Virus record (IMG/VR): IMGVR_UViG_3300025030_000068
Coordinates: 1 to 64,000 of that record
Direction: 5' to 3' (one strand)
Length of the DNA stretch: 64,000 nucleotides
From: a virus
The notes under the pieces are model-generated. The model was given only the letters and a program-made list of their open reading frames with translations. It was not told where the DNA came from and made no database searches. Made by a program: the position numbers and the translations under genes. Each line of letters starts with the position of its first letter. Positions within the stretch are counted from its first letter, which is position 1. Shown here in pieces: positions 1-64,000 of this stretch.

Positions 1-467
1 CCCCCCAGCCGATCGATCGCCTTCACTATCGGCTTGCCGCCGTTGTCTCTGGTCTGCATGACCTTCTCCCGGAACTCCTCGAACGGCAGCGCCGTGATCT
101 TGCCCATGAAGCGGGGGTCGTCATAATGTGCGAGGTAGAACTTGCTGGCGGCGTCCATGCTCTCAAACGCCAGCAGCGCCTTTTCCTCGTCCGGGCTCGT
201 GAAGTCCGGCGCCTTCATCTGCGACACGATATAGACCTCCTGTGCCTCCGGGTGTTGGCCAATGAAGCAGTCGTAGTGGTCGCCGTCGCTGCCGAGCGTG
301 CCGCAAATGTAGCCGTATGGACGGCTCATGCGGGTCATCCCCTCGGTGCCGTCGTGGTCGTTTTTCCACTCCCGGATCGATCCAGCTCTGTTCTCGACAG
401 AGATTTCAAGGCCGCGAAAGTTGAGGCGACCATGCAGCTTTCTGGCAGATTTACGAAGGAGGATCAT
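1..467 (-). CDS. Partial ORF (runs off the window): polyvalent-protein-type inorganic pyrophosphatase-like (InPase) domain, putative internal virion protein
   Basis: Not in the ORF track. Manual translation from ATG 467 (ATGA overlap with the upstream stop): MILLRKSARKLHGRLNFRGLEISVENRAGSIREW...MSRPYGYICGTLGSDGDHYDCFIG...PDEEKALLAF...FYLAHY...EEFREKV...PIVKA. This matches the GLxISxEN / YGYIxGTxGxDGDHxDxF / DExK pattern of InPase domains. Confidence 0.75.
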   Translation of the reverse strand, partial: MILLRKSARKLHGRLNFRGLEISVENRAGSIREWKNDHDGTEGMTRMSRPYGYICGTLGSDGDHYDCFIGQHPEAQEVYIVSQMKAPDFTSPDEEKALLAFESMDAASKFYLAHYDDPRFMGKITALPFEEFREKVMQTRDNGGKPIVKAIDRLG

Positions 468-1024
468 TGCCCTCCGTCTCCTCTGTCCTTCGGTGTTGTG
501 CAAGGGCTGCCGAGTGCCGGATTGCGGTGAGGGCACGCTCTTGCGCACTGGTCGCATTGCTTGATGTGCGCTCGCAGGTCGGCCTCCAGCGTGGTCACGC
601 GGCGGGTGGTATCGACCCGGATCTCTGCGATCTGGGAGTTTGTAGTGTTGACCTTTTCGTGCAGCGCCGCTGTCGCTTGATTCATCATTTCGCTCATGCC
701 CTTGATCGCTCCCTGCAGATCACGGACGGCAAGATTAAAGGAAGCGGTGACGGTATTTTGCGCCTCTCGTAGCTCGTCAATAGCTCTGGTCGTCGCTGTT
801 TCCAGTCGCTGGATGGCCGCGTCGGAGCGTTCGAGGTTTTGGGTGATGGCGGTGTCTGCTCTGACGATGTTCTTTTCAATCGCTGCCTGTTTCGTGGTGA
901 CCAGTGCCAGCACCGCTTCTTTAAGGGCTGCGGCCAGAAACGCGACGATGGCGAGGAGTCCCAAGGTGAAGACCCAGGCCAGTGCCGGGTTGGTGTCGAA
1001 GACGGCTTTGAGTGCGGCGATCAT
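464..1024 (-). CDS. Membrane-anchored coiled-coil protein with Cys-rich C-terminus
   Basis: One N-terminal TM segment (LAWVFTLGLLAIVAFLAAAL), long heptad region, CxxCxxxC tail; translationally coupled to neighbours. Confidence 0.6.
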   Translation of the reverse strand: MIAALKAVFDTNPALAWVFTLGLLAIVAFLAAALKEAVLALVTTKQAAIEKNIVRADTAITQNLERSDAAIQRLETATTRAIDELREAQNTVTASFNLAVRDLQGAIKGMSEMMNQATAALHEKVNTTNSQIAEIRVDTTRRVTTLEADLRAHIKQCDQCARACPHRNPALGSPCTTPKDRGDGGQ

Positions 1025-1299
1025 TACTTTCCTCCTGTACGTGGTTTGATCAAAAAGAGGCGCAAGGCCAGTTCGGTATCTTCGATGGGGTTGTCCCTAT
1101 TGTCGCCCGGCCACCGCTGGCCAGAGGTCTTGTCTGGGTGCGGCAGGTGCCCGCTGTAGTCCGCCCGGACCGGGTTCTCGATGGCGATATCCCAATCGGT
1201 GTCGAGGGTGTCGTCTTCGAGCATCTCTTCCATGCCGTCGACGTCATTCGGGCCAGCCTTGTGCCCCTCGCAGGTTTCAAAGATCGTCCGTTTCTTCAT
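1024..1299 (-). CDS. Small acidic hypothetical protein
   Basis: 91-aa ORF overlapping the stop/start of both neighbours. Confidence 0.55.
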   Translation of the reverse strand: MKKRTIFETCEGHKAGPNDVDGMEEMLEDDTLDTDWDIAIENPVRADYSGHLPHPDKTSGQRWPGDNRDNPIEDTELALRLFLIKPRTGGK

Positions 1300-3221
1300 G
1301 CCGCTACCCTCTTTTCTGCAACGTATTTTTTGAGCCGACGCATGGTCGCCGCGTCACTCAGGTCAAGGCGTCCGCTCCAGTGGGTACCGAGGAGGAGTCC
1401 CTTGCCGAGTTCCTGCCCACCGTTCTTCATGTCGGCAATGTCCCACATCGTCTTCGGATCGTTCGAGGCGAGGATACGGCTGATGTGGCTGTGCATCTGT
1501 GCCGATATCTGGTTGACGTGGGTGGTGCGGTTCCCGGCGCGGACGTCCCGTGGTGCCCGCTTGAGTTCGTCGAGTCGATCCTTGATGCCCTCCTTGATGT
1601 TGCTCCAGTTCTTCGGCAAAAACCCGAAGCGTGCCCATGTGTAGCCGCCGACGTCGCAGTTGGCCGACACGTCAACGTGGGAGACGCCGAGGGCTTTATA
1701 GACGCCGAACGAGGCCCGGAACAGTCCCTTGGCACCGCCGTTGCCGGTGTCTCCTGCCGAAAAATAAGAGTGTGAGACCACGAGTTTGTCGTTCGTCTTG
1801 GTAAAATAACGGCTGATGCTGGTCCCGTCGTCTCCGGCGAACGAAACGTAAATGCTGTCATGTCCACTTGCTGCCATTTTGATCCCAAACTTGGTGGTGC
1901 CGCCGAAGTCGGCGATCATCGTCTTCGCCATTTGCAGCGCGGTCTCCTTGTCGACTCCCATGACGCTGTGAACAGCGGTGTCCGTGAGGGTGTCGACAAC
2001 CTCGGTGCGTCGGATGTTCTTGCCGATCTCCGCCTTGGCCTTAAACGTGTCCTCCCGCTCCAGCTTTGCCATAAGGCGAGCGGCTTCCCGGCGGATGCGG
2101 ACCATGTCTGCTGTCTGCACGTTTTGCCGAGCCCGCTGCGTTTCCGGCGTGTTCGGTACCCATGTGCCGGCTTGGTAGTTGCGGGCTTGCGTCTGCAACG
2201 TCGTGGGCTGGTCAAGATAACGGTTGGCGAGACGGTGGACTTCCGGATTCGGCCAAGGAGTGACGCGATCGTTGCTTCGTGTCCCTTCTCTGGTAACGGT
2301 CGTGCCGTCCAGTGGCACATTCGGACGCGGCACGAAGCCGAGTTGCGCTTCGGTCAGGTTCAGCGGGTTCGCCGAGTGCGGGACCGGATTGACCGGGAGG
2401 CGGCTCACAGGTGCCCGTGGTGCTCTGGGAGCACGGGGCGGTGCGGCTGAGGCAGATCGCGCCGGTTGCAGGCCCGTGTCGTTGGCGAGGTGGCGAATGT
2501 CGGTGATCTGGTCCGCCGGCAGTGTCGGTGCCCCTTCGGCCTGATGTCCCGGTATCGGCTGCCCGGCGATGTTGTAGCCGAAGTGCCGCAGCAGGGCTGC
2601 CCGGTAGTTGTCGGCTGCCGTGGTGTAGCCGTTGCTGCGGGTTGTCTGGATCGAGAGCAGCGCCTGCACCGGATCGGGGGCCGAGGTGGCGGCGGCGTGC
2701 AGCAGGTGGATCTTTCGCTGCGCCGAGAGCAGCGCCGAGTTCTGCATGTTGGAGGCGGTCAGCGTCGGCGGTACCGGGGCGGAGCCGAGGATGAGTTCGG
2801 GTTGATGGTTGGCAACAGCAGACTGCCCGGCGGCGCGGAGTGCCTGCTTGTAGTCATCGACGCGCTGGTAGTTGGTCCGGGTCCGTGACGTCGAGAAGTT
2901 GGCGATGCCATCGTAGTCGCCGCGTTCAGCCATGAGGCGCAACTGATTAACCCGCCGGGTGCAGCCGAGGTTAGACTCGCTGGTCTCCGGGAAGCGTGGC
3001 TGCGAGACCCGGCGCATGGCTGCGGCCATTGCGACCTTGGCCTGCTCCCGCGTGATCGATCCTTCTGTCGGGCCGGCCTGTGCTGATCCGACGCGGACCC
3101 AGCGGTGGACCTGATGGCCATTGACGTCGTTGACCATCCGCAGGACGTAGCCGGGGTGGTAGGCGCTGATCTGCGACTTAAAGAGGTCGTCTGGTGCCGG
3201 TCTGCGGCGGAGGAGGTACAT
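1296..3221 (-). CDS. Putative internal virion/polyvalent protein with C-terminal GNAT-like acetyltransferase domain
   Basis: N-terminal DDLFKS; two internal helical repeats; C-terminal GDTGNGGAKGLF...VDVSANCDVGGYTWARFGF resembles the GNAT acetyl-CoA loop and C-terminal motif. Confidence 0.6.
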   Translation of the reverse strand: MYLLRRRPAPDDLFKSQISAYHPGYVLRMVNDVNGHQVHRWVRVGSAQAGPTEGSITREQAKVAMAAAMRRVSQPRFPETSESNLGCTRRVNQLRLMAERGDYDGIANFSTSRTRTNYQRVDDYKQALRAAGQSAVANHQPELILGSAPVPPTLTASNMQNSALLSAQRKIHLLHAAATSAPDPVQALLSIQTTRSNGYTTAADNYRAALLRHFGYNIAGQPIPGHQAEGAPTLPADQITDIRHLANDTGLQPARSASAAPPRAPRAPRAPVSRLPVNPVPHSANPLNLTEAQLGFVPRPNVPLDGTTVTREGTRSNDRVTPWPNPEVHRLANRYLDQPTTLQTQARNYQAGTWVPNTPETQRARQNVQTADMVRIRREAARLMAKLEREDTFKAKAEIGKNIRRTEVVDTLTDTAVHSVMGVDKETALQMAKTMIADFGGTTKFGIKMAASGHDSIYVSFAGDDGTSISRYFTKTNDKLVVSHSYFSAGDTGNGGAKGLFRASFGVYKALGVSHVDVSANCDVGGYTWARFGFLPKNWSNIKEGIKDRLDELKRAPRDVRAGNRTTHVNQISAQMHSHISRILASNDPKTMWDIADMKNGGQELGKGLLLGTHWSGRLDLSDAATMRRLKKYVAEKRVAA

Positions 3222-3247
3222 GGGGGCTCCCTTGTGATGATAGGCGA

Positions 3248-3276
3248 AGTTTAACTTGTGTCGTTCCCTATATCAA
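3248..3276 (-). promoter_or_regulatory. sigma70-like promoter with overlapping operator
   Basis: Minus strand TTGATA-17 nt-TAAACT; the -35 box is embedded in TTGATATAGGGAAC. Confidence 0.65.
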
Positions 3277-3301
3277 TTTTTTTGCCTTATCGGTTAAACT
3301 A

Positions 3302-3340
3302 AAACCACCAGTTAAGGGCGGTTTCTTTTCTTTAGTGAAG
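3302..3340 (+). promoter_or_regulatory. Phage-specific promoter-like repeat, copy 1
   Basis: AAACCACCAGTTAAGGGCGGTTTCTTTTCTTTAGTGAAG, 29 nt upstream of the methylase ATG. Confidence 0.7.
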
Positions 3341-3369
3341 CGGTCACTTAACCGAAAAAGGGAGACTTT

Positions 3370-4566
3370 ATGCGCTACGGGAGCGTTTGTTCAGGAATAG
3401 AAGCGGCTACAGCGGCATGGCACCCGCTCGAATGGAAGCCAGTATTTTTCAGCGAGATCGAGCCGTTTCCCTGCGCCGTTCTTGCTCACCATTATCCGCA
3501 TGTGCCGAATCTTGGCGACATGACAAAATTCAAGGAGTGGCCGGATGCAATTATCGATGTTCTCGTTGGAGGAACCCCCTGTCAATCCTATTCAGTCGCA
3601 GGACTCAGAGCGGGACTGGGTGACCAGCGTGGCAACCTCATGCTTACCTATGTGGCGATTGCTCGGAAATATCGCCCCAAGTGGGTGGTCTGGGAGAACG
3701 TCCCCGGCGTCCTTTCAAGTAATGAGGGACGAGACTTTGGAAGCCTTCTGGGGCTGCTCACCGGACAGCACGTTGTCTGCCCCCCTACCGGATGGCAAAA
3801 CAGCGGAGTCGTGCCGGGGATCAAGGGGGCTTACGGCATCGCATGGAGAATCCTTGACGCTCAGTATTTCGGAGTGGCCCAAAGACGCCGCCGTGTGTTC
3901 GTTGTCGGATATCTTGGAGACTGGCGACGTGCCGCAGCGGTTCTTTTTGAGCGAGACAGCTTGTGCGGGAATTCTGCGCCGCGCAGAGAAAAGAGGGAAG
4001 AAGTTGCCGGAACTCTTGGCGCTCGCACTTCAGGGGGTGGCTTCCCTGGATCAGATGAAGCCATGAGCGGGTATGTGCAACCTGTGCATACGACAGGCGC
4101 CGGATTCTGGCAGGAGGGTTTCGGAACGCTCCGGGCACGGGAACAGGATAGCCACGAAAATCTGATCTGCATGTCCACCGGCCAAGCCGGAGCCGAGATA
4201 GGGATAGGGATAGGGACAACCCTCAACTGCAACCACGAAGCGCCCGTCGTATGCTTCGAGTCTCGTTTTGCGCGAAACGGTCGCGGTGCTCCAAGTGAGA
4301 TTTGTCCTCCTTTGAAGGCGGAGAATGGAGGGACGGGAAAGGGTGACGGTGCTCCGCTTGTCGCCTCAGCAGCGATGCAGGTACGCCGATTAATGCCCGT
4401 CGAGTGTGAAAGATTGCAGGGATTTCCCGACCACTTCACAAACATCCCCTGGCGCAAGAAGCCGGAGTCACCGGACGGGCCGCGATACAAGGCGTTGGGC
4501 AATAGTATGGCGGTGCCGTGTATGCGCTGGATCGGGGAGAGGATAGCATTGGTTGATTCGCTATAA
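3370..4566 (+). CDS. DNA (cytosine-5)-methyltransferase
   Basis: Motif I (SVCSGIEA), IV (GGTPCQSYS), VI (WENVPG), VIII (QRRRRVFVVG), IX (RRLMPVECERLQGFPD), X (YKALGNS). Confidence 0.95.
   Translation: MRYGSVCSGIEAATAAWHPLEWKPVFFSEIEPFPCAVLAHHYPHVPNLGDMTKFKEWPDAIIDVLVGGTPCQSYSVAGLRAGLGDQRGNLMLTYVAIARKYRPKWVVWENVPGVLSSNEGRDFGSLLGLLTGQHVVCPPTGWQNSGVVPGIKGAYGIAWRILDAQYFGVAQRRRRVFVVGYLGDWRRAAAVLFERDSLCGNSAPRREKREEVAGTLGARTSGGGFPGSDEAMSGYVQPVHTTGAGFWQEGFGTLRAREQDSHENLICMSTGQAGAEIGIGIGTTLNCNHEAPVVCFESRFARNGRGAPSEICPPLKAENGGTGKGDGAPLVASAAMQVRRLMPVECERLQGFPDHFTNIPWRKKPESPDGPRYKALGNSMAVPCMRWIGERIALVDSL
3545..4066 (+). CDS. Nested +1-frame ORF inside the C5-MTase (M.EcoHK31I beta-like second polypeptide)
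   Basis: Own RBS (AAGGAG 3532-3537, 7 nt before ATG); C-terminus CSLSDILETGDVPQRFFLSETACAGILRRAEKRGKKLP resembles the LxDILE...YxLS segment of C5-MTases. Confidence 0.65.
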   Translation: MQLSMFSLEEPPVNPIQSQDSERDWVTSVATSCLPMWRLLGNIAPSGWSGRTSPASFQVMRDETLEAFWGCSPDSTLSAPLPDGKTAESCRGSRGLTASHGESLTLSISEWPKDAAVCSLSDILETGDVPQRFFLSETACAGILRRAEKRGKKLPELLALALQGVASLDQMKP

Positions 4567-4570
4567 AATA

Positions 4571-4602
4571 AAGGCCGGGGCATTTCGCCTCGGCCTTTTT
4601 TT
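4571..4602. terminator. Bidirectional intrinsic terminator
   Basis: AAGGCCGGGGC-ATTTC-GCCTCGGCCTTTTTTT between convergent genes. Confidence 0.85.
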
Positions 4603-4603
4603 G

Positions 4604-6763
4604 TTACTTGTCGTCGGCCAGTTCGATATCGGCAAGCTGAACGACCGACGTCGGCTGGATCTTCATGTTGACCAAATGTCGGACCAAAACGCGGCCACCA
4701 TCGGGATCTTCGATAAGGACCATTCTCGCCTCGGCATCGCCCTTGTCGACGACCTCTTTAAACTTGACTACCATCCCCTCCTTTAGGTGGCTCTTTGGTT
4801 CAAGCGATCGCCGTGTCTCTCTTTCGTGCCGATCAAGCACCTCTTCAAGGTCATCTTGCAGGGGTTTCGGCCATGAAGCGTGTGCTTTAAACTTTCGGAT
4901 TTTCTCAATGGTTTTGAGGTAGGCTTTCGGTGTTGCGTAGTCGGGATGTGACACGTCAATCCCAAGCCCCCCACGGCCCTTCTTGTCGTGGTGCTCGTAG
5001 ACATCATGTAGCTGCTGAACCAGTTTGGCGTGCCGGTTGTCGTCATGTTCCTTGACCGCAGTCCCGTCCTTGCGGGTGTAAGCCTTGATATGACTCTTCA
5101 ACACCTCTTCCGCAATCCCCGTGCTCTTCTTCAGATCATCGATCTCTTTCATCTCGTTCCCCTTGGCAATGATAAGGTTCTTTCCTCTGCTGGTATTTAC
5201 CCACGTCCCCTTGCCATTGTCCAGCGACTTCGCCAGCTCACCGCAGGCCGTCAGCACTTGCCGACCGGCGATTCTCCGCAGCAGCAGGCCGGGGCCGACG
5301 ATCTTCACCGCTCCCTGCGACTTGATCATGTCGAGGTGGTCGGTCAGAGCCCGCAGGAACTCCCGGAACTCGTCGATGTTGCTCTTGCCCTTGAGGCGCT
5401 TGATGGCCGCGTCGTGGACCGGCTTGATCGCCTCATGGCTCCAGTTGCGTCCGGTCGGGTGCGCGATCTCCTTGCGCTTCATGGTGGCGGCGATATCGGC
5501 GGCGCTCTGGGGCTCGACGATGTTGCCGAGGCCGTACTTGCGGTTGAGCACCTCCTGCTCGACCGGCGTCAGGGTGCCGACCAGGCCGGCGATGGCGGCC
5601 TCCCGCTCTTGGATGCGGCGGAGTTGATGCTGCATGTCCGGGTCGAAGCTGTCGATCGCCGATTGATTCTCCCACCACGGCACCGCGTTGCCGCCGTCGG
5701 CCAGTTCGTCGGCGCCGTCCTCGTCCATGTACTGCATGCGCTCCTGGTGCGCCTTGCGCTCCTTCAGGGCAGCGACGACGGCATTGCGGCCTTCCTTGGT
5801 CGCGACCTTGAAGATGCGGCTGTCTTCGGCGTCACCTGTCAGGTAGTCCTCAAAATTGTCGATATCCACCTGTGATGCCGAGGAGAGTTCTCGCCGTAGT
5901 GCCAGCGTCGCGCCCATCATGTAGTCGCTGACCAGATCGTTGTACTCGAAGTTGTCGTCGCTCATGTAGACGCCATTGACGCGGCGGACATTCCCCGCCT
6001 GGATATAGTTGGACCCGGCCAGACCAGTGACGGTGCGACTCATCATCGACTGGAACTTGTCATTGGTGATGATCTCGCCTTCTGTCAACACGGTGGCAGC
6101 ACGGGCAGCCTCTGCTCGGCGGTTGTGCTCGGCGGCGGTCAGGCGGTTGGAGGTGCCGCCGGTATTCTCGTATTTGGTGTTCTTGACCCGCTTGGCTTCC
6201 CCTTCGGTCAGGATCGCTGAGGCGTGGACCGCGTGCATCGGGGCGGCGGCAGTCTTGCCGTCTGCGGCTCCCTGCACGACGTACATATTGCGGCCCAGCG
6301 GGCGGACGATGGTCCCCTTGCGCTGCCGGGTGATCCCTTCGTCCTTGACGTGGTAGCGGACCTTGTCGCCAGTTTCGAATTTTCCGGTACCGGGGGCGGC
6401 AGTGACAGCCTCATGTGCCGGGATGAAGACCTTGGCGGTCTTGGCCGCGTCCTTCAGCGTCTGGTGCTCGATGGCGAACTCTTTGCCGATCTGCGTTTTG
6501 CCGCTGGAGTGGGTCACCGTGACGTGGTAGTGGGTGGCGTCCTTGCCGGTCACCTTCAGCGCAAACTCTTTGCCGAGGCGCGACGGCATGCCTTCCGGGG
6601 TGGCGATGATCATCTCGGCGCCGGGGCTGATCTGCGTCTTGCTGCGCAGGTGGTCGCGTTTCGGCGTTTTTGCCTTCCAGCCGATCACCGAGACCTTGCC
6701 GCTGCGATTGTTGCGTGTGAAGGCGATATGGCCGCGATTGGTCTTAGGGGCGGTGTTCGGCAT
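4604..6763 (-). CDS. Multidomain putative virion protein containing a sigma70-like (region 2 + region 4) domain, KOW/SH3-like domains and an HVKxYTR tag
   Basis: YNDLVSDYMMGATLAL (cf. region 2.2 xDLxQEGxxGLxxA) and LTPVEQEVLNRKYGLG..EPQSAADIA...SHEAIKPVHDAAIKRLK (cf. region 4 LTxRExxVLxLRFGL..EPxTLxEIG...SRERVRQIExxALxKLR); also LKSHIKAYTRKDGTAVKEHDDNR. Confidence 0.7.
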   Translation of the reverse strand: MPNTAPKTNRGHIAFTRNNRSGKVSVIGWKAKTPKRDHLRSKTQISPGAEMIIATPEGMPSRLGKEFALKVTGKDATHYHVTVTHSSGKTQIGKEFAIEHQTLKDAAKTAKVFIPAHEAVTAAPGTGKFETGDKVRYHVKDEGITRQRKGTIVRPLGRNMYVVQGAADGKTAAAPMHAVHASAILTEGEAKRVKNTKYENTGGTSNRLTAAEHNRRAEAARAATVLTEGEIITNDKFQSMMSRTVTGLAGSNYIQAGNVRRVNGVYMSDDNFEYNDLVSDYMMGATLALRRELSSASQVDIDNFEDYLTGDAEDSRIFKVATKEGRNAVVAALKERKAHQERMQYMDEDGADELADGGNAVPWWENQSAIDSFDPDMQHQLRRIQEREAAIAGLVGTLTPVEQEVLNRKYGLGNIVEPQSAADIAATMKRKEIAHPTGRNWSHEAIKPVHDAAIKRLKGKSNIDEFREFLRALTDHLDMIKSQGAVKIVGPGLLLRRIAGRQVLTACGELAKSLDNGKGTWVNTSRGKNLIIAKGNEMKEIDDLKKSTGIAEEVLKSHIKAYTRKDGTAVKEHDDNRHAKLVQQLHDVYEHHDKKGRGGLGIDVSHPDYATPKAYLKTIEKIRKFKAHASWPKPLQDDLEEVLDRHERETRRSLEPKSHLKEGMVVKFKEVVDKGDAEARMVLIEDPDGGRVLVRHLVNMKIQPTSVVQLADIELADDK

Positions 6764-6794
6764 GGCGGAAACTCCTTGTGTTGATAATGGATGG

Positions 6795-6823
6795 ATTGTA
6801 TCTTTCCTTGTTTCCTATATCAA
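6795..6823 (-). promoter_or_regulatory. sigma70-like promoter/operator for the sigma-domain gene
   Basis: Minus strand TTGATA-TAGGAAACAAGGAAAGA(17)-TACAAT. Confidence 0.7.
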
Positions 6824-6834
6824 ATTATTTGCCC

Positions 6835-6873
6835 AAACCACCAGTTAAGGCGGGTTTCTTTTCTCTAGTGAAG
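6835..6873 (+). promoter_or_regulatory. Phage-specific promoter-like repeat, copy 2
   Basis: AAACCACCAGTTAAGGCGGGTTTCTTTTCTCTAGTGAAG followed by hairpins GAAGG-GACGAT-CCTTC and GCGCC-AGCG-GGCGC. Confidence 0.75.
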
Positions 6874-7008
6874 GGACGATCCTTCCACTTGACGAAGCGC
6901 CAGCGGGCGCACGGAACCGCCGGGTGGCCTGCCGGGGTTAAATCTCACGATCTCTTTTCCCGTGGTGCCGCGTCTGTCGCGGTATCGAAACTGAACTAGG
7001 GGGCTGCC

Positions 7009-7320
7009 ATGATTGCAAAAGTCTATTACCGTCGCTATGCCGCTTCCGAGCGCATGCTCTTTGCCGCCGATCCGAAACTCACTCTTGCCGATATCGCCTC
7101 CGAGCAGTTCGCTCTGGTCACTGATCTTCGCGCTGGCCGCCTTGAAGATATCTACCGGCATATGCAGGGCGAAGTCTGGTCACCGAACGGCGAGGCCCGC
7201 GACCTGATCCGCTCCCTCGGTCTTCATCATACTTCGATGTCCGTTGGCGATGTCGTCGTCGACGAGAACGGTACCGGCTGGCAGGTGGACGGCTGCGGCT
7301 TTGCGCGGGTAGGTGCGTGA
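7009..7320 (+). CDS. YodL-like domain protein
   Basis: LEDIY...HTSMSVGDVVV...WQVDGCGF matches the YodL-like pattern. Confidence 0.65.
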   Translation: MIAKVYYRRYAASERMLFAADPKLTLADIASEQFALVTDLRAGRLEDIYRHMQGEVWSPNGEARDLIRSLGLHHTSMSVGDVVVDENGTGWQVDGCGFARVGA

Positions 7321-7532
7321 TGACGACGACCTGCCATAACTGCGCTGCCACTTCCGACTCCATCGACGCGGCCATTGATGCCGGCTGGATTCCTTCGTAT
7401 TGGGAGGCGCTGCCGGCGCCAGAATCTGCCGACGGGCGCTGGACGGAGATCGACGGCCCGTTCTGCCCGGACTGTATTGGACTTCTGGGGCTGGTCTTTT
7501 GTGCCGATACCGGCGATTACGAAAAGCGCTAG
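7317..7532 (+). CDS. Small Zn-finger hypothetical protein
   Basis: CxxC...CxxC; coupled to the upstream gene. Confidence 0.55.
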   Translation: MMTTTCHNCAATSDSIDAAIDAGWIPSYWEALPAPESADGRWTEIDGPFCPDCIGLLGLVFCADTGDYEKR

Positions 7533-7690
7533 GAGGCCATCATGGAACACGTCTGCAACGGCTGCCTCGAATCCTTCTCCGCCAGTCTCTCCCGGTGTCC
7601 GCATTGCGGCAGCGACGATTGGGACTGCGTGGAGACGTCCGAACTTGAACTGCGCCGCTCCGGTGGCCTTGACTTTGATCTTTAAGGAGA

Positions 7691-7912
7691 TTGCCAGTGA
7701 CGCCAGAAGAGATTATCAAAAACATTGACGGGCGGGAATTCAGTAAGCAGCGCGAAATTCTGACGCGGATTATTGACTACGAATGCTACCGCCCAGATGC
7801 AGACGAACTTGAGTTTCTAGAGGGGCTCCGCAACCTGCTCGACACCGTTGCCGACTGTGCTGCGGACGATTATGGAATCCAGAGCCGCTATGGGAGTGAC
7901 TCTGACTGCTGA
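7691..7912 (+). CDS. Small acidic hypothetical protein
   Basis: RBS AAGGAG upstream; in operon. Confidence 0.5.
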   Translation: MPVTPEEIIKNIDGREFSKQREILTRIIDYECYRPDADELEFLEGLRNLLDTVADCAADDYGIQSRYGSDSDC

Positions 7913-8035
7913 TCTCCTGCGCCTGTATGCCCTTCGCATGCAGGCGCATTACTCGTTGCATCATTCCGCAATGCCCCTTCTCTTGATCCTTCTCCTTATC
8001 CTTATCCCTATCTTAAACCAAGAAAGGTACTCTCC

Positions 8036-8509
8036 ATGAAGATGCGACTCCGTCCTCGTTACTACTGCGACTTCTGCAAGAAGGCCAGTGGTTCCCCCTC
8101 GGCCATGAAGCGGCACGAGCAGGGCTGCACGGCAAATCCCGATCGCTTCTGTGGCCTCTGTGCCCGTGTCGGTGAAGAGCAGAAGCCTCTGGCGGATTTG
8201 GTTGCTGCGCTGGATTGTGGCGATGCAGCCGGGCTCAAAGCCGTTCGTGATCTCTCCGGGAATTGCCCGACCTGTATCCTTGCGGCGATTCGTGCATCTA
8301 AATTACAAACACCGGGGGAGATGGATAAATTTGAAAACGGCGAGGAACGGTGGATAGAGGGTTTCCACGTCGAGTTCGAGTTCCGCGACGAGTTGAAGTC
8401 GTGGTGGACGGACGTCAATAACTCCGAGCGCGAGTCTGGGTGCTATCCGGATCGTCTTCCCTCCTCCTCTGTTGAATTCCTGAAAGGTCTCATCGCCCAT
8501 GCTGAATAA
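8036..8509 (+). CDS. Cys-rich Zn-binding hypothetical protein
   Basis: YYCDFCKK...MKRHEQGC, plus two further CxxC. Confidence 0.65.
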   Translation: MKMRLRPRYYCDFCKKASGSPSAMKRHEQGCTANPDRFCGLCARVGEEQKPLADLVAALDCGDAAGLKAVRDLSGNCPTCILAAIRASKLQTPGEMDKFENGEERWIEGFHVEFEFRDELKSWWTDVNNSERESGCYPDRLPSSSVEFLKGLIAHAE

Positions 8510-10136
8510 TCCCAATTTCTACCCGACCCCTCCCCTGCTCGCGTCCCGCATGATCTCGAAGCTCAAAGGCCGGCCCAAGCGGGTGCTGGAGCCGTCCGCT
8601 GGCAAGGGCGATATCGTCAAGGCCATCGTCTCTCGCTTCTCGCATACCTCGCAGCCAGAGGTTTCCTGCATCGAGATCGACCCGGTGTTGCAGGCAACCC
8701 TGCGCGGCGACGGGCACCGGCTGATCGATACCGACTTCCTCGCCTACTCTGGAGCCGACAAGTTCGATGCAATTATCGCGAACCCTCCGTTCGACGCTGG
8801 CGACCTGCATCTTCTGAAAGCGATCGAGATCATGTATCGCGGCGAGATCGTCTTCCTGCTCAATGCCGAGACGCTGCGGAATCCGCATACCAATACCCGG
8901 AAGCTGCTGGCGCGGAAGCTGGAGGAGCTGGGCGCCTCCATCGAGTACCTGCCGAATCAGTTTGCCGGTGCCGAGCGGCGGACTGGCGTCGAGGTGGCGC
9001 TGATTCATATCCAGATCGACCAGTCCGTCTCCGATGATCTCTTTGCCGGAGTTGACGACTTCTCCGCCCGCTGTACCGAGAAGGTCGAGGAGAAGCACGA
9101 GCTGTCGACCGGGCGCACTCTGGAGGAGCTGGTCGCCGACTACAACGAGGTGGTCCGCGTCGGCACCGAGACCGTCGTCGCCTTCTATCGCAACTTCAAG
9201 AAAGTCGGCGGCTTCCTGCGCATGACTGATGCCGTCGAGAAGCTACGGATTTCGTCGTCGTCGGATGTGACCGGCATGATGCAGGACGCGGTCAATAAAC
9301 TGCTGATCGATGTCCGTGCCTGCTTCTGGCGGAAGACGCTGGACTTGAAGGAGGTCCGCAATCGTCTGACGACCAAGAAGGCTGCCGAGTTTGAACATGC
9401 TATGGCCGATCGCTGCTACATGGATTTCACTGAGTCGAACGTGCGCCAGTTCGTGCTGAACCTCATGGACTCCTACGAGCAGACGCTGACCGACGCCATC
9501 GTCGATATCTTCGACCTCTTCACGGTGCGGCATTGCTGGGGCGAGAGCGGCGTCCTTGAGAAAAACGTGCATTATTTTAACGGCTGGAAGACGAACAAGT
9601 CCTTCAAGGTGGGCCGGCGCGTCGTCGTGCCGATCCGGGGCGGCTGCTGCTCGACGGCGTTCTTTGACTATGGCCGCTGGCAGCTGGCGTATCAGGCCAA
9701 GGACCAGTTGCGCGATATTGATCTGGTGGCGTCTTACTTCTCCGGGCTCCGGGATTACACCTCCGAGGCACCAAACGTGGCATTCAGCGCCAACAAGCAT
9801 TACCTGTCCATGTCGGCTGCGCTCATGGCGGCGTTCAGCGCTGGTTCGAAGGCCGATCGGCACTCTGGCATCGAGGCGGGGCACTTCACCGTGACCGTCC
9901 ACAAGAAGGGGACCATCCATATCACCTTCAACGACGAGGACGTGCTGCGGCGCTTCAACTTCATTGCCTGTCGTGGCAAGGGCTGGCTGCCGTGCGACTA
10001 CGGCAAGAAGCGCTATCAGGAGCTGTCGGCACCGGAGAGGGCGGTCGTGGACGCCTTTGAGGGCGAGCGGTCCTATACCGCTGCGCTGGGGCGCCCGGTC
10101 TTTGCTCCCTCGGCGCTGTTGCAGATCGCGGCGTAA
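8499..10136 (+). CDS. Class I SAM-dependent (N6-adenine-type) DNA methyltransferase with DUF4942-like C-terminus
   Basis: FYPTP, VLEPSAGKG, IIANPPF motifs; C-terminal HKKGTIHITF typical of this family. Confidence 0.85.
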   Translation: MLNNPNFYPTPPLLASRMISKLKGRPKRVLEPSAGKGDIVKAIVSRFSHTSQPEVSCIEIDPVLQATLRGDGHRLIDTDFLAYSGADKFDAIIANPPFDAGDLHLLKAIEIMYRGEIVFLLNAETLRNPHTNTRKLLARKLEELGASIEYLPNQFAGAERRTGVEVALIHIQIDQSVSDDLFAGVDDFSARCTEKVEEKHELSTGRTLEELVADYNEVVRVGTETVVAFYRNFKKVGGFLRMTDAVEKLRISSSSDVTGMMQDAVNKLLIDVRACFWRKTLDLKEVRNRLTTKKAAEFEHAMADRCYMDFTESNVRQFVLNLMDSYEQTLTDAIVDIFDLFTVRHCWGESGVLEKNVHYFNGWKTNKSFKVGRRVVVPIRGGCCSTAFFDYGRWQLAYQAKDQLRDIDLVASYFSGLRDYTSEAPNVAFSANKHYLSMSAALMAAFSAGSKADRHSGIEAGHFTVTVHKKGTIHITFNDEDVLRRFNFIACRGKGWLPCDYGKKRYQELSAPERAVVDAFEGERSYTAALGRPVFAPSALLQIAA

Positions 10137-10142
10137 TTCCGG

Positions 10143-10171
10143 TTGCTTCCGTCTCTCCCTTTTGATACTAT
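10143..10171 (+). promoter_or_regulatory. Possible sigma70 promoter followed by an operator-like site at 10188-10201
   Basis: TTGCTT-17 nt-TACTAT; GTCCCCTATGTCGA downstream overlaps the next start codon. Confidence 0.45.
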
Positions 10172-10400
10172 CTCAAACCTTGGAGGTGTCCCCTATGTCG
10201 AATCTCTCCGCTTCTCGCCACCGGCCCGCGACCGCTGATCTCGTTCAGCGCGACCGGGTGATTGTTTATTCCTCTTCCTCCTCCCCGGTGTTCCATCTGG
10301 GGGGAGGTTTTTCTGCCGAACAGGCCGACGATATTAGCGACTACTGCGGGGCGCATCTGCTTTCGGCTGCCGAGTTCGTCGATATCGTGACTGGAGGTGT

Positions 10401-10628
10401 GTGATGGACTACGAAGGAAGGCTTTACGGTAAGCTGCGCGGTGTCTGCATTCCTCTTGTGCAGACCACGGAAGACATTGAAAAATTACAGAGGGACCGGG
10501 ACGAGTTGCTTGCGGCTCTGGAGCGTGTTGTCGAATACCATGTTCCTAAAATTAACCCTCTGTCCGATGCCGTGATCTTGTCTGCCCGTGCCGTCATCGA
10601 CAAGATGGTAATTAAGGAGGTCGCATGA
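10401..10628 (+). CDS. Hypothetical protein
   Basis: Coupled ORF with RBS GGAGG. Confidence 0.55.
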   Translation: MMDYEGRLYGKLRGVCIPLVQTTEDIEKLQRDRDELLAALERVVEYHVPKINPLSDAVILSARAVIDKMVIKEVA

Positions 10629-10924
10629 AACGTCAAGAATTTATCGATGCCGTGACCGATGCCGGCTGGGTGCCTCGCAATGACGCGCAATTCGCACGGA
10701 TCGGGTTTCTCTGGAAGGAACTGTTTCCGAAGGATGCCGAGATTGAGCATCTTTCTGATGTGGAAGACCGTGCGATTGAACTGCAACGGCAACGCGACCA
10801 TTTGATGTTGGCGCTGAAACCGTTCGCCGTTTTCGCGTGCGAGGTCGCTCCAGGTGAGGATGCTTGCAGCTGTCATAACTGTCGGGCAAAGTATGTTATT
10901 GCCAAGATCAAGGAGGACGCATGA
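10625..10924 (+). CDS. Hypothetical protein
   Basis: ATGA-coupled ORF with RBS AAGGAGG. Confidence 0.55.
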   Translation: MKRQEFIDAVTDAGWVPRNDAQFARIGFLWKELFPKDAEIEHLSDVEDRAIELQRQRDHLMLALKPFAVFACEVAPGEDACSCHNCRAKYVIAKIKEDA

Positions 10925-11301
10925 AGATCACCTCCCGCGTCCTCACCGATGCCGTCCTGGCCGCCAACCAGTCTGTTCTTGCCGATTACCCTTCCGGGCT
11001 GCGCGTCGTCGGTCCTGACGGCAACGGCCTCTATTCGATGCAACTGATCCCGCGCAAGACCGGGGCGCATCCGCCGGTCATCCTTTGCTACAGCCCGCCG
11101 CGTGAGGCATACGTCGCGATGCAGGCGGTGCTGGCTGCGCTGCCGGTGGTCCGGGGGATCGCCGATAATCTCTTGTCCTGCGCTGCTGTTCGTCTTGCCG
11201 ATGTCGCCCGGCGCCCGGAAGGGTGGACGAAGGCCGAGCATGACCGTTCTCTTGATGCCGCTGTTGGTTCGGTGCGGTTCCTGACGGGAGGTGTCCCATG
11301 A
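10921..11301 (+). CDS. Hypothetical protein
   Basis: ATGA-coupled ORF with RBS AGGAGG. Confidence 0.6.
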   Translation: MKITSRVLTDAVLAANQSVLADYPSGLRVVGPDGNGLYSMQLIPRKTGAHPPVILCYSPPREAYVAMQAVLAALPVVRGIADNLLSCAAVRLADVARRPEGWTKAEHDRSLDAAVGSVRFLTGGVP

Positions 11302-11633
11302 TCGCCGGGCATCGAGCATATCTGTCAGGCCCCATGACGAATATTTCCGATTTCAACCGCCCACAGTTCTTCCTGGCTGAGTCGCTCCTCCTCGCCTCCG
11401 GTGCCGCCTCGGTCTTCAACCCGGCCCGGCATCCCGACGGCCTGACGTGGGAGGAGTATATGGCGCTGGATATCGCCGGTATGCACGATTGCACTGCCTT
11501 CGTTCGCCTGCCGGGGTGGGAGGCGTCCCGTGGCGCCCGGATCGAGAACGCTCTGGCTGCCGATCGGGGCCTGCTGGTCCTCGACTTGCCTCCTTGTGTC
11601 CTGAGTGTTCCCTTTATCAAAACCACCAGTTAG
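11298..11633 (+). CDS. DUF4406-family (nucleoside deoxyribosyltransferase-like fold) protein
   Basis: YLSGPMT..DFNRPQF...VFNPA...WEEYM...LPGWEASRGARIE. Confidence 0.8.
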   Translation: MIAGHRAYLSGPMTNISDFNRPQFFLAESLLLASGAASVFNPARHPDGLTWEEYMALDIAGMHDCTAFVRLPGWEASRGARIENALAADRGLLVLDLPPCVLSVPFIKTTS

Positions 11634-11658
11634 TGCGGGTTTCTTTTCTCTATTGAAG
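11620..11658 (+). promoter_or_regulatory. Phage-specific promoter-like repeat, copy 3 (abutting operator 11607-11620)
   Basis: GTGTTCCCTTTATCA-AAACCACCAGTTAGTGCGGGTTTCTTTTCTCTATTGAAG. Confidence 0.75.
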
Positions 11659-11709
11659 AGGCTGATCTCTCCCACTAACTGATGCGCCAGCAGGCGCTTG
11701 GAGGTTCCC

Positions 11710-12141
11710 ATGTTTAATGCCAAAGCGTTCTATCTTCGCCAACTCCGTTCAACCGTCGACGCGCTGGCTCTGGCCAAGGAGGAGGCTGCCGTCGAGATCG
11801 CCAAAGACCCGATCCACTTCATGAGCTGGGGCGGCAACGTCTCGTTCGTCGATGCCGGTGGCCACAAGTGTAGCTGCAACGTCGTCGTGCAGGCGTTCAA
11901 GGCCCGCATCGCTATCTCCCTTCTGGACGCCGAGGCTAATGGCAATCTCATTGAGTCCGCCAAGCTCCTGCGCGAGCGGATGATCGACACGCAGCTGCGC
12001 TTCTCCGGCGGCACGTCAACCAGCGCCTTCTCGAATGCCGTGGATATGCTGGAGGCGGATGCTCGCCGCGACCTGCTTTGCAACTTTGGACCGCTGACTG
12101 CCGAGGCGATTCGTTCGCTTGAAGAGGAGGTCGCCCCATGA
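11710..12141 (+). CDS. Hypothetical protein
   Basis: RBS GGAGG before ATG 11710. Confidence 0.6.
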   Translation: MFNAKAFYLRQLRSTVDALALAKEEAAVEIAKDPIHFMSWGGNVSFVDAGGHKCSCNVVVQAFKARIAISLLDAEANGNLIESAKLLRERMIDTQLRFSGGTSTSAFSNAVDMLEADARRDLLCNFGPLTAEAIRSLEEEVAP

Positions 12142-12452
12142 AAGGTCTTATCTGCTCCATCATGAAAGCCAAGGACTTCCCCGACTGCTCCTGCGACGGC
12201 GTGTCGTCCCGGTTCGCGCAGGTCACTCTCTGCGGTCCCGATATCGAAGGCGTCTTTGAGCCGTCCCCGGACGCGCCGGAGGTCAACCTCGTGAAACGCA
12301 ATCTGTTCCGGGATGAAATCTATGTCCATGCCCGGCCCGCCGAAATTCCCGCCGGCACTCACTCTGCGATGGGTGGCTGCTTCATCTGGTCGTGCGATGC
12401 CCGCTTTCCGTCGTCGCAGCCGATCCCGCTTCACGACCGAGTCGAAAATTAA
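12138..12452 (+). CDS. Phage hypothetical protein
   Basis: DCSxxGVSSRF...MGGCFIWSCDARF...PIPLHDRVE; coupled ORF. Confidence 0.65.
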   Translation: MKGLICSIMKAKDFPDCSCDGVSSRFAQVTLCGPDIEGVFEPSPDAPEVNLVKRNLFRDEIYVHARPAEIPAGTHSAMGGCFIWSCDARFPSSQPIPLHDRVEN

Positions 12453-12466
12453 TTCTGGAGGAAGTT

Positions 12467-13111
12467 ATGGAGTTCATGTCGTTTACAGAGCAAAGGCTTT
12501 CGAGGTCTGGAAAGAGACGGCTTCGTTATGGGCTTTTTAGGTGTCCACGGTGCGGCGAGGTTAGCGAGAAGATGGTCAGTGATGGGAAGAAACAAAAGAC
12601 TTGCGGTTGCTTGAAGCAGTTCATGGTGTCTCATGGGCATGCGCTTGTGCCTGGGACAAAAAAACAGACCCCTCTTTTCCAAGTCTGGAGCGCGATGAAG
12701 TCTCGCTGTTATTCTCCTGCAAATGTTTATTTTCGCAGGTACGGTGGACGTGGAATTTATATCTGCTCTGAATGGCTCAATAGCCCGGCATCCTTCTTCC
12801 TCTGGTGTGAATCTAATGGATGGGAAAAGGGATTACATATAGACCGAATCGATAATGACGGTCCCTATGGTCCCGAAAATTGTCAGTTCATTTCATGCCG
12901 AGACAATAACCGCAAAAGATCGTCCGTGAAGCTTACAGTGGTAGACGCCATTAAAATTCGCAAGCTTCGCAGCGAGGGCATTTCATGTAAAAGGCTGAGT
13001 AATGATTATAACGTTTGCTCCTCTACCATAAACGCAGTGGTGAGTAATAGAACATGGAAAATTAACGACACTGATCTGGAGGTACCCACATGCAATCCCA
13101 CTACGCGATAA
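12467..13111 (+). CDS. HNH homing-endonuclease-like protein
   Basis: TCGC, WSAMKSRC, YGGRGIYIC, IDRIDNDGPYGPENC; lower GC than neighbours. Confidence 0.85.
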   Translation: MEFMSFTEQRLSRSGKRRLRYGLFRCPRCGEVSEKMVSDGKKQKTCGCLKQFMVSHGHALVPGTKKQTPLFQVWSAMKSRCYSPANVYFRRYGGRGIYICSEWLNSPASFFLWCESNGWEKGLHIDRIDNDGPYGPENCQFISCRDNNRKRSSVKLTVVDAIKIRKLRSEGISCKRLSNDYNVCSSTINAVVSNRTWKINDTDLEVPTCNPTTR

Positions 13112-13437
13112 ACGTCTCCCGCAACGGTAAGTTCTTCTTCCGGACCGGCACCGAAATCGTCTCGCCCGATGTCGCCGAGGAGGTTGTCACCGAGTTGCGG
13201 CGGTGCCTCCTCCCTGTCGACGGCTTTGTCGTCACCTGCCACCACTGGACGTGCTCCGGGCATGTGTATATGCCGGCTACCGCAGAGCCGGAGCATTCGG
13301 TCACTGGTCCCCTGATCGCCCGGTGCCCGTCCTGCGCTTCCCGCTGCATCATGTCGCCGAACGATCCTCTCTTTGTCTGCGCTGAGTGCGGCGTGGAGTT
13401 CTCTGTCGCTGTTCTCAGCATCAAGGAGGGTTTATGA
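13090..13437 (+). CDS. Hypothetical protein with C-terminal Zn ribbon
   Basis: CPSC...CAECG. Confidence 0.55.
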   Translation: MQSHYAINVSRNGKFFFRTGTEIVSPDVAEEVVTELRRCLLPVDGFVVTCHHWTCSGHVYMPATAEPEHSVTGPLIARCPSCASRCIMSPNDPLFVCAECGVEFSVAVLSIKEGL

Positions 13438-13739
13438 GTAAGCCATCTGGCGAGTTCGCTGTCTCTCCCCTGTCTCGCGAGGCATTTGTTGAGACCTATG
13501 GCGACAATACCGTCTTCACCGAGGACTGGACTGGTCCCCGCTTCCGCTACGGCTACCGCAATCGTCCGTTCGCCCTGTGCCACCAACCGCGCGGCTGGAT
13601 AATCGGTGGAATCGATAGCGACTTCCGCGACCCCGTGGCCGGCGTTCGGCATGGATGTGTCGACTACCCTTTTGAGCTGACCGCTGACGAGGTCTATTCG
13701 TTCGAGCTGGTCTTTCTTGGCGAGGTGTCCATCCCGTAG
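13434..13739 (+). CDS. Stand-alone DarA C-terminal-like domain protein
   Basis: FRYGYRNRPFALCHQPRG...RHGCVDYPFELTADEVYSFELV matches the DarA_C pattern (YxxxxRPxxxGxxPxG...YGxxxYxxxLTxxExxxYEL). Confidence 0.6.
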   Translation: MSKPSGEFAVSPLSREAFVETYGDNTVFTEDWTGPRFRYGYRNRPFALCHQPRGWIIGGIDSDFRDPVAGVRHGCVDYPFELTADEVYSFELVFLGEVSIP

Positions 13740-13866
13740 TTTTTTCCTGTGTTTGCTCTCCTTTTGTCACCACCTTTTGTGATATCATCGCGCCCGGCCA
13801 CTTGTGCCGGGCCTTCCCTCTCAGTGCCCCTGCGGCCTCTTCCTTTCCCCTGCCAAGGAGTTTCCC

Positions 13867-14649
13867 ATGTCTGCCTGCCCGTCCTGCCAAGCTACCGTCA
13901 AGAAAGGTTCCAGTTTTTGCCGCTACTGTGGCCACCAGCTCCCGGTGGTCGTCGGCGTGTCCTATCCCTACGGCATCCGGTTCCCGTCAGCTTTCGGCGA
14001 TGCTGCTGTCGTTGCTCTGGCTCGCACCGCTCCAAGGTATTCTCTCGACGTTTCCCTTGCTGGAGTATTCCATGTTGCCCTCTACGACCGCCTGACGCTT
14101 CCGCAGCTGGCCGATCTCCACCGGGCGGCGTTCCTTGCCTTGCCTCGCGGCTCCATCATGCATACCGTCGACGGCAGGACGTTTTTCGGCGGTTCCTCGT
14201 TCTGGGCCTGCATGTCCCGGCGGCTGAATGAGGAGGGAGTCTTCGGCGGCGAGGTCGAGCACTGGTCCGCTCGCTGCCATTCCTTTTTCGGCTGCATCTC
14301 GTCACAGAAGCGGCAGCATGCGATGTATCACCGCGAGGGCTGGGAGGTCTTCTATCCGGGCCGGCATGGGCGCTTCGCCGACTCCGTGAGCGGTGGCGAG
14401 GCGAACCCTTGCCCGGAGGTAGATGCGGGTCGCCACCAGTTCTTCTACCCGGACCGGGCGAAGATTCAGGCCGAGGTGCTGCAGCTGGCGAAGCGCTCTG
14501 GCTGCAACCGGTGCCCGATGTTCTCCCCGGCGTATCTGGCGCAGCAGATGAAGAAGATCCCGCTCGTGCTGGAGTTCGGCGTGACTCCGGATTGCGGCTG
14601 GTTCCGCTGTCAGCTGCATGGCGATGCGGCGTGGTTGCGGGTTTATTGA
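13867..14649 (+). CDS. Zinc-ribbon domain protein
   Basis: MSACPSCQATVKKGSSFCRYCG; RBS AAGGAG. Confidence 0.65.
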   Translation: MSACPSCQATVKKGSSFCRYCGHQLPVVVGVSYPYGIRFPSAFGDAAVVALARTAPRYSLDVSLAGVFHVALYDRLTLPQLADLHRAAFLALPRGSIMHTVDGRTFFGGSSFWACMSRRLNEEGVFGGEVEHWSARCHSFFGCISSQKRQHAMYHREGWEVFYPGRHGRFADSVSGGEANPCPEVDAGRHQFFYPDRAKIQAEVLQLAKRSGCNRCPMFSPAYLAQQMKKIPLVLEFGVTPDCGWFRCQLHGDAAWLRVY

Positions 14650-14665
14650 CTAAGGAGATTGTGCG

Positions 14666-14923
14666 ATGAAACTTGGTATTGGTTCTCTTGAGACTTGTAA
14701 CGAGACGGGGATTGTGACCTTCGATTGTGGCTGCCGGTTCAATCCTGAAACGCATGAGGTTTGGCCGTCGTCATCGTGTCGACCCTCTCCACGGCAAGAG
14801 TCCGTGGAGAGGCACGAGGATGGGTCTTCTAAGTATGTTCGCGAGGCTCGCTCTGCTCGGCACTCGATGGATGTGAGCTATTATTTTTGGCGTGCTCAAG
14901 AGATCATTGATGCTTCAGGTTAA
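14666..14923 (+). CDS. Hypothetical protein
   Basis: RBS TAAGGAG. Confidence 0.55.
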   Translation: MKLGIGSLETCNETGIVTFDCGCRFNPETHEVWPSSSCRPSPRQESVERHEDGSSKYVREARSARHSMDVSYYFWRAQEIIDASG

Positions 14924-14961
14924 AACCACCAGTTAACGCGGGTTTCTTTTCTCTATTGAAG
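14923..14961 (+). promoter_or_regulatory. Phage-specific promoter-like repeat, copy 4
   Basis: AAACCACCAGTTAACGCGGGTTTCTTTTCTCTATTGAAG plus hairpins GAAGG-GATGAT-CCTTC and GCCCC-AGCG-GGGGC. Confidence 0.75.
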
Positions 14962-15009
14962 GGATGATCCTTCCGAATTCAGATGCCCCAGCGGGGGCCG
15001 GAGGTTGCT

Positions 15010-15240
15010 ATGTTGACGACGGAGAAGATTTGCACCGGCCAGTTTCGTGTTTGCTGGAACGGCGCGGCTACCGAATGGACGATCATTAACGGCTGTGCCG
15101 GTGTCAGTGGGCGCGATTCTGCCAACCACTACGGCGTGCTGAAGGATGGGAGTACTTCTCCTCGCTGGATCGGTTCTCTGATTGCCTGCAAGAAATCGCT
15201 GGCGTTAACGTTTCGAAACGCGGACAAGGTGAAGCCTTGA
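15010..15240 (+). CDS. Hypothetical protein
   Basis: RBS GGAGG before ATG 15010. Confidence 0.55.
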   Translation: MLTTEKICTGQFRVCWNGAATEWTIINGCAGVSGRDSANHYGVLKDGSTSPRWIGSLIACKKSLALTFRNADKVKP

Positions 15241-15566
15241 AAGGTAACACCTACGCTGTCGTCATCCGAATTGAGACAATCAGGAAGCGCCTCACCGACG
15301 GTGGGGCGCTAAACTGCGGCGATATTGCCGCTCTCTTCGACGTCTCGCTGAAGACAGCCCAGCGCGACATTGAGTTCCTTCGCTCGTTTTACGGCCTCAC
15401 CATTGACTATGACGCGAGTCGTCGCGCACTGTACTTGGCTGCTCCTGCCCCACCTTATCCGCCTCCGCTGGACAGCGATGTATCTTCTTCTGTCCGTGGT
15501 CGGTATCCGAAAAAGCCGGAGCGCAATGCTCCGGCCTTTTTTGCGTTTTTTACTTATTTTTCGTAA
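15237..15566 (+). CDS. Winged-HTH protein resembling the N-terminus of WYL/PafB regulators, lacking the WYL domain
   Basis: IAALFDVSLKTAQRDIEFLRSFYGLTIDYDASRRALYL. Confidence 0.6.
   Translation: MKGNTYAVVIRIETIRKRLTDGGALNCGDIAALFDVSLKTAQRDIEFLRSFYGLTIDYDASRRALYLAAPAPPYPPPLDSDVSSSVRGRYPKKPERNAPAFFAFFTYFS
15510..15542. terminator. Bidirectional intrinsic terminator
   Basis: AAAAAGCCGGAGC-GCAAT-GCTCCGGCCTTTTTT at the convergence of operons. Confidence 0.8.
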
Positions 15567-15756
15567 GGTGTTCCTTGTACTCCGTCCTTACTGCCAAAAT
15601 GCCCTTTGGATTTTCTCCCTTTCTTTGTGCCTTCAACCATAGGCCGATAAGTGTGTCGATATTGTAAATCACGCCGACCGCTTTTTTCCCCGCCAGCATT
15701 TTCGCCACTACTCGGTGATGCCCATCGATAACCATCGGCCTCTGAATCTTTATCAT
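15550..15756 (-). pseudogene. Out-of-frame C-terminal half of the ParB/Srx-like domain of the MuF protein
   Basis: PMVIDGHHRVVAKMLAG continues IPPVLVE... of the main ORF in the +1 frame. Confidence 0.65.
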
Positions 15757-17710
15757 CCTTCAACCCTTCTACGAGAACCGGCGGGATAGCGGTGCCCTTC
15801 CTTTCTTCCGCAGCCAATTCCTGAATCTTCTTGTCACTCCCCGGCATAACCCCTTTTTTATCGAACTCCTTATAATCCTCCCAGTCGTCCCACTCTGAAG
15901 GATCGACGTCTTTAAGAGGGATATGGTCGTGGATGATCCTCTTTGGCTGAATCTTGGAACTGAAATGTTCGTCAAGCATTTCCGCTACGTATTTATCCAG
16001 AAATGCGGTTGCCTTCAATCGCTTTGCGTCTGCATGCATCTGCTCTGTGTTGATCATTTTATGTGGTGGAAGTTTTGTCGGCTGCGCGGGTGGGACATAA
16101 TGCGTCTCCCCCAGCACCGTCCGGGGCTCGCCGCCTCTGATCTCCGCCTCGATCCGCTTCCGGCTGGCGGCTGCCGTCTCTTTCGGCTTCCGGGGCTTGC
16201 TGGCGGCCTTCTTCCCTTCCTGTGCAGCATCCTTCCCCGGCTCGACCTTCTTCTTCGCCACCGTCCGCAGCAGCGCCATCGGGTGCCCGATGCGGCCCTT
16301 CGGCTTCTTGCCGTCCCCGGTGGCTGACTTCCTCTTCCGCAGCAGCGCGACGAGTGCGTGGTGGTGACCTGCGGGCGCTACCGGCGTCTTCTTGCTGCGG
16401 CTGTCGTCGTGTTCGTTGACGACGGTGCCGTCCTTGCGCGTGTAGGTTTTGACGTGGGACTTGGCGATCGTCGCATTGCCGCGATTCTTCTTCTGCAGGT
16501 ACCACGGCTCGTGCCCGGAAAAAGGAAACGGGCCAAGGCAAGCACAGAACGGGTGGATCAGCCCGGCCACCGCCTTAAGCGTCTCCTGCCCATCCTCACG
16601 GCCTCCCGGCACCGCCTTGCCGCCCTTCACCGGGTGCGCCTTGCGACCGATGTTCATGCCGTTGCCGATCAGCTCCGCCAGGTCGAAGATGCGCGGCGTG
16701 CCGTCCTCCTCCAGGTATAGGTGTTTGCATTGGGCGCAGGCCGTCGGCAGCGGCATCTTGTAGACGAGTTGCTGCGGCCCGTGCTGTTCCAGTATCTGCA
16801 TCGCCTGCCCCTGCTTCTGGGCGTCGGTGATCTCGAAGAAGGCGACCCGGTCCCAGTCGCGGCTCTTGTCGTCCATCGCGTGATACAGCTCCGAGCTGAA
16901 TCCCTGCCAGGTGTTGACCTGCCGCTCCGGGATGGCGATGCCAAGCGCCTCCTTCTTCTCCCGGTCCAGCACCTTCGCCTGCAGCCGCTGTTCGTGGAAG
17001 TCGATCGCCATGTTGCGGATGATGGTGCGGTTGCGGTCGGCGATGATCTCTCCAGCCAGCTTCGCCGTGTCGTCACCGAGCGCCGTGATGTAGTTGGCGG
17101 TCTGCTGCTCGGCGATGGCGATCGCGTGGATATCCGGCGTCAGCAGCGGCATGGTGGCTGCCAGCTTCATGATCTCGGCAAAACTGCCGCCCTGCTCGAC
17201 CGCCTGCCATGCCCGGCCAAAGGTGAAGGCGTTGTGGATGATGCGGCCTTCGGTCCCGACCGCCAGCGCGAAGTCCTGCGGGGTGACGTCCGGCGCGATC
17301 CAGCCTTCCGCCTGCCAGCGTGTGAGGAGGTCTTGCGGCGGCGTGTAGTCTCCCTGTATCTGCGCGGCGATGAATCCGAAGCGGTCCCGGACTACCTGCA
17401 GCAGATCGGCGATCTCCTCTTTCGTCAGGGGACGGGTTGGGCCGATGGACTTGATCAGCTCCGCTCCCTGTAGCCGACGCTCGACCGCTCGCTTGATATC
17501 GATGGCGGCCAGCCCGTACTCATGCCGGAACTGTCGCAGCAGTTCGCGAGTCGGCGCGTCCCGTGGCTCCTTCGGGCCGTCGCAGCTACAGCCGGCGGCC
17601 TTGAGTAGCGCGTCCGCGACTTCGGCCTCGATCCCCTGTGCGGAGACGAGGCCGAGGACGGCTTTCTGGAGCTGGTCGTTGGTCAGGTTGTGGCTGATTT
17701 TAAGTTTCAT
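15554..17710 (-). CDS. MuF/SPP1 gp7-like head morphogenesis protein with C-terminal extension (ParB/Srx-like domain split by a frameshift)
   Basis: In the head module downstream of portal; RDWDRVA, ACAQCKHLYL and IHPFCAC motifs; then IAKSHVKTYTRKDGTVVNEHDDSR and a lower-GC cargo. Confidence 0.75.
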   Translation of the reverse strand: MKLKISHNLTNDQLQKAVLGLVSAQGIEAEVADALLKAAGCSCDGPKEPRDAPTRELLRQFRHEYGLAAIDIKRAVERRLQGAELIKSIGPTRPLTKEEIADLLQVVRDRFGFIAAQIQGDYTPPQDLLTRWQAEGWIAPDVTPQDFALAVGTEGRIIHNAFTFGRAWQAVEQGGSFAEIMKLAATMPLLTPDIHAIAIAEQQTANYITALGDDTAKLAGEIIADRNRTIIRNMAIDFHEQRLQAKVLDREKKEALGIAIPERQVNTWQGFSSELYHAMDDKSRDWDRVAFFEITDAQKQGQAMQILEQHGPQQLVYKMPLPTACAQCKHLYLEEDGTPRIFDLAELIGNGMNIGRKAHPVKGGKAVPGGREDGQETLKAVAGLIHPFCACLGPFPFSGHEPWYLQKKNRGNATIAKSHVKTYTRKDGTVVNEHDDSRSKKTPVAPAGHHHALVALLRKRKSATGDGKKPKGRIGHPMALLRTVAKKKVEPGKDAAQEGKKAASKPRKPKETAAASRKRIEAEIRGGEPRTVLGETHYVPPAQPTKLPPHKMINTEQMHADAKRLKATAFLDKYVAEMLDEHFSSKIQPKRIIHDHIPLKDVDPSEWDDWEDYKEFDKKGVMPGSDKKIQELAAEERKGTAIPPVLVEGLKDDKDSEADGYRWASPSSGENAGGEKSGRRDLQYRHTYRPMVEGTKKGRKSKGHFGSKDGVQGTPYEK

Positions 17711-18910
17711 TTAGCGGCTCAATTTGTAATGTCGGACGTGATCCTTGATGTTCTTCTCTGGCACCTTCGACAGGTCCATGCCGCCGTGGTCTCTGGCTGT
17801 GTCTCCAAGGTGACGGCCCATGCGGCTATCGAGGAAGTCGCGAGCCTTTTCGTGTGAATCGAAGTGCCCGTTCTTGACGAGGTGGTCAGCTGCGGCGGAA
17901 TAGCTTTCAGCGGCCTTGGCCTCCACCTTGCGGATAGTGGACTCCGGGGCTCGGTAGATGTCTCCGTCCTTGCCGACTTCTTCTTCAGCGTGGTGATCCT
18001 GCGCGATACCGTGGAAACCGTTGCCTTCGTTGGCGGTCTCGGTGCGGGGGGCTGCGGAGGTCTTAGCGGGCGTCTTCTTGGTCGTCTTTTTCTCTTTCTT
18101 GCCAAGATCATGTGCTGCGCCGAGTGCCGCCTCTATGCTTTTGACGTGGCCTTCCTTAAAATCGTGGCGGTCCAGTCCACGTTCTTCAAACGTGTCATGG
18201 ACAAGGAGGTGTTTCTTTGCCACCGGGAGCAGATGGTCGGTGCTCGGAGACTTCCCGCCTCCGGCTTTGTATGCGGCATGCAGGGCTTCTTTGACCCGGC
18301 TCACGTGGAGGTCTTTGAAGTCATCCCGATCGCTCTTCTTTTCCTTGAGGCTGTCGATACCGAGGTGAGCCTTGGAGGCAGAAGCAATAGCTCTCTGTCT
18401 GCTGTCGTCGTGTTCCTTGACGGTCACGCTGGTGCCGCTGGCCGTGGTGCGCTGGTAGGTCTTGACGTGGGCTTTTTCAAAGGATCTCCGACTCATAACA
18501 GCACTTCGAATTTCGCCAGTTGTTCGTCTCGATCTCTGTTCTTCGAGCCAGTCTTCGTGGTCTATCCGAGCCTGATCTGACACCGGCTTTTTCGCTGTTC
18601 GCCCTTCTTTTTTATTCAGCGCATCCGCGAACTGCTTTGCCTCCTCATTATTTTTAAACCTGTGGCCGGTTGAGCTTCCTGATCCTCCTTCTCCGACAAA
18701 CCATGCGCTGCCGTTTGGCGACTTAAAGGCTTCGTAGGGTTCTTTTGTCCGGCTGTCGTCATGCTCCGCCACCGTCGCCACTGCTCCCGACTTGGTGCGG
18801 CGGGTGTACGCCTTGACGTGGGACTTCTTGAGCAGCGCCCGGAGTTCATCTTCGGTCTCTGCTGCCGCTTTCCGTAACTCGTCGCTGCTGATGCGTGCCT
18901 TGTCTGCCAT
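17711..18910 (-). CDS. Polyprotein-like putative internal virion protein: two HVKxYxR tags, two DUF6900-like repeats and a C-terminal RDFLDSRxGRH domain
   Basis: Start at ATG 18910; LKKSHVKAYTRRTKSG..EHDDSR; FEKAHVKTYQRTTASG..EHDDSR; HLGIDSLKEKKSDRDDFKDLHVSRVKEALHAAYKAG and a second diverged copy. Confidence 0.7.
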   Translation of the reverse strand: MADKARISSDELRKAAAETEDELRALLKKSHVKAYTRRTKSGAVATVAEHDDSRTKEPYEAFKSPNGSAWFVGEGGSGSSTGHRFKNNEEAKQFADALNKKEGRTAKKPVSDQARIDHEDWLEEQRSRRTTGEIRSAVMSRRSFEKAHVKTYQRTTASGTSVTVKEHDDSRQRAIASASKAHLGIDSLKEKKSDRDDFKDLHVSRVKEALHAAYKAGGGKSPSTDHLLPVAKKHLLVHDTFEERGLDRHDFKEGHVKSIEAALGAAHDLGKKEKKTTKKTPAKTSAAPRTETANEGNGFHGIAQDHHAEEEVGKDGDIYRAPESTIRKVEAKAAESYSAAADHLVKNGHFDSHEKARDFLDSRMGRHLGDTARDHGGMDLSKVPEKNIKDHVRHYKLSR

Positions 18911-18912
18911 GT

Positions 18913-20667
18913 CTATTCTCCCACTTCGATGGTGATAAATTTCACGTCGCGAGGCTGCGACTTTTTCTTGAATTTCTTGGCCGGGATCGGTCCGATCATG
19001 TTCCCGGCGGCGTCGATTGGTAGCGACTTTTGGACATCCTCGTCTTGGCTGTCGTCCTGCTGGTCGTCGCCCGGATCGCCTTGCGGCTGACCCAGCATCT
19101 GGAAGACTGAGAGATAATTGGTAATCGGGACATCGCTCGGATAATTCCACGGGTTTGAATCATCCAGAGGATCGCCAATCGGTGCCTTGCCCTCCTCCAT
19201 CCGCGCCTCGTTCTTTGTCATCCATTTACTGACACGAGCGGTCCTTAAGTCTACTGTTAACTTCTCGTCGTCCTTCTCAATGCCGGTGACGATCAGCTTT
19301 AGGTCGTTGTAGCGGGGTTTGATGATCGCGTCCGTGAGCCAGCTGGTCATGTCCTCGATGGACGGTATCAGGCTCAACTCCTTGTTGAACTCGATCTCGT
19401 CGATCGGGCTGGCGTTACCGAGGCTGTTTCCTCCGGCACCGGAGTCCATCTGGAGGTTTAGTGTGCTCGGATGTGCGCCGTAGGCGGCTGCCTTCAGCAT
19501 GATCAGCAGCCGGACGAATTCGTTGAACAGCATATCCTTCGGCGTGTCGCGCAGCTTGTGCGCCTCGATCTTGAAGCCGTCAACGCTGCCGCTGGGGATG
19601 ACCGGCAGGCGCCAGTAATTGCCGGCGCCGTGCGTGTCGCCGATCAGCATCTGCTTGAACGCCTGCAACCCTTCCTTGTCGAAGTCGCCGGCCACCGACA
19701 GGATCGCCTCCGGGTAGTTGGTCTTGAACATCTCCCGGTTGAAGCTCCATGCAGCCATCAAAGTAGCTGTAATTTCAAGGGAAACCTCTAAACGAGAAAT
19801 TCCGTAACCAAATGTGTTGATTTCGTCGCTGGGGTTGGACAGGTGGATGCTGAGCTCGTCGGAGGTGAAGGCGTCAACGAGGAGGCCGTCGACGATCTGG
19901 ACGTAGCTGGCCTTGGTCAGGTCGAAGCCGGTTGCCGCTGACATCTGGTAGGCGGTGGCGGCATTGACGGTCTTCTTGCCGCCGTTCTTCTTGGCGTTCT
20001 TGGCGGCCCACTCCTTCATCGCCTCATCGACGTTCTTGACCGTCTCGCCCGGCAGCGCGTAGAAAGCGGCGTAGCCTTTGCCGTCGGCTCGCTTCATCCG
20101 GCGGATACACTTGCGATCTATGATCAGCTCGGTCTTGGTCAGGGAGGCGACCAGTTCCTTAATGCGGCTGTGGGGACGGACGCGGTTTGGATAGAACTGA
20201 GTGTACTTCTCCGGACACGGGTCATCGATCAGCACTTCCATTTCACGGCAGCGGTCGTCGATCTCCTTGCTCCCCTTGAACGTCGGATCGTCGTGGCGGA
20301 TGTGAACCACCTTGTACCCGACCTTCGCCGCGTCGTAGGTATGCTTCCAGATGCGTTTCATCTGGTCGACTCTGGCGCGTATCAGGATGGCATCGACGAA
20401 CGACTGCCGGGATGCCTGGTAGAGGGTGCGGAAGCCCGGCGTTCCCTGCGGCTTCTCCCTGGCGCCGTAGAGGGACATATTTTGCAGCATGTATTTGGAG
20501 AAGAGGGTGCCGCGTTTCTCCTCCTCTTCAGCTGCAATCTTGCGGGATTCTTCTGCGACCGCCTTGTTCAGCGAGTCAATGCTCCGCGAAGAGACCAGAA
20601 GTCCCGCCGGAGTCTCCATCATGCCGCCCGCGCGTGGTAGCGCTTTTTTCAGATCGTCTTTGTCCAT
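18913..20667 (-). CDS. Portal protein
   Basis: 584 aa between terminase and MuF; FGYGISRLE, LRDTPKDMLF, MTKNEARMEEGKAPI motifs of portal families. Confidence 0.85.
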   Translation of the reverse strand: MDKDDLKKALPRAGGMMETPAGLLVSSRSIDSLNKAVAEESRKIAAEEEEKRGTLFSKYMLQNMSLYGAREKPQGTPGFRTLYQASRQSFVDAILIRARVDQMKRIWKHTYDAAKVGYKVVHIRHDDPTFKGSKEIDDRCREMEVLIDDPCPEKYTQFYPNRVRPHSRIKELVASLTKTELIIDRKCIRRMKRADGKGYAAFYALPGETVKNVDEAMKEWAAKNAKKNGGKKTVNAATAYQMSAATGFDLTKASYVQIVDGLLVDAFTSDELSIHLSNPSDEINTFGYGISRLEVSLEITATLMAAWSFNREMFKTNYPEAILSVAGDFDKEGLQAFKQMLIGDTHGAGNYWRLPVIPSGSVDGFKIEAHKLRDTPKDMLFNEFVRLLIMLKAAAYGAHPSTLNLQMDSGAGGNSLGNASPIDEIEFNKELSLIPSIEDMTSWLTDAIIKPRYNDLKLIVTGIEKDDEKLTVDLRTARVSKWMTKNEARMEEGKAPIGDPLDDSNPWNYPSDVPITNYLSVFQMLGQPQGDPGDDQQDDSQDEDVQKSLPIDAAGNMIGPIPAKKFKKKSQPRDVKFITIEVGE

Positions 20668-20674
20668 GCTGACG

Positions 20675-20703
20675 ATTATCTGTTTTTCCGTTCCCTATAT
20701 CAA
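20675..20703 (-). promoter_or_regulatory. sigma70-like promoter/operator, possibly yielding a leaderless portal mRNA
   Basis: TTGATA-17-GATAAT, then 7 nt to ATG; no RBS. Confidence 0.6.
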
Positions 20704-22200
20704 TTTTTTTGCTCATCTCTTCGTCCCAAGGTCTTGATTCAACGACCTCTCCGGCGAAGGCGACTTTGTAGGCATGGATGATGCGTTGCTCTTCCGGGGT
20801 TTTGTCTTTGAGGTGGGGGAGTTCGCTGCGGAGGTAGATCGGGCGGCTGTCACAGGTCATGCGGATGGCGGCGTATTGCTCCCATCCGTCGACGACCCAG
20901 ACCTCGTCTTGCAGGTTGGCGCTGTTGATGAGGATGGCGCCGGGGAGGGTCATGCGGGTTCGATGGTTCTGGGGAGTGCTTGCCCGCAGAGGAAACAGGT
21001 CGGGGTGTTGGACTCTGGTGGATTGATATCCCCAGCGACCTGTTTCCCTCGAATAAAGGCTGGGAGCGTCTTCTTGCATGCGAAGCAATGTGTCACTCCG
21101 GGTGTCCAGCTCCTCAGCACGGCGCTTTTCATTCAGCGACTTCGATATTCGTGAAGGTGCCCGTCTTCATCTTGTCCGTAGTGCTGGCTCATGGTTTCAC
21201 TGGTCCTCTCCCTTGGCGCTGCCGGTCCCTTCGGTTGATACCCGGAGTGCCGGTCCTGCGCCATATAGGCGCTGAGGGTAGCGACTCCGCAGACGAAGCC
21301 GACGACGAATGCCAGCAGCAACATCCAGACGTTCATCCCGGACTCCCTGCCGGCATCAGCCGGGCGGCGCCGTTCAGTATGTGCATGAGGTCTTTGAGGC
21401 TGACGTCGATGTCCGGCTGCGTGCATATTTCGCCTTTTCCCGTCCAAATCTGCACGCGGCCCTCGGCCATGACGAAGGTGCTGCCGTTGACCTCGAACGT
21501 GACCTTGGCGATCTCGCTGCCGGTCATCGGCCACCTCGCGCATGCGCCAGCGAACACTGCGGGCAGTTGACTTTCTCCGGGTCCGTCGTCGTCTTGACCT
21601 TGCGCGACAGGCGGCAGAGAGTCTTGCCGTCCTTGGATGCGTAGTGCGTTGTTGCTGCCACTGGTGGCCTCCTTGATTTTTACTTCTCTTGCACCATGTC
21701 GAGTAACTGCATCATCTGGTATCGGTCTTTTCGGTTGAGCGGGACTTTCAGCGCCAGCTTCTTATGCCGGCCTGTCAGCAGTACCTGCTTCACCACCTCT
21801 TTGCCGTACTGCTTGACGTATCCGACAAATTGATCGTGATATTTTGCGACCTGCCCCCGCAGCCCATCGTGTTCTTTCGCCTTTGTCATCCTCCCGCTTC
21901 CTTTCGATTTAAGTTCCCCTCCCCCAGCGACGACCGCTGGTTGCCGGTTGCATCAAAGCAGCCTGTAGCTGTTGACCGGCAGGGAGGGATAATTGCTTTC
22001 ATTTCGTGAGCCCGCGCAGACTGGTGATCTTTCCCCGTGGCGCCGTCATGACCCGTTCGTGCGGCCTCTGCGCCTCCTTGGCTCTGGGGACCGGCGGCAG
22101 GTACTGACTCTGCATCTCTGCGACCTCTTCTGGCGACAGGGTGCGGACCGGCTCGCACGAGGGGTACTTCTTAATGTTCCCGCGTCTCAGCCAGCACATT

Positions 22201-22935
22201 TTAAAAGGCTCGCCCGTGTAGTCTTGGCCGGTCCCGGTTGGCGTCGTTCTTGTCCAGCAGCGCCGCAGCGAATTCCTGCGACCAGCCGTTGCCGCCGACG
22301 TAGGTCAGTACCCGCAAGACGACGTCAGCCAGCTCCTCGATCATCTTGGCGCGATTGCCGATGCGGGACAGGTCGACGTGCTCGATGGCCTCCCGTTGGT
22401 ATTGCCGCAGCAGGTCCATGCACTGCGCCAGCCGGACGGTCGCCAGATCGACGTGGTAGCTCTTGCTGGCAGAGACATGCTCCAGCGCTTCGGCGATCTC
22501 CGTCGCGATCAAGGTAATCTGCGTCCGGTGCAAGCCCTGGTCGAATCCCTTGGCGGCACCGATGCGGGCGGCGTCCTGCGCGAGCCCTTCGAGGACCGAT
22601 GCGGCGATCAGGCGAAAGTCTTTGTCGCTGAATGGTATCTCGACGAACTCCTTGTTTTTCGCTGCATCATCTTCGTCGTGGCAGCGATTCATCTCGTTGG
22701 CCATACTTCGGACAAGGCGGACGGTCAGCGTGTCGTTGTCGCCCGTCTTCGGGCATTCGGCTACGCACATGCCGATGATGTGGATCGCGAGCAGCTCGGC
22801 GTGGCAGCTGTCGTATCTCACCTGCAGCGCGTCGAGGCGCTCCTTGAGGAGCTGGCTGCAACTGTGGCTGCCGTCCTGCCCTGTTGGCCACGAGTATCCA
22901 CAGGTGCAACAGGTGGAGGTGGGGCGGTCGGTCAT
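22201..22935 (-). CDS. MazG-like NTP pyrophosphohydrolase domain protein
   Basis: LIATEIAEALE...EELADVVLRVL...KNDANRDRPRLHG. Confidence 0.65.
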   Translation of the reverse strand: MTDRPTSTCCTCGYSWPTGQDGSHSCSQLLKERLDALQVRYDSCHAELLAIHIIGMCVAECPKTGDNDTLTVRLVRSMANEMNRCHDEDDAAKNKEFVEIPFSDKDFRLIAASVLEGLAQDAARIGAAKGFDQGLHRTQITLIATEIAEALEHVSASKSYHVDLATVRLAQCMDLLRQYQREAIEHVDLSRIGNRAKMIEELADVVLRVLTYVGGNGWSQEFAAALLDKNDANRDRPRLHGRAF

Positions 22936-23231
22936 GGCATGATCCTTTTGCGGAAGCTGACGGCGGCGGCCTTGCCGAAGAGCACCTTGGCGGCATCCCG
23001 GAGGCGGCACCAGAAGGAGTCGTGGCCCTTTTCGAGCCGGTGGATCGCTCCGGCGAGCTGCGCCTTCTTCAGCTTGTTGTAGTTGGTGATGGCGCAGGAG
23101 CACGGCACGAAGTCGCCAGCTTTGATCGCCGTGTATCCCCGCCCAAAGCACTTGCCGCAGCCTTTCTTGGCGATGAAGGCCAAATTCGTTTTCTGCTGTT
23201 GCTCTTCGCGTTTACTCTTGGTCTCTTTCAT
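22932..23231 (-). CDS. Zn-finger hypothetical protein
   Basis: CGKCFGRG...PCSC; RBS AGGAG. Confidence 0.55.
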   Translation of the reverse strand: MKETKSKREEQQQKTNLAFIAKKGCGKCFGRGYTAIKAGDFVPCSCAITNYNKLKKAQLAGAIHRLEKGHDSFWCRLRDAAKVLFGKAAAVSFRKRIMP

Positions 23232-23259
23232 CGGTGGGCTCCTGTCGTAAGGTGGGGTG

Positions 23260-23288
23260 ATCTTAGCATGAACCGTTCCCTATACCAA
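23260..23288 (-). promoter_or_regulatory. sigma70-like promoter/operator
   Basis: TTGGTA-TAGGGAACGGTTCATGC(17)-TAAGAT, with extended -10 TG. Confidence 0.65.
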
Positions 23289-23467
23289 ACAATTTATGTG
23301 CTATTCAGTGTTTTCTTTGTCCGGGTCGTCGTAGGTCTCCGGGACGACGGCGAAGCGAAACGTCAGGCCGCATTTGAGCGCGGCGGCGGTGACTTGCTGG
23401 ATCGTAGCGTTGTCATCCTTGAGCAGTGTTCCGAGGGCGATCAGGTTGTCTCCGAGTTCGGTGTTGG

Positions 23468-24823
23468 TCATGGTTTCCTGCACTCCTTCCATCCCTGTTT
23501 CTCCGCCACTTCTTGCGGCGTCGTGTCGGCTTTGGTCATCACCGCGATGCCGCAGCATGTGCATTTATAGGCGCGGCCCGTGCCGACCTGTTGCCATTCG
23601 TGGCTGGTGTTGCTTCCTGCCGCGTTCCTTGCCTCTTCGGCGAAGTCGGCAAACGCCGTTGCCCCCCTGTGGATGTATCCGTCCAGCGAATATCGAATGC
23701 CGTCAATGTGGTGATTGAAGGCGTCCACGATGATCGGCAGGATATCGCCGGTCTTGCGATCGACCTTGTACGAGTAATGACGGAATTCATCGGCGGTATG
23801 CTTGCAGCGCGGGTGGATGATGATCTTCTTGAACGAGCGCAGGTAGGTGATGCCGTCCTCGACTGATCCGGCCCACTTCTTGGCGCCCTGAATGCGGAAC
23901 CCCTTCTTGCGGACGTGGCTAACCGTCTCAGGGCGTGACGAGTCGGCCTTGATCGGCCAGTCGCGGCTCCCTGGCACGGCATCGAACAGATCGGGGATTT
24001 CGTCAAGCTCCACTCCCACTCCTCTTGCCTCGTGGTCGACATAGAGGATGTTGTCCTTGACGAAACAGCGGTTGAGCGTGGTCGGGTCTTCGGCGAAGCC
24101 CCAATCTGTGCCGTAGAAGAACCGGGCGTCGTCCGGGGTGTCGAAGGTGTCGATGACATATTTCCCCTTGAAGATGATGGAGTCGGTCAGCGTCAGCGTT
24201 TCGCCTTCCCAGACGTTGAGGTAGGCGCCCTCTGGATCGATGGACTTGAGATGTAGGCGCTCCCGGTTCAGCGTTTCCGGGAAGTGGGGATTGTCGGACC
24301 AGTTCACTTTGACGACGATGCTGTCCGGGTGCGGCTTGACGACGAATCTTTGGTGCGTCGGCGCTTCCTCCTCCATCGGGTTATAGCTGATCCATATTTC
24401 GCTGCCGTCTTTGCGGATCGTCGGTATCAGGATGTCCCATGACTCCTTGCTGACTGATTCGGCCTCCTCGACCCAGCAGATGTCGATGCCTTCCTTCGAT
24501 TTGATCTCCTTGATGTTGTGGCGCAGTCCCTCGAACATGAACTCGGCACCGGAGCGGCTCTTGATGACGGAGCGTCCGGGCGTGAAGTCCCGGTCGAAGC
24601 CGAGCGCGGATATCTGGTCGCAGAGGAGGCGGTGGACGGAGTCGGTGATGGAGGTCTGGAATTCGCGGGCACAGAGGATGCGGACGGGGTATTGTTTGGC
24701 GATGATCAGGAGAGCGCGGGCATAGGCCCAGCTCTTGGCTCCGCCTCGGCCACCGTAATAGACCTTGTAGCGGTGCGGCTCAAAGAGGTGGACGAATTTC
24801 GGTGGGATGATGCTACTCGGCAT
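23468..24823 (-). CDS. terL: Terminase large subunit (PBSX/XtmB family)
   Basis: YGGRGGAKS Walker A, CAREFQ, WVEEAE Walker B, DWGF..DP, NHHIDGIRY nuclease motif. Confidence 0.95.
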   Translation of the reverse strand: MPSSIIPPKFVHLFEPHRYKVYYGGRGGAKSWAYARALLIIAKQYPVRILCAREFQTSITDSVHRLLCDQISALGFDRDFTPGRSVIKSRSGAEFMFEGLRHNIKEIKSKEGIDICWVEEAESVSKESWDILIPTIRKDGSEIWISYNPMEEEAPTHQRFVVKPHPDSIVVKVNWSDNPHFPETLNRERLHLKSIDPEGAYLNVWEGETLTLTDSIIFKGKYVIDTFDTPDDARFFYGTDWGFAEDPTTLNRCFVKDNILYVDHEARGVGVELDEIPDLFDAVPGSRDWPIKADSSRPETVSHVRKKGFRIQGAKKWAGSVEDGITYLRSFKKIIIHPRCKHTADEFRHYSYKVDRKTGDILPIIVDAFNHHIDGIRYSLDGYIHRGATAFADFAEEARNAAGSNTSHEWQQVGTGRAYKCTCCGIAVMTKADTTPQEVAEKQGWKECRKP

Positions 24824-25349
24824 CGGCTGTCTTCTTCATGCCGTGGTAGATGTCTTTCATGGTGAAGGTGGTCTTTTTACCGTCGGCATCGGAGACGGTT
24901 ACTTTGACGGTGCGGTCGCTCTCTTCTGTCGTGCGGCCAAACTGTTTCGGGTTGCGGCGTTCAAGGCGCCATGCGGCTGCTTGCCATGACCCGGCGCGGG
25001 CGGCTTTCGATATGTCGCTGAGGTCAATCATGTCGGCTTCGGCCATCGCTCTTTCGCAGGCGTCGGAAAAGTCTTTGAATGGTTGCTCGTTTTTCGCTCC
25101 ACGTCGCAGCCAGTCATAGAGCGTGTCCTTGTTGATTCCGGCGGCGACGGCGGCGGTCTCGACGTAGTTCCCGGCGCGGACGAACGCGAGGATCTTCGAT
25201 ACCACTTCGTCGTTATACTTTGTCGGGCGCCCGTCCTTGCTCCCCGGTTTAAGCACCTTCTTCTTGCTCGGCTTGCTTCGGGGCTTCTTGATGACGGGCT
25301 TGACCTTCTCGACTGCTGTCGCCACCTCTTTTGCCGCTGTTTTTTTCAT
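24813..25349 (-). CDS. terS: Terminase small subunit
   Basis: GRPTKY, HTH (TAAVAAGINKDTLYDW), WQAAAWRLERR; immediately upstream of terL. Confidence 0.8.
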   Translation of the reverse strand: MKKTAAKEVATAVEKVKPVIKKPRSKPSKKKVLKPGSKDGRPTKYNDEVVSKILAFVRAGNYVETAAVAAGINKDTLYDWLRRGAKNEQPFKDFSDACERAMAEADMIDLSDISKAARAGSWQAAAWRLERRNPKQFGRTTEESDRTVKVTVSDADGKKTTFTMKDIYHGMKKTADAE

Positions 25350-25428
25350 GGCTACTAAACTTTCAAAGTGTTATGCCGTGATTTCTGGCACCGCGTTTAG
25401 TCTCGCTAAACTTTTCGACCTGTTTTCT

Positions 25429-26001
25429 CTATGGAATGGTTGTGGTCGTCGCTGCCGGACGCTCGACGGGGTGTTGGATCGGTGCTCTTCCGCTACGCTC
25501 ATCGGGTGTCAGCGCCCGGACGTAGTGTTTGCACTGCATCCGGCCATTAACTTCCTCCATGCGGGCAAAGAGGTGGATTCCCATGTGGCGCTCGATGGCG
25601 GCCTTCTCCTCCGGGGTCGCGTCGAGGAGGTGGACGGTGTAGAACTTGCCGTGCGCGGTGGCCTTTGCGGGCTCTGCGGGTCCGGGCGTGAAGACTCCGG
25701 CCTCATGCCGCCCGCTGCGGATCTCCATCTCCCCTGCGAAGCGGTTCGGGGCGCCGTCGACGTAGAATTTGTGCGGCCATCCGTACTTCTGATCCGCCAT
25801 CTCCAGATGCGCTCCGGCGGCCAGCGCTTCGGCCAGCTCAGTCGGATGCATGGAGCCGCAGTAACCGCAGGTGTGGAGTGGCCGGGCGGCAGGCATCTCG
25901 GATTTGTCCTGTTTGGCGGAGCGGGGTGCGTTCCACTTTTTGAACTTGTCGTCTATGCCGTCATGGGCGACGGTGGGCGGGAGGTTTTTGTTGATGTCCA
26001 T
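25429..26001 (-). CDS. Hypothetical protein
   Basis: TCGYCGSMHP, ADQKYGWPHKFYVD; RBS AAGGAG. Confidence 0.6.
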   Translation of the reverse strand: MDINKNLPPTVAHDGIDDKFKKWNAPRSAKQDKSEMPAARPLHTCGYCGSMHPTELAEALAAGAHLEMADQKYGWPHKFYVDGAPNRFAGEMEIRSGRHEAGVFTPGPAEPAKATAHGKFYTVHLLDATPEEKAAIERHMGIHLFARMEEVNGRMQCKHYVRALTPDERSGRAPIQHPVERPAATTTTIP

Positions 26002-26349
26002 TGGGCTGGGCTCCTTTGTTAGATATTCGTCTTCTGGATGATCTCGCTGGACCAGATCGGGATGCAGAGCAGCCACCACGTTGTGCGGTAGACGACCTCG
26101 GTGTGCTTCGCGTCGTCATGCCCGGCATCCCATGTCGGTACGCTGCGGCGGAACTGTCTCACGGTCTTGCGGATCATGGCTGGCATCCTTTCCCGACATG
26201 GCCGCAGTAGCCTTTTCCGGTGAGTTCCCGCTTGATGTGGGGCTGCGCCGGGGTGGTGTACTCCTCCTGCCATGCCATGCAGTTGTCCGCTACGCAGCGG
26301 CGGTCCTGTGTGCAGCAGTGCCTCTTTCTGGCCTCGTCCGGGGTGTGGG

Positions 26350-27855
26350 TCATTTCTTCCTCGCTTTCTGCACTTCACTGAATGGCGTCATGCTTCCGTC
26401 CTGATTCATGAGTTGCGGCTCTTCTTGGCAGTATTCGAAATAGCGCTGGAGGCTGCTCTGGACGTAGGCCGTGGACAGCTCAATCCCACGATATCTGCGT
26501 CCGGTCTTGCGGCAAGCGATCAACGTTGTGCCACTGCCGTTGAAGAGATCGATGACAATCTCCCCGTACTGGCTGCTGGCATAGATGCAGCGCTCGACCA
26601 GGCGTACTGGCTTCATTGTTGGGTGGTCGGGGGACTTGTGGGGCTTGTCGATTCTGATCACTGTGGTCGGTTCCCGTAGGCGGAGTTCCTTGGCAATTTT
26701 GATCAGCTCCGGCTTGGAGAGCTTGGTGATGTCGATATCGTCGTCTATGACGGTCGTTTGCGAGAAATCGCCGCTGAAGTAGTGGGCGGCTCCTTCTTTC
26801 CAGCCGTAGAGTATCGGCTCGTGCTGCCAATTATAGTCTTGGCGGCCCAGTGCAGCAGAGTTCTTAATCCAAACAAGGCATTGCTTAATCAGTAATATGG
26901 GGGCACTATTAATTGCCTTCCTGAAAGTTGTTCCGAGGTTGGCGGTATCCGCATGTGCGACATAAAAGCAACCTCCTGGTTTCAACGCATGACTCATCGA
27001 AGTGAATGCTCCGAGCAGAAACTCCTCAAACAAAGAATCTGTCATTTTGTCATTCTTTATGCCCTGTTCATCCGTCCGTTTATGTTGACTCCTTGGCTTC
27101 GCTCGATTCTCGTTGTGCTGGACGTCCACGTTGTAAGGAGGATCAGTCCAACAAAGATCCGCCTTCTCCCCATTCATTATGCGTTCGACATCTGCGATCG
27201 ATGTGCTGTCGCCGCAAAGCAGCCGATGGTCGCCTCCGCCGAGTACCCACAAGTCCCCCAGCTTCACGAACGGTTCCTCGACGGGTTCGACGACGGCATC
27301 CTCGTCTCCAGTCGGGTCCGGCTTATTCAGCCCCAGAAGTTCGTCGATCTCTTCCTGATTAAACCCGGTGAGGTTCATGTCGTAGCCGGTCTCGACAAGC
27401 TCCTGCATGAGCTGCGCGAGGAGGTCGTCGTCGAACTCTCCGCCGTGCCGATTTGCAGCTATATTCGCCGATTTTTCCTTTTGTTCATCCCACTCAACCT
27501 CCCGGTAGTTGAAGCGACCGTCTGGAGTGTCGATGTATCCGCTGGCGACCGTTCCCGCCTTGTCCGTGACCGCTTCCTTAACGATTGGCCAGCTGGGATC
27601 GAGGTTTTTAACACGCTGATGTCCACCAACAAGTCTTCCGGTTCGGATGTTGAAAACGATAGAACCTAATTCGCCGAACTCCTTCATAGCGTCACGGAGC
27701 ATATGAAGTTTTTCCGGGGAAATCCGGCGGGGGTTGTACCCGCTGGGCCGCAAATCGCTAATAGATGTCGGCACCAGTTCTTTTGCTGCTGTTGTTAGGT
27801 TGTCTACGGTCCTATCTGCGTTTGACACCGCGCTTTTTCTTTTTTGCGTCGCCAT
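26350..27855 (-). CDS. ParB-N-terminal-domain DNA methyltransferase (N4/N6, beta class)
   Basis: YNPRRI, LVGGHQR (ParB); HRLLCGDS, TDPPYNV, HPTMKP, DLFNGSGTT. Confidence 0.92.
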   Translation of the reverse strand: MATQKRKSAVSNADRTVDNLTTAAKELVPTSISDLRPSGYNPRRISPEKLHMLRDAMKEFGELGSIVFNIRTGRLVGGHQRVKNLDPSWPIVKEAVTDKAGTVASGYIDTPDGRFNYREVEWDEQKEKSANIAANRHGGEFDDDLLAQLMQELVETGYDMNLTGFNQEEIDELLGLNKPDPTGDEDAVVEPVEEPFVKLGDLWVLGGGDHRLLCGDSTSIADVERIMNGEKADLCWTDPPYNVDVQHNENRAKPRSQHKRTDEQGIKNDKMTDSLFEEFLLGAFTSMSHALKPGGCFYVAHADTANLGTTFRKAINSAPILLIKQCLVWIKNSAALGRQDYNWQHEPILYGWKEGAAHYFSGDFSQTTVIDDDIDITKLSKPELIKIAKELRLREPTTVIRIDKPHKSPDHPTMKPVRLVERCIYASSQYGEIVIDLFNGSGTTLIACRKTGRRYRGIELSTAYVQSSLQRYFEYCQEEPQLMNQDGSMTPFSEVQKARKK

Positions 27856-27870
27856 TACGTCCTCTTCCCT

Positions 27871-28539
27871 TTATGTTGTTTTAAGGAGTCGCTCTTCTTT
27901 GCTGTGACATTTTGAACACAAGGTTATAAGGTTCTCCATGCTGTGAGCCTCTTCTGGGGTATCGAATAGCCTGAATGGTTTTTTGTGGTGGACATGCAAC
28001 CTCTTCCCGGTCTTCCCACACTTGGTGCATTTATTCCCGTCTCTTTCCCTTGCTTGCCGGCGGATTCGATCCCACCCGCCGTAATAGGGTTGCGATCCGT
28101 CTTTGCATAAATAGCCACCCTTCCATCTAGGATGATTTTCTTTTGACCAGTTCAAAGATTTCCACGTCCCGAAGCATTTAGTTGAACAAAAGACTGAGTT
28201 CCTCGTCTCTATTTGGTCTCTATTTCTGAAAAACTTTTTGCTGCAAATTATGCATTCCCTTTCTACCGGGCCGCCTTTCCATCTCTTTGTGTTCTCTCCT
28301 GTAACTGCCGCTCGCTGTAATTTCATCCTGCATTCAATAGAACAACAGTCTTTGGTCCTTCCGCTCTTCCGAAGGATGTCGCTTATCGTTTTATAAAAGT
28401 ATTCACCGCATGCATGGCAGGTTACTTTCACCGACAATCGTATCCTTCCATTTCTCGCTATTCGGATCGGCTCATTTATTATCCCGATTGTTTTGAGCCT
28501 TTCTTTGTATTCTTCTATTCTTCTGTCCATCTCCGTCAC
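27871..28539 (-). CDS. HNH endonuclease with Zn-binding repeats
   Basis: RDGNKCTKCG..LHVHH...NLITLCSKCH; low GC. Confidence 0.85.
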   Translation of the reverse strand: MTEMDRRIEEYKERLKTIGIINEPIRIARNGRIRLSVKVTCHACGEYFYKTISDILRKSGRTKDCCSIECRMKLQRAAVTGENTKRWKGGPVERECIICSKKFFRNRDQIETRNSVFCSTKCFGTWKSLNWSKENHPRWKGGYLCKDGSQPYYGGWDRIRRQARERDGNKCTKCGKTGKRLHVHHKKPFRLFDTPEEAHSMENLITLCSKCHSKEERLLKTT

Positions 28540-28553
28540 GCCTTTTGCCCTCC

Positions 28554-28979
28554 CTATCTCTGTATTTCCCGCAGGCGGATAATCGACGCGGCAATGTAGT
28601 TGATGGCACCGAGGCGTTCGGCGATGGCAGCCTCCGTGGCGAGACGTTGGCTCTCCCAGAGTTTCTTGGTCGCTTGCCCTACCGGGTAGCCGTCGCCGAC
28701 GTTGCGGGTGATCTCCAGTATCGGCTGGTCGACGAATGGCTTGCCGTTGGCGTGGCGCTCCTTGCCCTTCCCTTGCTGGCTTTGGTCAAGCGCCTGCTGC
28801 AGCACTTCGGCAAGGGGCTCGTAGCCGGGCTCGATCGTCTGGCTGTGTTCCCTCTTAGTTCCGTAGTCGATCAGCATCCCGTCCTTGCCGCAGGTCGGGC
28901 AGTCTATAACTCGAAAATTTGCGTCTCCGGTGTTGTGGATCGTCGCGTCAAACCCGCAGTGGACACATTGGACTCGCAT
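28554..28979 (-). CDS. Phage hypothetical protein with N-terminal Zn ribbon
   Basis: CVHCG..CPTCG; GYEPLAEVLQQALDQSQQGKGKERHA. Confidence 0.6.
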   Translation of the reverse strand: MRVQCVHCGFDATIHNTGDANFRVIDCPTCGKDGMLIDYGTKREHSQTIEPGYEPLAEVLQQALDQSQQGKGKERHANGKPFVDQPILEITRNVGDGYPVGQATKKLWESQRLATEAAIAERLGAINYIAASIIRLREIQR

Positions 28980-29142
28980 CTGTTCTCTCCTCACTTGCTT
29001 TTGTCGCTGGGCTCGATTTCTTTGCAGCTGAACCACTCCGCACCGCACTCGGTACAGCGGTACAGCGGGTCTCCGGGGTTGCAGGTGTCGAGCGGATGCT
29101 CGTCGGCTACCTTCTTGGCTTTGCCGTCGCAGACGAAGCATG

Positions 29143-29796
29143 TCATGACTGGCAGCCTCTGGCGCCTTCCGGACAGCTCCCGCGCGTGCAGCCCGGTCCG
29201 GCGTCTGCGAATAATGCGGGAGCAATGCGCCTGCATGCGTTCAGCATCTCCTTCGCCATTTCCCGGATCTCCCATTGGGCACGGCTGCAGCAGCGCAGCG
29301 AGAAGAAGTGGCGCAGCTCTCTGGCGTTCATGGTCATCACCAGTTTCGTCTCGGCGGCGTTCGGGAGGACGAAACGGGCGTCTTCGGCGGGCACTCCGGC
29401 GTGGATCAATTCGTCGTAGAAAGCGAAGGCCTGCAGTTCCATGAATTCACGGTAGGCGGCCTCGTACCCGGCGGCGGAGATGCTTTCCGGGATGATGTAG
29501 TTAGCATCCTTCGTCCGGACATACCGTTGGCTCTGCTGCGAGAATGAAGCGACCCGGTGTCGCACCAGCTGGTGCGAGCAGGCCCGGCTGATTCCATCGA
29601 CGGCGAAGGTGAAGCTGGCGTGCTCTGCGACCGACTCGTGTCCCATGCCGAGAACTTTCCGCAGCAGGAGAATGTCGCTGTCGGTTGTCGTGCCGGGGAC
29701 AATGGCTGCTGGCATCCCGGCGCTGTAGCATACCCTTGCCGCGTAGGCGCAGACCGCTTCCGGGTCCGGGGTGTGGGTAACTAGTTGGACTTTCAT
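29143..29796 (-). CDS. thyX: FAD-dependent thymidylate synthase
   Basis: GHESVAEH, SRACSHQLVRHRVASFSQQSQRY, EDARFVLP, LRCCSRAQWEIR. Confidence 0.95.
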   Translation of the reverse strand: MKVQLVTHTPDPEAVCAYAARVCYSAGMPAAIVPGTTTDSDILLLRKVLGMGHESVAEHASFTFAVDGISRACSHQLVRHRVASFSQQSQRYVRTKDANYIIPESISAAGYEAAYREFMELQAFAFYDELIHAGVPAEDARFVLPNAAETKLVMTMNARELRHFFSLRCCSRAQWEIREMAKEMLNACRRIAPALFADAGPGCTRGSCPEGARGCQS

Positions 29797-29990
29797 GGGC
29801 TCTCCTCGAATAGTGTCATCTGCCCCTCGCAGGTCCGGGCCTTGCGTTTGCGGTCCGCTCTGGCTGCTCCGAGTATCTTGCGCAGACAGGTCTTGCCGAT
29901 GCCGATATGGATCGACTCCGGGTCTGTCAGTTTTCGGTTGCAGCGTCGACAGCGAGTGCTTTCGGCTTTTGCTTTTCCCATGATGTCCAT
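29793..29990 (-). CDS. DUF6011-like Zn-binding protein
   Basis: RCRRCNRKLTDPESIHIGIGKTC. Confidence 0.7.
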   Translation of the reverse strand: MDIMGKAKAESTRCRRCNRKLTDPESIHIGIGKTCLRKILGAARADRKRKARTCEGQMTLFEESP

Positions 29991-30400
29991 CCGTTATCCG
30001 TTCTCTTCTCGACCATCTGCCAGTATAGGAGCGCTCCGGTTTCGCGGATGTTCTCACCTTGGTATTTCTTCGTCGGGCTGGGGTCGTGGACGACGACGCC
30101 ATTCATGTCCATCACCACCGCGTGGGTTTTGCCTTCAAAGTTCTTACTTGGAACCGCAGCGTCGAAGTATCCCTCGATGCTGTCTTCGAAGAGTAATTCC
30201 CGCTTCCCCGGATATCCCGACCCGCAGCACTCGTAACCCATCGACCAGAAGAAGCACGTCCAGACGTTTTGCCATATCCATTCTGGCAGCAGGATGAAGT
30301 GCGGGACCGCTTCCAGTTCCAGATCGAACAGGCTGGCGACGACGGCTCGCATGCAGTCTCCTCGGCCTTGGTCGTGAATTGATTGTTCGACTTTGGTCAT
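29927..30400 (-). CDS. Papain-fold peptidase-like protein
   Basis: Q...GDCMRAVVASL...HAVV...VHDPSP (Cys-His-Asp order). Confidence 0.55.
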   Translation of the reverse strand: MTKVEQSIHDQGRGDCMRAVVASLFDLELEAVPHFILLPEWIWQNVWTCFFWSMGYECCGSGYPGKRELLFEDSIEGYFDAAVPSKNFEGKTHAVVMDMNGVVVHDPSPTKKYQGENIRETGALLYWQMVEKRTDNGWTSWEKQKPKALAVDAATEN

Positions 30401-30613
30401 GCTTTTCTCCCTGTGTTTTACTGGCCAGCGGCAGGGGGTACCGGAGATCACATCTCCAGCTCCCTACCACCGGCCTCCGTTTGCGACCGGATGTGGTCCT
30501 GCTCTCTCAATGAGGCCAGCAGTCGTCGCGAGGTTGAATGGTTGCGGTGCCGACGACAGCAGTTCCCGCTTCCCCTATGCCTTTGCTGTTGGGTGCCTCT
30601 GGGGGTTCTGTAT

Positions 30614-30778
30614 TTATCCTTCACCGACGATAGTCTTGTCCCGGCGGTAGCCCGGCACGCTCGGTACTCGATCGGCCACACACTTGCAGACTTCGCAGGT
30701 GGTCTGGACGTGGGAGTGTGGTGCGATCTCCTCTTGCCGTTGGCCGCAGAATCGGCACTCGTAAGTGTAGAGCGGCAT
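30614..30778 (-). CDS. FmdB-family zinc ribbon protein (54 aa, not in ORF track)
   Basis: MPLYTYECRFCG...TTCEVC...ADRVPS. Confidence 0.7.
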   Translation of the reverse strand: MPLYTYECRFCGQRQEEIAPHSHVQTTCEVCKCVADRVPSVPGYRRDKTIVGEG

Positions 30779-31341
30779 TATCCTTTGATCTCCTTGTAAA
30801 TACGCAGGACGCTATCGGCGTACCGGACTGCCGCCGGCCCTTGCCCGTTGTAGCGGATCAAGGCTTTTCTTATGCTGCCGTGCTGGCCTATCAGCGTCCG
30901 GATCACTCTCTCCGCCTGTGCTGCCTGCCCGAACACGTCCGCCGGGACATGGCCCCAATACTTCGCCCGGACTTGCCATGCGCCCTGTTCCCCAGCGGTT
31001 CCTCTCGGTGACCACGGGTTGGCGTTGCTTTCGATGGTGGCGATAGCTGCCAGCAGGAAAGGGTCAGCGCCTGCCTCGACGCACGCTGCGGCGATATCGG
31101 CGGAGCCGATAGACTTCTTTGCGTTGAGGTAGGTGATGATCCTTGACTCGACGTCCTTCTGCTTCTGTTCGTACTGTTGCTTCTCTACTTTGAGCTGTTG
31201 GATCTCGATGCGGAGGCGTGAGGTTTCCCTCTCGTTGTCTATCGTCTTGACGATGTGATAGGAGAGGGCGATCGCTGAGACAATGATTCCAATAATAATG
31301 ACGTCGAGGAGCTGGTTGGTGGCATCGTTTTTCCTGTTCAC
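30778..31341 (-). CDS. Membrane-anchored lytic transglycosylase (SLT domain)
   Basis: N-terminal TM, coiled coil, AIATIESN, GEQGAWQV, ALIRYNG. Confidence 0.8.
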   Translation of the reverse strand: MNRKNDATNQLLDVIIIGIIVSAIALSYHIVKTIDNERETSRLRIEIQQLKVEKQQYEQKQKDVESRIITYLNAKKSIGSADIAAACVEAGADPFLLAAIATIESNANPWSPRGTAGEQGAWQVRAKYWGHVPADVFGQAAQAERVIRTLIGQHGSIRKALIRYNGQGPAAVRYADSVLRIYKEIKG

Positions 31342-31845
31342 GGTTTTCTCCTGATCGTGATTTCGAGCCCATCGACTCCGGGGACGAGGTGTGGCTGGTT
31401 CTTGTCACAGCCCATTGTGACCCATCGTTTGTGCTGTCGCTTGTGCAGGTCGCAGACGAGGTGGTTTACTCCTTCGACTTCAATCTTCTGGCCGTCCCAT
31501 GCCCGGTGACCACACCTCTGGACAGCGCAGAGCGAGGGGAAAACGGGATGCTGACCGTCAGTCACCGGGTTGTTGCGTTCATAGACAATCTGTCCCCGGT
31601 TGATCCTGGCGCTGCAGTTGACGCAGACATATTCGACCCCCTTGTGGATGAGTCGTGGGTGGACCGCCAGCACGAGGTGCGTCACCATGAGCGTTCCGCC
31701 GCAGACGGAGCAGGTGCGGCAGCTCAGGCATCGGCGGACGCCATGCCGCTTGCACCATTGCCGGTCGGCGTTAATGCACTCCGGGTGGATGCCGTCCTTG
31801 AACGACATACGGGCGTAGCGCTGCCGCTCCCGTGGTCCCAGCGGA

Positions 31846-32460
31846 TCATCGCTTGAGTTTGATCCATTCATTGAACCGGTCGACAAGGGCGGTGAACTCC
31901 TCACGGTTGATGTCTGTGCAGCTGGCGACGTTAAAGTGTTCCTTGAAACATGCCTTGCAAGTCTCCGGGCTATCAATACTTCTGGCTGCTGGCCAGAAAA
32001 TTATCTCTCGCAAAAAATCCCAAAATCTCTCGTTGCGGAACCAGCCGACATGCAGCCCCTTGATTTCGTGCGAAGTCAGGGGGGAGCTGTTCTGTCTCTT
32101 TTCTGGTACCGGCACGTCGCTATAGCTGCGGATAGTCATGGTAATGCTGGTATCGGGAAGGGCGGTGATCATCGGGCCGATGCTCGCTTGTTGCTCGAAG
32201 CATGTCTCGAAGGAGAGAAAGAACTTTTTACCTTTGTGGGGGACGTCGACGATGAAGGCCGGCGAGATGGTGATGTTGATCTCCCCTTGTATTTCGATCT
32301 CGACCTTGCTGTCGATCAGGCCGGTCAGTTGCGAGGGGAGTTCCTTTTCTGTGGGGATTTCAACGAGGCAGCGCCATGCCTTCTGCGACCTCATCCACTT
32401 TCGTTCAACGAAGCGGCAAGGAATGACTAAATCTTTCGATATAGGGAACACTTGAGGCAT
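31846..32460 (-). CDS. Hypothetical protein
   Basis: 204-aa ORF in operon; operator copy within its first codons. Confidence 0.55.
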   Translation of the reverse strand: MPQVFPISKDLVIPCRFVERKWMRSQKAWRCLVEIPTEKELPSQLTGLIDSKVEIEIQGEINITISPAFIVDVPHKGKKFFLSFETCFEQQASIGPMITALPDTSITMTIRSYSDVPVPEKRQNSSPLTSHEIKGLHVGWFRNERFWDFLREIIFWPAARSIDSPETCKACFKEHFNVASCTDINREEFTALVDRFNEWIKLKR

Positions 32461-32700
32461 ACGCTTGCCGCTTTCTTATTTTTCCGGGCGGGGGGAGGGA
32501 ACAACGGATTCAACCGCCGTCCCCGTCCCCGCTCCTGTTAGTTTTAGTTCTGGCACTCTTTGGCGGTACAGGTGGGACAGATAAACGCCTCGATCATCGC
32601 CGTTTGTACGTTGTTCTGCTCTGCGTAGATCGCCTCTTCGAGATTCAACCACAGAGGTCGTTGCTCTCTGGTCATGGTTGCCAGTAGCGACTGTTCCGCG

Positions 32701-33075
32701 TCAGAGCGTTGCTGGCTGTTCTTTCCTCTTCCGGATTCCGCGATTTCCGAGAGCCGTTCCATGTCCTTCTTTGGGCACTGTGCCATTCCCTTTTCCTCCT
32801 ATTGTTTTTCTACCGAATTTCCCGCCAACCTGCATGCTCTCCAAGGCGGCGAGGATATGTGGCACCATGAACTTGTTCGGCTTCCCCGGTATATGCGGGA
32901 GCATTTTGCGGCGGCATAAGCGCGTGACGTGCGTTTCGCTCCAGCCAGTCATGCGGGAGACGTCCCCGGTATCGAGCAAAAGCTGACCGATGCCGAGGAA
33001 GAGGTTGAGCCGTTCCTCCGCTTCTGGAGACGAGAGAAGAAAAGCAGTAATCTTTGCCTCAAGATGGTCCGTCAT
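32701..33075 (-). CDS. Excisionase-like HTH protein
   Basis: LLDTGDVSRMTGWSETHVTRLCRRKMLP; divergent from integrase. Confidence 0.6.
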   Translation of the reverse strand: MTDHLEAKITAFLLSSPEAEERLNLFLGIGQLLLDTGDVSRMTGWSETHVTRLCRRKMLPHIPGKPNKFMVPHILAALESMQVGGKFGRKTIGGKGNGTVPKEGHGTALGNRGIRKRKEQPATL

Positions 33076-33076
33076 G

Positions 33077-33298
33077 TCAAGCGACTTTACCGCAATCAGC
33101 CGGCTTATCGTCGGAAGGGACAAGGCCGTCCCGGCGCAGGGCCGCGACATAGGACGACACGACCGGGCCGTTACTCGTCCATTGACCCCGCAGGAACATT
33201 TTAAAGGTGTTCAGGTTGAATTTGTTCGCCCGTGCGTATCCGGCGATAGAAAACCCGCGTGCAAGTAATTTCTGTTTTGCCAGTTCGACGTTGACCAT
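33077..33298 (-). CDS. Cro/Ner-like small DNA-binding protein
   Basis: KQKLLARGFSIAGYARANKFNLNTFKMFLRG; first gene after the operator-overlapped promoter. Confidence 0.6.
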   Translation of the reverse strand: MVNVELAKQKLLARGFSIAGYARANKFNLNTFKMFLRGQWTSNGPVVSSYVAALRRDGLVPSDDKPADCGKVA

Positions 33299-33329
33299 GT
33301 TCTTGCCCCTTTGGTATATTTGCGAATTG

Positions 33330-33358
33330 ATAGTAACTGCTCCCGTTCCCTATGTCAA
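33330..33358 (-). promoter_or_regulatory. Strong sigma70 promoter/operator (probable lytic switch promoter)
   Basis: TTGACA-TAGGGAACGGGAGCAGT(17)-TACTAT. Confidence 0.75.
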
Positions 33359-34551
33359 AGGTTTTTATGGCGAAAATTTACGCGCACAAACAGCACGGGT
33401 GGCAGTTGCGTTTCACCATCTATTTTGCTGAACAAAAGGTCGTCCGCTACCGCTTCAGCCGGTCTCGCGACGAGATGTATTCCATGCACCGGGCAGCGGA
33501 AATGCTGGAACTCGCCAGCCGTCGCTGTGACGCCTCTTTCCGTGAGGTGGAGGTCGCCGTCAACCTCGGTCTGATCTCCAGTTCCGAGGCGGTCCTGCTG
33601 ACTGGCGGAAAACGATCGTCGTCCTATGATCTTGATCTGGTCATGGAGCGCTGGTCGGTCTCCTCCTCGTTGCTCAACTCCCCCTACGGTCATGGAGTCA
33701 ACCTGCGGCGTGGTGTCCGTCTGCGCCTCTGGCTGGAAGCGAACCCGATCCCGACGCTCGACGACGCTGCCGTGAAGAGATATATCCAGAGGCGCCGAGA
33801 CGGGCTGCTGACCTATCCCCATCCCCGGACCGGGATCACCGTCGTCGGCTGTTCGACCAAGACCATCACCAATGAGCTGCAGGTGCTACGGGCGATCATT
33901 GACGAGGCCGTGAAGCTCAAGATGGTCGACATGAACGTGGCTCGGTCTGTCGATCTCCCGGTGAAGAAGTCAAAGTTTCGACGGTCCATGTCGATGGATG
34001 AGGTTTCGGCGCTCCTTGAAGCCGCCCAGCAGTCTCGGCACCTCTGTCATGGGTATGCGGTCGAGGTCTTGTCCTGTGCTGTCTATGCTGGCCTGCGGCG
34101 CTCGGAGATTCGGACCCTGCAGTGGCGCGACATCGACTTCGACAATGGTCGTATCCGGATCGTGCAGAAGGCGGTACCGGGCGAGGATGATTTTATCCCC
34201 AAGGGTGGCAATGCCGGCGTGACGACGCTGCCGGATCGCCTTGCCGAGATTCTTGAGCAGGTAGAGCGCAAGGGGGAGTGGGTCTTCGGTGGAGAGAAGC
34301 CGCTGGTTCTTACCGCGTTTTGGCAACTTTTCAAGGAGGTGGCGTCCCGTGCCGGGCTCCCCTCGGATTTGTCGCTCCATCACGCTCGCCATACCTACGG
34401 GTCGTGGCTGCTCCGCATGACCGGCGATCTGTCGTATGTTCAGTCCGAAATGCGGCATACCGATATCAACACGACGCGGAACTACATGCATACGACCGCC
34501 TCGGAAAAACCGGCCCGGCTGCTCGACTTCGGCATCAAAAAAAAGGATTAA
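33352..34551 (+). CDS. int: Tyrosine integrase
   Basis: GLRRSE (R), PKGG (K), HHARH (HxxR), MRHT, TTRNY (Y). Confidence 0.93.
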   Translation: MSKVFMAKIYAHKQHGWQLRFTIYFAEQKVVRYRFSRSRDEMYSMHRAAEMLELASRRCDASFREVEVAVNLGLISSSEAVLLTGGKRSSSYDLDLVMERWSVSSSLLNSPYGHGVNLRRGVRLRLWLEANPIPTLDDAAVKRYIQRRRDGLLTYPHPRTGITVVGCSTKTITNELQVLRAIIDEAVKLKMVDMNVARSVDLPVKKSKFRRSMSMDEVSALLEAAQQSRHLCHGYAVEVLSCAVYAGLRRSEIRTLQWRDIDFDNGRIRIVQKAVPGEDDFIPKGGNAGVTTLPDRLAEILEQVERKGEWVFGGEKPLVLTAFWQLFKEVASRAGLPSDLSLHHARHTYGSWLLRMTGDLSYVQSEMRHTDINTTRNYMHTTASEKPARLLDFGIKKKD

Positions 34552-34583
34552 ATGGTGGGCGGGCAATCGGATTTTTTTGGGCG

Positions 34584-34844
34584 TTTTGGTAGTTCTTTGG
34601 TAGCTCGTTTTATGCGTTCCTCTTTTCTCTTTAATTCCAAGTTCTTGCAAAAAGTCCGCGCGGGTTCGATTCCCGCAGGGATCACCAGTTAACCGCTATA
34701 AAAGCCACATATAAAGTTGCAGTTTTCTTTGCTTTTTTGCGTAGATACCGACTTGACAGTGGCTTTTATGGTTTTATCATTCTTTTGTATAGGGATCGAT
34801 TAAGGCTTATTGTAGCCGAGAAGCTTGGTACTTTTTTGGTACAT
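34584..34844 (+). mobile_element. attP: tRNA 3'-end core (34659-34687) flanked by arm-type repeats
   Basis: CGCGGGTTCGATTCCCGCAGGGATCACCA is a T-arm, acceptor 3' strand and CCA; paired TTGGTA direct repeats at 34584-34605 and 34824-34844. Confidence 0.8.
34753..34780 (+). promoter_or_regulatory. sigma70 promoter for the repressor
   Basis: TTGACA-16-TATCAT, followed by a degenerate operator TTTGTATAGGGATC. Confidence 0.55.
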
Positions 34845-34864
34845 GTGGAAAAGGAGGTTTTGTC

Positions 34865-35467
34865 ATGGTCTCTTTGAGTGGTGTCGTCCATGATCTTCGT
34901 CGTCAATCTGGTCTCGGTCTGCGCGAGCTTTGCCGCAAAACCGAGCAGACCGGGAGTCTCTCAGGGCCGTTGTCGATCGCCTATCTTTCTCGGATTGAAA
35001 ATGGCGGTGTGCATAACGATCTGTCGAAGGTCTCGATTGACAAGCTCTGGGCGCTGGGGGTCGCTCTCTCTGTCGACCCTCTCCTCCTCTTCGTCCTCAA
35101 GGCCGAGCTGCCAGCGAAGTATCTCGATCATGAGACGCGGAAGTCGCTCTTCGATGTTCGCGATGTTCCCGACATGCGCTTCGGCGAGTACGTCCGCAAT
35201 CTTCGCCATGCACTAGACCTGTCGCTGGCCGATGTTTCGAAGGCGGCCAAGGTCGACCCGGCTCGCTTCGGCATCTCTCCCGGCTATCTGTCTCAGGTCG
35301 AGACGGGAGACGACGACCTTGTTTCCAAGGTGACCGGCGAACGGTTGTGGGCTCTGGGCTGCATCTACCGGGTTGATCCTCTGGCACTCTTTTGTCTCAG
35401 TCGCGGCATAACACCGTTGCTGGTTGCTCGCTATCGCAACTCCCTGTTTGGTAAATTCTCGCTTTGA
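34865..35467 (+). CDS. Putative repressor with two tandem XRE-type HTH domains
   Basis: Internal duplication: LRRQSGLGLREL..SIAYLSRIENG..KLWALGVALSVDPL and LRHALDLSLADV..SPGYLSQVETG..RLWALGCIYRVDPL. Confidence 0.75.
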   Translation: MVSLSGVVHDLRRQSGLGLRELCRKTEQTGSLSGPLSIAYLSRIENGGVHNDLSKVSIDKLWALGVALSVDPLLLFVLKAELPAKYLDHETRKSLFDVRDVPDMRFGEYVRNLRHALDLSLADVSKAAKVDPARFGISPGYLSQVETGDDDLVSKVTGERLWALGCIYRVDPLALFCLSRGITPLLVARYRNSLFGKFSL

Positions 35468-35497
35468 TATAGGAGACGGATGTGATACTCTCCGGGC

Positions 35498-35761
35498 ATG
35501 AGTGATCGTGACCCGGAGTACCGTGCTTTTATCCGGCAGCAGCGTTGTCTGTGCTGCCCTGCTCCTGAGTCTATTCATCACCACCAGCCGCGTCGGTTTC
35601 ATGGCTCTACCAGCATGAAGTGCTCCGACTATCGCTGCGTTCCCCTCTGCTACATCCACCATGACGAGTTCCATCGCACCAGTTGGCCGTTTTACGCCAA
35701 GTATGGCATCGACGTCGAGGCCGAGATCGCCCGGCTCAATGCCCTCTATTTTTTTGCCTGA
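35498..35761 (+). CDS. DUF968/HNH-like small nuclease-fold protein
   Basis: EYRAFIRQQRCLCC..HH...KCSDYRCVPLCYIHHDEFH. Confidence 0.7.
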   Translation: MSDRDPEYRAFIRQQRCLCCPAPESIHHHQPRRFHGSTSMKCSDYRCVPLCYIHHDEFHRTSWPFYAKYGIDVEAEIARLNALYFFA

Positions 35762-35777
35762 CGTGTTCCCCATATCG

Positions 35778-35816
35778 AAACCACCAGTTAGCGTCGGTTT
35801 CTTTTCATGATTGAGC
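35778..35816 (+). promoter_or_regulatory. Phage-specific promoter-like repeat, copy 5 (abutting operator 35765-35778)
   Basis: GTGTTCCCCATATCG-AAACCACCAGTTAGCGTCGGTTTCTTTTCATGATTGAGC. Confidence 0.7.
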
Positions 35817-35850
35817 AGCTTTGTCTGCCAACACCCCACAGGAGGTTCCT

Positions 35851-36219
35851 ATGTCACAACCAGAAAAAGTGTCCCTTGCTACCCTACGCGGTGGCGCCGC
35901 CGTCGAGCAGTTCGATGCCGAATTGCTTCGTGTCCTTGAGAATGTCATCGACATCAATACCGACGGCAAAACGCGCACCGTCACCCTCGCCGTCAAGATC
36001 ACCCCGGACAAGAATCGCAGCTTCTGCACTGTCGAGGTCTGCGTCTCGTCCAAGCTCCGCCCGAATGAGTCGTTTGAAACGCAGATGTATCTTGGCGTGC
36101 AGAACGGCCTGCCGTTCGCGATGGAGCACAATCCGGAGCAGATGACTCTAGAGTTAAATTCGCAGGTGACGAAGTCGTCACTTCCCGTTATCCAATTTCC
36201 CATTGCCAAGGAGAACTAA
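35851..36219 (+). CDS. Conserved phage hypothetical protein
   Basis: GGAAVEQFDAELLRVLENVIDINT..RTVTLAVKITPDKNR; RBS AGGAGG. Confidence 0.7.
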   Translation: MSQPEKVSLATLRGGAAVEQFDAELLRVLENVIDINTDGKTRTVTLAVKITPDKNRSFCTVEVCVSSKLRPNESFETQMYLGVQNGLPFAMEHNPEQMTLELNSQVTKSSLPVIQFPIAKEN

Positions 36220-36222
36220 CCG

Positions 36223-36942
36223 ATGTTGAAGGCCGCTATGGATCTGTTGTTGTCGCTCAAGACCCCGCCAACCATTAGTATTGATGATCGGACCTATTCG
36301 ACTCTTCCCCTGTCACCGTGCAAGGAGCCAGCTCCGCCTAGAGTAGTCTTGCACTCCCTCTCTGGCCTGCGGGATTGCATCAAGGGGTTCAAGACCCGTG
36401 ATCGGTCGTTGGTCGATCGCGACTTTTTCGTGTCGATCGACTCGCCGACGTGTGTCTCTGTCGTCAGTACCTGTGAGGGCGACTTCAACGAACGTTTCAC
36501 CTTGGTACAGGCGACCACAGCGCATGATGATTTTCCGTTCGGTCGTTACATGGAGCAGGAGGAGTTCGTCATCGCTCTTCAGACGATGTTCGTGCAGGAC
36601 GATGCGCTTCGAGCTGTCCTTGGTGTCGCCGGCAATCTTTCGGCAGCAACGGATGTTAATGTTCAGGACGACGGCGTGACCCAGAAGGTCACGGTGCAGC
36701 TCGGTGTCGTGCAGAAGGCGGTTGTATCCGTCACCAATCCGGTCACGCTGAAACCGTACCGGACCTTCCTTGAGGTGGAGCAGGCTCCGTGCCAGTTGGT
36801 TTTGCGCTTCAAGAAGGGTCGTGATGGCGGGGCTCCTTCGTGTGCTCTCTTCGAGGCCGATGGCGGTCTGTGGAAGATCAAGGCGATGGAGAATTGTGCG
36901 GCGTGGCTTTCTGATAATGGCGTTGCCGACGTCCTTTGCTAA
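36223..36942 (+). CDS. Conserved phage hypothetical protein (partner of the upstream gene)
   Basis: DDGVTQKVTV, NPVTLKPYRTFLEVEQ, ALFEADGGLWK. Confidence 0.7.
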   Translation: MLKAAMDLLLSLKTPPTISIDDRTYSTLPLSPCKEPAPPRVVLHSLSGLRDCIKGFKTRDRSLVDRDFFVSIDSPTCVSVVSTCEGDFNERFTLVQATTAHDDFPFGRYMEQEEFVIALQTMFVQDDALRAVLGVAGNLSAATDVNVQDDGVTQKVTVQLGVVQKAVVSVTNPVTLKPYRTFLEVEQAPCQLVLRFKKGRDGGAPSCALFEADGGLWKIKAMENCAAWLSDNGVADVLC

Positions 36943-37011
36943 TCATCTCGTGATTGTTAACCGGAGCTGGTGTCGTTTGGCATCAGCTCCTTTTTTCTGG
37001 AGGTGTTTCAA

Positions 37012-37455
37012 ATGATGAATCAATGCAACTTCATCGGTCGTACCGGCAAGGAGATTGAGCTGAAGTATACGCCTTCAGGCGATCCCGTGGCGACCGTCTC
37101 TCTGGCCTGTTCGGAATCGTGGAAGGATAAGTCAGGTCAGAAACAAGAAAAGACGGAGTGGATCAATCTTGTTGTCTGGCGGAAGCTCGCTGAAATCATG
37201 GCGCAGTACGTCAAAAAGGGTGACTTGATTTTCGTGTCAGGGAAGATGACGACTCGGAAATGGCAGGACAAGGACGGCAACGATAAATATTCCACGGAAA
37301 TCGTTGTCAGCGATATGAAGATGCTCGGCTCCAAGGGCGACGGCGAGCGCTCGGCTGCTCCGGCCCGGACTGCGCGGGAGACAACTCCTGACCCTCATGG
37401 CAACAGCAAGTACGAAGAGCCGCCGTTCGATGCAGATCAAGAGATTCCCTTCTGA
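37012..37455 (+). CDS. ssb: Single-stranded DNA-binding protein
   Basis: OB-fold motifs (TEWINLVVW, KKGDLIFVSG, TRKWQDKDG) and acidic DQEIPF tail. Confidence 0.95.
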   Translation: MMNQCNFIGRTGKEIELKYTPSGDPVATVSLACSESWKDKSGQKQEKTEWINLVVWRKLAEIMAQYVKKGDLIFVSGKMTTRKWQDKDGNDKYSTEIVVSDMKMLGSKGDGERSAAPARTARETTPDPHGNSKYEEPPFDADQEIPF

Positions 37456-37460
37456 TCTTG

Positions 37461-37499
37461 AAACCACCAGTTAACGTCGGCTTCTTTTCCCCTGTGAAG
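37461..37499 (+). promoter_or_regulatory. Phage-specific promoter-like repeat, copy 6
   Basis: AAACCACCAGTTAACGTCGGCTTCTTTTCCCCTGTGAAG. Confidence 0.7.
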
Positions 37500-37622
37500 C
37501 GGATCGGATTTATCACTCTTGACAGGGAGCGGATTATTTTGGTATAGGGAACACGTAAATAACGCGAACGGGAGTGACGGCCTGTAACGCGATGAGTTTT
37601 CGGGATGTCTAATCCCGGAAGG

Positions 37623-37667
37623 CCCATGCTCCCCGGCGTCCGTCACCGCCGGGGGGTATGGGTTTTT
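37623..37667 (+). terminator. Long terminator/attenuator hairpin in the leader of the replication operon
   Basis: 16-bp stem CCCATGCTCCCCGGCG / CGCCGGGGGGTATGGG, loop TCCGTCAC, then TTTTT. Confidence 0.7.
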
Positions 37668-37741
37668 CATTTTCTGGAGGATTCTATGGTCCCTCATCTT
37701 ATTGGTGGCTGGACAGATCATTTCACTGCCGGAGGTATGTC

Positions 37742-38659
37742 ATGGCGAGAATAAGAACGATCAAGCCGGAGTTTCCTCAATCCGAATCAATGGGCCGCGT
37801 TTCGCGAGACGCTCGGTTGCTTTTTATTCTTCTCTGGACACTCTCCGACGATGCCGGGAGGTCTCGCGGAAATTCGCGAATCCTCGCGAGCCTTCTTTTC
37901 CCTTACGATACTGACTCGGTAGAGTTCATCGACGGTTGGATCGGTGAGCTTGAGGCTGAGGGCTGTGTTCTTCGCTACTCTGTTGGTGTGTCAACCTATA
38001 TCCAGTGCCTTAACTGGCTGAAACATCAAAAGATTGACAAAGCCTCTCCGTCCAAACTTCCTGCCCCTCCTGAAAATTCGTTTCCTCCTCTCGATGTTTC
38101 GTCTCCTCCTCGCGAATCCTCTCCTCCTCCTCGCGAGCCTTCGTCGTGGGACCTAGGACCTAGGACCTTAGAACCTAGGAAGGGAAAGGAAGAGGAGCAG
38201 AGCAGCGTGCGCGATAATCTTTTTCCTGACGTTTGTGGTTGTGTTCGTGACGCGGTTCGCAAGGTCCAGCTGAGTGCTAGGGACCTGGACACCATCCGTC
38301 AGTGGCTGACAATGTTTTCCGAGCCGGAAATCTTTTCCGCTTGTGTCATCTGCCAAGAGCGAGGCGGGACGTCTACTGCCTATATCGACGCTATCCTCCG
38401 CAGTGAACACGACAAAAAACCTTCTACACCTCCTCCCGCCGACTCTGAGCCCGTCGATCCCAAGTGGGAGCGCAAGTACAAACCCCACTACCCTCGTTCA
38501 AACGGGATGCTGCTGAACGTCGTCGAACTTGCCGACGAGATCGAGCGGGTCATGGAGTCGTCCCGCACATGTCGCGAAAATATTCTTGATATCGCCGCAA
38601 GTCATGGCTGGGGCGACATCTCCTGCCATCTGGAGGCATACAATGCCAAAGCCGTCTGA
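37742..38659 (+). CDS. Replication initiator protein
   Basis: MARIRTIKPEF...ARLLFILLWTLSDDAGR...NWLKHQKID; upstream of dnaB. Confidence 0.85.
   Translation: MARIRTIKPEFPQSESMGRVSRDARLLFILLWTLSDDAGRSRGNSRILASLLFPYDTDSVEFIDGWIGELEAEGCVLRYSVGVSTYIQCLNWLKHQKIDKASPSKLPAPPENSFPPLDVSSPPRESSPPPREPSSWDLGPRTLEPRKGKEEEQSSVRDNLFPDVCGCVRDAVRKVQLSARDLDTIRQWLTMFSEPEIFSACVICQERGGTSTAYIDAILRSEHDKKPSTPPPADSEPVDPKWERKYKPHYPRSNGMLLNVVELADEIERVMESSRTCRENILDIAASHGWGDISCHLEAYNAKAV
38075..38195. repeat. Probable origin of replication: iteron-like repeats inside the initiator gene
   Basis: CCTCCTC(GCGA/TCGA) x3, then GGACCTA x2 and ACCTAGGA repeats followed by a purine-rich tract. Confidence 0.5.
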
Positions 38660-39962
38660 CCTGATTCAGCAATCGATCATCGGTTGCCTACTGCTGTATC
38701 CTGAAGAAGTCGAACTTGTCACGTCGATCATTGCCCCTGCTGATTTCGTCAGCGAGTTGCACCGCACCGTTTACTTGACCATTCTCGAAAATCCGAAGTG
38801 CGATTTCGTCGCGCTCTCCCCGAAAATGAAACCGATTGTCGGAAGCGCAACGCTTAGCGAATGGATGGATGCTGAGTTTTCCGCTTCTTACCTCCCGCAA
38901 TACTGCCGGGAGTTGAAGGAGATCGCTCTCAAGGAGAAGCTCTGGACGATTGCCTGCGAGGTCCGCAACGGTTGCGAGTCGATGTCGAGCGCTGCCCTTC
39001 TGGAACTTATCGAAAAAGGCTTGGCCGGCCTCTCCCTGCAATCGAAGGTCGAGCCGAAGACGATGCGGGAGCTGTGCCTGTCGGCTTCCGCTGAGTTGGA
39101 GCGTCGCTATCACGGAAAGGAACTCTCCGGTATCCCTTATGGTCTTACTGGTCTGGATGCCGTGACAGGTGGTTTGCATCGCGGCGACATGGTCGTCGTT
39201 GCCGGTCGTCCGTCGATGGGAAAGACTGCCTTTGTCGGCAACATCCTCGAAAATGCTGCAAAGAAAGGGCACCGTGGGCTGTCGTTTTCCATCGAAATGC
39301 CGGCGATGCAGTGCATGGATCGCTTGCTGGCCAGTCAGTCCGAGGTCAGCTTGACGCGGATTCGCAAGGGCGACATCGAGGATCGCCATTGGTTAAAAAT
39401 CATGAAGGGCTTCGAGTCGATGCATACCCTTCCTCTGCTGATTGACGACTCTCCGTCGATCTCTCTGGCGGAGATCAAGTCCAAGGCACGAAACGCCAAG
39501 CGCAACGGCGGTCTTGATTTGATCGCTGTCGATTACCTGACGCTAGTTAAGGTCGAAGAACGCAAGGGCGAGTCACGGACGCGGGCCGTTGGCGACATTT
39601 CGCGGGGCTTAAAGGCTCTGGCTCGGGAGCTGGACGTGACGATGCTGGCGATTGCTCAGCTCAACCGTGGTGTTGACAGCCGTCAAGACAAGCGCCCGGC
39701 GATGTCTGATCTTCGCGACTCCGGGGAGATTGAGCAGGATGCCGACGTGATCCTCTTCCCATTCCGGCCTGCTGCTTACTGCGAAAAGTGCCGAGACAAG
39801 ATTGTGGACGCTGGTCACAACTGGCAGACGCACGCGGCAGAGGCGGAGATTATTGTCGAAAAACAACGCAACGGTGAACGCAACGTCTCCATCCAGTGCG
39901 CATGGAATGGCGGCTGGCAGCGATTCAGCGACAAGGAGGTGGTCTATGGTCCGGGAAATTAA
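38643..39962 (+). CDS. dnaB: Replicative DNA helicase DnaB
   Basis: AGRPSMGKT, FSIEM, VDYLTL, AQLNR, DLRDSGEIEQDAD, KQRNG. Confidence 0.95.
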   Translation: MPKPSDLIQQSIIGCLLLYPEEVELVTSIIAPADFVSELHRTVYLTILENPKCDFVALSPKMKPIVGSATLSEWMDAEFSASYLPQYCRELKEIALKEKLWTIACEVRNGCESMSSAALLELIEKGLAGLSLQSKVEPKTMRELCLSASAELERRYHGKELSGIPYGLTGLDAVTGGLHRGDMVVVAGRPSMGKTAFVGNILENAAKKGHRGLSFSIEMPAMQCMDRLLASQSEVSLTRIRKGDIEDRHWLKIMKGFESMHTLPLLIDDSPSISLAEIKSKARNAKRNGGLDLIAVDYLTLVKVEERKGESRTRAVGDISRGLKALARELDVTMLAIAQLNRGVDSRQDKRPAMSDLRDSGEIEQDADVILFPFRPAAYCEKCRDKIVDAGHNWQTHAAEAEIIVEKQRNGERNVSIQCAWNGGWQRFSDKEVVYGPGN

Positions 39963-40199
39963 GCGGCTAGAGGCAGAGGTCGCTCGGCTGGAGTTGGCTC
40001 TGGCAGAAACTGAAAAAATGTGGCGCGTGGAGAGGAGGGCTCGTTTGCTTGTTGAAAGTGTTCCCTTTGTCAAACAGAAATCTATGGTGGGCGAATTCTT
40101 TGCCCTGTTTGGCGGCATTTCTCATGCGCGTCGCGGTGACGGCATGGGCTTGCACCCCTGCGACCCTCAAAATCGATTTCTTGGGAATGGTGGGCGCTG

Positions 40200-40610
40200 A
40201 TGATTAAGCTACCCGTACCGAATGAAGACGAAGAGCAGGCGTCGGTGATCTCGTATCTTCTCTTTCGCAAGAACAACCTCGGCGACCGTCTGCGCTGGCA
40301 CCATAGTCCGAATGGCGATGGCCGGGAGAAGAGGGTTGGTCGCAATGGTAAGCGTTATTGCCCGTCAGGGCAACGGCTCGCCGCACAGGGGACGTCTCCG
40401 GGCTTCCCAGATCTGGTTGTGTTCCTTGATGCTCCCGGCGACGTTGTCTTCCAGGTCGCTATCGAAATGAAGCGCCGCAACGGGCGGCCATCGGATGTGA
40501 AGCTGGAGCAGCGGGAGTGGTTGTCGTTCCTCTCTCTCTGCGGTTGGCAGACGCGGGCCTGTTTCGGTGCCCAAGAAGCTATTAATTTTCTCCGCGAGTG
40601 CGGGGTTTGA
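40200..40610 (+). CDS. VRR-NUC domain nuclease
   Basis: HHSPNG, GTSPGFPDL, IEMKR, EQREWL. Confidence 0.8.
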   Translation: MIKLPVPNEDEEQASVISYLLFRKNNLGDRLRWHHSPNGDGREKRVGRNGKRYCPSGQRLAAQGTSPGFPDLVVFLDAPGDVVFQVAIEMKRRNGRPSDVKLEQREWLSFLSLCGWQTRACFGAQEAINFLRECGV

Positions 40611-40621
40611 AAGGATGTTTT

Positions 40622-41584
40622 ATGACTGGAAAGGAGTTGTACGAGGGACGCTATTTTCATCGCAACCAGGATCGAGATTGGGCGTTTACCCGGCTGGACA
40701 AGATCAGCGACAATCAGGCTGCATTCATCACCAAGCTGTGCGAGCGCGACGGCACATGTGGAACCGGCGGCCGTGGGATTGACTTCGGCGGATGGTCGGC
40801 TTGGTCATCTATCGTCACCGCATTGAAGCGCAAGGGCGTCTTGAAGGAAGAAGGCGGCAAGCTCATCTTGATCGAGGGCGAGCCGATTCCTTACGTGGAG
40901 CCGATGCTGCCAAAGCCCTACATGAAGGTCCAGCGCGTGTTGCTGGATGTGTTTGATGGCGAGCAGGTGTCGGTGCAGAACCAGTGGCTTTGGCTGGACC
41001 CGCGTGGCGATATGGAGTTTCTCGTGATCCTGCCGCTGGAGATGGCGCAGGTGCTACCTGAGTCGAGCGAGCGGACCACAATGGCCGCCGGCTGCTTTTG
41101 TGCTCATGGCAAGGTGTCGAAGGAGGCAATCAACCGTGCCTCGACGCTCTCGCGTGAGTTTATGGCGGTTCGCTCCGGCGTGTCGCGGCAGGTGCTCTTG
41201 ATCGAGTTCGAGACGGAGATTAAAGATCCAGGTGAGCAGTATTACTCGAAAAACGGATTGATGTTCAGCTACAAGCGGATGCTCTATTTGGGTACTGGAT
41301 TTCTTTATCTTGAATTGCCGGACGGCTCTCTGCGGCAGGCGAAGCATGTTGGAGACTTCGATACCTCCATCGTTAAGGCCAAGCTGGCCACCGACAAAAC
41401 GGTGATCATCGATTATACCCCGGAGCGCGAGGTCGCTCTGGAGTCCCTGCGGATGCGGCTGGTGAATGCGGCTACCGATCTACAGCGCATTTTAACCGCC
41501 GACAACTTTGTGTCGGCCATCGACAGTCACGGTCCGCGTCTTCTGAAGCTGGGCTCGACTAGCAAGAAGGGAATGGCGTCATGA
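40622..41584 (+). CDS. Hypothetical protein
   Basis: 320-aa ORF in operon. Confidence 0.6.
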   Translation: MTGKELYEGRYFHRNQDRDWAFTRLDKISDNQAAFITKLCERDGTCGTGGRGIDFGGWSAWSSIVTALKRKGVLKEEGGKLILIEGEPIPYVEPMLPKPYMKVQRVLLDVFDGEQVSVQNQWLWLDPRGDMEFLVILPLEMAQVLPESSERTTMAAGCFCAHGKVSKEAINRASTLSREFMAVRSGVSRQVLLIEFETEIKDPGEQYYSKNGLMFSYKRMLYLGTGFLYLELPDGSLRQAKHVGDFDTSIVKAKLATDKTVIIDYTPEREVALESLRMRLVNAATDLQRILTADNFVSAIDSHGPRLLKLGSTSKKGMAS

Positions 41585-42378
41585 GTAAAAAAGGGTTCGA
41601 TGCCGCCCGCTCCGGTAGCGGGACGAAAGAGTGGGCCGAGGTCACGGAAAACATCCAGCGCGGCTGCGCCAATAATTGCCTGTACTGCTATGCCGCTGCC
41701 AATGCGGCTCGCTTCCATCTCTGCTCCCGCGAGGACTGGCCCAATGAGGTCTTGACGAAGCGGGCGCTCATCACCTCCTACCCGGCCCGTGAAGGGGTTG
41801 TCATGTTCCCCTCGTCGCACGACATCACCGCGTTCAACGTCGGCGCCTACCTCCGGGTTGCCCGGCTGATTCTGGAGAAGGGCAACCAGCTCCTGATCGT
41901 CACCAAGCCTCGCCGGGCCATCGTGAGTAACCTCATGGATATCCTTGCGCCGTGGCGGGAGCAGATTCTGTTCCGCTTCACCATCGGGGCTCTTGACGAT
42001 CGGCTCATTTCCCTCTGGGAGCCGGGGGCGCCGTCGTCGCTGGATCGCCTTGATTCGTTGAGTGATGCCGAGGATCGGGGCTTTGCCCGCTCGGTGTCCA
42101 TCGAGCCGATGCTGGCTGGCTACGACGAGACGATGCGTGTCGTCGAAAATGTCTTGGCGATGAATCCGGAGACGATCTGGATCGGCAAGATGAACAAGAT
42201 GTCCTTGCGGGTGGTGGACCAGTCGGACGAGGTCCGCGCGGCGGTCGCCTTGCTCCGCGAGCAGCAGTCGGCACCTGAAATCATGCGTCTTCATGCGGCG
42301 ATCCATCTCGTTCCCTCGATCCGCTGGAAGGATAGTATCAAGCTGGTCTTGGCCGAAGCGGCGGGAGGTGCAGAATGA
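41581..42378 (+). CDS. Radical SAM protein (spore photoproduct lyase-like / Gp37Gp68-related)
   Basis: GCANNCLYCYA (CxxxCxxC), LLIVTK, WEPGAPS, SIEPML. Confidence 0.8.
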   Translation: MSKKGFDAARSGSGTKEWAEVTENIQRGCANNCLYCYAAANAARFHLCSREDWPNEVLTKRALITSYPAREGVVMFPSSHDITAFNVGAYLRVARLILEKGNQLLIVTKPRRAIVSNLMDILAPWREQILFRFTIGALDDRLISLWEPGAPSSLDRLDSLSDAEDRGFARSVSIEPMLAGYDETMRVVENVLAMNPETIWIGKMNKMSLRVVDQSDEVRAAVALLREQQSAPEIMRLHAAIHLVPSIRWKDSIKLVLAEAAGGAE

Positions 42379-42638
42379 GGCTCGAAGATATCCCTGTTCG
42401 CCGTATCGGCAGCACGATTCTCGGTCTGGGGGTTGTCGGCTGTTTCTTTGTCGGCTTGTCGTTCTGTGTTAATCTCCTTTCCTGCAACAACTTCCACCTG
42501 ATTGTTTTCGGTGAATCGCACTGGCTGATAGACGGGCTTTTCTCCGCTCTTATTGTCTGGGGAGTCTGCGGGCTCTGGGGGATTCTCGTTTGGTGCTGGG
42601 AAGTGACCGATCCAAAGAAAGCCGAGGTGAAGTCATGA
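42375..42638 (+). CDS. Small two-TM membrane protein
   Basis: Two hydrophobic segments. Confidence 0.5.
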   Translation: MRLEDIPVRRIGSTILGLGVVGCFFVGLSFCVNLLSCNNFHLIVFGESHWLIDGLFSALIVWGVCGLWGILVWCWEVTDPKKAEVKS

Positions 42639-42922
42639 TCTTCGTCAACACGACCACCGGCCATAGCCTCTTGAGCCGGGAGGAATTCGAGAAGCAGTTC
42701 GGCCAGCTCCCCTCGTCCTCTGGTCCCCATATCGAGGAGGGCCGGCGCCTCTCTGCCGCCCGTAATGCCGCCGACATTTCCATGCGCGAGTTGGCCAAGG
42801 CCGTCTCTGGCTGGACGATGCTCACCGTCTCGGATATCGAGCATGGCCGCACCGAGATCACGCCGATGATCCGGGCTGCTTACCAGAAGACGATTTCTGC
42901 GAAGAAGGTTGGTGGCAAATGA
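42635..42922 (+). CDS. XRE-family HTH protein
   Basis: LSAARNAADISMRELAKAVSGWTMLTVSDIEHG. Confidence 0.7.
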   Translation: MIFVNTTTGHSLLSREEFEKQFGQLPSSSGPHIEEGRRLSAARNAADISMRELAKAVSGWTMLTVSDIEHGRTEITPMIRAAYQKTISAKKVGGK

Positions 42923-43239
42923 CCCGCTCGGAAGCGCAAAGGTTGCGGCGTGCAAGGGAAGCGAAGAGAAACCCGCGTCTTGGCCCGGACGACATCACTC
43001 GTTTCAAATGCCGCAAAATGTTTGGACGAAGCGCCAAGGCGGTCATCTTGGGAATGGCGCTAGACGGGTATAGCGGGACGACGATTGCCGGTGCTCTTGG
43101 CGTTAAATTCCGCAACTTAAAAATGTGGTGTGAGGATTGGGGCCATCCTGAAATCTGCTCGCATACGCCAGAAAAGCGCAGCCGCGCCGTGGTTCGGGCG
43201 TGGGCTGAACGATTGTCCGACGGAATTTGTTTGCCTTGA
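42919..43239 (+). CDS. Hypothetical HTH-like protein
   Basis: GYSGTTIAGALGVKFRNLKMW. Confidence 0.5.
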   Translation: MTRSEAQRLRRAREAKRNPRLGPDDITRFKCRKMFGRSAKAVILGMALDGYSGTTIAGALGVKFRNLKMWCEDWGHPEICSHTPEKRSRAVVRAWAERLSDGICLP

Positions 43240-43268
43240 GTGTTCCCCTTATCGAAAGGAGTTGCGCC

Positions 43269-43631
43269 ATGACGCAGCCTGATTTGTTCACCGCTCCAGT
43301 CCTCTCTGACGACCAGTCCGCTATTTATCGCTGCATCGAATCCCGCAAGGGGAAGGCTCTGGCTATCTCCGCTGCCGAGATCGTCCGCCTCACTGGTATT
43401 GCCGATCGTCGCTCCCGTGCGCTGGTGAAGGAGTTGGTCGAGGACCACGGCCTGCCGATCGTCTCCTGCCCCTCTGGGTTCTTCGTCCCGGCCACCGAGG
43501 AGGAGATCACCGCAGCCTATCGCCAGTCGGTGTCGTGGGCGCTGTCGCTGCTGCACCGGGCCAGCTGTTTGAAGCGATCGACCGATCTGCAGCGGATCGT
43601 CGGCCAGTTGCGGCTGGAGGTGGCGACATGA
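43269..43631 (+). CDS. Winged-HTH protein
   Basis: AISAAEIVRLTGIADRRSRALVKELVEDHGLPIVS..SGFF. Confidence 0.65.
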   Translation: MTQPDLFTAPVLSDDQSAIYRCIESRKGKALAISAAEIVRLTGIADRRSRALVKELVEDHGLPIVSCPSGFFVPATEEEITAAYRQSVSWALSLLHRASCLKRSTDLQRIVGQLRLEVAT

Positions 43632-43791
43632 AGTGGCCGGTTGGGAAGTATAACGGCAGGCGCATTGTTGGGCTAGAGATCGACGCAAAGGTCCGCGTCA
43701 ACGTCTGGTACTGGCGGCCTCGCTGGTTTACCTACACCTCTCGCATTGCCTGGCTCTGCTTCATTGTTTCGCTGGAGTGCGTCTACGACTG

Positions 43792-43830
43792 AAACCACCA
43801 CTTAAGCGCGGTTTCTTTTCCTATATGAAG
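43792..43830 (+). promoter_or_regulatory. Phage-specific promoter-like repeat, copy 7
   Basis: AAACCACCACTTAAGCGCGGTTTCTTTTCCTATATGAAG plus hairpins AGGGAC-GGCT-GTCCCT and TGCC-TGCG-GGCA. Confidence 0.75.
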
Positions 43831-43882
43831 GGACGGCTGTCCCTAACTCTCATTTGCCTGCGGGCAGCAGAAAGGTTTTGCC

Positions 43883-44563
43883 ATGAACAACATTCTTTAT
43901 CTCGATATCGAGACCATCCCCGATCAGACTCCCGGTGCTCTGGAGGCGATTCGCGCCTCTATTGAGCCGCCCGGAAACATCTCGAAGCCGGAAACTATCG
44001 CCAAGTGGATGGAGGAGAACGCCGTCGCGAAATCTGAAGAGGCGTGGCGCAAGACTGCGCTGGACGGGAGCAAGGGGGAGGTGGTGGTTGCCGGCTGGGC
44101 GTTTAATGATTTTGTGCCGCGCCGTGTGATTCGCGACTCGCTTCGTCCTGGCGACGAGAAGCGGCTGCTGTTTGACACCTTTGAGTCGATCCTGATGGAA
44201 CTGGAGACGCTTCCAGATGCCCCTCTTACCATTGTTGGTCATTGCGTCAAAGACTTTGATCTACGTTTCCTCTTCCAGCGGGCGGTCATTGCCGGCGTTC
44301 GCCCGACCTTTGACCTCGGCGTCGGCCAGCGCTATCCGGCTCATATCTACGACACCATGACCGAGTGGGCAGGATGGGGCAATCGGATCTCGCTGGCGAA
44401 TCTCTGCAAGGCACTTAATGTCCCGGTCAAGCAAGGTGGCATTGACGGATCGATGGTTTGGGATTTGGTGAAATCGAATCGCATCGTTGAGGTGGCGGAC
44501 TATTGCTGTACCGATGTTGTTGCGGTCCGCGAGTGTCACCGCCGCATGACCTTTGCGGGGTGA
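43883..44563 (+). CDS. 3'-5' exonuclease (DnaQ/PolB proofreading-like)
   Basis: LDIET, GHCVKDFDLRFL, YDTM, YCCTDV. Confidence 0.85.
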   Translation: MNNILYLDIETIPDQTPGALEAIRASIEPPGNISKPETIAKWMEENAVAKSEEAWRKTALDGSKGEVVVAGWAFNDFVPRRVIRDSLRPGDEKRLLFDTFESILMELETLPDAPLTIVGHCVKDFDLRFLFQRAVIAGVRPTFDLGVGQRYPAHIYDTMTEWAGWGNRISLANLCKALNVPVKQGGIDGSMVWDLVKSNRIVEVADYCCTDVVAVRECHRRMTFAG

Positions 44564-44866
44564 GACCATGACCATTCCCGAACTCCTCCGCGATATCAAT
44601 CAGCATCTGGCGCCGACCGAGATCATCGGCGTGCGCTATGCCGAGTTCCCCAACGAGGAGACGGAGTGCTTGCGCCGTCGCTGGACGCTGGTGACGACGA
44701 TGGGCGCTGCTCCTCGACATGTCCGGGCTTTCGACCACTTCTTTTCCCGTGAGGGCTGCATCGCTGCCCTGCGCGGTATCAGCTCCTTCCTCGACCGTTA
44801 ACCTCTCGCCGTCCTCCGGGGCGGCTTTACTCCGATGCCGGTAGCGACTGGCAGAAAGGCATTCCC

Positions 44867-46186
44867 ATGTCCGAAGAATTTGAAGCTGTTGATTACAACA
44901 CTGCCGTAGCTGGTCTTATTGAGACGGGCGACACCGAAGACGTCCAGATGCTCCTTGGTCACAAGGATCGCTTGCGCTGTGGCGGGATTATCCGTACTGG
45001 CGTCAAGGTTCCGAAATCCTCTTGCACGGACGCCGAGAAGAAAAAGTTTCTTGAACTCGAAGCGCAGGGGATGGGGTACGAGGCCATTGATGCCGCCATC
45101 GGTGGTGTCAGCCGGTCCGCGAAGTCCAAACTTGTGCCGCGTAATGCGAATCACTTCGTCGTGCGGGCGAACGATTTTGGCCGTCCGTCTGATGCCGAGT
45201 ACATCTTAAACAACTTCGCTGATCCTGATTCCAAGGTGCGGTCACTGCCGATCTGGTTGAGTCAGGACGCGATTGAAAAGTGTGTCCAGAACGGTTTCTG
45301 TGCCTTCAATGGCGGGGGGCAGCTTGTCGCCGCTTCTTTCTATGAGGGGAAGGAACTCCGTGTCCGCTATCTCCCGAAAGACTTCAAGGGCGGTGCGGTG
45401 AAAAAAGAGGATTGGAAGATTGCCAAACTTGACCCGGATAATCCTGTCGATCCTGCCGGTCGCAAGTTGGACTTTGGCGCGATTTTTCGCTTCAATGTTC
45501 CGGGCTTGAAGGGCTTTGACGAGGTTGTTTGCATCAGCCGGTCTTGGTTTGGGGCGTCATACAGCATCGCCTTGCTGCGTCGTGTTCGGTCGATCCTTGG
45601 CCGGTTCTCGGGTCTCCTTAACGGCCAGCCGTTCCTGCAGCTCTCCAAGGTTGCCGAGGAGATTCGGCACGACGGCAAGACCGTGACGCAATATATCCCG
45701 GTCATCGAACTCTCCATTGACCCGATGGAGCTGGCCCGCTACGCCGAGCCGCAGGCCGTCGTTGCCCGTGCCCGCAATGCCATGTCGGCGCTGGCTGGTC
45801 CCCGCCCGGCTCCGGTCGCCCAAGATCGCGAGTCGTATTCCGACAACCAAGACCGCGAGTCGTACTCGGCTGAACATGCGCCTGTTGCCGAGCCTGTTGT
45901 TCCTGTCGTTCCTCCTGTCGCAGAGGCTCCCTTCGGCAACGAAGATCCGGCGCTGGTCCGGGCCAACGAGTATCTGCACGGCGCCGCCAAGCAGTGCCGC
46001 GTGACGTGGCCGCAGTTCTCCGCGTGGGCGTGCATGGAAGTGACCGAGGGTGTCGCGCTGGAAGATTGCAGCCTTGAGGAGTTGCGGAAGGTCGCCGAGG
46101 TCGTCAAGGCTGGTCTTGCCAGTCCGGAGCGCGAGGCGTTCGGGGCGAAGGTGAAAGAAATCGCCCTGTCTTTCGGCGTCGAGTAG
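44867..46186 (+). CDS. Putative recombination protein
   Basis: Between exonuclease and SbcD/C; GIIRTGVK..PRNANHFVV N-terminus, low-complexity linker. Confidence 0.45.
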   Translation: MSEEFEAVDYNTAVAGLIETGDTEDVQMLLGHKDRLRCGGIIRTGVKVPKSSCTDAEKKKFLELEAQGMGYEAIDAAIGGVSRSAKSKLVPRNANHFVVRANDFGRPSDAEYILNNFADPDSKVRSLPIWLSQDAIEKCVQNGFCAFNGGGQLVAASFYEGKELRVRYLPKDFKGGAVKKEDWKIAKLDPDNPVDPAGRKLDFGAIFRFNVPGLKGFDEVVCISRSWFGASYSIALLRRVRSILGRFSGLLNGQPFLQLSKVAEEIRHDGKTVTQYIPVIELSIDPMELARYAEPQAVVARARNAMSALAGPRPAPVAQDRESYSDNQDRESYSAEHAPVAEPVVPVVPPVAEAPFGNEDPALVRANEYLHGAAKQCRVTWPQFSAWACMEVTEGVALEDCSLEELRKVAEVVKAGLASPEREAFGAKVKEIALSFGVE

Positions 46187-46232
46187 TCAATCACGGCGGG
46201 GGCTCCGGTCCCCGCCTTTCCCGGAGGATATT

Positions 46233-47582
46233 ATGTCAATACGCTTGCTCCATACCGCCGATCTGCACTTCCAGAACAATCCCGAAATACTTGCCGAGGT
46301 CTGCCGCGTGGCCGACTACGTTGTTGAGGTCGCCATCCGGGAGCAGCCGGACGCGATCGTTCTTGCCGGCGACACGTTAGACAATTACAACTCGCATATC
46401 CGCATCGACTCTGATGCTGCCCGTGCCGCGATCCGCTTTGTCACCGCTTTGGCCGATGTGGCGCCGGTCGTCGTCGTCAGAGGTACCCGTTCTCACGATC
46501 GGGATTCGACATATCTCTTCCGGCACCTGCGGACGCGGCATCCGGTTCACGTTTCGTCGGAGCCGGAGATGGTCGGTCTCTACCGTTCGTTCGACGGCGC
46601 CGCCAAGTTCTCGTTTGAGTTCGAGACCGCTCCGGACGGCTACCAGCTGCAGGCGGCGTTCACTCTTGTCCCCTCCCTCGACAAGTCGTTTCTGGAGGCC
46701 GAATCGATCCGGCAGGGCAACCGCGACTTCCGCGAGCTGTCCCATGACCTCTGCGCTGGCTTCGGTGTCGTCAATGCCGCCATCACGGTGCCGCGTGTCT
46801 TTGTCGGGCACGGCATGGTGACCGGCAGCGTCTTCTCTTCGGGGCAGATGGCGATCGGCGAGGACTTGGAAATGTCTCTGGATGCGCTGCGGGCGGTTGG
46901 CTGCGATTATGTTGCTCTCGGCCATGTCCATAAGTTCCAGCAGTTCGGCAGCGTCGTTTACTCCGGTTCTCCCGGTCGGCTTAACTTCGGCGAACCGGAG
47001 GAGAAGGGCGTTTGCATGGTCGATGTTGCCTATGCTGAGTTCCCGGTCGTCACCTTCGTTCCGACTCCGGCCCGAAGTTTCGTTTTCATCGGCTGCGAGT
47101 TTGACGACCTGCATTTCGAGATTGATACGCGCGACCTGTCTGGCGCCCATGTCCGAATCCGCTTCTCTTTGTCCGAGGAGCGCCGGCACGAGGTCGACCG
47201 GACAGCGATAGAGGGCCGGGTGATGGCCAAGGGCGCGGCGCTGATTAAGGTTGACTATCAAGTCATTCCGACGCAGCGGCAGCGGGCCGCCGGGATATCG
47301 CAGGCGACGTCGCTGGCAGCCAAGGTGCAGCGCTGGGCGGAGGTGACCGATGTAATCTTGCCGGCACGGGTGCTGGAGGTCGCCGGACGCATCGAGGGGC
47401 AGGAAGTGGATGAGTTGCTGCGGGAGGCTAATCAAATCCCCGATGCTGTAGTTGACCGGGTAGAGGCGACTCTGAATGGTAACTTGAGCGCTTATCCGAC
47501 CCGCAAGGAAATTACCGGATACAGCACTCGTTCGGAAGAGCGGCTTGCAGATGGAGGGGTGGCCAATGGACAAAAAGCCTAA
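46233..47582 (+). CDS. sbcD: SbcD/Mre11-like metallophosphoesterase nuclease
   Basis: HTADLH, LAGD, GTRSHD, GHG, ALGHVH, YSGSP...FGE. Confidence 0.9.
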   Translation: MSIRLLHTADLHFQNNPEILAEVCRVADYVVEVAIREQPDAIVLAGDTLDNYNSHIRIDSDAARAAIRFVTALADVAPVVVVRGTRSHDRDSTYLFRHLRTRHPVHVSSEPEMVGLYRSFDGAAKFSFEFETAPDGYQLQAAFTLVPSLDKSFLEAESIRQGNRDFRELSHDLCAGFGVVNAAITVPRVFVGHGMVTGSVFSSGQMAIGEDLEMSLDALRAVGCDYVALGHVHKFQQFGSVVYSGSPGRLNFGEPEEKGVCMVDVAYAEFPVVTFVPTPARSFVFIGCEFDDLHFEIDTRDLSGAHVRIRFSLSEERRHEVDRTAIEGRVMAKGAALIKVDYQVIPTQRQRAAGISQATSLAAKVQRWAEVTDVILPARVLEVAGRIEGQEVDELLREANQIPDAVVDRVEATLNGNLSAYPTRKEITGYSTRSEERLADGGVANGQKA

Positions 47583-47952
47583 AATGGACGCCTGCAAATT
47601 CAGAAAAGAACTCATAAAAGTTATGCCCGGATACACTTGGACCGTTCACAAATCGAGTGCTCCGGAAATTTACTTGACGGCCACCGGGGTGCAGTCCAGC
47701 GGATTCAATAGGCTCTCAACGGTGTCCGTAACGTGGCGGGCTCATCCCACCACTATTCCGTGGTATGAGGTGAAAAGTTCCGGCTTCGGGTTGAAGTCAC
47801 CTTGGCTGGCTGAAAAGGGTGGGAAGACTCTGGCACAGGCGTTTCGCGCCCTGCAAAACCACTACGAGCACATGGCGCAGACGTATGCCTGTCAAGCCAG
47901 AAATTTGCAAGCGGCGAGGACGGTGGCGGAGGTGGACAATGGCCCATTTTGA
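47566..47952 (+). CDS. Hypothetical protein
   Basis: Lower-GC ORF between sbcD and sbcC. Confidence 0.55.
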   Translation: MDKKPKMDACKFRKELIKVMPGYTWTVHKSSAPEIYLTATGVQSSGFNRLSTVSVTWRAHPTTIPWYEVKSSGFGLKSPWLAEKGGKTLAQAFRALQNHYEHMAQTYACQARNLQAARTVAEVDNGPF

Positions 47953-48177
47953 AGCGTGTTGGCTCGGCCCTTTGCCGGATAGTGAAACCACCGAAGCGTA
48001 TTCCCGTGACCGTGGCGAACCTCTAGCTGACAATGCTCCGGAGTCGTACCACAGTCTGTTCTATCTGCGGAATGCTGCCCGCAAGGCCGACGCCGAGTTC
48101 CTTTATGTCTTCGCTGATGGCGTCTGGTCCTATCTTGATCCCCGCCGGGACGATCTCACTTTACTGGAGGTAACGAA

Positions 48178-50580
48178 ATGATTTTGCATTCACTCATCCT
48201 GAAAAACTTCAAGGGGCTTCTGGCTGGCGTCGGCTTGGCAGAGGTCACCATCGACTTCGACAAACTGCCAAACGGTCTTGTTGCCGTCGTCGGCAGCAAC
48301 GGCATGGGCAAGACGACCCTGCTCGACAACTTCCATCCCTTCCGGCTGATGCCCTACAAGCTCCGCAAGGCTGCCGGCTGGTCCCCGGCGGCGTTCTCTT
48401 ACTACGACGAGTGCGTCGGCGAGGCCAAGAAGGAGCTGATCTTCTCGATCGGCGATGTCCGCTACAAGTCGGTTCTGCTGATCGATGCCGATCGCCGCAA
48501 GCAGGAGGCGACGTTGTATTGGTGGACTCCTGCCGCCGACTTTGTTGATGGCGGACCTGCATGGACTCCTCTTAACGACGGCAAGACCCGGACCTATGAC
48601 GAGGCCGTCGAGAAGATCTGCGGCTCCCCTTCCCTCTTCTTCACCAGCGTCTTCCGGGCGCAGGGTGCCCGCAACCTCTCCGACTACACGCGCGGAGATA
48701 TCATGTCTGTTGTCGCCGAGCTGCTCAACATCGACCATATCAAGGAGCAGGGGGAGAAGGCCCGCAAGGTCGCCGCTGCTCTTGGTCTACAGGTCGATAC
48801 CCTGCTCCGTGACAAGTCGGCGCTGTCCTGCGACGATCTTCCCCGACTGCAGGACGAGCTGCGGCAGGTCGTGGCTGAGGCCAGTGCATCCTCTGGCCAC
48901 ATCGTCGCCTACCGGGGCGATCTGGCCACCATCGAAGCCAACCGCCGCGAGCTGGAGATTGCCAGCGCCGCCGAGGCTTCAACCCGGCAGCGCATTGCCG
49001 ACAAGCAAAGCGTCCTGATGAAGTTGCGCGGCGAGCTGACTGCCGGGCACCTGCTGGCGCAGCGGGATACTCTTTCCTCCGATCTGAACGAGGTCAAGAC
49101 CTCCCGTCCGCCGCTGTTGATCCGGCACTCGACAGACCTCGACCGCCTGACGACAAAGTGCGCCGAGACCAAGAAGATTCTCGGCAATGAGGCCGCGATC
49201 CGTAATGGCTCTGCGGCGCTCCCGACGCGGCAGGCGGCGCTCGACGAAGCCCGTGTTTCGGTGCAGGCTGTCCGCGACCGTTATGCGGCCATTCGCGAGC
49301 AAGTGGCGGCACTATCGTCGCTGCCGGGAGAAATTGCCACAGCCGAGCGGCAGCTTGCCTCCCTCCAGCTCCGTGCTGCGGCCCTGGCGGGTCTGGACTG
49401 TACCGGCAGCGGTTCCGGGTGGATCAACCAGTCCTGCCCGCTCCTGCGCGATGCGGTGGCGGCACAGGCCGAAATTGCACCGACGCAGGCGGCGATTGCC
49501 GGTTGCAAGGAGCGGTTGGTGGTGAAGGCCGATCTGGACGTGAAGCTGCTGGCATTGAAGACGACCGGGGAGAAGTTGGCTGCGGATGTGACGGCCTGCG
49601 AGGAGGCGCTGAAGTCCTGCCAGTATTACGCCAACCTCTTGCCGCAGCTGGAGGGTGCCATCGTTCAATGCGCCGGCATCGAGGAGGAGATTGCCCGCCT
49701 CAAATCTGATCACGTGGCGGCGCTGGCAGATATTGACAGCCGGGTACTCGACCTGAACGATCGGCTCGGTCATCTCGAAACCGGGATCAACACGTTCCGG
49801 GGCGCGAAGGCACAGGAGGTCGCCGTTGTTGAAGAGGAGATTCGACAGCTGCGGGCTTCGGTCGGCGATGGTCTGGCCATCGAACTGTCCGGGCTGGACC
49901 AGAAGGCCGCCGAGGTGCGTTCGGTCATTGAGCGGGCCGAGGCGGATCTTCGCCGGAAGCAGGAGGAGTCCGGGCGGGTGCAGGCTCGCATCGAGACGGC
50001 AGAGGCATCTGCTGCCAAGGTCGCCGAGATCGACGGCAAGGTTGCGGCTCTGAATGAGGAGATCGCTAACTGGAACCTGCTGGTGAAAGCCTGTGGCAAC
50101 AGCGGAATCGTGGCACTGGAAATCGACGAGTCGTCCTGCAACATCTCCTCACTCGCCAATGACTTGCTCCGCAACTGCTACGGGCCGCGTTTCTCGATTC
50201 GCTTTGAAACGCAGTCGGAGAAGCTGAACGGCGAGTCCAAGGAGGATTTCGATATCACCGTCTTCGACTCGGAGACCGGAGAGCAGAAGTCGATCACCGA
50301 TCTTTCAGGAGGTCAGACGACATGGGTGAATGACGCACTGACTCGTGCCATCTGCCTTTACAACATCCAGGCGTCCGGGCGGCCTTTTGGGACGTTGTTC
50401 AGTGATGAGCTTGACGGAGCACTGGATGCTGGCAAGAAAATTGAGTTCATGGCGGTGAAACGGCAGTCATTGGCGGTCGGTAGCCATACGCGGGAAATGT
50501 TTATTACTCAGGCTGCCGATCTGGTCGATATGGCTGACGGCGTGATCCGGCTGCTGCCGGGGGAAGTGAGGGTGTCATGA
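48178..50580 (+). CDS. sbcC: SbcC/Rad50-like SMC ATPase
   Basis: GSNGMGKT Walker A, long coiled coils, LSGGQ signature, LFSDELDGALD. Confidence 0.92.
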   Translation: MILHSLILKNFKGLLAGVGLAEVTIDFDKLPNGLVAVVGSNGMGKTTLLDNFHPFRLMPYKLRKAAGWSPAAFSYYDECVGEAKKELIFSIGDVRYKSVLLIDADRRKQEATLYWWTPAADFVDGGPAWTPLNDGKTRTYDEAVEKICGSPSLFFTSVFRAQGARNLSDYTRGDIMSVVAELLNIDHIKEQGEKARKVAAALGLQVDTLLRDKSALSCDDLPRLQDELRQVVAEASASSGHIVAYRGDLATIEANRRELEIASAAEASTRQRIADKQSVLMKLRGELTAGHLLAQRDTLSSDLNEVKTSRPPLLIRHSTDLDRLTTKCAETKKILGNEAAIRNGSAALPTRQAALDEARVSVQAVRDRYAAIREQVAALSSLPGEIATAERQLASLQLRAAALAGLDCTGSGSGWINQSCPLLRDAVAAQAEIAPTQAAIAGCKERLVVKADLDVKLLALKTTGEKLAADVTACEEALKSCQYYANLLPQLEGAIVQCAGIEEEIARLKSDHVAALADIDSRVLDLNDRLGHLETGINTFRGAKAQEVAVVEEEIRQLRASVGDGLAIELSGLDQKAAEVRSVIERAEADLRRKQEESGRVQARIETAEASAAKVAEIDGKVAALNEEIANWNLLVKACGNSGIVALEIDESSCNISSLANDLLRNCYGPRFSIRFETQSEKLNGESKEDFDITVFDSETGEQKSITDLSGGQTTWVNDALTRAICLYNIQASGRPFGTLFSDELDGALDAGKKIEFMAVKRQSLAVGSHTREMFITQAADLVDMADGVIRLLPGEVRVS

Positions 50581-50728
50581 GGAGTCTGGAATTCTGCGTT
50601 CGCCAGTGCTCTCCGGTGCGGCACGGTAAGATTGACTTGGTGGAGGTGAACTGGCTGGCGTCGCTGGCCGGGACGTCGTGGCAGGAGGCGTTGCAGTCCG
50701 TCAGGCGGCGTTTCGGGAGGTAAAATGG

Positions 50729-50763
50729 AAAGGGGCGACCTTCGCAGGTCGTCCCTTTTTTTT
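50729..50763. terminator. Bidirectional intrinsic terminator
   Basis: AAAGGGGCGACCT-TCGC-AGGTCGTCCCTTTTTTTT at the convergence of the two arms. Confidence 0.85.
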
Positions 50764-50938
50764 ATGGCGTTCGTCCGTCGCGGCAGAAGGCACAGCGACC
50801 GGCAATCAGTCGCGGCCTCGGCTCTCCGCAGTCGTTGCATTCTCCGGCAACTCCCGGTGGGATCGTGTAGCGGATGCTGTGGATCACAGCATCGTCCTTC
50901 AGCATCCGGAGGGCGACTATGTCTGCGTCATCGGCCAT
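50762..50938 (-). CDS. TraR/DksA-like C4 zinc-finger protein (58 aa, not in ORF track)
   Basis: MADDADIV...GECNDCGEPRPRLIAGRCAFCRD. Confidence 0.7.
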   Translation of the reverse strand: MADDADIVALRMLKDDAVIHSIRYTIPPGVAGECNDCGEPRPRLIAGRCAFCRDGRTP

Positions 50939-51014
50939 CTTCTTTCGTTATCTCCTTTGGTTGTCCTGTGCTCGCACTCGTTATCCGGTGCGCGGCTGTT
51001 CGGGCAGGTAGGCA

Positions 51015-51143
51015 TCACATCCCGCCTGAGCCTAAAAGACTACCGCCCTCAATGGTGATGACTGCCCCACTTCCCTGTGGTTGCTGCGGCACAGTCGTAC
51101 AGGCACAAAGCGACAACAATAAGAGACCAATTAGCCAGCGCAT
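51015..51143 (-). CDS. Small lipoprotein (42 aa, not in ORF track)
   Basis: MRWLIGLLLLSLCAC-TTVPQQPQGSGAVITIEGGSLLGSGGM; lipobox; RBS GGAG upstream. Confidence 0.6.
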   Translation of the reverse strand: MRWLIGLLLLSLCACTTVPQQPQGSGAVITIEGGSLLGSGGM

Positions 51144-51145
51144 GT

Positions 51146-51712
51146 TTAGTTGTCTCCGAGCGTAACGGAGTCAAAGGCAATGACCGCACCTTCAGCTGCG
51201 AACGCTTCCGTCGGGGAAATGATCTTATGCATCAAACGAGCAATGCGGATAAAGCTGGTCGCTGCCCCTGCTGCCGGGAAGTCATAGGTCAGCGTGACAG
51301 CGGCAGGAGATACAGCTGCATGCTGCTGGACAAAGAGAATTTTATCGCCCTTGCTGGTGTTATAGACAACGCTGCACTCGCCGCCGGTAAAAGTAATCGT
51401 AGTGTTCACATCGTCGGGAAAGTCGAGTGTCCCGGTGGCGGTGTAGAGGGCGGCAGTCGGGGCAGCGAGGGTAAAGCCACCGGTCGTGTAACCGGCGCCT
51501 GAGACTTCGGTCGCTCCGGCGCTCCAGACGGTCGAGGCGGTGCCGAATGTCGCGGTCGAGGTGTGTGTGGCGACCTTGTAGATGTCGGTTGGCAGGTGAA
51601 CCCCGGCCAGCAGATCAGCCTTGGCCTGGTAGGGGATGCCCGTAGTACAGGCGGCGAACGCGCTCCCGGCGAGAAGGAGCAGGGCGAGGGTAAAACCGAT
51701 AGTTTTTTTCAT
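51146..51712 (-). CDS. Phage fibre/structural subunit family protein with Sec signal peptide
   Basis: MKKTIGFTLALLLLAGSAFA; mature part KADLLAGVH..YKVA..EVSGAGYTTGG..LDF..VYN..FPAAGAATSFIRIA resembles a widespread phage structural family. Confidence 0.65.
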   Translation of the reverse strand: MKKTIGFTLALLLLAGSAFAACTTGIPYQAKADLLAGVHLPTDIYKVATHTSTATFGTASTVWSAGATEVSGAGYTTGGFTLAAPTAALYTATGTLDFPDDVNTTITFTGGECSVVYNTSKGDKILFVQQHAAVSPAAVTLTYDFPAAGAATSFIRIARLMHKIISPTEAFAAEGAVIAFDSVTLGDN

Positions 51713-51726
51713 GGTAAGTCTCCTTG

Positions 51727-53973
51727 TTATTGGCCCCGTGGGGCGCGGATGATGATGTTGCCGTTGCGGTCGTTATGGGTGATAGGGTTGCCGAGGCGGT
51801 CAAGAGTGTTGGTAGCTATAAAATAATCAACAATGTTGTACGAAGCACCTGCAATGGATATTGTCGCCGCTACATCCTCCTCCCCCCATCCAGCGGGGAG
51901 AGACAACGGATTAGCTGTAATCATCCCATCCAGCCTAACAGTGACCCCCATTAACCCCTCCAATACCCAGCGGATAAACTCGGCATCAGCACTCCATGTA
52001 TAGGAACCATAGGTGGTTGTTTCGGGGTAGAACGAAATGCGGCCAGTTTCGGGCACATCAAACGGACAGACCCATGAGGCGTAGGAGCGGGCGGGGCTCC
52101 TCAGTCGTGCTTCTGTTTTTGCCCAGATAAAGAATAACTCCGGCCACCCCTGTTCATAGTAGCCATTCCCAAACGCATCTGGAAGTGCTTGAATAGCGTT
52201 ATAAGGCCCAGTGCGATAGCCATAAGTATGGTCAAGAATGCTTATATCAGAGGACACTCCAGACTGAATCGCCCACGCCAATCCGTCGGGCTGCAAATCA
52301 TCAATCGTAGAATTAACAAACGCACCATTAACCCAAAAACGCCGATACAAATTATTCGTGGCGTCGAACCATTCTGAACTCTGCAAAATGGCTTTCACAG
52401 CATCGGCTCGACTGGTATAGGTGGCGGCCAGAGTCGGATTACCCTCGTGTGTCAGGATTTCCGCCATCCTTCGGCACGCCATGATGTAGCAGCACGATCC
52501 CTGAAACGCCTTCGAGTTTGGGGGCGTTGCTCCTGTCAACCACTCGCCTCCATAAACGTCATCCCAGTCATGGGTGCGAATCAAGCCACCATTACGGTTA
52601 GCATGGAGAAAATCGAGGGCGGCTAATGCGTGGTTGAGAATCGTTCTTGTTCCAGTGGTCTCTGCCAAAAAATCAAAATCTTGTGAATAGCAGAGGTAAT
52701 TGTAGAGACACATCACAAACATCATCTCGTTGTAGGCGGATGAATAGTCGTGATAGCCAGAGGGGATCGAGTAAGAAACCTCGACCGCCATCTGCCCACT
52801 GGCGGATTGAATCTCCGATAGAGCGGCGATCTCTGACTTAACTGGGGCATAATCCCCCAACATTAACAGCACATTTTGCATGGGATAGGACTGGTGGATT
52901 CTGTTGTGGATATATTCCCAGAAGCGAGCTCCCGAAACCGGATGATTGTGGATCTGTGGCCCCCCATGCCAAAAGGCCTTTTTCGTTGGGTCAAACCATT
53001 GGTGCGTCAGTGCCCCGTAGATATTGGCAATAGCGTAGCGCATGTAATCGTTGATTTTTTGGTTTGGAGTCTGTAGTGCCAGATTGTCAAACCAGCCGTC
53101 GATAGTGGCAATCTCCTCGGCATACCATTGATCCAGCCCGTAGGTTTCCAACTCCTGCATTCCTGTAGTCAGTAAGGTTGCAGAATTAGTCACGTTTGCA
53201 TAGACCACTCCGAAGAGCATGTAAGCGGTTGCCGTCTGGCCAGCGGGGATCGTTAAAGATACTTTGCCCGCAAAACAGGGGGCCGCGCCCGTATAAGATG
53301 AGGTATTAGACAAAGCCCCAGCTAAGGCGGAAGGGTTAGCATCGCCCCCTGCCCCAAAGAAGGTTGCCGCGTTAGTTTCCCACTCCGTCATGCCGGGGAT
53401 GTAACACGTTTGGCGATGATCCATCGGAACATCGAACGGTTCATCCTCAATGATAATTTCGTTGACGATGGTGCGGAGCGATGTCAAGAAATCCGTGCTT
53501 TTTGTCGCACTGGTTCCGAATAGTTCCAGGATCGGATAAAGGTTGATCTCCCGCTGAACCGTATCGTTATTTGTAATCGCCAGCCGTGAAACGACTATCG
53601 GTTTTTCCCGGTGGCAAATATCATTCTGTTCAAAATCCAGAGCACCGACCGTGAAACGGATTGCGGTTCTTTTCGGCTGATAAACACAGCGCCAGTTGGT
53701 CATAACTGCTGAATGTAGTGCGTGGTTGGTTGAGTAGGGATCGTTAGTGCCTTCCTTAATGTACCAACTTCGCCCCTGCAAAAACTCCCATGACACCCCC
53801 GCATCACTATTCGCCCCATCTGTCGATAGTTGGGAGACATCACCATGCGCGACCAGCCCCGCCGAACCGTTAGAATGCGGGTGATACATAAAATAGGGAT
53901 TACCAAGGGGAAAGTCCGGCCACGCAGCCGAGTCCTCCCAAACTAATCCATGTTCAGCGGCGTCAAAAATCAT
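51727..53973 (-). CDS. GH94 (cellobiose phosphorylase)-like glycoside hydrolase/phosphorylase
   Basis: WETNAATFFG..NPSAL..LSNT..PCFA..LTIPAGQT..FG, LQTPNQKIN, HDWDD (cf. catalytic DWND), LEGLMGV..NP.LPAGW. Confidence 0.7.
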   Translation of the reverse strand: MIFDAAEHGLVWEDSAAWPDFPLGNPYFMYHPHSNGSAGLVAHGDVSQLSTDGANSDAGVSWEFLQGRSWYIKEGTNDPYSTNHALHSAVMTNWRCVYQPKRTAIRFTVGALDFEQNDICHREKPIVVSRLAITNNDTVQREINLYPILELFGTSATKSTDFLTSLRTIVNEIIIEDEPFDVPMDHRQTCYIPGMTEWETNAATFFGAGGDANPSALAGALSNTSSYTGAAPCFAGKVSLTIPAGQTATAYMLFGVVYANVTNSATLLTTGMQELETYGLDQWYAEEIATIDGWFDNLALQTPNQKINDYMRYAIANIYGALTHQWFDPTKKAFWHGGPQIHNHPVSGARFWEYIHNRIHQSYPMQNVLLMLGDYAPVKSEIAALSEIQSASGQMAVEVSYSIPSGYHDYSSAYNEMMFVMCLYNYLCYSQDFDFLAETTGTRTILNHALAALDFLHANRNGGLIRTHDWDDVYGGEWLTGATPPNSKAFQGSCCYIMACRRMAEILTHEGNPTLAATYTSRADAVKAILQSSEWFDATNNLYRRFWVNGAFVNSTIDDLQPDGLAWAIQSGVSSDISILDHTYGYRTGPYNAIQALPDAFGNGYYEQGWPELFFIWAKTEARLRSPARSYASWVCPFDVPETGRISFYPETTTYGSYTWSADAEFIRWVLEGLMGVTVRLDGMITANPLSLPAGWGEEDVAATISIAGASYNIVDYFIATNTLDRLGNPITHNDRNGNIIIRAPRGQ

Positions 53974-56900
53974 GGCAACGCCTCCACAAGAACATTGTTA
54001 ATTAGCGTCGTAGGAGTAATGCTGCTGGTATCTGTAAGGAAAAGGTAGCTAAAGTCTGTGTAAGTGGCATCGTTGTACGTTATAACTGTCGTTCCGCCTA
54101 TTTTTCCGATGAGGTCTCCGTTATCGTGCAATTCAAACCGGATAACACGGTTGGCAGATGATTGTGTTATTGCCTGAGACGCAACGATTGTCCCATTTTT
54201 CAGAATCAAGGCCATTCCGAAAGGCGTAAGTTCTATGTCAATTTCATTTGAAAATGCCAGACCATAACTGCCTGTTGCACCGTGCGTACTACTACTCCCC
54301 ACACCAATTTCTGTACTGGTCCAATCATCTTCTCCCGTTGCAAGGGGCATCTGTAAATCAATCTCAACTGCAAATCCCCGCACCATTGCCGTCGGGGTTC
54401 GCACCGCCTCTCCAATAGCGTTGAAGAGCAGCTTACTGCTCGAAATTGATGGTGATCCGGTCGATGTCCAAGGGGCCGGGACGGCACCATCCGAATAAGT
54501 GAAGAGGTCGACGAATGAGTTAGCCCCAACTGCCGTCACTCCCAGCGTCCCATACGCCGAAGTCATCGACTGACTAGCAATCGTGATCGTCGCCGCTCCT
54601 GCCGGTGCGCTAACTGCCAAGCCCCCATAACTGGAGGTCATCGACTGTGCATCCAGCGTAATAGTCACCGGCCCGCCTGCGGCCAAAACGCCAATAGCGC
54701 CATAGGCCGAAACCATCTCCTGCGCGGTCATACCGATGGTCTGTGGGCCTGCCGGTGCTGAGGGAGCAAAGCCGCCATAGGCCAGCGTCATCGACTGCCC
54801 GCTCATACTGATTGTCGGGCCGAGGGACAGCCAGCCTGCACCGCACTCGATGTTGCTGTCGTTGATGCCGATGCTGTCGAGGTAGGTGTTGACAGAGTTG
54901 TACTGAACATGGAGCTCATCACAGATAGCGCTATCACCGCGTGCTGGCAACGTCCCACCCCAGGCAATCCATTGCTCGATGGAGATGGAGAGGAGTGGCT
55001 GTTTGCTTGATGCCAGGTCGTAGACCGCTTTCACCGCCGCGCTGTTGGCCGCCGTGGTCGAGCTGTCAGAATTGGTCGCGCTGGATAACTCCGACTCTTT
55101 GATGATGGCGGCGTCGGCGGATTCGGCACCGATCGTGCCGGGAGTCAGTGCAGCAATGGCGCCACTGGCTATGGGGTCGGACTCCTCTTGTAACACGGCC
55201 TGCCACCCCGTTTCCGTAGCAGTTTTTCGCGTGCTGGTTGTCGTATCAAAGACCGTGGTTCCCTTTTGTATCTCGGTGTGGGCTGGCAAGGCCGCAGTAG
55301 TAAAGAATGCGTCTGTCATACCATACCCGACTGTCACGGCCCCACGGCGATGGATCAATCCGGCATCGATACCGTTGACTATCCCCATGTAGTAAAATTT
55401 GCAGCGCCTTGCATCGGCATGGCCGTAACCGTAATTGATCCTGACGCGCAGTTCGAGCTTACGAGTTGCTACGGCATCAGTTAAAAAGGATAGGTTAATA
55501 AACTCGGCTTGACCACTTGGCATGACATTATACTGAGTATCAGCCGCCGCCCATGTCTGCGAGTCCCAATCATAATATTGATTATTAACCGCGTCTCTCA
55601 ACTGTATCTGCAAAAAGACGCTCGGTGGGACTTTTAGGGCGACTTGAGCATAGAGCGTGCTGTTAATTGGCACTGCTGCTGCCGACCCATACGCAGTGAT
55701 TCCGTTTGTTTCGACCCCATCCGGTATAAATTCAACGTGGCAGCTTTTATTCTTGGCTGCGACGTGAGAGACGGCAGGATTAAAAAGGTTTCCAGTTGGG
55801 TACGAGACTGTAGACACTGCCCCCTCAATAATCGTTACGGCGGCAGGGTTAGAATCATCGAGATAATTGACCCTCGCCGTATCAGTACTGACAGGCAAAT
55901 CCCCCCATACCTTGATCTGTGTTCTAATAATATTCCGGCCGTCATTGTCAATGACAGTTTTGCGAGATTCCGCGTTTGACGGATCAGTATAGTGGCTGCC
56001 AGTTGACAATAAAATCGTATTACCCTGATTCCCGACATCAATCACTGTCTGACCATAGACTCCGGTCATGTCGATTATGTTTGAGTGAGATTCCTGCCGC
56101 CCTGCTCCTGAAGTGAGGTCCTTAGTAATATGGAAAACAGGTGCGGAATTATTTGTCGGGTCAGTCCCTCCGAAAATTTTAACGCCGCAAATCCCACTCA
56201 GTTCTAGTCCGGGATTACTCCCCTCGTAATATCCACCGTAGACGCGGATTGACGGGGAAAAATAGGCTTGGGCGCGAGATGTCCCGCCGTCGCTACCGCC
56301 GCGCAATAGAATGCCGCCGAGGTCATTTCCCTCAGCCCATGGAGAGAATAAATCTGCACCGATAACGCGACTCAGTTCAAGCCCCCTCCCCACATTAAAG
56401 TAGGCCTTAATTCTTCTGAGATCGATTTGCTGTGACGACTGAAACAGGAAACCCGTACCGCCACTGAATGACGCAACCACGCTGTCATAAGTATTGCCCC
56501 ACCCAGAAAGCTCAACGAGTGCCGAAGTTCCTGGGTTGAGCTGTGCGCCGCCCCACGAAGCGGGCGGGTTATTTCCGTTAAATCTTACGCCACGGATTCC
56601 GGCTGAGTATTGCGTTGAGTCATATAAAAGCCGAGTATTCTCACCCGACGCCAACTTGAATTCGCTGACTGTTTCGTCGCCATAAATCCACACGTTATTT
56701 AAGGCTGAGAATCCTGCGACTTCACCACCGAACATCGTTGTTACGTAGACACCAGGATCGACATAAAGCGGATTTTTACTGGATGCGCCATAGTTCCACC
56801 ACGCCTTAATCGCTTCAAAATTTGACACCTTGTCAGTATCTAAGCCAGTGCCTTTGGCTCCGAACCAACGCAAATGGACAGTCCCAGAATAATCGCGCAA

Positions 56901-57725
56901 CCACCTCACCGAGCCATCCCCGCCAGTCGACACAAGGATTGTTCCGTTGTTGTCAACGAAAGTGCCAGTGTCTTTACGGAAGTTACCACCTCCACCATCT
57001 CCCGCCGTGGTATGCCCTTCGACGTAAACCACCGTAGCCGAGCCGGTGTAATCGCGCAGGGCTTGGATGCTGGCAACGTGGGGGACAAGAGCTGGAAGGT
57101 TGGCTTTTTCGTCGGCGGTAGGAAACCGGGCATCATCAAACGCTGCAACCGTATCACCGATGGATTCTGGCTGCAGAGCCGTGGCCGCCAGGGCAATATT
57201 GGTCTGCTCCGTAGTGGTCGTGCCATGCTGGACCGTGGATGCGTGGGAAGAAATCGCCCCGGCGACGGAGGGATCGGTCTCGGCTTGCAGCGCCGTATCC
57301 GCTGTTGCTCCCTGGGCGGCGGTGGCGAAATCAACAGGATCAAAGCTGGCAGCGGGGGAGGCGGCAAAGATCGGATCAGCTTCCACCTCAATGCCTACCG
57401 GACCTTCTTGATCGGTTCCGCATGTAAAGTTTCCGGTGGCAGTGTCAAAGGCGATCACTTTATCCGTGCCGGTGCAGGTGACCGAGTTGACGACCGTCCC
57501 GGCACCCCCTAGCGCCGCTTCCAGCCCATCGATGTCCGCGATGGCATGCCCGTGCCCCAGCAGCGAGAAGTAGGTCGTCAGCTGGAGGCCATACATGACG
57601 CCGGCCCGGTCCACAAGCACCTCATCGGTCGACTGCAGCGGTCCGGGAATCGGAGTGTACAGGCTGGCGCTGGCGGTGGCCGCCCAGAACAGGATAGTGA
57701 TCAATAATCGCAGGGTACTCCTCAT
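53970..57725 (-). CDS. Large tailspike/fibre-like protein with beta-helix (pectate-lyase-like) domain, 25-aa repeats and an N-terminal signal peptide
   Basis: MRSTLRLLITILFWAATASA; HGHAIADIDGLEAAL; GHTTAGDGGGGNF..DNNGT..HLRWFGAKG tailspike motif; AANSAAVKAVYDLA; C-terminal lectin-like beta-sandwich. Confidence 0.75.
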   Translation of the reverse strand: MRSTLRLLITILFWAATASASLYTPIPGPLQSTDEVLVDRAGVMYGLQLTTYFSLLGHGHAIADIDGLEAALGGAGTVVNSVTCTGTDKVIAFDTATGNFTCGTDQEGPVGIEVEADPIFAASPAASFDPVDFATAAQGATADTALQAETDPSVAGAISSHASTVQHGTTTTEQTNIALAATALQPESIGDTVAAFDDARFPTADEKANLPALVPHVASIQALRDYTGSATVVYVEGHTTAGDGGGGNFRKDTGTFVDNNGTILVSTGGDGSVRWLRDYSGTVHLRWFGAKGTGLDTDKVSNFEAIKAWWNYGASSKNPLYVDPGVYVTTMFGGEVAGFSALNNVWIYGDETVSEFKLASGENTRLLYDSTQYSAGIRGVRFNGNNPPASWGGAQLNPGTSALVELSGWGNTYDSVVASFSGGTGFLFQSSQQIDLRRIKAYFNVGRGLELSRVIGADLFSPWAEGNDLGGILLRGGSDGGTSRAQAYFSPSIRVYGGYYEGSNPGLELSGICGVKIFGGTDPTNNSAPVFHITKDLTSGAGRQESHSNIIDMTGVYGQTVIDVGNQGNTILLSTGSHYTDPSNAESRKTVIDNDGRNIIRTQIKVWGDLPVSTDTARVNYLDDSNPAAVTIIEGAVSTVSYPTGNLFNPAVSHVAAKNKSCHVEFIPDGVETNGITAYGSAAAVPINSTLYAQVALKVPPSVFLQIQLRDAVNNQYYDWDSQTWAAADTQYNVMPSGQAEFINLSFLTDAVATRKLELRVRINYGYGHADARRCKFYYMGIVNGIDAGLIHRRGAVTVGYGMTDAFFTTAALPAHTEIQKGTTVFDTTTSTRKTATETGWQAVLQEESDPIASGAIAALTPGTIGAESADAAIIKESELSSATNSDSSTTAANSAAVKAVYDLASSKQPLLSISIEQWIAWGGTLPARGDSAICDELHVQYNSVNTYLDSIGINDSNIECGAGWLSLGPTISMSGQSMTLAYGGFAPSAPAGPQTIGMTAQEMVSAYGAIGVLAAGGPVTITLDAQSMTSSYGGLAVSAPAGAATITIASQSMTSAYGTLGVTAVGANSFVDLFTYSDGAVPAPWTSTGSPSISSSKLLFNAIGEAVRTPTAMVRGFAVEIDLQMPLATGEDDWTSTEIGVGSSSTHGATGSYGLAFSNEIDIELTPFGMALILKNGTIVASQAITQSSANRVIRFELHDNGDLIGKIGGTTVITYNDATYTDFSYLFLTDTSSITPTTLINNVLVEALP
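54525..54825 (-). repeat. Four tandem ~75-bp (25-aa) repeats
   Basis: TISMSGQSMTLAYGG / TIGMTAQEMVSAYGA / TITLDAQSMTSSYGG / TITIASQSMTSAYGT. Confidence 0.85.
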
Positions 57726-58705
57726 GCCCAGGTTCCTCTCATGATTTCAACGAGCCAAATGTTGTCGTTCAGCCCGGTTAATTTCAGCATGACGCCGGCA
57801 GCGGCAATACTTGTCAGGGTGATGCCGATGGCCGACAGCGTGCCGTTCTGCAGGAGTAGTCGGTCGTCACCGGATAGTTGCACCGAGACGGCATTGTTCG
57901 ACAGTCCGACGTAAATGTGGCTGATGCCGACCGCGCAGGCAGGGACGACGAATGCTTGCGCTCCGGTGGCGGTATGCACCGTTGAGCTGCCAATAGCGAG
58001 ATCGCCGCTGCCGAGCAGGCTCTGGCCGTTGATGGTTTTGATGTTGGTACCGGAGACTAACGCGGGCTGCATAAGGACGAGCTGGTCGACGAAGTCCTCG
58101 GCACTGACCGCGCCGACGTCCGCCGCCGTCAGGGTGACGATGCCAACCTGCCCATTGACGCTGCCGACCGCGCCGCCCTCGACCAGGATACCGTCGATGG
58201 CCGCCGTGATATCCTCGGTGGTCGCGAGATTGTCGGGCAGGCTCTGGATGACCGGGTTCCCGTCGTAGTAGAGAAGTCCGCCGACAATCGCGAATTTATC
58301 AAGAATGATGGTATGTTGGAGGATGTGCTGTTGGAACGCTGTGAGTTCCTGCGTCGTCAGTTCTCCGCCTCCCGCGCGAAAATCAAACCACTTGACCGGG
58401 CTGAGGTCGCCGCTATTCAGATTGGCGGCAAAGGACGGCTGCCCCATGATGCTGCAGAGGTATTGCCGTCCTCCTTCGCCGCGATCTGTTGGCCACAGGG
58501 ACAGCGAGAATTCCCCTGATATGTTCGTGTAGACTGTATGCCGCCGGCTGACCACTTTTTCTTGGCTGATCAAATCAAAGGAGTCGGTGGGGATGAATCC
58601 CTTAACCAGACAGAACTCGATCTTCGCGCCGACAATCAGGTTGCCCGCCGAGTCGACGAGCGGTTGCCCGGCATTATTGATCTCGCGTGTGATAAGCGGT
58701 GGCAT
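57722..58705 (-). CDS. Tail-fibre-associated protein
   Basis: VGSVNGQVGIVTLTAADVGA and QPALVSGTNIKTINGQSLLGSGDL fibre motifs. Confidence 0.7.
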   Translation of the reverse strand: MPPLITREINNAGQPLVDSAGNLIVGAKIEFCLVKGFIPTDSFDLISQEKVVSRRHTVYTNISGEFSLSLWPTDRGEGGRQYLCSIMGQPSFAANLNSGDLSPVKWFDFRAGGGELTTQELTAFQQHILQHTIILDKFAIVGGLLYYDGNPVIQSLPDNLATTEDITAAIDGILVEGGAVGSVNGQVGIVTLTAADVGAVSAEDFVDQLVLMQPALVSGTNIKTINGQSLLGSGDLAIGSSTVHTATGAQAFVVPACAVGISHIYVGLSNNAVSVQLSGDDRLLLQNGTLSAIGITLTSIAAAGVMLKLTGLNDNIWLVEIMRGTWA

Positions 58706-58737
58706 AGGTTATCCCTTGCTGTGGCGGTTAGACGTTG

Positions 58738-59034
58738 TTACTTCGTCGAGTCCTTGATCTTCTGGACGGCCATTTCAATGGCCGCATTGACAAGGCTGGT
58801 GCCGACGTTGACTCCAACAATAATTCCCTGTTTCTGCAGGTCTCTGGTGATGAGTTGCAGGGCTGCGTCCCGCTTCTCGCTGGAACTGGCACCGCTGTAG
58901 TTTGCGGCAACGATCTTGACAGCAGCCAGTGCGGCCTTGGCAAGAATCGGCCCTGCGTCACGCGCCATCTGGCGCAGGAAGGGGAGGCAGAAATCGAAAA
59001 TGCTGGTCATGGCAAGCTTCATTTTTTCCCACAT
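58738..59034 (-). CDS. Holin-like / lysis-cassette protein
   Basis: SSSEKRDAA...VNAAIEMAVQKIK resembles LL-H-type holin C-termini; in lysis cassette. Confidence 0.5.
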   Translation of the reverse strand: MWEKMKLAMTSIFDFCLPFLRQMARDAGPILAKAALAAVKIVAANYSGASSSEKRDAALQLITRDLQKQGIIVGVNVGTSLVNAAIEMAVQKIKDSTK

Positions 59035-59131
59035 GGCTTGAGTCTCCTTTTGAGTTTGTTGAGTATTTTTAGCAGCCAGACGTCAATGTTCAGCCGCCAT
59101 GTGTGGCTGATGCGGAGCGGGTTGCGTGGTA

Positions 59132-59383
59132 TCACGGTGCGGTGGCCTTGACCGCCTCGGTGTTCTTGTCGATCTTGCGTCCGATGCCGATCATGCCCAG
59201 GCCCCCCGAGATTGACAGCACGCACTGCTCGATGCTCATGGAAAGGTCGACGGGGACCATATCCGGCCAGGCAATACGGACGAAGCCCACGAGGCCGAGC
59301 ATGATCAGGGCGACGCCTGCGACTTTCGTCCGGTAGCTCTCCGGGACATATTTGCCGACAAACTGTAAAATTTTCTCTTTCAT
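59132..59383 (-). CDS. Putative holin (two TM segments)
   Basis: Two TM segments and a basic C-terminus; directly downstream of the endolysin. Confidence 0.6.
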   Translation of the reverse strand: MKEKILQFVGKYVPESYRTKVAGVALIMLGLVGFVRIAWPDMVPVDLSMSIEQCVLSISGGLGMIGIGRKIDKNTEAVKATAP

Positions 59384-59393
59384 GTGGCCTCCC

Positions 59394-59915
59394 TTAAATT
59401 CTGACGTAGCAAACAACAGCACCGGGTGAAGTCCTGCGCTTCTCCCAGACACCATCTCCTGTGGTGCTCTCTCGATCCCCGGCTCCATTGGTATTCCCTT
59501 CAACTGTCGTAATGTGGTCGAAGCACATGTGCTGGTCAGCGACTACGATGCCGATGTGCCCGCCTCCTTGCTGTGCTCCGTTGAAGTCGAAGATCACGAA
59601 GTCGCCGGCCTTGGCCAGTTCGGTCTTGGCGATGATCTCGCAGCCGTTCTTGCGGCCCCACGTCTCCCATCCAAATGCGCTGGCGTCTTGGCAGCGGGAT
59701 AATTTGATCTCTGGGAAGAATGCGAGGGCTTCCCGGAGTACCCAGCAGCACAGCGCAGCACACCAAGGCCATGAAGCCGGCGCCAGCCATGTCGCCATCA
59801 TGTACTGACGGATCTGGGCGCCGTTGTTGTTGCCGCCGACTTCGCGAGTTCCGACTTGCGACAACGCGATCTCGACGATCTTGGCACGGAGTTGCTGCTT
59901 TTGTTCGGGCGTCAT
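59394..59915 (-). CDS. CHAP-domain endolysin
   Basis: ALSQVGTRE..GNNNG, WPWCAA, GHIGIV, TVEGNT. Confidence 0.85.
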   Translation of the reverse strand: MTPEQKQQLRAKIVEIALSQVGTREVGGNNNGAQIRQYMMATWLAPASWPWCAALCCWVLREALAFFPEIKLSRCQDASAFGWETWGRKNGCEIIAKTELAKAGDFVIFDFNGAQQGGGHIGIVVADQHMCFDHITTVEGNTNGAGDRESTTGDGVWEKRRTSPGAVVCYVRI

Positions 59916-59979
59916 GGCTTCTTACCTCTTGCGTCCTCGTGGCGCTGCGTTGACATAGGGAACACTCCGGCCACAAACT

Positions 59980-60591
59980 TTACCAGCCGGTCTCGATGTC
60001 GTAGGCGTCGATAGTCTCGATGGTTCCGAGTGCCTCAATGGCTTCGGCATGTGCCCGCTCGGCGGTGAAGTGCGCCTGCACATGGCTACTGACGGCTGCG
60101 GCAATCTGCATAACCATCGGTGCGCCGATCTTGATCCAGCCGTCAGCGCCCTTGAAGTCAATCTGTCGTGTCGGATCAATCTGCACTGCGACGTAGGCAC
60201 CTGTAATCATCGCTTGGCTGGCACGGTCCGTCATGATCGTAGCCGGTCCAATGATGAGCCCTGCAGTCTCACGCTGGTAGCGGGCTGCGGCCAGAGCGGC
60301 GAGCTTATCTTCTTTGGCGCTGGCCAGTGTCCGGGCTGGCGGCTCCTCGTTGTAGGGCCGAGCTTGCCCGTGGAATTTTATGGAGCGACCCTTGCTCTGC
60401 CATTCCATCAAAGACTGGTACTCCTCCTCGGAGAGTTCTTTGGCATCGAGTGGGATCAGACAGTTGGGATTTGGAACCATGTATCTGTCAACGACGGCTC
60501 CTTCTCCATCGGTGTCGACCTGCTCTATTTCCCGTTCGCCGTGAATGGTGGTATCGAAAAAACCCGATTTTGTCGCTGAGAAGTATTTCAT
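59980..60591 (-). CDS. Tail fibre assembly protein with DUF4376-like C-terminus
   Basis: YFSATKSGFF..IP.DA.ELSEEEY..L; ARYQRETAG..TDRASQ..FKGADGW..HVQAHF. Confidence 0.8.
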   Translation of the reverse strand: MKYFSATKSGFFDTTIHGEREIEQVDTDGEGAVVDRYMVPNPNCLIPLDAKELSEEEYQSLMEWQSKGRSIKFHGQARPYNEEPPARTLASAKEDKLAALAAARYQRETAGLIIGPATIMTDRASQAMITGAYVAVQIDPTRQIDFKGADGWIKIGAPMVMQIAAAVSSHVQAHFTAERAHAEAIEALGTIETIDAYDIETGW

Positions 60592-60602
60592 GGCTGACTC
60601 CT

Positions 60603-61307
60603 TTAAACTCCAATCGCAATAAAATCGAGGACTTTTCCAGCGTCAGCAGCTGTCCACGTAAAATAGGAAGGTGCTTTGCCGGTAATTGTGTGCGTATGGG
60701 GAGGATAATTCCCGCCGTTTGTTTGTGTCGCAACGACGGCTAGGCAGGCACTGGGAAATGCGGTAGGGAAATAAGTGGTCCCACTACTCGTTGATCCCCA
60801 CTGGATCATAAATCCTTGCGGTGTCTTAAAATATCCGTTGTAAGTGAGATAATGAGCGAAGGCGTTAATGTGGTTGGTGGCATTGGTGGCAGAACCAACC
60901 ACCATCGCCGCTCTGGATGCCAGAAAACCGTTGCCGTTGGAATCCGCACCCCACAAGTATGTCGGGTTATTGTGCGAATTTGCCCAACTGAAATGCTGCC
61001 CGTCGACTGTATCCGCATTGCCGGCACTGGTTGCCGATGTCGCGTTGCCGCTCAATGCTGCGGTGATGACCCTTGTGGAAAAGTCTCCGTTGGCATCGCG
61101 CAGAACCAGCCGGCTTCCGACGTTTGAAGCGGTCGCGCTGTGGGGATTGGTCAGCGCCGCATGTACGGCAGCCGCAAGTTTGTTGAACTCCGTGCGGTTG
61201 GCGAGGATCTGCATCAGTTCTTCGAGGATGGCCTGATTCAGCTCGTCGCCGTCAATGATGGACTTGACGGGTGAAGTGAATTCATTGACGGGTGTCAGGT
61301 TCTTCAT
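60603..61307 (-). CDS. Tail fibre protein (gp53-like C-terminal domain)
   Basis: LVLRDANGDFS, NADTVDG, NGYFKTPQGFMIQWG..FPTAFPSAC..FIAIG. Confidence 0.8.
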   Translation of the reverse strand: MKNLTPVNEFTSPVKSIIDGDELNQAILEELMQILANRTEFNKLAAAVHAALTNPHSATASNVGSRLVLRDANGDFSTRVITAALSGNATSATSAGNADTVDGQHFSWANSHNNPTYLWGADSNGNGFLASRAAMVVGSATNATNHINAFAHYLTYNGYFKTPQGFMIQWGSTSSGTTYFPTAFPSACLAVVATQTNGGNYPPHTHTITGKAPSYFTWTAADAGKVLDFIAIGV

Positions 61308-61319
61308 CGGTGCCTCCGG

Positions 61320-61775
61320 CTATTGAACCGAGATCGTCCATTCGACGGTGATTTTGTACAGCGTCGACTTGGTGATCGGGGTGATAATAACTCTTGAAAA
61401 AAGGATCTCGGTGGCGTCCGATTTGAGGCCGAGTTCTTGGTAGGTGAAGCTGCCGCCCTCGTTCCCTTCCATCGTCGTCGCGAACATGACCTTGTTATAG
61501 GCCGGATAGGTGACGGTGACCGCCTTCTCAAACTGCTCGTCGATCAGGGCGGTGTCGGCGGTCGCGGCTGCTTGGTTCGACGTACCGAACGCCATCTTGG
61601 TGATGTGCTCTAGGTTTTTATAGCTGGCATCGCCGCCGAGAAGCTTGGCGACCAGAGTCTTTCCCCCATTCACAATCAAATTCTGGATGTCCCGCTCCTC
61701 AACCAGTGTTCCGTCGAGGGTTCGCACGGAAATCTTTAAGTCGCCGCGCAGGCCGATCATTTCACCGATGTTCAT
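61320..61775 (-). CDS. Baseplate/tail-collar fibre-attachment protein
   Basis: NLIVNGGK, MAFGT, ATTADTAL, EGN..YQELGL..LFSR. Confidence 0.75.
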   Translation of the reverse strand: MNIGEMIGLRGDLKISVRTLDGTLVEERDIQNLIVNGGKTLVAKLLGGDASYKNLEHITKMAFGTSNQAAATADTALIDEQFEKAVTVTYPAYNKVMFATTMEGNEGGSFTYQELGLKSDATEILFSRVIITPITKSTLYKITVEWTISVQ

Positions 61776-61776
61776 C

Positions 61777-62787
61777 CTATCCTCCGTAAAGTCCGGTCGC
61801 GACGATGCTGCCATCGGCGACGAGAATGGTTTTCACTGCGATCTGTTCTTTGATGGCGTCATTGGTCCCACATAGCAGTCCCGGCGTCCCGCAAATCCAT
61901 CCGGTACCGCAGATAATTGCGCCCGGAAGGAATGTGTCGTCGATGCCGGCGTTGATCGATGCGCCGACCGTCTCAGTAATCGACACGTTTTCGCTGATTG
62001 CGTTGAGCTTGCTCAGGACGGTCTGCAGGAAGTCGGTCCCGGCGGCCTTGTTCTTCCGCACCACGGCCTTCATGCGGTCAATCAGGAGCAGGGCTTCTTC
62101 CGCCGACAAGTCGTTCGGGACGGCAAGGTCGAGCAGGAAGCGTCCGGCGGCTTCGGCTTGGTCTTCTGGCGGCAGCTCGGCAACATTGGGCAGGGCATCG
62201 CGCACAGTGCAAATCATCCCGAAGGCTTCCGCGATGATGTTCTCCAGTGCCACATTGTTGCTGCGCGGCCTTATCGCTTCGGCGATGGCCCGGTTCAGAA
62301 AGGTTGCGTCGCTCTCTCCGGCGACCCGGTAGGTGCCAAAGAGGTCGCCCCACTCCTCCGCCCAGGTGCCGGTGGCGGAGTGCAGGTAGAGCTGCTTGGT
62401 GGCGTCGTCGATGCGATCTCGCTGGTTGTCCAGTTCCCATGCGCTGGTCTTGAGTTCCGACCAGAGCAGCGACTGGTGATAGCCGATGGATTCTCCCGAC
62501 TGCGCCGTCCCCTGTTCGACAATCCCTCGCGCCAGCATGGTTCCGTACTGGCCGTCGTAGAGGACGGTGGTGAAGCCCTTGACTTGCAGGGCGGCAAGGA
62601 AATCGTTGACCGTGCCCGTTTCAAGGCTGATCGTCGTCGTTCCGGTGGCGTCGGTCGTCAGACACCGCAGGCCGACAATGCGAAAGGTGGCACCGTCCTT
62701 AGTGATCGTTGCGATCTCGACACGCTGCGGCGATTTATTCCATACGGAGTTCAGCCGGGCTAGGACTCGTTCGAAGGCGCCCATCAT
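61777..62787 (-). CDS. Baseplate wedge protein (P2 gpI-like)
   Basis: LHSATGTWAEEWGDLFGTYRVAGESDATF; downstream of baseplate J. Confidence 0.7.
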   Translation of the reverse strand: MMGAFERVLARLNSVWNKSPQRVEIATITKDGATFRIVGLRCLTTDATGTTTISLETGTVNDFLAALQVKGFTTVLYDGQYGTMLARGIVEQGTAQSGESIGYHQSLLWSELKTSAWELDNQRDRIDDATKQLYLHSATGTWAEEWGDLFGTYRVAGESDATFLNRAIAEAIRPRSNNVALENIIAEAFGMICTVRDALPNVAELPPEDQAEAAGRFLLDLAVPNDLSAEEALLLIDRMKAVVRKNKAAGTDFLQTVLSKLNAISENVSITETVGASINAGIDDTFLPGAIICGTGWICGTPGLLCGTNDAIKEQIAVKTILVADGSIVATGLYGG

Positions 62788-63884
62788 GTCACCGTAATCG
62801 TGCCGGGGATGAGCACTTGCGTGTCGGTGATGGTGACGTCGGCGGCAGGAACCGACACGTCGCAGTTTGTCACGCCGTCGACCGCCATCGTCAGCTGCAC
62901 CAGTTCCGCCCAGATCAAATCGTCTCCGACCTTGAGCGTGGCGAAGTAGGCCAAGATCGCCTCTTCAATGGCTTCGGCAGCTCCGCTGGCGCTGGCAGAC
63001 TGCGTCGTCGCGATGGTCACATCCTGTGCGACCGGCGTGGCGGAGACGGCGGTGACGACGACCCCGGCAGCTTTGTATCCGGCAATCTTCACGCCGTTGT
63101 CGTCGACATAACCGTCGATGATCTTCTGCGCTTCGGTAATCAGTCCCGCCGAGGCGGTTCCGACGCCGTTGTAGATAACGCAATCCGCGATGGCCTGCCC
63201 GGTCAGGATCGTCTTGGCCGAGACCACTTGCTCGGTGACAACTCCCTCCACCAGCAGCCGGGCCGTGGTGGCGCCGTATTCAATAGCGGTATCGGTGGCC
63301 CGCGACAGATTGAGGACGTAGTTGGCAAAGCGTTCGCGTCGGCTGGATTCTGTTTCGCGTTCGGCGCCATTCGAGAATGACAGCGGGTTGCTGACTGCGG
63401 TGATTCCGGGGATGGTCGTCTTTAGAACCGTAATGGTGGCGGCGCCCGTGTTCCCGGTGGTCCCGGCAGTGGTACAGGCAACGTTGATGCTGGTGGTCGC
63501 TTGCCCGGCCAAGATCGTCCCGTCGGCGACGGTGACGAAGACCTTCTCGGCGATGGTGGCGGTGGCGGTGGTCGCAACTCGCGTGCCGGCAGGAATATTG
63601 ATGTCGCTACCGGGGACTGGATTCGCGGTAAAAGTCACGGCCCCAGCGGCTTTGCTCGCCGGCAGCAGGGAGAAAGTAAAGGCTTGATAGACTGCGACCG
63701 GGATCGCCTTCTTGACTGCCGCATAGAACTGGTAGTCCTGCTCCTCCATTTCAACGGCAATGGCCTCGAACTTGGTGCGGAGCTTGGAGCCGACGACCAG
63801 ATCGGTCACGGTACTGCAAATACCCGTGAACCAGCCGACCATGCGGGAAACTCTGATGTCTGCCTTGATAATCTCGAATGCCAT
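62784..63884 (-). CDS. Baseplate J/gp47-family protein
   Basis: KAAGAVTF, IPAGTRV, CTTAGTTGN, NGAERETESSRRER, VDGV. Confidence 0.9.
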   Translation of the reverse strand: MAFEIIKADIRVSRMVGWFTGICSTVTDLVVGSKLRTKFEAIAVEMEEQDYQFYAAVKKAIPVAVYQAFTFSLLPASKAAGAVTFTANPVPGSDINIPAGTRVATTATATIAEKVFVTVADGTILAGQATTSINVACTTAGTTGNTGAATITVLKTTIPGITAVSNPLSFSNGAERETESSRRERFANYVLNLSRATDTAIEYGATTARLLVEGVVTEQVVSAKTILTGQAIADCVIYNGVGTASAGLITEAQKIIDGYVDDNGVKIAGYKAAGVVVTAVSATPVAQDVTIATTQSASASGAAEAIEEAILAYFATLKVGDDLIWAELVQLTMAVDGVTNCDVSVPAADVTITDTQVLIPGTITVT

Positions 63885-63890
63885 GCCGGT

Positions 63891-63919
63891 ATCTTAACCT
63901 CTCGCGTTTCCTATATCAA
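63891..63919 (-). promoter_or_regulatory. sigma70-like promoter/operator, possibly giving a leaderless baseplate J mRNA
   Basis: TTGATA-TAGGAAACGCGAGAGGT(17)-TAAGAT, then 6 nt to ATG. Confidence 0.65.
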
Positions 63920-64000
63920 AGAATTTGCTCATGCGACCAGCAGCCGCATTTGTTCCGGATTTGACCTGCCCACCAGCTTGCAGCGCACGTCGACATAAAG

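Follow-up and report, generated by a model that had tools for sequence, protein, structure and literature searches.

Why does one short peptide recur between the modules of several proteins encoded in a phage head-gene cluster? Current opinion regards polyvalent and MuF-fused proteins as the enzymes with which a phage strikes first. Outside T4, P1 and the giant phages, there is to our knowledge little understanding of how such proteins enter the head and are divided into functional parts. Here, we analysed a stretch of 64,000 nucleotides (the window) of the 89,928-bp genome of an uncultured phage in which such a peptide, hereafter the tag, is repeated. The reading that we favour, and hold to be fairly probable, is that the tag is a cut-site-plus-hairpin module for loading and trimming head cargo, for which we infer cleavage, packaging and a role of the hairpin as a handle.

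The junction module and its carrier proteins

A six-frame regular-expression scan for h-x-K-(S/A)-HVKxYxR...VxEHDDxR (h, hydrophobic) found four copies, each on the minus strand, and there is no fifth copy anywhere in the 89,928-bp genome. They are shared by three head-cluster proteins, in agreement with a preliminary description of the sequence, which had also placed a hydrophobic-x-K-(S/A) motif directly before each tag; this holds for all four (LKKS, FEKA, IAKS, VLKS). Eleven positions are invariant among the copies. The relevant features of the window are given below, with core ranges counted from the codon of the first His to that of the final Arg.

1..557, minus strand: start of the InPase-type polyvalent-protein ORF (begins MILLRKS), which continues across the circular junction of the contig
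1296..3221, minus strand: ORF of P0005, a 641-aa protein beginning MYLLRRRPAPDDLFKS
4604..6763, minus strand: ORF of P0001, a 719-aa tagged protein
5033..5107 (core 5033-5092), minus strand: tag copy 4 (EEVLKS + HIKAYTRKDGTAVKEHDDNR), in the 719-aa P0001
6674..6730, minus strand: N-terminal variant hairpin HIAFTRNNRSGKVSVI of P0001 (score 2.6, weak)
15554..17710, minus strand: ORF of P0002, a 718-aa post-portal minor head protein
16397..16471 (core 16397-16456), minus strand: tag copy 3 (ATIAKS + HVKTYTRKDGTVVNEHDDSR), in the 718-aa P0002
17711..18910, minus strand: ORF of a 399-aa protein, first after the portal, with the same sequence as database protein P0066
18398..18484 (core 18398-18469), minus strand: tag copy 2 (RSFEKA + HVKTYQRT..VKEHDDSR), in the 399-aa protein
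18749..18835 (core 18749-18820), minus strand: tag copy 1 (ALLKKS + HVKAYTRR..VAEHDDSR), in the 399-aa protein
18913..20667, minus strand: portal protein, with h-x-K-S/A motifs near both ends

As a junction module, the tag spans about 30 residues and falls into two halves. The first is a candidate cut-site motif, with Leu, Met, Phe, Ile or Val at P3, Lys at P1 and Ser or Ala at P1'. The second is a beta-hairpin, composed of HVKxYTR, a turn of 4 or 8 residues and xVxEH(D/E)DxR, which is followed by a flexible linker and then a cargo domain. The 399-aa protein, whose true start is the Met at 18910, is built of a leader, a tag, a small domain, a tag, two DUF6900 repeats and a C-terminal domain; a 29-residue helical leader precedes copy 1, and copy 2 lies between the small domain and the DUF6900 repeats. 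In P0002, encoded by the second gene after the portal, copy 3 closes a conserved post-portal (MuF-like) domain of 410 residues with a Cys/His cluster, and is followed by a Lys-rich linker, a helix plus hairpin (residues 513-539) and a variable C-terminal module (15554-16093, GC 0.48-0.50). Residues C325, C328, H386, C389 and C391 are invariant. P0001 comprises the N-terminal variant hairpin, an unannotated domain, a sigma-like region, the tag and a variable low-GC C-terminal module (4604-5032), copy 4 separating the sigma-like body from this cargo. The weak variant hairpin HIAFTRNNRSGKVSVI is similar to HHVGYTRTNARGTVSTI, a motif that orthologues of the post-portal protein contain.

The domains of the window's own tagged proteins are mostly unannotated: Pfam gave no match for the cargo segments, an NCBIfam scan returned nothing useful, and the scanned proteins yielded no embedded peptidase. 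The C-terminal module of P0002 (residues 540-718) matched no Pfam toxin or other Pfam model and is predicted with a low-confidence fold. Calling P0002 a MuF protein gains no support from HMMs, as neither P0002 nor any of 56 homologues matched MuF/SPP1 gp7 (PF04233) in Pfam, PHROG or NCBIfam. A structure search of BFVD yielded weak rows (E 1.5e-3 and above, TM ~0.1-0.25) named 'MuF-like minor capsid protein' and 'head morphogenesis domain', and Foldseek of the P0002 model against the PDB gave no match.

In the AlphaFold model of copy 1, a helix, the site and a beta-hairpin follow each other (pLDDT 76-89). In the full-length P0002 model, the putative cut site is disordered (pLDDT <50, residues 414-417), and the hairpin (residues 422-432) stands alone. 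We take the hairpin to be an autonomous unit. One face of strand 1 bears His, Lys, Tyr and Arg at every second position, and a conserved E-H-D-D cluster follows strand 2.

Tag-bearing relatives and cargo exchange

A profile built from the four copies matched 476 protein clusters (E<=1e-3), of which 77 reach E<=1e-10, among 1.84 billion proteins, and a chance origin of the tag was rejected on the basis of these matches. The matched proteins are 72-3447 aa long and carry 1-5 tags each, with a spacing of no less than 77 residues. In 96/161 proteins, the N-terminus is no more than 40 residues from the first tag, and in 158/161 the last tag is followed by 50 residues or more. In these metagenomic relatives, tags stand between InPase, ddrB-ParB, ART-PolyVal, Zeta toxin, SAM lyase and SNF2 domains, with single proteins combining, for example, InPase, Zeta, SAM lyase and DUF5661, or InPase, ART and SAM lyase. 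No Pfam, PHROG or NCBIfam model covers the tag, and isolated tags found no match in Pfam or PHROG at E up to 10. Searches of 50,697 cultured-phage records with the tag (tblastn) and of phages with the region (blastn) gave no match, the ESM Atlas gave no usable match, and a literature search with tag sequence strings retrieved no paper. A scan of species genomes with narrow patterns revealed a single locus, in a Nitrospirales MAG. The hosts are probably Geobacter-like, as for P0221, a prophage protein of Oryzomonas rubra.

Homologues of head or head-cluster cargo genes (scored as portal, MuF-like protein, protease, capsid, P0001 and P0005) occur within 10 kb of the tag at 13 of 15 IMG/VR loci; at L010 and L020, head genes were not recognisable within that distance. 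At distant loci, the portal, capsid protein and protease are only 23-29% identical, with the hairpin conserved far better. Such strong conservation fits a universal ligand (DNA, metal) and a head partner equally. It would also suit a hairpin that acts in the infected cell, as a nucleic-acid- or metal-binding unit that takes enzymes to DNA, RNA or a host machine, with K-S/A just separating modules. The residues on the strand-1 face and in the E-H-D-D cluster, together with nucleases, a sigma-like protein and DNA-modifying enzymes among the cargo, agree with such a role, but pyrophosphatase, ADP-ribosyltransferase, Zeta kinase and SAM lyase make the cargo too diverse for one target, and the tag is linked to head-gene neighbourhoods and a protease-type site. 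We regard action in the infected cell as unlikely, and a common handle for head cargo as the most likely role of the hairpin.

The tag module marks points at which cargo is gained, lost and exchanged. Cargo swaps, which the preliminary description had anticipated, are evident in close orthologues, which are ~90% identical as far as the tag and unrelated beyond it. P0006, P0007 and P0008 are 90-92% identical to P0002 and then differ in their C-termini (PBECR3 or none), while other homologues end in LPD3, DUF5661, ParB-like or ART domains. P0002-like short forms (~400-420 aa) carry no tag; among forms longer than 500 aa, 7/11 have one by regular expression, at residues 417-454, followed by differing cargo. 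Breakpoints of DNA homology lie at nt 5034 (tag end, against the L014 orthologue), at nt ~18812 (tag start), at nt 16454-16462 (the K-S-H codons) and at nt 3168, just past LFKS. Four of the five breakpoints thus fall at a tag or K-S site; at the fifth, the C-terminal cargo of the MuF-like protein breaks at nt 16094, ~100 codons after the tag. In relative L014, the P0005 leader is followed by a true tag and ~800 extra residues, and we consequently read P0005 of the window as a deletion joined at the K-S site.

These positions raise the alternative that the tag is kept mainly as a DNA recombination joint for cargo cassettes, without a function in the protein. Close relatives do break at or inside the tag, in one case as a switch between its short-turn and long-turn versions. 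Against this, DNA identity among the four copies is only 71%, with differences at synonymous positions (including Ser TCC versus AGT), the peptide is kept in AT-rich and GC-rich lineages alike, and some indels are joined at bare K-S sites with few bases in common. We consider this alternative improbable. The low identity and synonymous changes also speak against exchange by DNA homology at the tag, and led us to reject a DNA-level recombination hotspot and a regulatory DNA repeat. The lower GC content described for the cargo is present at all three segments: ~0.52 at 4501-4950 against 0.59-0.68 upstream, 0.48-0.50 at 15451-16050 against 0.64-0.66, and 0.50 at 18451-18750 against 0.57-0.60.

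The K-(S/A) motif and the prohead protease

The prohead protease gene, expected outside the window, was located at genome positions 83491-84387 (phrog_1028, E 2.9e-46). Together with the capsid protein (phrog_752, E 5.7e-53) and the portal (PF04860 at its cut-off; phrog_12, E 1.8e-21), it constitutes a head module that is, by sequence, of SPO1 type; tblastn of the head-module proteins matched SPO1-like phages at 23-29% identity. The h-x-K-S/A motif is strongly enriched over expectation from composition in the scaffold (13 versus 1.7 expected) and the protease (7 versus 1.1). Six were counted against 1.3 expected in the InPase ORF, where the true count is 5 since one of the six sites is an assembly-overlap duplicate. 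Enrichment is weak in the tagged proteins (5-7 versus 3.2-3.8) and the portal (5 versus 3.0), although portal sites keep their position even in portals ~24% identical. The additional motifs listed in the preliminary description are present as well, namely MILLRKS and PIVKA in the InPase protein, DDLFKS in the 641-aa protein, and DDLKKA, DSLNKA and DVQKS in the portal.

In relatives with as little as 28% protease identity, scaffold and protease are enriched in the motif as well. SPO1 has 12 motifs against 1.6 expected, and phage 812 and an A511-like phage are likewise enriched. The motif is also found at the capsid protein N-terminus in every lineage examined (here, SPO1, phage 812 and A511-like), with K23-S24 in the A511-like phage. 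The system accordingly resembles the Herelleviridae (SPO1/Twort/A511) in its distantly related portal, protease and capsid protein, its scaffold crowded with x-K-S and its K-S or K-A at the capsid N-terminus. It differs in the hairpin tag, which tblastn did not find in cultured members among the 50,697 phage records. The scaffold and protease enrichment and the parallels in SPO1, 812 and the A511-like phage back the proposal that K-S marks a putative maturation cleavage site, and we believe that the prohead protease probably cleaves at h-x-K-(S/A).

Site statistics were drawn from 230 tags with at least five residues ahead of the core. P1 was Lys in 229/229 tags and P1' was Ser in 137, Ala in 88 and Thr in 4, a constancy among matches that is partly built in, as the K-S/A columns sat in the search profile. 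P3 was hydrophobic in all tags examined. One could imagine that the module cleaves itself through an N-to-O acyl shift in which the Ser following Lys reacts and the next His serves as base, and K-S-H is indeed like the Ser/His arrangement of some self-cleaving modules. However, Ala, which is unable to act as a nucleophile, replaces Ser in 88/229 tags, and scaffolds without the hairpin are full of the same K-S/A motif. This mechanism is very improbable, and we rejected it on account of the 38% of tags with Ala at P1'.

A different possibility is that the hairpin is an exosite or presentation element, which docks on the prohead protease for efficient cutting at K-S/A and has no later role. The constant hairpin directly adjoins the site, and the site lies in a disordered stretch flanked by helix and hairpin. 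Nevertheless, many candidate sites stand without a hairpin in the scaffold, protease, capsid protein and InPase protein, including the bare h-x-K-S/A sites at the domain borders of the InPase ORF; since those of the scaffold and InPase lack it, the hairpin would not be required for cleavage. Moreover, the protease is only ~28% identical across lineages whose hairpins are near-identical. We rate an exosite as somewhat less probable still than action in the infected cell.

Proposed function and known systems

The tag and its spread, its location ahead of cargo, the exchange of that cargo, the enriched motif and a predicted hairpin are what we observe, and the module they define points to modular loading and trimming of proteins that would travel with the DNA. 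We propose that the precursors, namely the post-portal MuF-like protein with its C-terminal cargo, the product of the gene after the portal, the sigma-like protein and, in relatives, giant polyvalent proteins, become part of the prohead. The phage's own SPO1-type prohead protease would then cut every K-S/A bond, freeing each cargo module inside the head with the hairpin as its new N-terminus. The hairpin would serve as a common handle that holds or organises cargo in the head, on DNA or a conserved head part, until ejection. If so, the module would predict bonds cut by the head protease and supply a sequence rule by which borders between modules and further cargo domains could be recognised; the domains that follow the tag are mostly without annotation.

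More tentatively, the hairpin may be a portable address tag that stays on its cargo, its 25 residues sufficing to keep any domain in the head once the protease has released it and to export it with the DNA; we find this possible, though doubtful. If true, capsid cargo would have a second class of signal, unlike the T4-type targeting sequence in not being removed, and polyvalent proteins across a large clade of uncultured phages would be organised around it. The hairpin is a small candidate tag for tests of capsid protein loading.

The T4 internal proteins (IPI-III, Alt) carry capsid targeting sequences, and the gp21 prohead protease cuts at (L/I)-x-E. Ejection proteins of phiKZ and SPN3US are processed by their prohead proteases (PMC5694885, PMC7411985). 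The likeness to T4- and phiKZ-type systems lies in ejected head-internal proteins with a short signal beside a prohead-protease consensus that also fills the scaffold. In contrast, the T4 targeting peptide precedes the cut and is removed, whereas the hairpin follows the putative cut and would remain on the cargo. It is also repeated inside polyproteins, its site is K-S/A and not x-E, and its sequence is dissimilar.

VENN in CdiA is a short conserved motif between a constant N-terminal and an exchangeable C-terminal part. The tag resembles such pre-toxin junction motifs of polymorphic toxins (Zhang 2012, PMC3482391) as a short conserved border marker between constant and exchangeable parts, but it has another sequence, belongs to the phage head and not to secretion, is reiterated per protein and is coupled to a viral protease site. 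MuF polymorphic toxins (Jamet 2017, PMC5576092) are post-portal minor head proteins with a short form and a form with a variable C-terminal extension; a term search of that paper found nothing on junction, linker or cleavage motifs. P0002 likewise combines a constant N-terminal domain with a C-terminus that varies among close relatives. Unlike them, it lacks a MuF HMM match, and many non-MuF-like proteins carry the tag as well.

Polyvalent proteins (Iyer 2017, PMC5512222) are multi-domain products of late or head genes, for which packaging, delivery together with the DNA and processing by embedded zincin metallopeptidases have been proposed; a term search of that paper found no junction hairpin of this kind. 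The InPase, ddrB-ParB, ART-PolyVal, Zeta, SAM lyase and SNF2 domains are shared with the proteins it describes. Here, by contrast, the borders carry a head-protease motif and hairpin, and an embedded peptidase was not found. The window's InPase-type ORF matched polyvalent-protein PHROGs, and tag-bearing relatives encode at least two unrelated effector domains in one polypeptide among virion genes. At the tag borders, near-identical phages exchange cargo cassette by cassette.

Tag copies and their genomic setting

The tag, a module of about 30 residues, comprises a putative cleavage site, hydrophobic-x-K-(S/A), followed by a β-hairpin core, HVKxYxR...EHDDxR. The four peptide copies reported in the preliminary description are recovered by a six-frame scan as exactly four, at the same coordinates and all on the minus strand, and a profile built from 225 tags finds no further copy in this genome even at permissive thresholds. 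Eleven positions are invariant across the four copies, and the tag matches no model in Pfam, PHROG or NCBIfam. Their DNA is 71% identical and differs at synonymous sites, indicating that selection acts on the peptide; this DNA evidence counts against the alternative that the tag is purely a recombination joint.

The tag is real and widespread. Searched against 1.84 billion representative proteins, the four-copy profile gives 476 matches at E ≤ 1e-3 (77 at E ≤ 1e-10), with 1–5 tag copies each in proteins of 72–3447 residues. The matches originate almost throughout from metagenomes and include an Oryzomonas rubra prophage protein, with one tag locus in a Nitrospirales MAG. The tag is present in none of 50,697 cultured phage records, and six typical tag strings had no match in the literature searched.

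The record is a phage contig of 89,928 bp (57.8% GC), whose first 64 kb form the window. Its ends have about 31 bases in common (window 1-40 versus the genome end), so the assembly is circular, and an InPase and DUF5661-like ORF reads through the circular junction uninterrupted. The tandem GGKPIVKAIDRL on the joined contig ends is an overlap artefact of assembly and not a real repeat. The portal and capsid protein show 23–29% identity to SPO1-like phages and Morganella phage Mecenats66. The true start of the post-portal gene is the Met at 18910, giving a product of 399 aa that is the same as database protein P0066.

Genes discussed in the text (window coordinates unless marked genome)
23468-24823, minus strand: large terminase
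18913-20667, minus strand: portal
17711-18910, minus strand: tagged post-portal gene (two tags)
15554-17710, minus strand: tagged gene of P0002 (718 aa)
4604-6763, minus strand: third tagged gene (P0001, 719 aa), beyond a block of plus-strand accessory genes
1296-3221, minus strand: 641-aa protein P0005
557 across the contig junction, minus strand: InPase-type ORF
genome 83491-84387, outside the window: head maturation protease (phrog_1028, E 2.9e-46)
genome 82758-83471, outside the window: acidic scaffold
genome 81288-82727, outside the window: capsid protein (phrog_752)

A repeat of about 90 nt lies between genes (window 14923-15012, 11620-11712 and 6835-6915) and is also multi-copy in the relatives L014, L004 and L003 (76–91% identity).

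The K-(S/A) junction and the head protease

We counted the motif [LIVMFAT]-x-K-[SA] against the expectation from protein composition. The 237-aa scaffold has 13 occurrences (1.7 expected), the protease 7 (1.1 expected) and the InPase ORF 5 (1.3 expected, one assembly-overlap duplicate discounted), and no other gene stands out. The N-terminus of the capsid protein reads MNIQSFDQMLKS|A. Related loci follow the same pattern, including one whose protease is 28% identical. So do cultured relatives: the A511-like Listeria phage LMTA-34, Staphylococcus phage 812, Mecenats66 in both its scaffold and its capsid N-terminus, and SPO1, where the scaffold has 12 motifs (1.6 expected) and the capsid protein has ALNKA|L at its N-terminus. 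The capsid protein of LMTA-34 carries Lys23-Ser24, consistent with the earlier statement that A511-type capsid proteins are cleaved at a Lys-Ser bond. The motif count of the window portal alone is not significant; at the portal ends, the motif occupies conserved positions among portals about 24% identical. Given its presence in scaffold, protease, capsid and portal, the four residues ahead of each hairpin match the signal on known substrates of this protease type. Cleavage of the tag by the head protease is likely, and is the best reading of these sequences.

The anatomy of the tag was assessed in 230 tags from 161 proteins. Lys occupies the second position upstream of the core His in all 229 tags with sufficient upstream sequence, the adjoining position holds Ser in 137, Ala in 88 and Thr in 4, and the fourth is without exception Leu, Met, Phe, Ile or Val, a constancy that is partly built in, as the K-S/A and hydrophobic columns belonged to the search profile. 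The Ala variants rule out self-cleavage at the Ser. Downstream of the last tag there are 50 residues or more in 158 of the 161 proteins (median 232), tags are spaced by a minimum of 77 residues, and 96 proteins have their first tag no more than 40 residues from the N-terminus. Such N-terminal tags carry either a minimal leader, e.g. MLLLKS, or a helical leader of 20–35 residues that resembles the scaffold's own repeats and usually includes a second upstream (D/E)-L-x-K-A motif. AlphaFold (40 aligned sequences) predicts a helix, the K-S junction and a β-hairpin (strands 15-21 and 27-33, pLDDT 76–89). In the full 718-aa P0002 model, the junction is disordered (pLDDT <50 at 414-417) and the hairpin is isolated between disordered stretches.

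The C-terminal part of the protease contains GPLMLQNLD, a near copy of GPLMLENLD in the N-terminal arm of the capsid protein (genome 83491-84387 and 81288-82727, outside the window; L002), and may be a co-assembly mimic.

Cargo modules and their exchange

In large relatives, the domains that the tags separate are of the classic polyvalent kind, namely InPase, ddrB-ParB, ART-PolyVal, Zeta toxin, SAM lyase, SNF2 and DUF5661; the first six are among those of the phage polyvalent proteins in PMC5512222. The modules behind the window's tags comprise two DUF6900 repeats and otherwise lack annotation. P0001 matches two orthologues at about 90% identity through the whole tag, and all relatedness is lost at the very next residue; in one orthologue the switch falls within the tag's turn. 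Against the relative L014, DNA homology stops at nt 5034. For the post-portal gene, only the leader is kept among relatives with 90% identical portals, homology stopping near 18812, the start of tag 1, and its orthologues are mosaics about a conserved island whose end is the tag. In one relative of P0002, IAKSH and LLKSH are separated by an inserted HAD-like domain, with homology blocks meeting at 16454-16462, and the linker holds an inserted ParB-like domain. In the L014 orthologue of P0005, the shared DDLFKS leader is followed by a true tag and about 800 more residues ending at LLRKS; P0005 is a deletion derivative in which the two K-S sites are joined.

The C-terminal cargo of P0002 departs from this pattern: its exchange point is nt 16094, about 100 codons past the tag, immediately behind another small helix-plus-hairpin (residues 513-539) and coincident with a GC drop. 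This second element is conserved (RKRIEAEIRGGEPRTVLGETHYV, window 16094-16174, minus strand, pLDDT 76–84). Short forms of the family (about 400–420 aa) lack the tag, and by regex 7 of the 11 forms longer than 500 aa carry it at the border. Modular cargo exchange is well supported.

The P0001 body (window 5120-6073, minus strand) resembles a sigma-70 region 2/4 protein, and Pfam sigma models do not match it. A distant AT-rich locus, L012 (8987-10708), repeats the layout of P0001, with an N-terminal β motif, sigma-like body, tag and C-terminal module, so a sigma-like factor may be conserved head cargo. A variant of the hairpin that lacks the EHDD half (HIAFTRNNRSGKVSVI; HHVGYTRTNARGTVSTIAAKNPR) is carried by P0001 at its N-terminus (window 6674-6730, minus strand) and by orthologues of the post-portal protein; the proteins concerned are P0105, P0094 and P0214.

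Possible roles of the hairpin

Scaffold sites have no hairpin, and the hairpin therefore seems unnecessary for cutting; a rival reading makes it a protease exosite. It is far better conserved than the head proteins and presents His, Lys, Tyr and Arg on one face, with an acidic E-H-D-D cluster after it. After the cut, the hairpin would remain on the cargo. We speculatively favour a retained handle, which would keep the cargo in the head or on the DNA, over its rivals, among them a targeting unit acting within the host. As a whole, the tag is a variation on known themes, namely head cargo processed by a protease, polyvalent proteins and the junctions of polymorphic toxins.

In related phages, cargo-like proteins carry other short β-rich N-terminal motifs after an M-x-L-L-x-K-A/S start (RGGKYWIDKKG; KWITVHPNG..PVLV). 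Their occurrence in the same position suggests a general principle rather than a single motif.

Loci with alternative β motifs
L011: 9557-12473
L012: 8987-10708
L019: 4228-8343 (Morganella phage Mecenats66 ORF61)

The gene position of P0002 and a conserved Cys/His cluster point to MuF. MuF models of Pfam, PHROG and NCBIfam match neither P0002 nor any of 56 homologues, and MuF-like rows in fold searches are weak; P0002 is a candidate MuF-like protein. Cys325, Cys328, His386, Cys389 and Cys391 (window 15554-17710, minus strand) are invariant in 57 homologues, suggesting a zinc site within residues 325-391.

Follow-up and report, generated by a model that had tools for sequence, protein, structure and literature searches.

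P0001, a 719-aa protein from a temperate groundwater phage with a ~90-kb genome, has a two-part core (aa ~124-478): a Tudor/SH3-like barrel and, after it, a sigma70-family module that is strongly diverged and extends from sigma2 to sigma4, as judged from sequence profiles and a predicted fold. The module's closest match is RpoD, the primary sigma factor, over the stretch between region 2.1 and the C-terminus; the module represents an unannotated family of about 65 cluster representatives, absent from Pfam, PHROGs, GenBank phages and the literature searched. There is about an even chance that P0001 is a late, head-associated protein of the polyvalent type, whose sigma-like module is packaged, freed by a protease, injected and docked on the host RNA polymerase. 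The window analyzed here comprises 64,000 nucleotides (positions 1 to 64,000 of IMG/VR record IMGVR_UViG_3300025030_000068); the DNA runs that hold phage DNA all come from groundwater or hydrocarbon metagenomes. The parts of P0001 (barrel, sigma module, linker, helical part and KOW-like barrel) are several unrelated domains, each with its own relatives, and map as follows:

4604..6763, minus strand: CDS of modular protein P0001, 719 aa (ORF list and translation)
6395..6763, minus strand: N-terminal region, aa 1-123 (beta-rich, low-confidence model)
6182..6394, minus strand: Tudor/SH3-like beta-barrel, aa ~124-194 (AF2 with alignment, pLDDT 85-90)
5699..6121, minus strand: sigma2-like region with a sigma3-like helix, aa ~215-355 (fold match, hhalign, invariant columns)
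5369..5641, minus strand: sigma4-like helix-turn-helix, aa ~375-465 (hmmsearch against PDB, hhalign, VIA)
5093..5329, minus strand: four hydrophobic-x-K-S motifs, aa 479-557, candidate prohead-protease sites (positions, clustering)
5033..5098, minus strand: 25-aa linker K-S-H-I-K-A-Y-T-R...E-H-D-D-N-R (common to P0006 and P0007)
4613..4786, minus strand: C-terminal small KOW/SH3-like barrel, aa 660-717 (phmmer matches P0035-P0113)

The single-sequence AlphaFold model of P0001 is unusable (pLDDT 36); the alignment-based AF2 model reaches pLDDT 78. Residues 1-123 are matched only by the close relatives P0002-P0003. The first barrel resembles PWWP/Tudor/KOW domains in VIA (Z 8-9.8; e.g., 5xfr_B, rmsd 1.1 over 50 residues), and the C-terminal barrel, which also exists as free-standing proteins of 58-100 aa, has Atlas structure matches with a TM of 0.8-0.9 by target, to be read as a lead only.

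The sigma likeness of P0001 is more than chance. The preliminary description had noticed a resemblance to sigma70 regions 2 and 4 and proposed a check of the HHpred/AlphaFold type; both the resemblance and the fold stand. P0001 does contain the peptides in question (YNDLVSDYMMGATLAL, aa ~274-289; LTPVEQEVLNRKYGLG, aa ~398-460), and profile search, hhalign and Foldseek all give sigma factors. Searched against PDB sequences with hmmsearch, the family profile finds sigma region 4 as the sole match type, with sigma factors in all of the top 43 places (best E 1.3e-4), and in 47 of 401 alphaproteobacterial genomes it matches the C-terminus of RpoD (E<1e-5). The hhalign E-values for the sigma module range from 1e-4 to 2.5e-8, the latter for alphaproteobacterial RpoD (probability 95.2%, 212 columns), with regions 2.1-4.2 collinear; against ECF and RpoH-type alignments, sigma4 alone is aligned. 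Fold searches rank sigma factors first: they fill the top 39 places in Foldseek with the AF2 model (~300 columns, E 4e-3 to 6e-2), phage sigma factors lead the BFVD matches, and the nearest ESM Atlas cluster is labeled 'sigma-70 family' (score 0.93). In VIA, model residues 123-376 are collinear with E. coli sigma70 369-612 at Z 9.0-9.6, values that helical folds can reach by arrangement alone; the sigma2-like region fits 1sig_A with an rmsd of 2.2 over 73 residues and aligns over 80 of 80 with SigE sigma2 (8b3z_A), and the sigma4-like region fits 8jzt_A with an rmsd of 1.4 over 57. Sigma2 precedes sigma4 as in sigma factors, an order seen at the level of fold only.

The divergence is equally plain. 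With P0001 as a single sequence, Pfam, PHROGs and phmmer against PDB give no match; the curated sigma Pfam models (Sigma70_r2/Sigma70_r4) do not match P0001 even at E 0.1, and a six-frame search of the genome with curated sigma models finds none at E 10. The sigma4-like helix-turn-helix carries an insertion of ~12 aa in its turn and ends in an RpoD-like C-terminal LRxFL tail; its recognition-helix residues vary across the module family, and it is the sigma2-like part, and not the DNA-reading helix, that holds the most conserved and the invariant columns of the family. The sigma2 part itself is assigned from fold and a low-confidence alignment register only. In E. coli sigma70, Y430, W433 and W434 (region 2.3/2.4) melt and read the -10 element. 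The hhalign register, itself of low confidence, places the family's invariant Tyr (aa 281) in the Y430 column and small residues in those of W433 and W434.

Co-folding with RNA polymerase was another check proposed in the preliminary description. It predicts that the sigma2-like part docks on the clamp helices of beta' with an ipSAE of 0.77 (runs 0.78, 0.77 and 0.75; best of 3 controls 0.09), a mark reached by 58 of 80 solved complexes and by 2 of 110 mismatched pairs, and the three runs have at least 87% of contacts in common with a partner pLDDT of at least 78. The predicted contacts lie on beta' 257-321, and residues 272-287 form the P0001 surface; hhalign places region 2.2 on another segment than this contact helix, and the predicted pose may therefore not be the canonical one. 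Since sigma-beta' complexes have been solved many times, the docking pass may reflect likeness rather than binding.

The module is not peculiar to this phage. phmmer finds 111 relatives of P0001, about 65 of which span the module (aa ~120-500), with E<=1e-10 for 33. The module sits at the N-terminus in relatives of 1,000-2,100 aa, and in the six giants scanned (among P0008-P0017) it is followed by SNF2, DdrB-ParB, LPD1 or InPase domains; short relatives of 210-250 aa hold the barrel and sigma2 only. P0001, the module alone and a 396-aa relative find nothing by tblastn in GenBank phages and PLSDB plasmids, the genome contigs scanned with P0001 hold no relative, and viral contigs searched with P0012 and P0010 yield nothing. 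When a giant relative is compared with known phages, P1 DdrB included, its ParB part alone matches, not the module. One relative, WP_149309061.1, lies in a prophage of the cultured bacterium Oryzomonas rubra, which makes virion proteomics feasible.

The setting of the gene points to the head. As the preliminary description held, P0001 is encoded inside the head-gene cluster: the gene is on the late strand, with the portal/P0007/P0006 genes on one side and the protease/scaffold/MCP genes on the other, and the portal, terminase, protease, MCP and sheath genes around it are on the same strand. All four xxKS motifs named there are present (MIKS 479, LAKS 510, LKKS 544 and VLKS 554), and what sets them apart is their clustering within 75 aa (p~0.004), not their number, which for so short a motif is not enriched (4 vs 3.2 in shuffles). 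The same K-S motif occurs 13 times in the 237-aa scaffold (1.55 in shuffles; 0 of 2000 shuffles reach 13) and is present at the N-terminus of the MCP (residues 9-12). The described HVKxYTR tag is likewise real as a peptide, K-S-H-[VI]-K-x-Y-T-R...EHDD, common to P0001 and to the 718-aa and 479-aa proteins adjoining the portal, but the identity of the 718-aa neighbor as MuF is not borne out: its position after the portal fits MuF / SPP1 gp7 (Phage_Mu_F), and it has no Pfam match at E 0.01 and no PHROG match. The copies outside P0001 are:

16397-16462: linker copy in P0006
18398-18475 and 18749-18826: two linker copies in P0007

The 25-aa linker also flanks the Tudor-sigma module in many giant relatives. 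Protease-type sites and a shared linker that together bound the sigma module support its putative packaging into the head. Close relatives are 85-87% identical to P0001 as far as aa ~593 and diverge beyond it, a pattern that would be expected of swappable cargo.

P0001 has a sigma70-type promoter of its own, as had been described, and a terminator-like hairpin lies beyond the gene:

6795..6823, minus strand: P0001 promoter, TTGATA-17 nt-TACAAT (consensus scan, 10/12)
4570..4598, no strand assigned: hairpin with T-run, terminator-like (terminator scan, 12-bp stem)

The hairpin sits between the convergent methylase gene and the P0001 gene and may act on both strands, since an upstream AAA mirrors the T-run; with its own promoter and its own terminator, P0001 can be regarded as a one-gene unit. 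The first 14 nt of the promoter are a copy of a genome-wide 14-mer, TTGATATAGGAAAC, whose family has 20 matches where 2.3 would be expected. About a dozen sigma70-type promoters, P0001's included, have the 14-mer, TTGAYATAGGGAAC, lying across their -35 box; promoters of the same type serve the portal, terminase, protease and baseplate operons, and sister lineages show this arrangement too, built on a different 8-mer. Dispersed repressor sites are familiar from temperate phages, as in the C1 operators of P1 and the stoperators of mycobacteriophage L5; the 14-mer resembles these in being dispersed over -35 boxes in an operator-like manner, a likeness that bears on control of the P0001 gene rather than on the protein.

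A repeated 39-bp element on the plus strand had also been described, and its existence is borne out: the window holds 7 copies against 0 expected, and an eighth lies at 84707, outside the window.

3302..3340, plus strand: element copy, upstream of C5 DNA methylase gene
6835..6873, plus strand: element copy, back-to-back with P0001 promoter; link to P0001 unproven
11620..11658, plus strand: element copy
14923..14961, plus strand: element copy
35778..35816, plus strand: element copy, upstream of operon ending with SSB
37461..37499, plus strand: element copy, upstream of replication initiator and DnaB helicase genes
43792..43830, plus strand: element copy, upstream of exonuclease and SbcCD genes

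The copies are intergenic, strictly confined to one strand and ahead of operons with Shine-Dalgarno sites; the copy at 6835 does stand back-to-back with the P0001 promoter (6823-6795), 12 nt from its -35 box. The description of the element as non-sigma70 also holds: no sigma70-type hexamers (TTGACA/TATAAT-like, 16-18 nt) are found at the four copies in 3000-15500 by a scan that finds the 14-mer promoters. To our knowledge, the element matches none of the sigma54, sigma32, EcfG and sigma28 promoter consensus sequences. Its core conserved across lineages is CCAGTT-N6-GG-N2-TCTTTTC-N5-TG; in the sister lineage, conservation does not extend to the AAACCA box (the would-be -35 at 17-nt spacing), and TCTTTTC is only 10 nt away from the invariant CCAGTT. 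Directly 3' of the element, hairpins read by eye have stems that vary between copies with pairing kept, which suggests a transcript start at about TGAAG; RNAalifold over 21 element copies gives no useful consensus because hairpin lengths differ. The element was also considered as an intrinsic terminator and rejected: pairing is conserved in just 5 bp (AAACC/GGTTT), around a 5-nt center that varies without compensation.

Pairing of this element with P0001, the core of the preliminary proposal of a private 7-copy promoter, is not supported. Comparison of homologues and motif across related phages, also proposed there, turned up two near-complete phages, G406 (91% complete) and G407 (100% complete), in which the module forms part of a giant protein and the MCP is 63% identical to that of this phage; neither has the element by two methods that recover it easily in this genome. 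In addition, the recognition helix varies across the family, and in the sister lineage no -35 box is kept at sigma70-type spacing. All four records that have both the element and the head-gene region encode the module, counting only records with a head region (the element-bearing fragments G002, G408 and G409 do not have one and were left out), but the co-occurrence is not independent, because these four records are syntenic and have most genes in common. In the sister lineage, the element likewise abuts the promoter of the sigma-module gene. A six-frame search with curated models finds no other sigma factor in the 90-kb genome; a T7-type polymerase model does not match the genome, and its control also matched nowhere; among the scanned proteins, Pfam finds no transcription factors besides an HTH_31 repressor-like protein (34865-35467) and a weak HTH_17 (32701-33150). 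The family-wide role proposed for the module is independent of the 8-copy element.

In the reading we prefer, P0001 would be loaded into the prohead, and the prohead protease (encoded at 83491-84387) would cut between K and S of the hydrophobic-x-K-S sites that start right after the sigma module (after K481, K512, K546 or K556), freeing an N-terminal piece of ~480 aa that would leave the capsid with the DNA. Once inside the cell, the sigma2-like domain would dock on the beta' clamp helices of the host's core enzyme, and a small number of delivered molecules might then recruit polymerase to the incoming genome; in giant relatives, the attached ParB-like, SNF2 or pyrophosphatase domains might be held at polymerase by the module. 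A more specific alternative, which appears unlikely, makes the freed fragment a promoter-specific sigma factor with the eight element copies as its cognate promoters, turning on the methylase, replication and recombination operons at DNA entry and, after induction, once the repressible promoter fires. The element is real, one-stranded, intergenic, placed ahead of Shine-Dalgarno operons and not sigma70-like, the hairpins after it suggest starts at about TGAAG, and no other sigma factor has been found in the genome. The element also abuts the promoter of the sigma gene both here and in the sister lineage, and every record with element and head region (4/4) encodes the module, but these are syntenic relatives that do not count independently, and G406 and G407 encode the module without the element. 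The loss of the AAACCA box in the sister lineage, the mere 10 nt between CCAGTT and TCTTTTC and the variable sigma4 recognition-helix positions also argue against it. In its boldest form, likewise unlikely, the ~480-aa fragment would be ejected with the genome, form a holoenzyme with host core RNA polymerase and initiate at private CCAGTT...TCTTTTC...TGAAG promoters, turning on the methylase and replication operons ahead of all phage protein synthesis; in giant relatives, the module would bring enzymes to polymerase.

Two further explanations depart from delivery or from polymerase altogether. P0001 may be unpackaged, a cytoplasmic sigma-like regulator or competitor of host sigma to which the extra domains are accessory; its layout as a single-gene unit, with a terminator of its own and a strong sigma70-type promoter, would suit such a role, as would the 210-250-aa relatives that hold barrel and sigma2 only, and phages often encode sigma factors, which head the list in the viral fold search. 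This is rather improbable given that the module heads giants with DdrB-ParB, SNF2, LPD1 or InPase domains, that P0001 carries the linker of the portal neighbors and scaffold-type K-S sites at its domain borders, and that its gene lies on the late strand among head genes. That the sigma likeness is a relic, and the module a DNA-binding or purely structural internal head protein which stays off RNA polymerase, is very unlikely. Such decay would fit the great divergence of the sequence, with no Pfam match, the 12-aa insertion in the helix-turn-helix and Z-scores within reach of helical arrangement alone, but the most conserved columns are in the sigma2-like part rather than in the DNA-reading helix, the collinear 2.1-4.2 alignment takes in the RpoD C-terminal tail, and the docking prediction passes its controls.

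The sigma70 family includes phage members such as T4 gp55 and SPO1 gp28. Like sigma70 factors, the P0001 module has a collinear sigma2-sigma3-sigma4 fold and is predicted to dock on the beta' clamp helices, and its region 4 has sequence homology to RpoD with the GLG motif and the C-terminal LRxFL tail. Unlike them, it falls below every curated Pfam threshold, has the ~12-aa helix-turn-helix insertion, stands behind a Tudor-like barrel and ahead of linkers and cargo domains, does not evidently have the region 2.3 tryptophans (in a low-confidence register), and is encoded among head genes or at the N-terminus of 1,000-2,100-aa relatives.

Whole RNA polymerases are carried in the capsid by phiKZ-like phages. 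Parallels for the architecture of P0001 are the polyvalent proteins of phages and conjugative elements, e.g., DdrB and DarB of phage P1 (Iyer et al., 2017; PMC5512222), for which SNF2, DdrB-ParB, LPD1 and InPase domains are hallmarks and which are packaged and injected (PMC5512222); that paper makes no mention of sigma, Tudor or SH3 (Iyer et al., 2017; PMC5512222). P0001 is similar in joining many unrelated domains in one chain in a late-gene setting and in having relatives with DdrB-ParB, SNF2, LPD1 and InPase domains, and by analogy it would be expected to be processed and delivered with the DNA; it differs in that its domains are joined by a repeated 25-aa linker opening with a protease-type K-S site, which suggests how such polyproteins get cut into working parts. 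For these giants, which are poorly understood, the module points to a specific predicted target in the beta' clamp helices. Known virion-delivered transcription tools are the virion RNA polymerase of phage N4, a complete single-subunit enzyme, and T4 Alt, an ADP-ribosyltransferase (PMC4496689; PMC5512222); a capsid-borne sigma-like adaptor for the host core enzyme is not described in the literature searched. In concept, P0001 would resemble the N4 polymerase and Alt as a capsid-carried protein that acts on transcription as DNA enters, and would differ from both in being a sigma-like adaptor for the host core enzyme.

The record is 89,928 bp long, the window covering its first 64 kb; its completeness is 100% by CheckV, and there is overlap between the two ends. 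The DNA originates from groundwater metagenomes and belongs to a temperate myovirus. Small and large terminase, portal, head protease, major head protein, sheath and baseplate genes occupy the minus strand; genes for methylases, replication and recombination lie in plus-strand islands that split up these late genes. The closest relatives of the terminase are found in Alphaproteobacteria, e.g., Inquilinus (43-54% identity). P0001, a 719-aa protein, is encoded by a one-gene unit; it has the sigma70-type promoter of its own that the preliminary description named.

Features of the P0001 locus, the linker copies and the lysogeny genes
4570-4598: 12-bp hairpin with T-run, between the P0001 gene and the convergent C5-methylase gene
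4604-6763, minus strand: P0001 coding sequence, 719 aa (ORF and translation)
6823-6795, minus strand: P0001 promoter, TTGATA-17 nt-TACAAT, 10/12 match to the sigma70 consensus
5033-5098 (in P0001), 16397-16462, 18398-18475, 18749-18826: linker copies
33352-34551: integrase
34865-35467: HTH repressor-like gene

The P0001 sequence alone has no match in Pfam, PHROGs or PDB sequences. An exhaustive phmmer search yields 111 relatives, which match separate parts of the protein and thus reveal a modular build: about 65 cover aa ~120-500, a part that is N-terminal in the 1,000-2,100-aa relatives, and two further sets, separate from each other, correspond to aa 550-650 and aa 660-717. Identity to close relatives is 85-87% up to aa ~593, with divergence beyond; the match of the closest ones ends there, just past a linker (window 4604-4984 vs G001:C1:27185-28969), and, judging from these alignments, C-terminal cargo seems to be exchanged at the linker between near-identical phages. 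The last 58 aa (4613-4786) form a KOW/SH3-like barrel that is also found on its own, as numerous phage proteins of 58-100 aa; among named structures, NusG KOW, NdhS and DUF2158 come closest, as leads only.

The sigma-like domain that had been proposed within P0001 is real, and is preceded by a Tudor/SH3-like barrel (Z 8-9.8). A PDB search with a 31-member family profile returns sigma factors only, the top 43 all at region 4 (best E 1.3e-4); among 401 alphaproteobacterial genomes, the same profile hits the primary sigma (~650-700 aa) at its C-terminal end in 47 (E<1e-5) and no true P0001-family member. hhalign against 12 RpoD sequences (probability 95.2%, E 2.5e-8, 212 columns) spans region 2.1 to the final residues, LRxFL tail included, with a low-confidence register in the sigma2 part. 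The alignment-based AlphaFold model (pLDDT 78) retrieves sigma factors as its top 39 Foldseek matches in the PDB, at E 4e-3 or weaker, and VIA sets model residues 123-376 on E. coli sigma70 369-612 (Z 9.0-9.6). At the domain level, the sigma70 fragment 1sig_A fits with an rmsd of 2.2 over 73 residues, SigE sigma2 aligns over 80/80 and SigF sigma4 has an rmsd of 1.4 over 57; phage sigma factors top a viral library search, and in the ESM Atlas the closest cluster bears the name sigma-70 family (score 0.93). Counting against membership are a ~12-aa insertion in the helix-turn-helix and recognition-helix residues that vary over the family, the invariant columns lying in the sigma2-like part; on P0001 and its genome, all curated sigma models stay far from their thresholds.

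Co-folding of the sigma2-like part with Caulobacter β' residues 225-345 gives three docking scores (0.78, 0.77 and 0.75), as against 0.09 at most for the three controls; the benchmark mark is attained by 58/80 solved complexes and 2/110 mismatched pairs. The runs have at least 87% of contacts in common, with partner pLDDT of at least 78, and the predicted contacts fall on β' 257-321, the clamp helices. Since sigma-β' complexes have been solved many times, the score shows likeness, not binding. The suggested clamp docking scores well above controls. Its contact helix, aa 272-287, which is the peptide originally labeled region 2, differs from the segment that hhalign sets on region 2.2, which makes the pose a tentative model.

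The evidence that P0001 is a head protein is indirect and coherent. On the late strand, its gene has the portal, P0007 (479-aa) and P0006 (718-aa) genes to one side and the protease, scaffold and major head protein genes to the other. The 237-aa scaffold has 13 copies of the hydrophobic-x-K-[S/A] motif vs 1.55 in shuffles (0/2000 reach 13), and the major head protein has it at residues 9-12; the motif is therefore probably the prohead protease site. The scaffold-like protein itself is acidic and encoded outside the window (genome 82758-83471, L004:5758-6471); its 13 regularly spaced motifs point to a prohead protease with cleavage after Lys. The xxKS motifs noticed earlier in P0001 are not more frequent than chance, but all four cluster in aa 479-557 (p~0.004), directly after the sigma module, with none in aa 1-478. 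The last K-S site starts a 25-aa linker, K-S-H-[VI]-K-x-Y-T-R...E-H-D-D; the linker, whose HVKxYTR tag was already recognized in P0001 and the 718-aa neighbor, has one copy in that neighbor and two in the 479-aa protein, both neighbors being encoded beside the portal gene. In many giant relatives, the barrel-sigma module is flanked by this linker on one or both sides. The linker may combine a protease site with a docking or packaging tag. A fuller pattern, phi-x-K-[SA]-H-[VI]-x-x-[YH]-x-R...G..V...H-[ED]-D, recurs between domains of many phage polyvalent proteins, including relatives P0008-P0032; in those scanned with Pfam, this segment has no match.

A further sign of a head protein is the P0001 promoter, whose type also serves the operons for portal, terminase, protease and baseplate. 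The 14-mer TTGAYATAGGGAAC (20 matches vs 2.3 expected) precedes these operons and the P0001 gene; it supplies, with its first 6 nt, the -35 box of sigma70-type promoters that have a 17-nt spacer. Sites include 3263, 6810, 20690, 23275, 33345 and 63906 in the window and 66925, 72840, 72972 and 84671 outside it. Sister phages have the same layout with another 8-mer, TGCGCTAC or TACGCTAC, as expected of a candidate immunity-specific operator. A head-cluster neighbor of the P0001 gene with its own 14-mer promoter encodes a 641-aa protein of unknown function (1296-3221), kept in G407 (45% identity), with a faint sheath-domain match (E 0.06).

The non-sigma70 element reported ahead of plus-strand operons, AAACCACCAGTTA-N5-GGTTTCTTTTC-N5-TGAAG, is confirmed: seven copies in the window vs 0 expected, and an eighth at 84707. 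All are plus-strand, intergenic and upstream of operons with Shine-Dalgarno sites; five are arranged back-to-back with a 14-mer promoter on the minus strand, and a sigma70 consensus scan does not detect them. A hairpin directly follows each copy, its stem changed between copies but still paired, which fits a transcript start near TGAAG. The element is best read as a putative promoter. Copies at 3302 and 6835 lie upstream of at least the C5 methylase and DUF4942-type genes; the genome has four DNA methyltransferase genes (window 3370-4566, 8499-10136 and 26350-27855; genome 86566-87396), of C5, DUF4942-type N6, ParB-fused and N6_N4 kinds.

It is improbable that the 8-copy element has P0001 as its genuine sigma factor. 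In favor of such a pairing, no other sigma factor was found in the genome, six-frame search included, and no polymerase either, in a search whose control failed; among the proteins scanned, the only other transcription-factor matches in Pfam are HTH_31, on the repressor-like protein, and a weak one to HTH_17. The sister lineage G404 and G405 shares most genes, a module 34-41% identical and a clear element homolog. Across 21 copies in four records, the invariant part is only CCAGTT-N6-GG-N2-TCTTTTC-N5-TG: the sister lineage does not preserve the AAACCA box, which would serve as a -35 at 17-nt spacing, and CCAGTT lies only 10 nt from TCTTTTC, a geometry that is not sigma70-type. Against the pairing, G406 (91% complete) and G407 (100% complete) share the major head protein (63% identity) and have a giant protein that begins with the module and whose gene follows a 14-mer promoter of this kind, yet neither self-BLAST nor non-coding 8-mer enrichment, both of which detect the element readily in the source genome, finds a second repeated element there. 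The module thus ranges wider than the element, the expected co-occurrence across related phages breaks down, and the private-promoter claim is left unsupported; where the two occur together, shared ancestry explains it. Genes confined to element-bearing lineages (window 13804-14649, 35821-36942 and 43227-43631; genome 85261-85464), one encoding a zinc-ribbon protein and one a 67-aa protein 70% identical between lineages, are candidates, by their distribution, for a factor that is specific to the element and distinct from P0001.

The reading we prefer is that the capsid would deliver the P0001 module, which would then dock on host core RNA polymerase as an adaptor; taken as a whole, this chain is about evenly balanced between right and wrong. 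Databases and literature searched hold no description of the sigma-like module. A Pfam scan of six giant relatives finds domains of the SNF2 helicase, DdrB-like ParB, LPD1 or pyrophosphatase type. Such domains are characteristic of polyvalent proteins, for which packaging and injection have been proposed (Iyer et al., PMC5512222), in an account that nowhere mentions sigma, Tudor or SH3. The module is a sigma70-family protein used as a building block of such polyvalent proteins.
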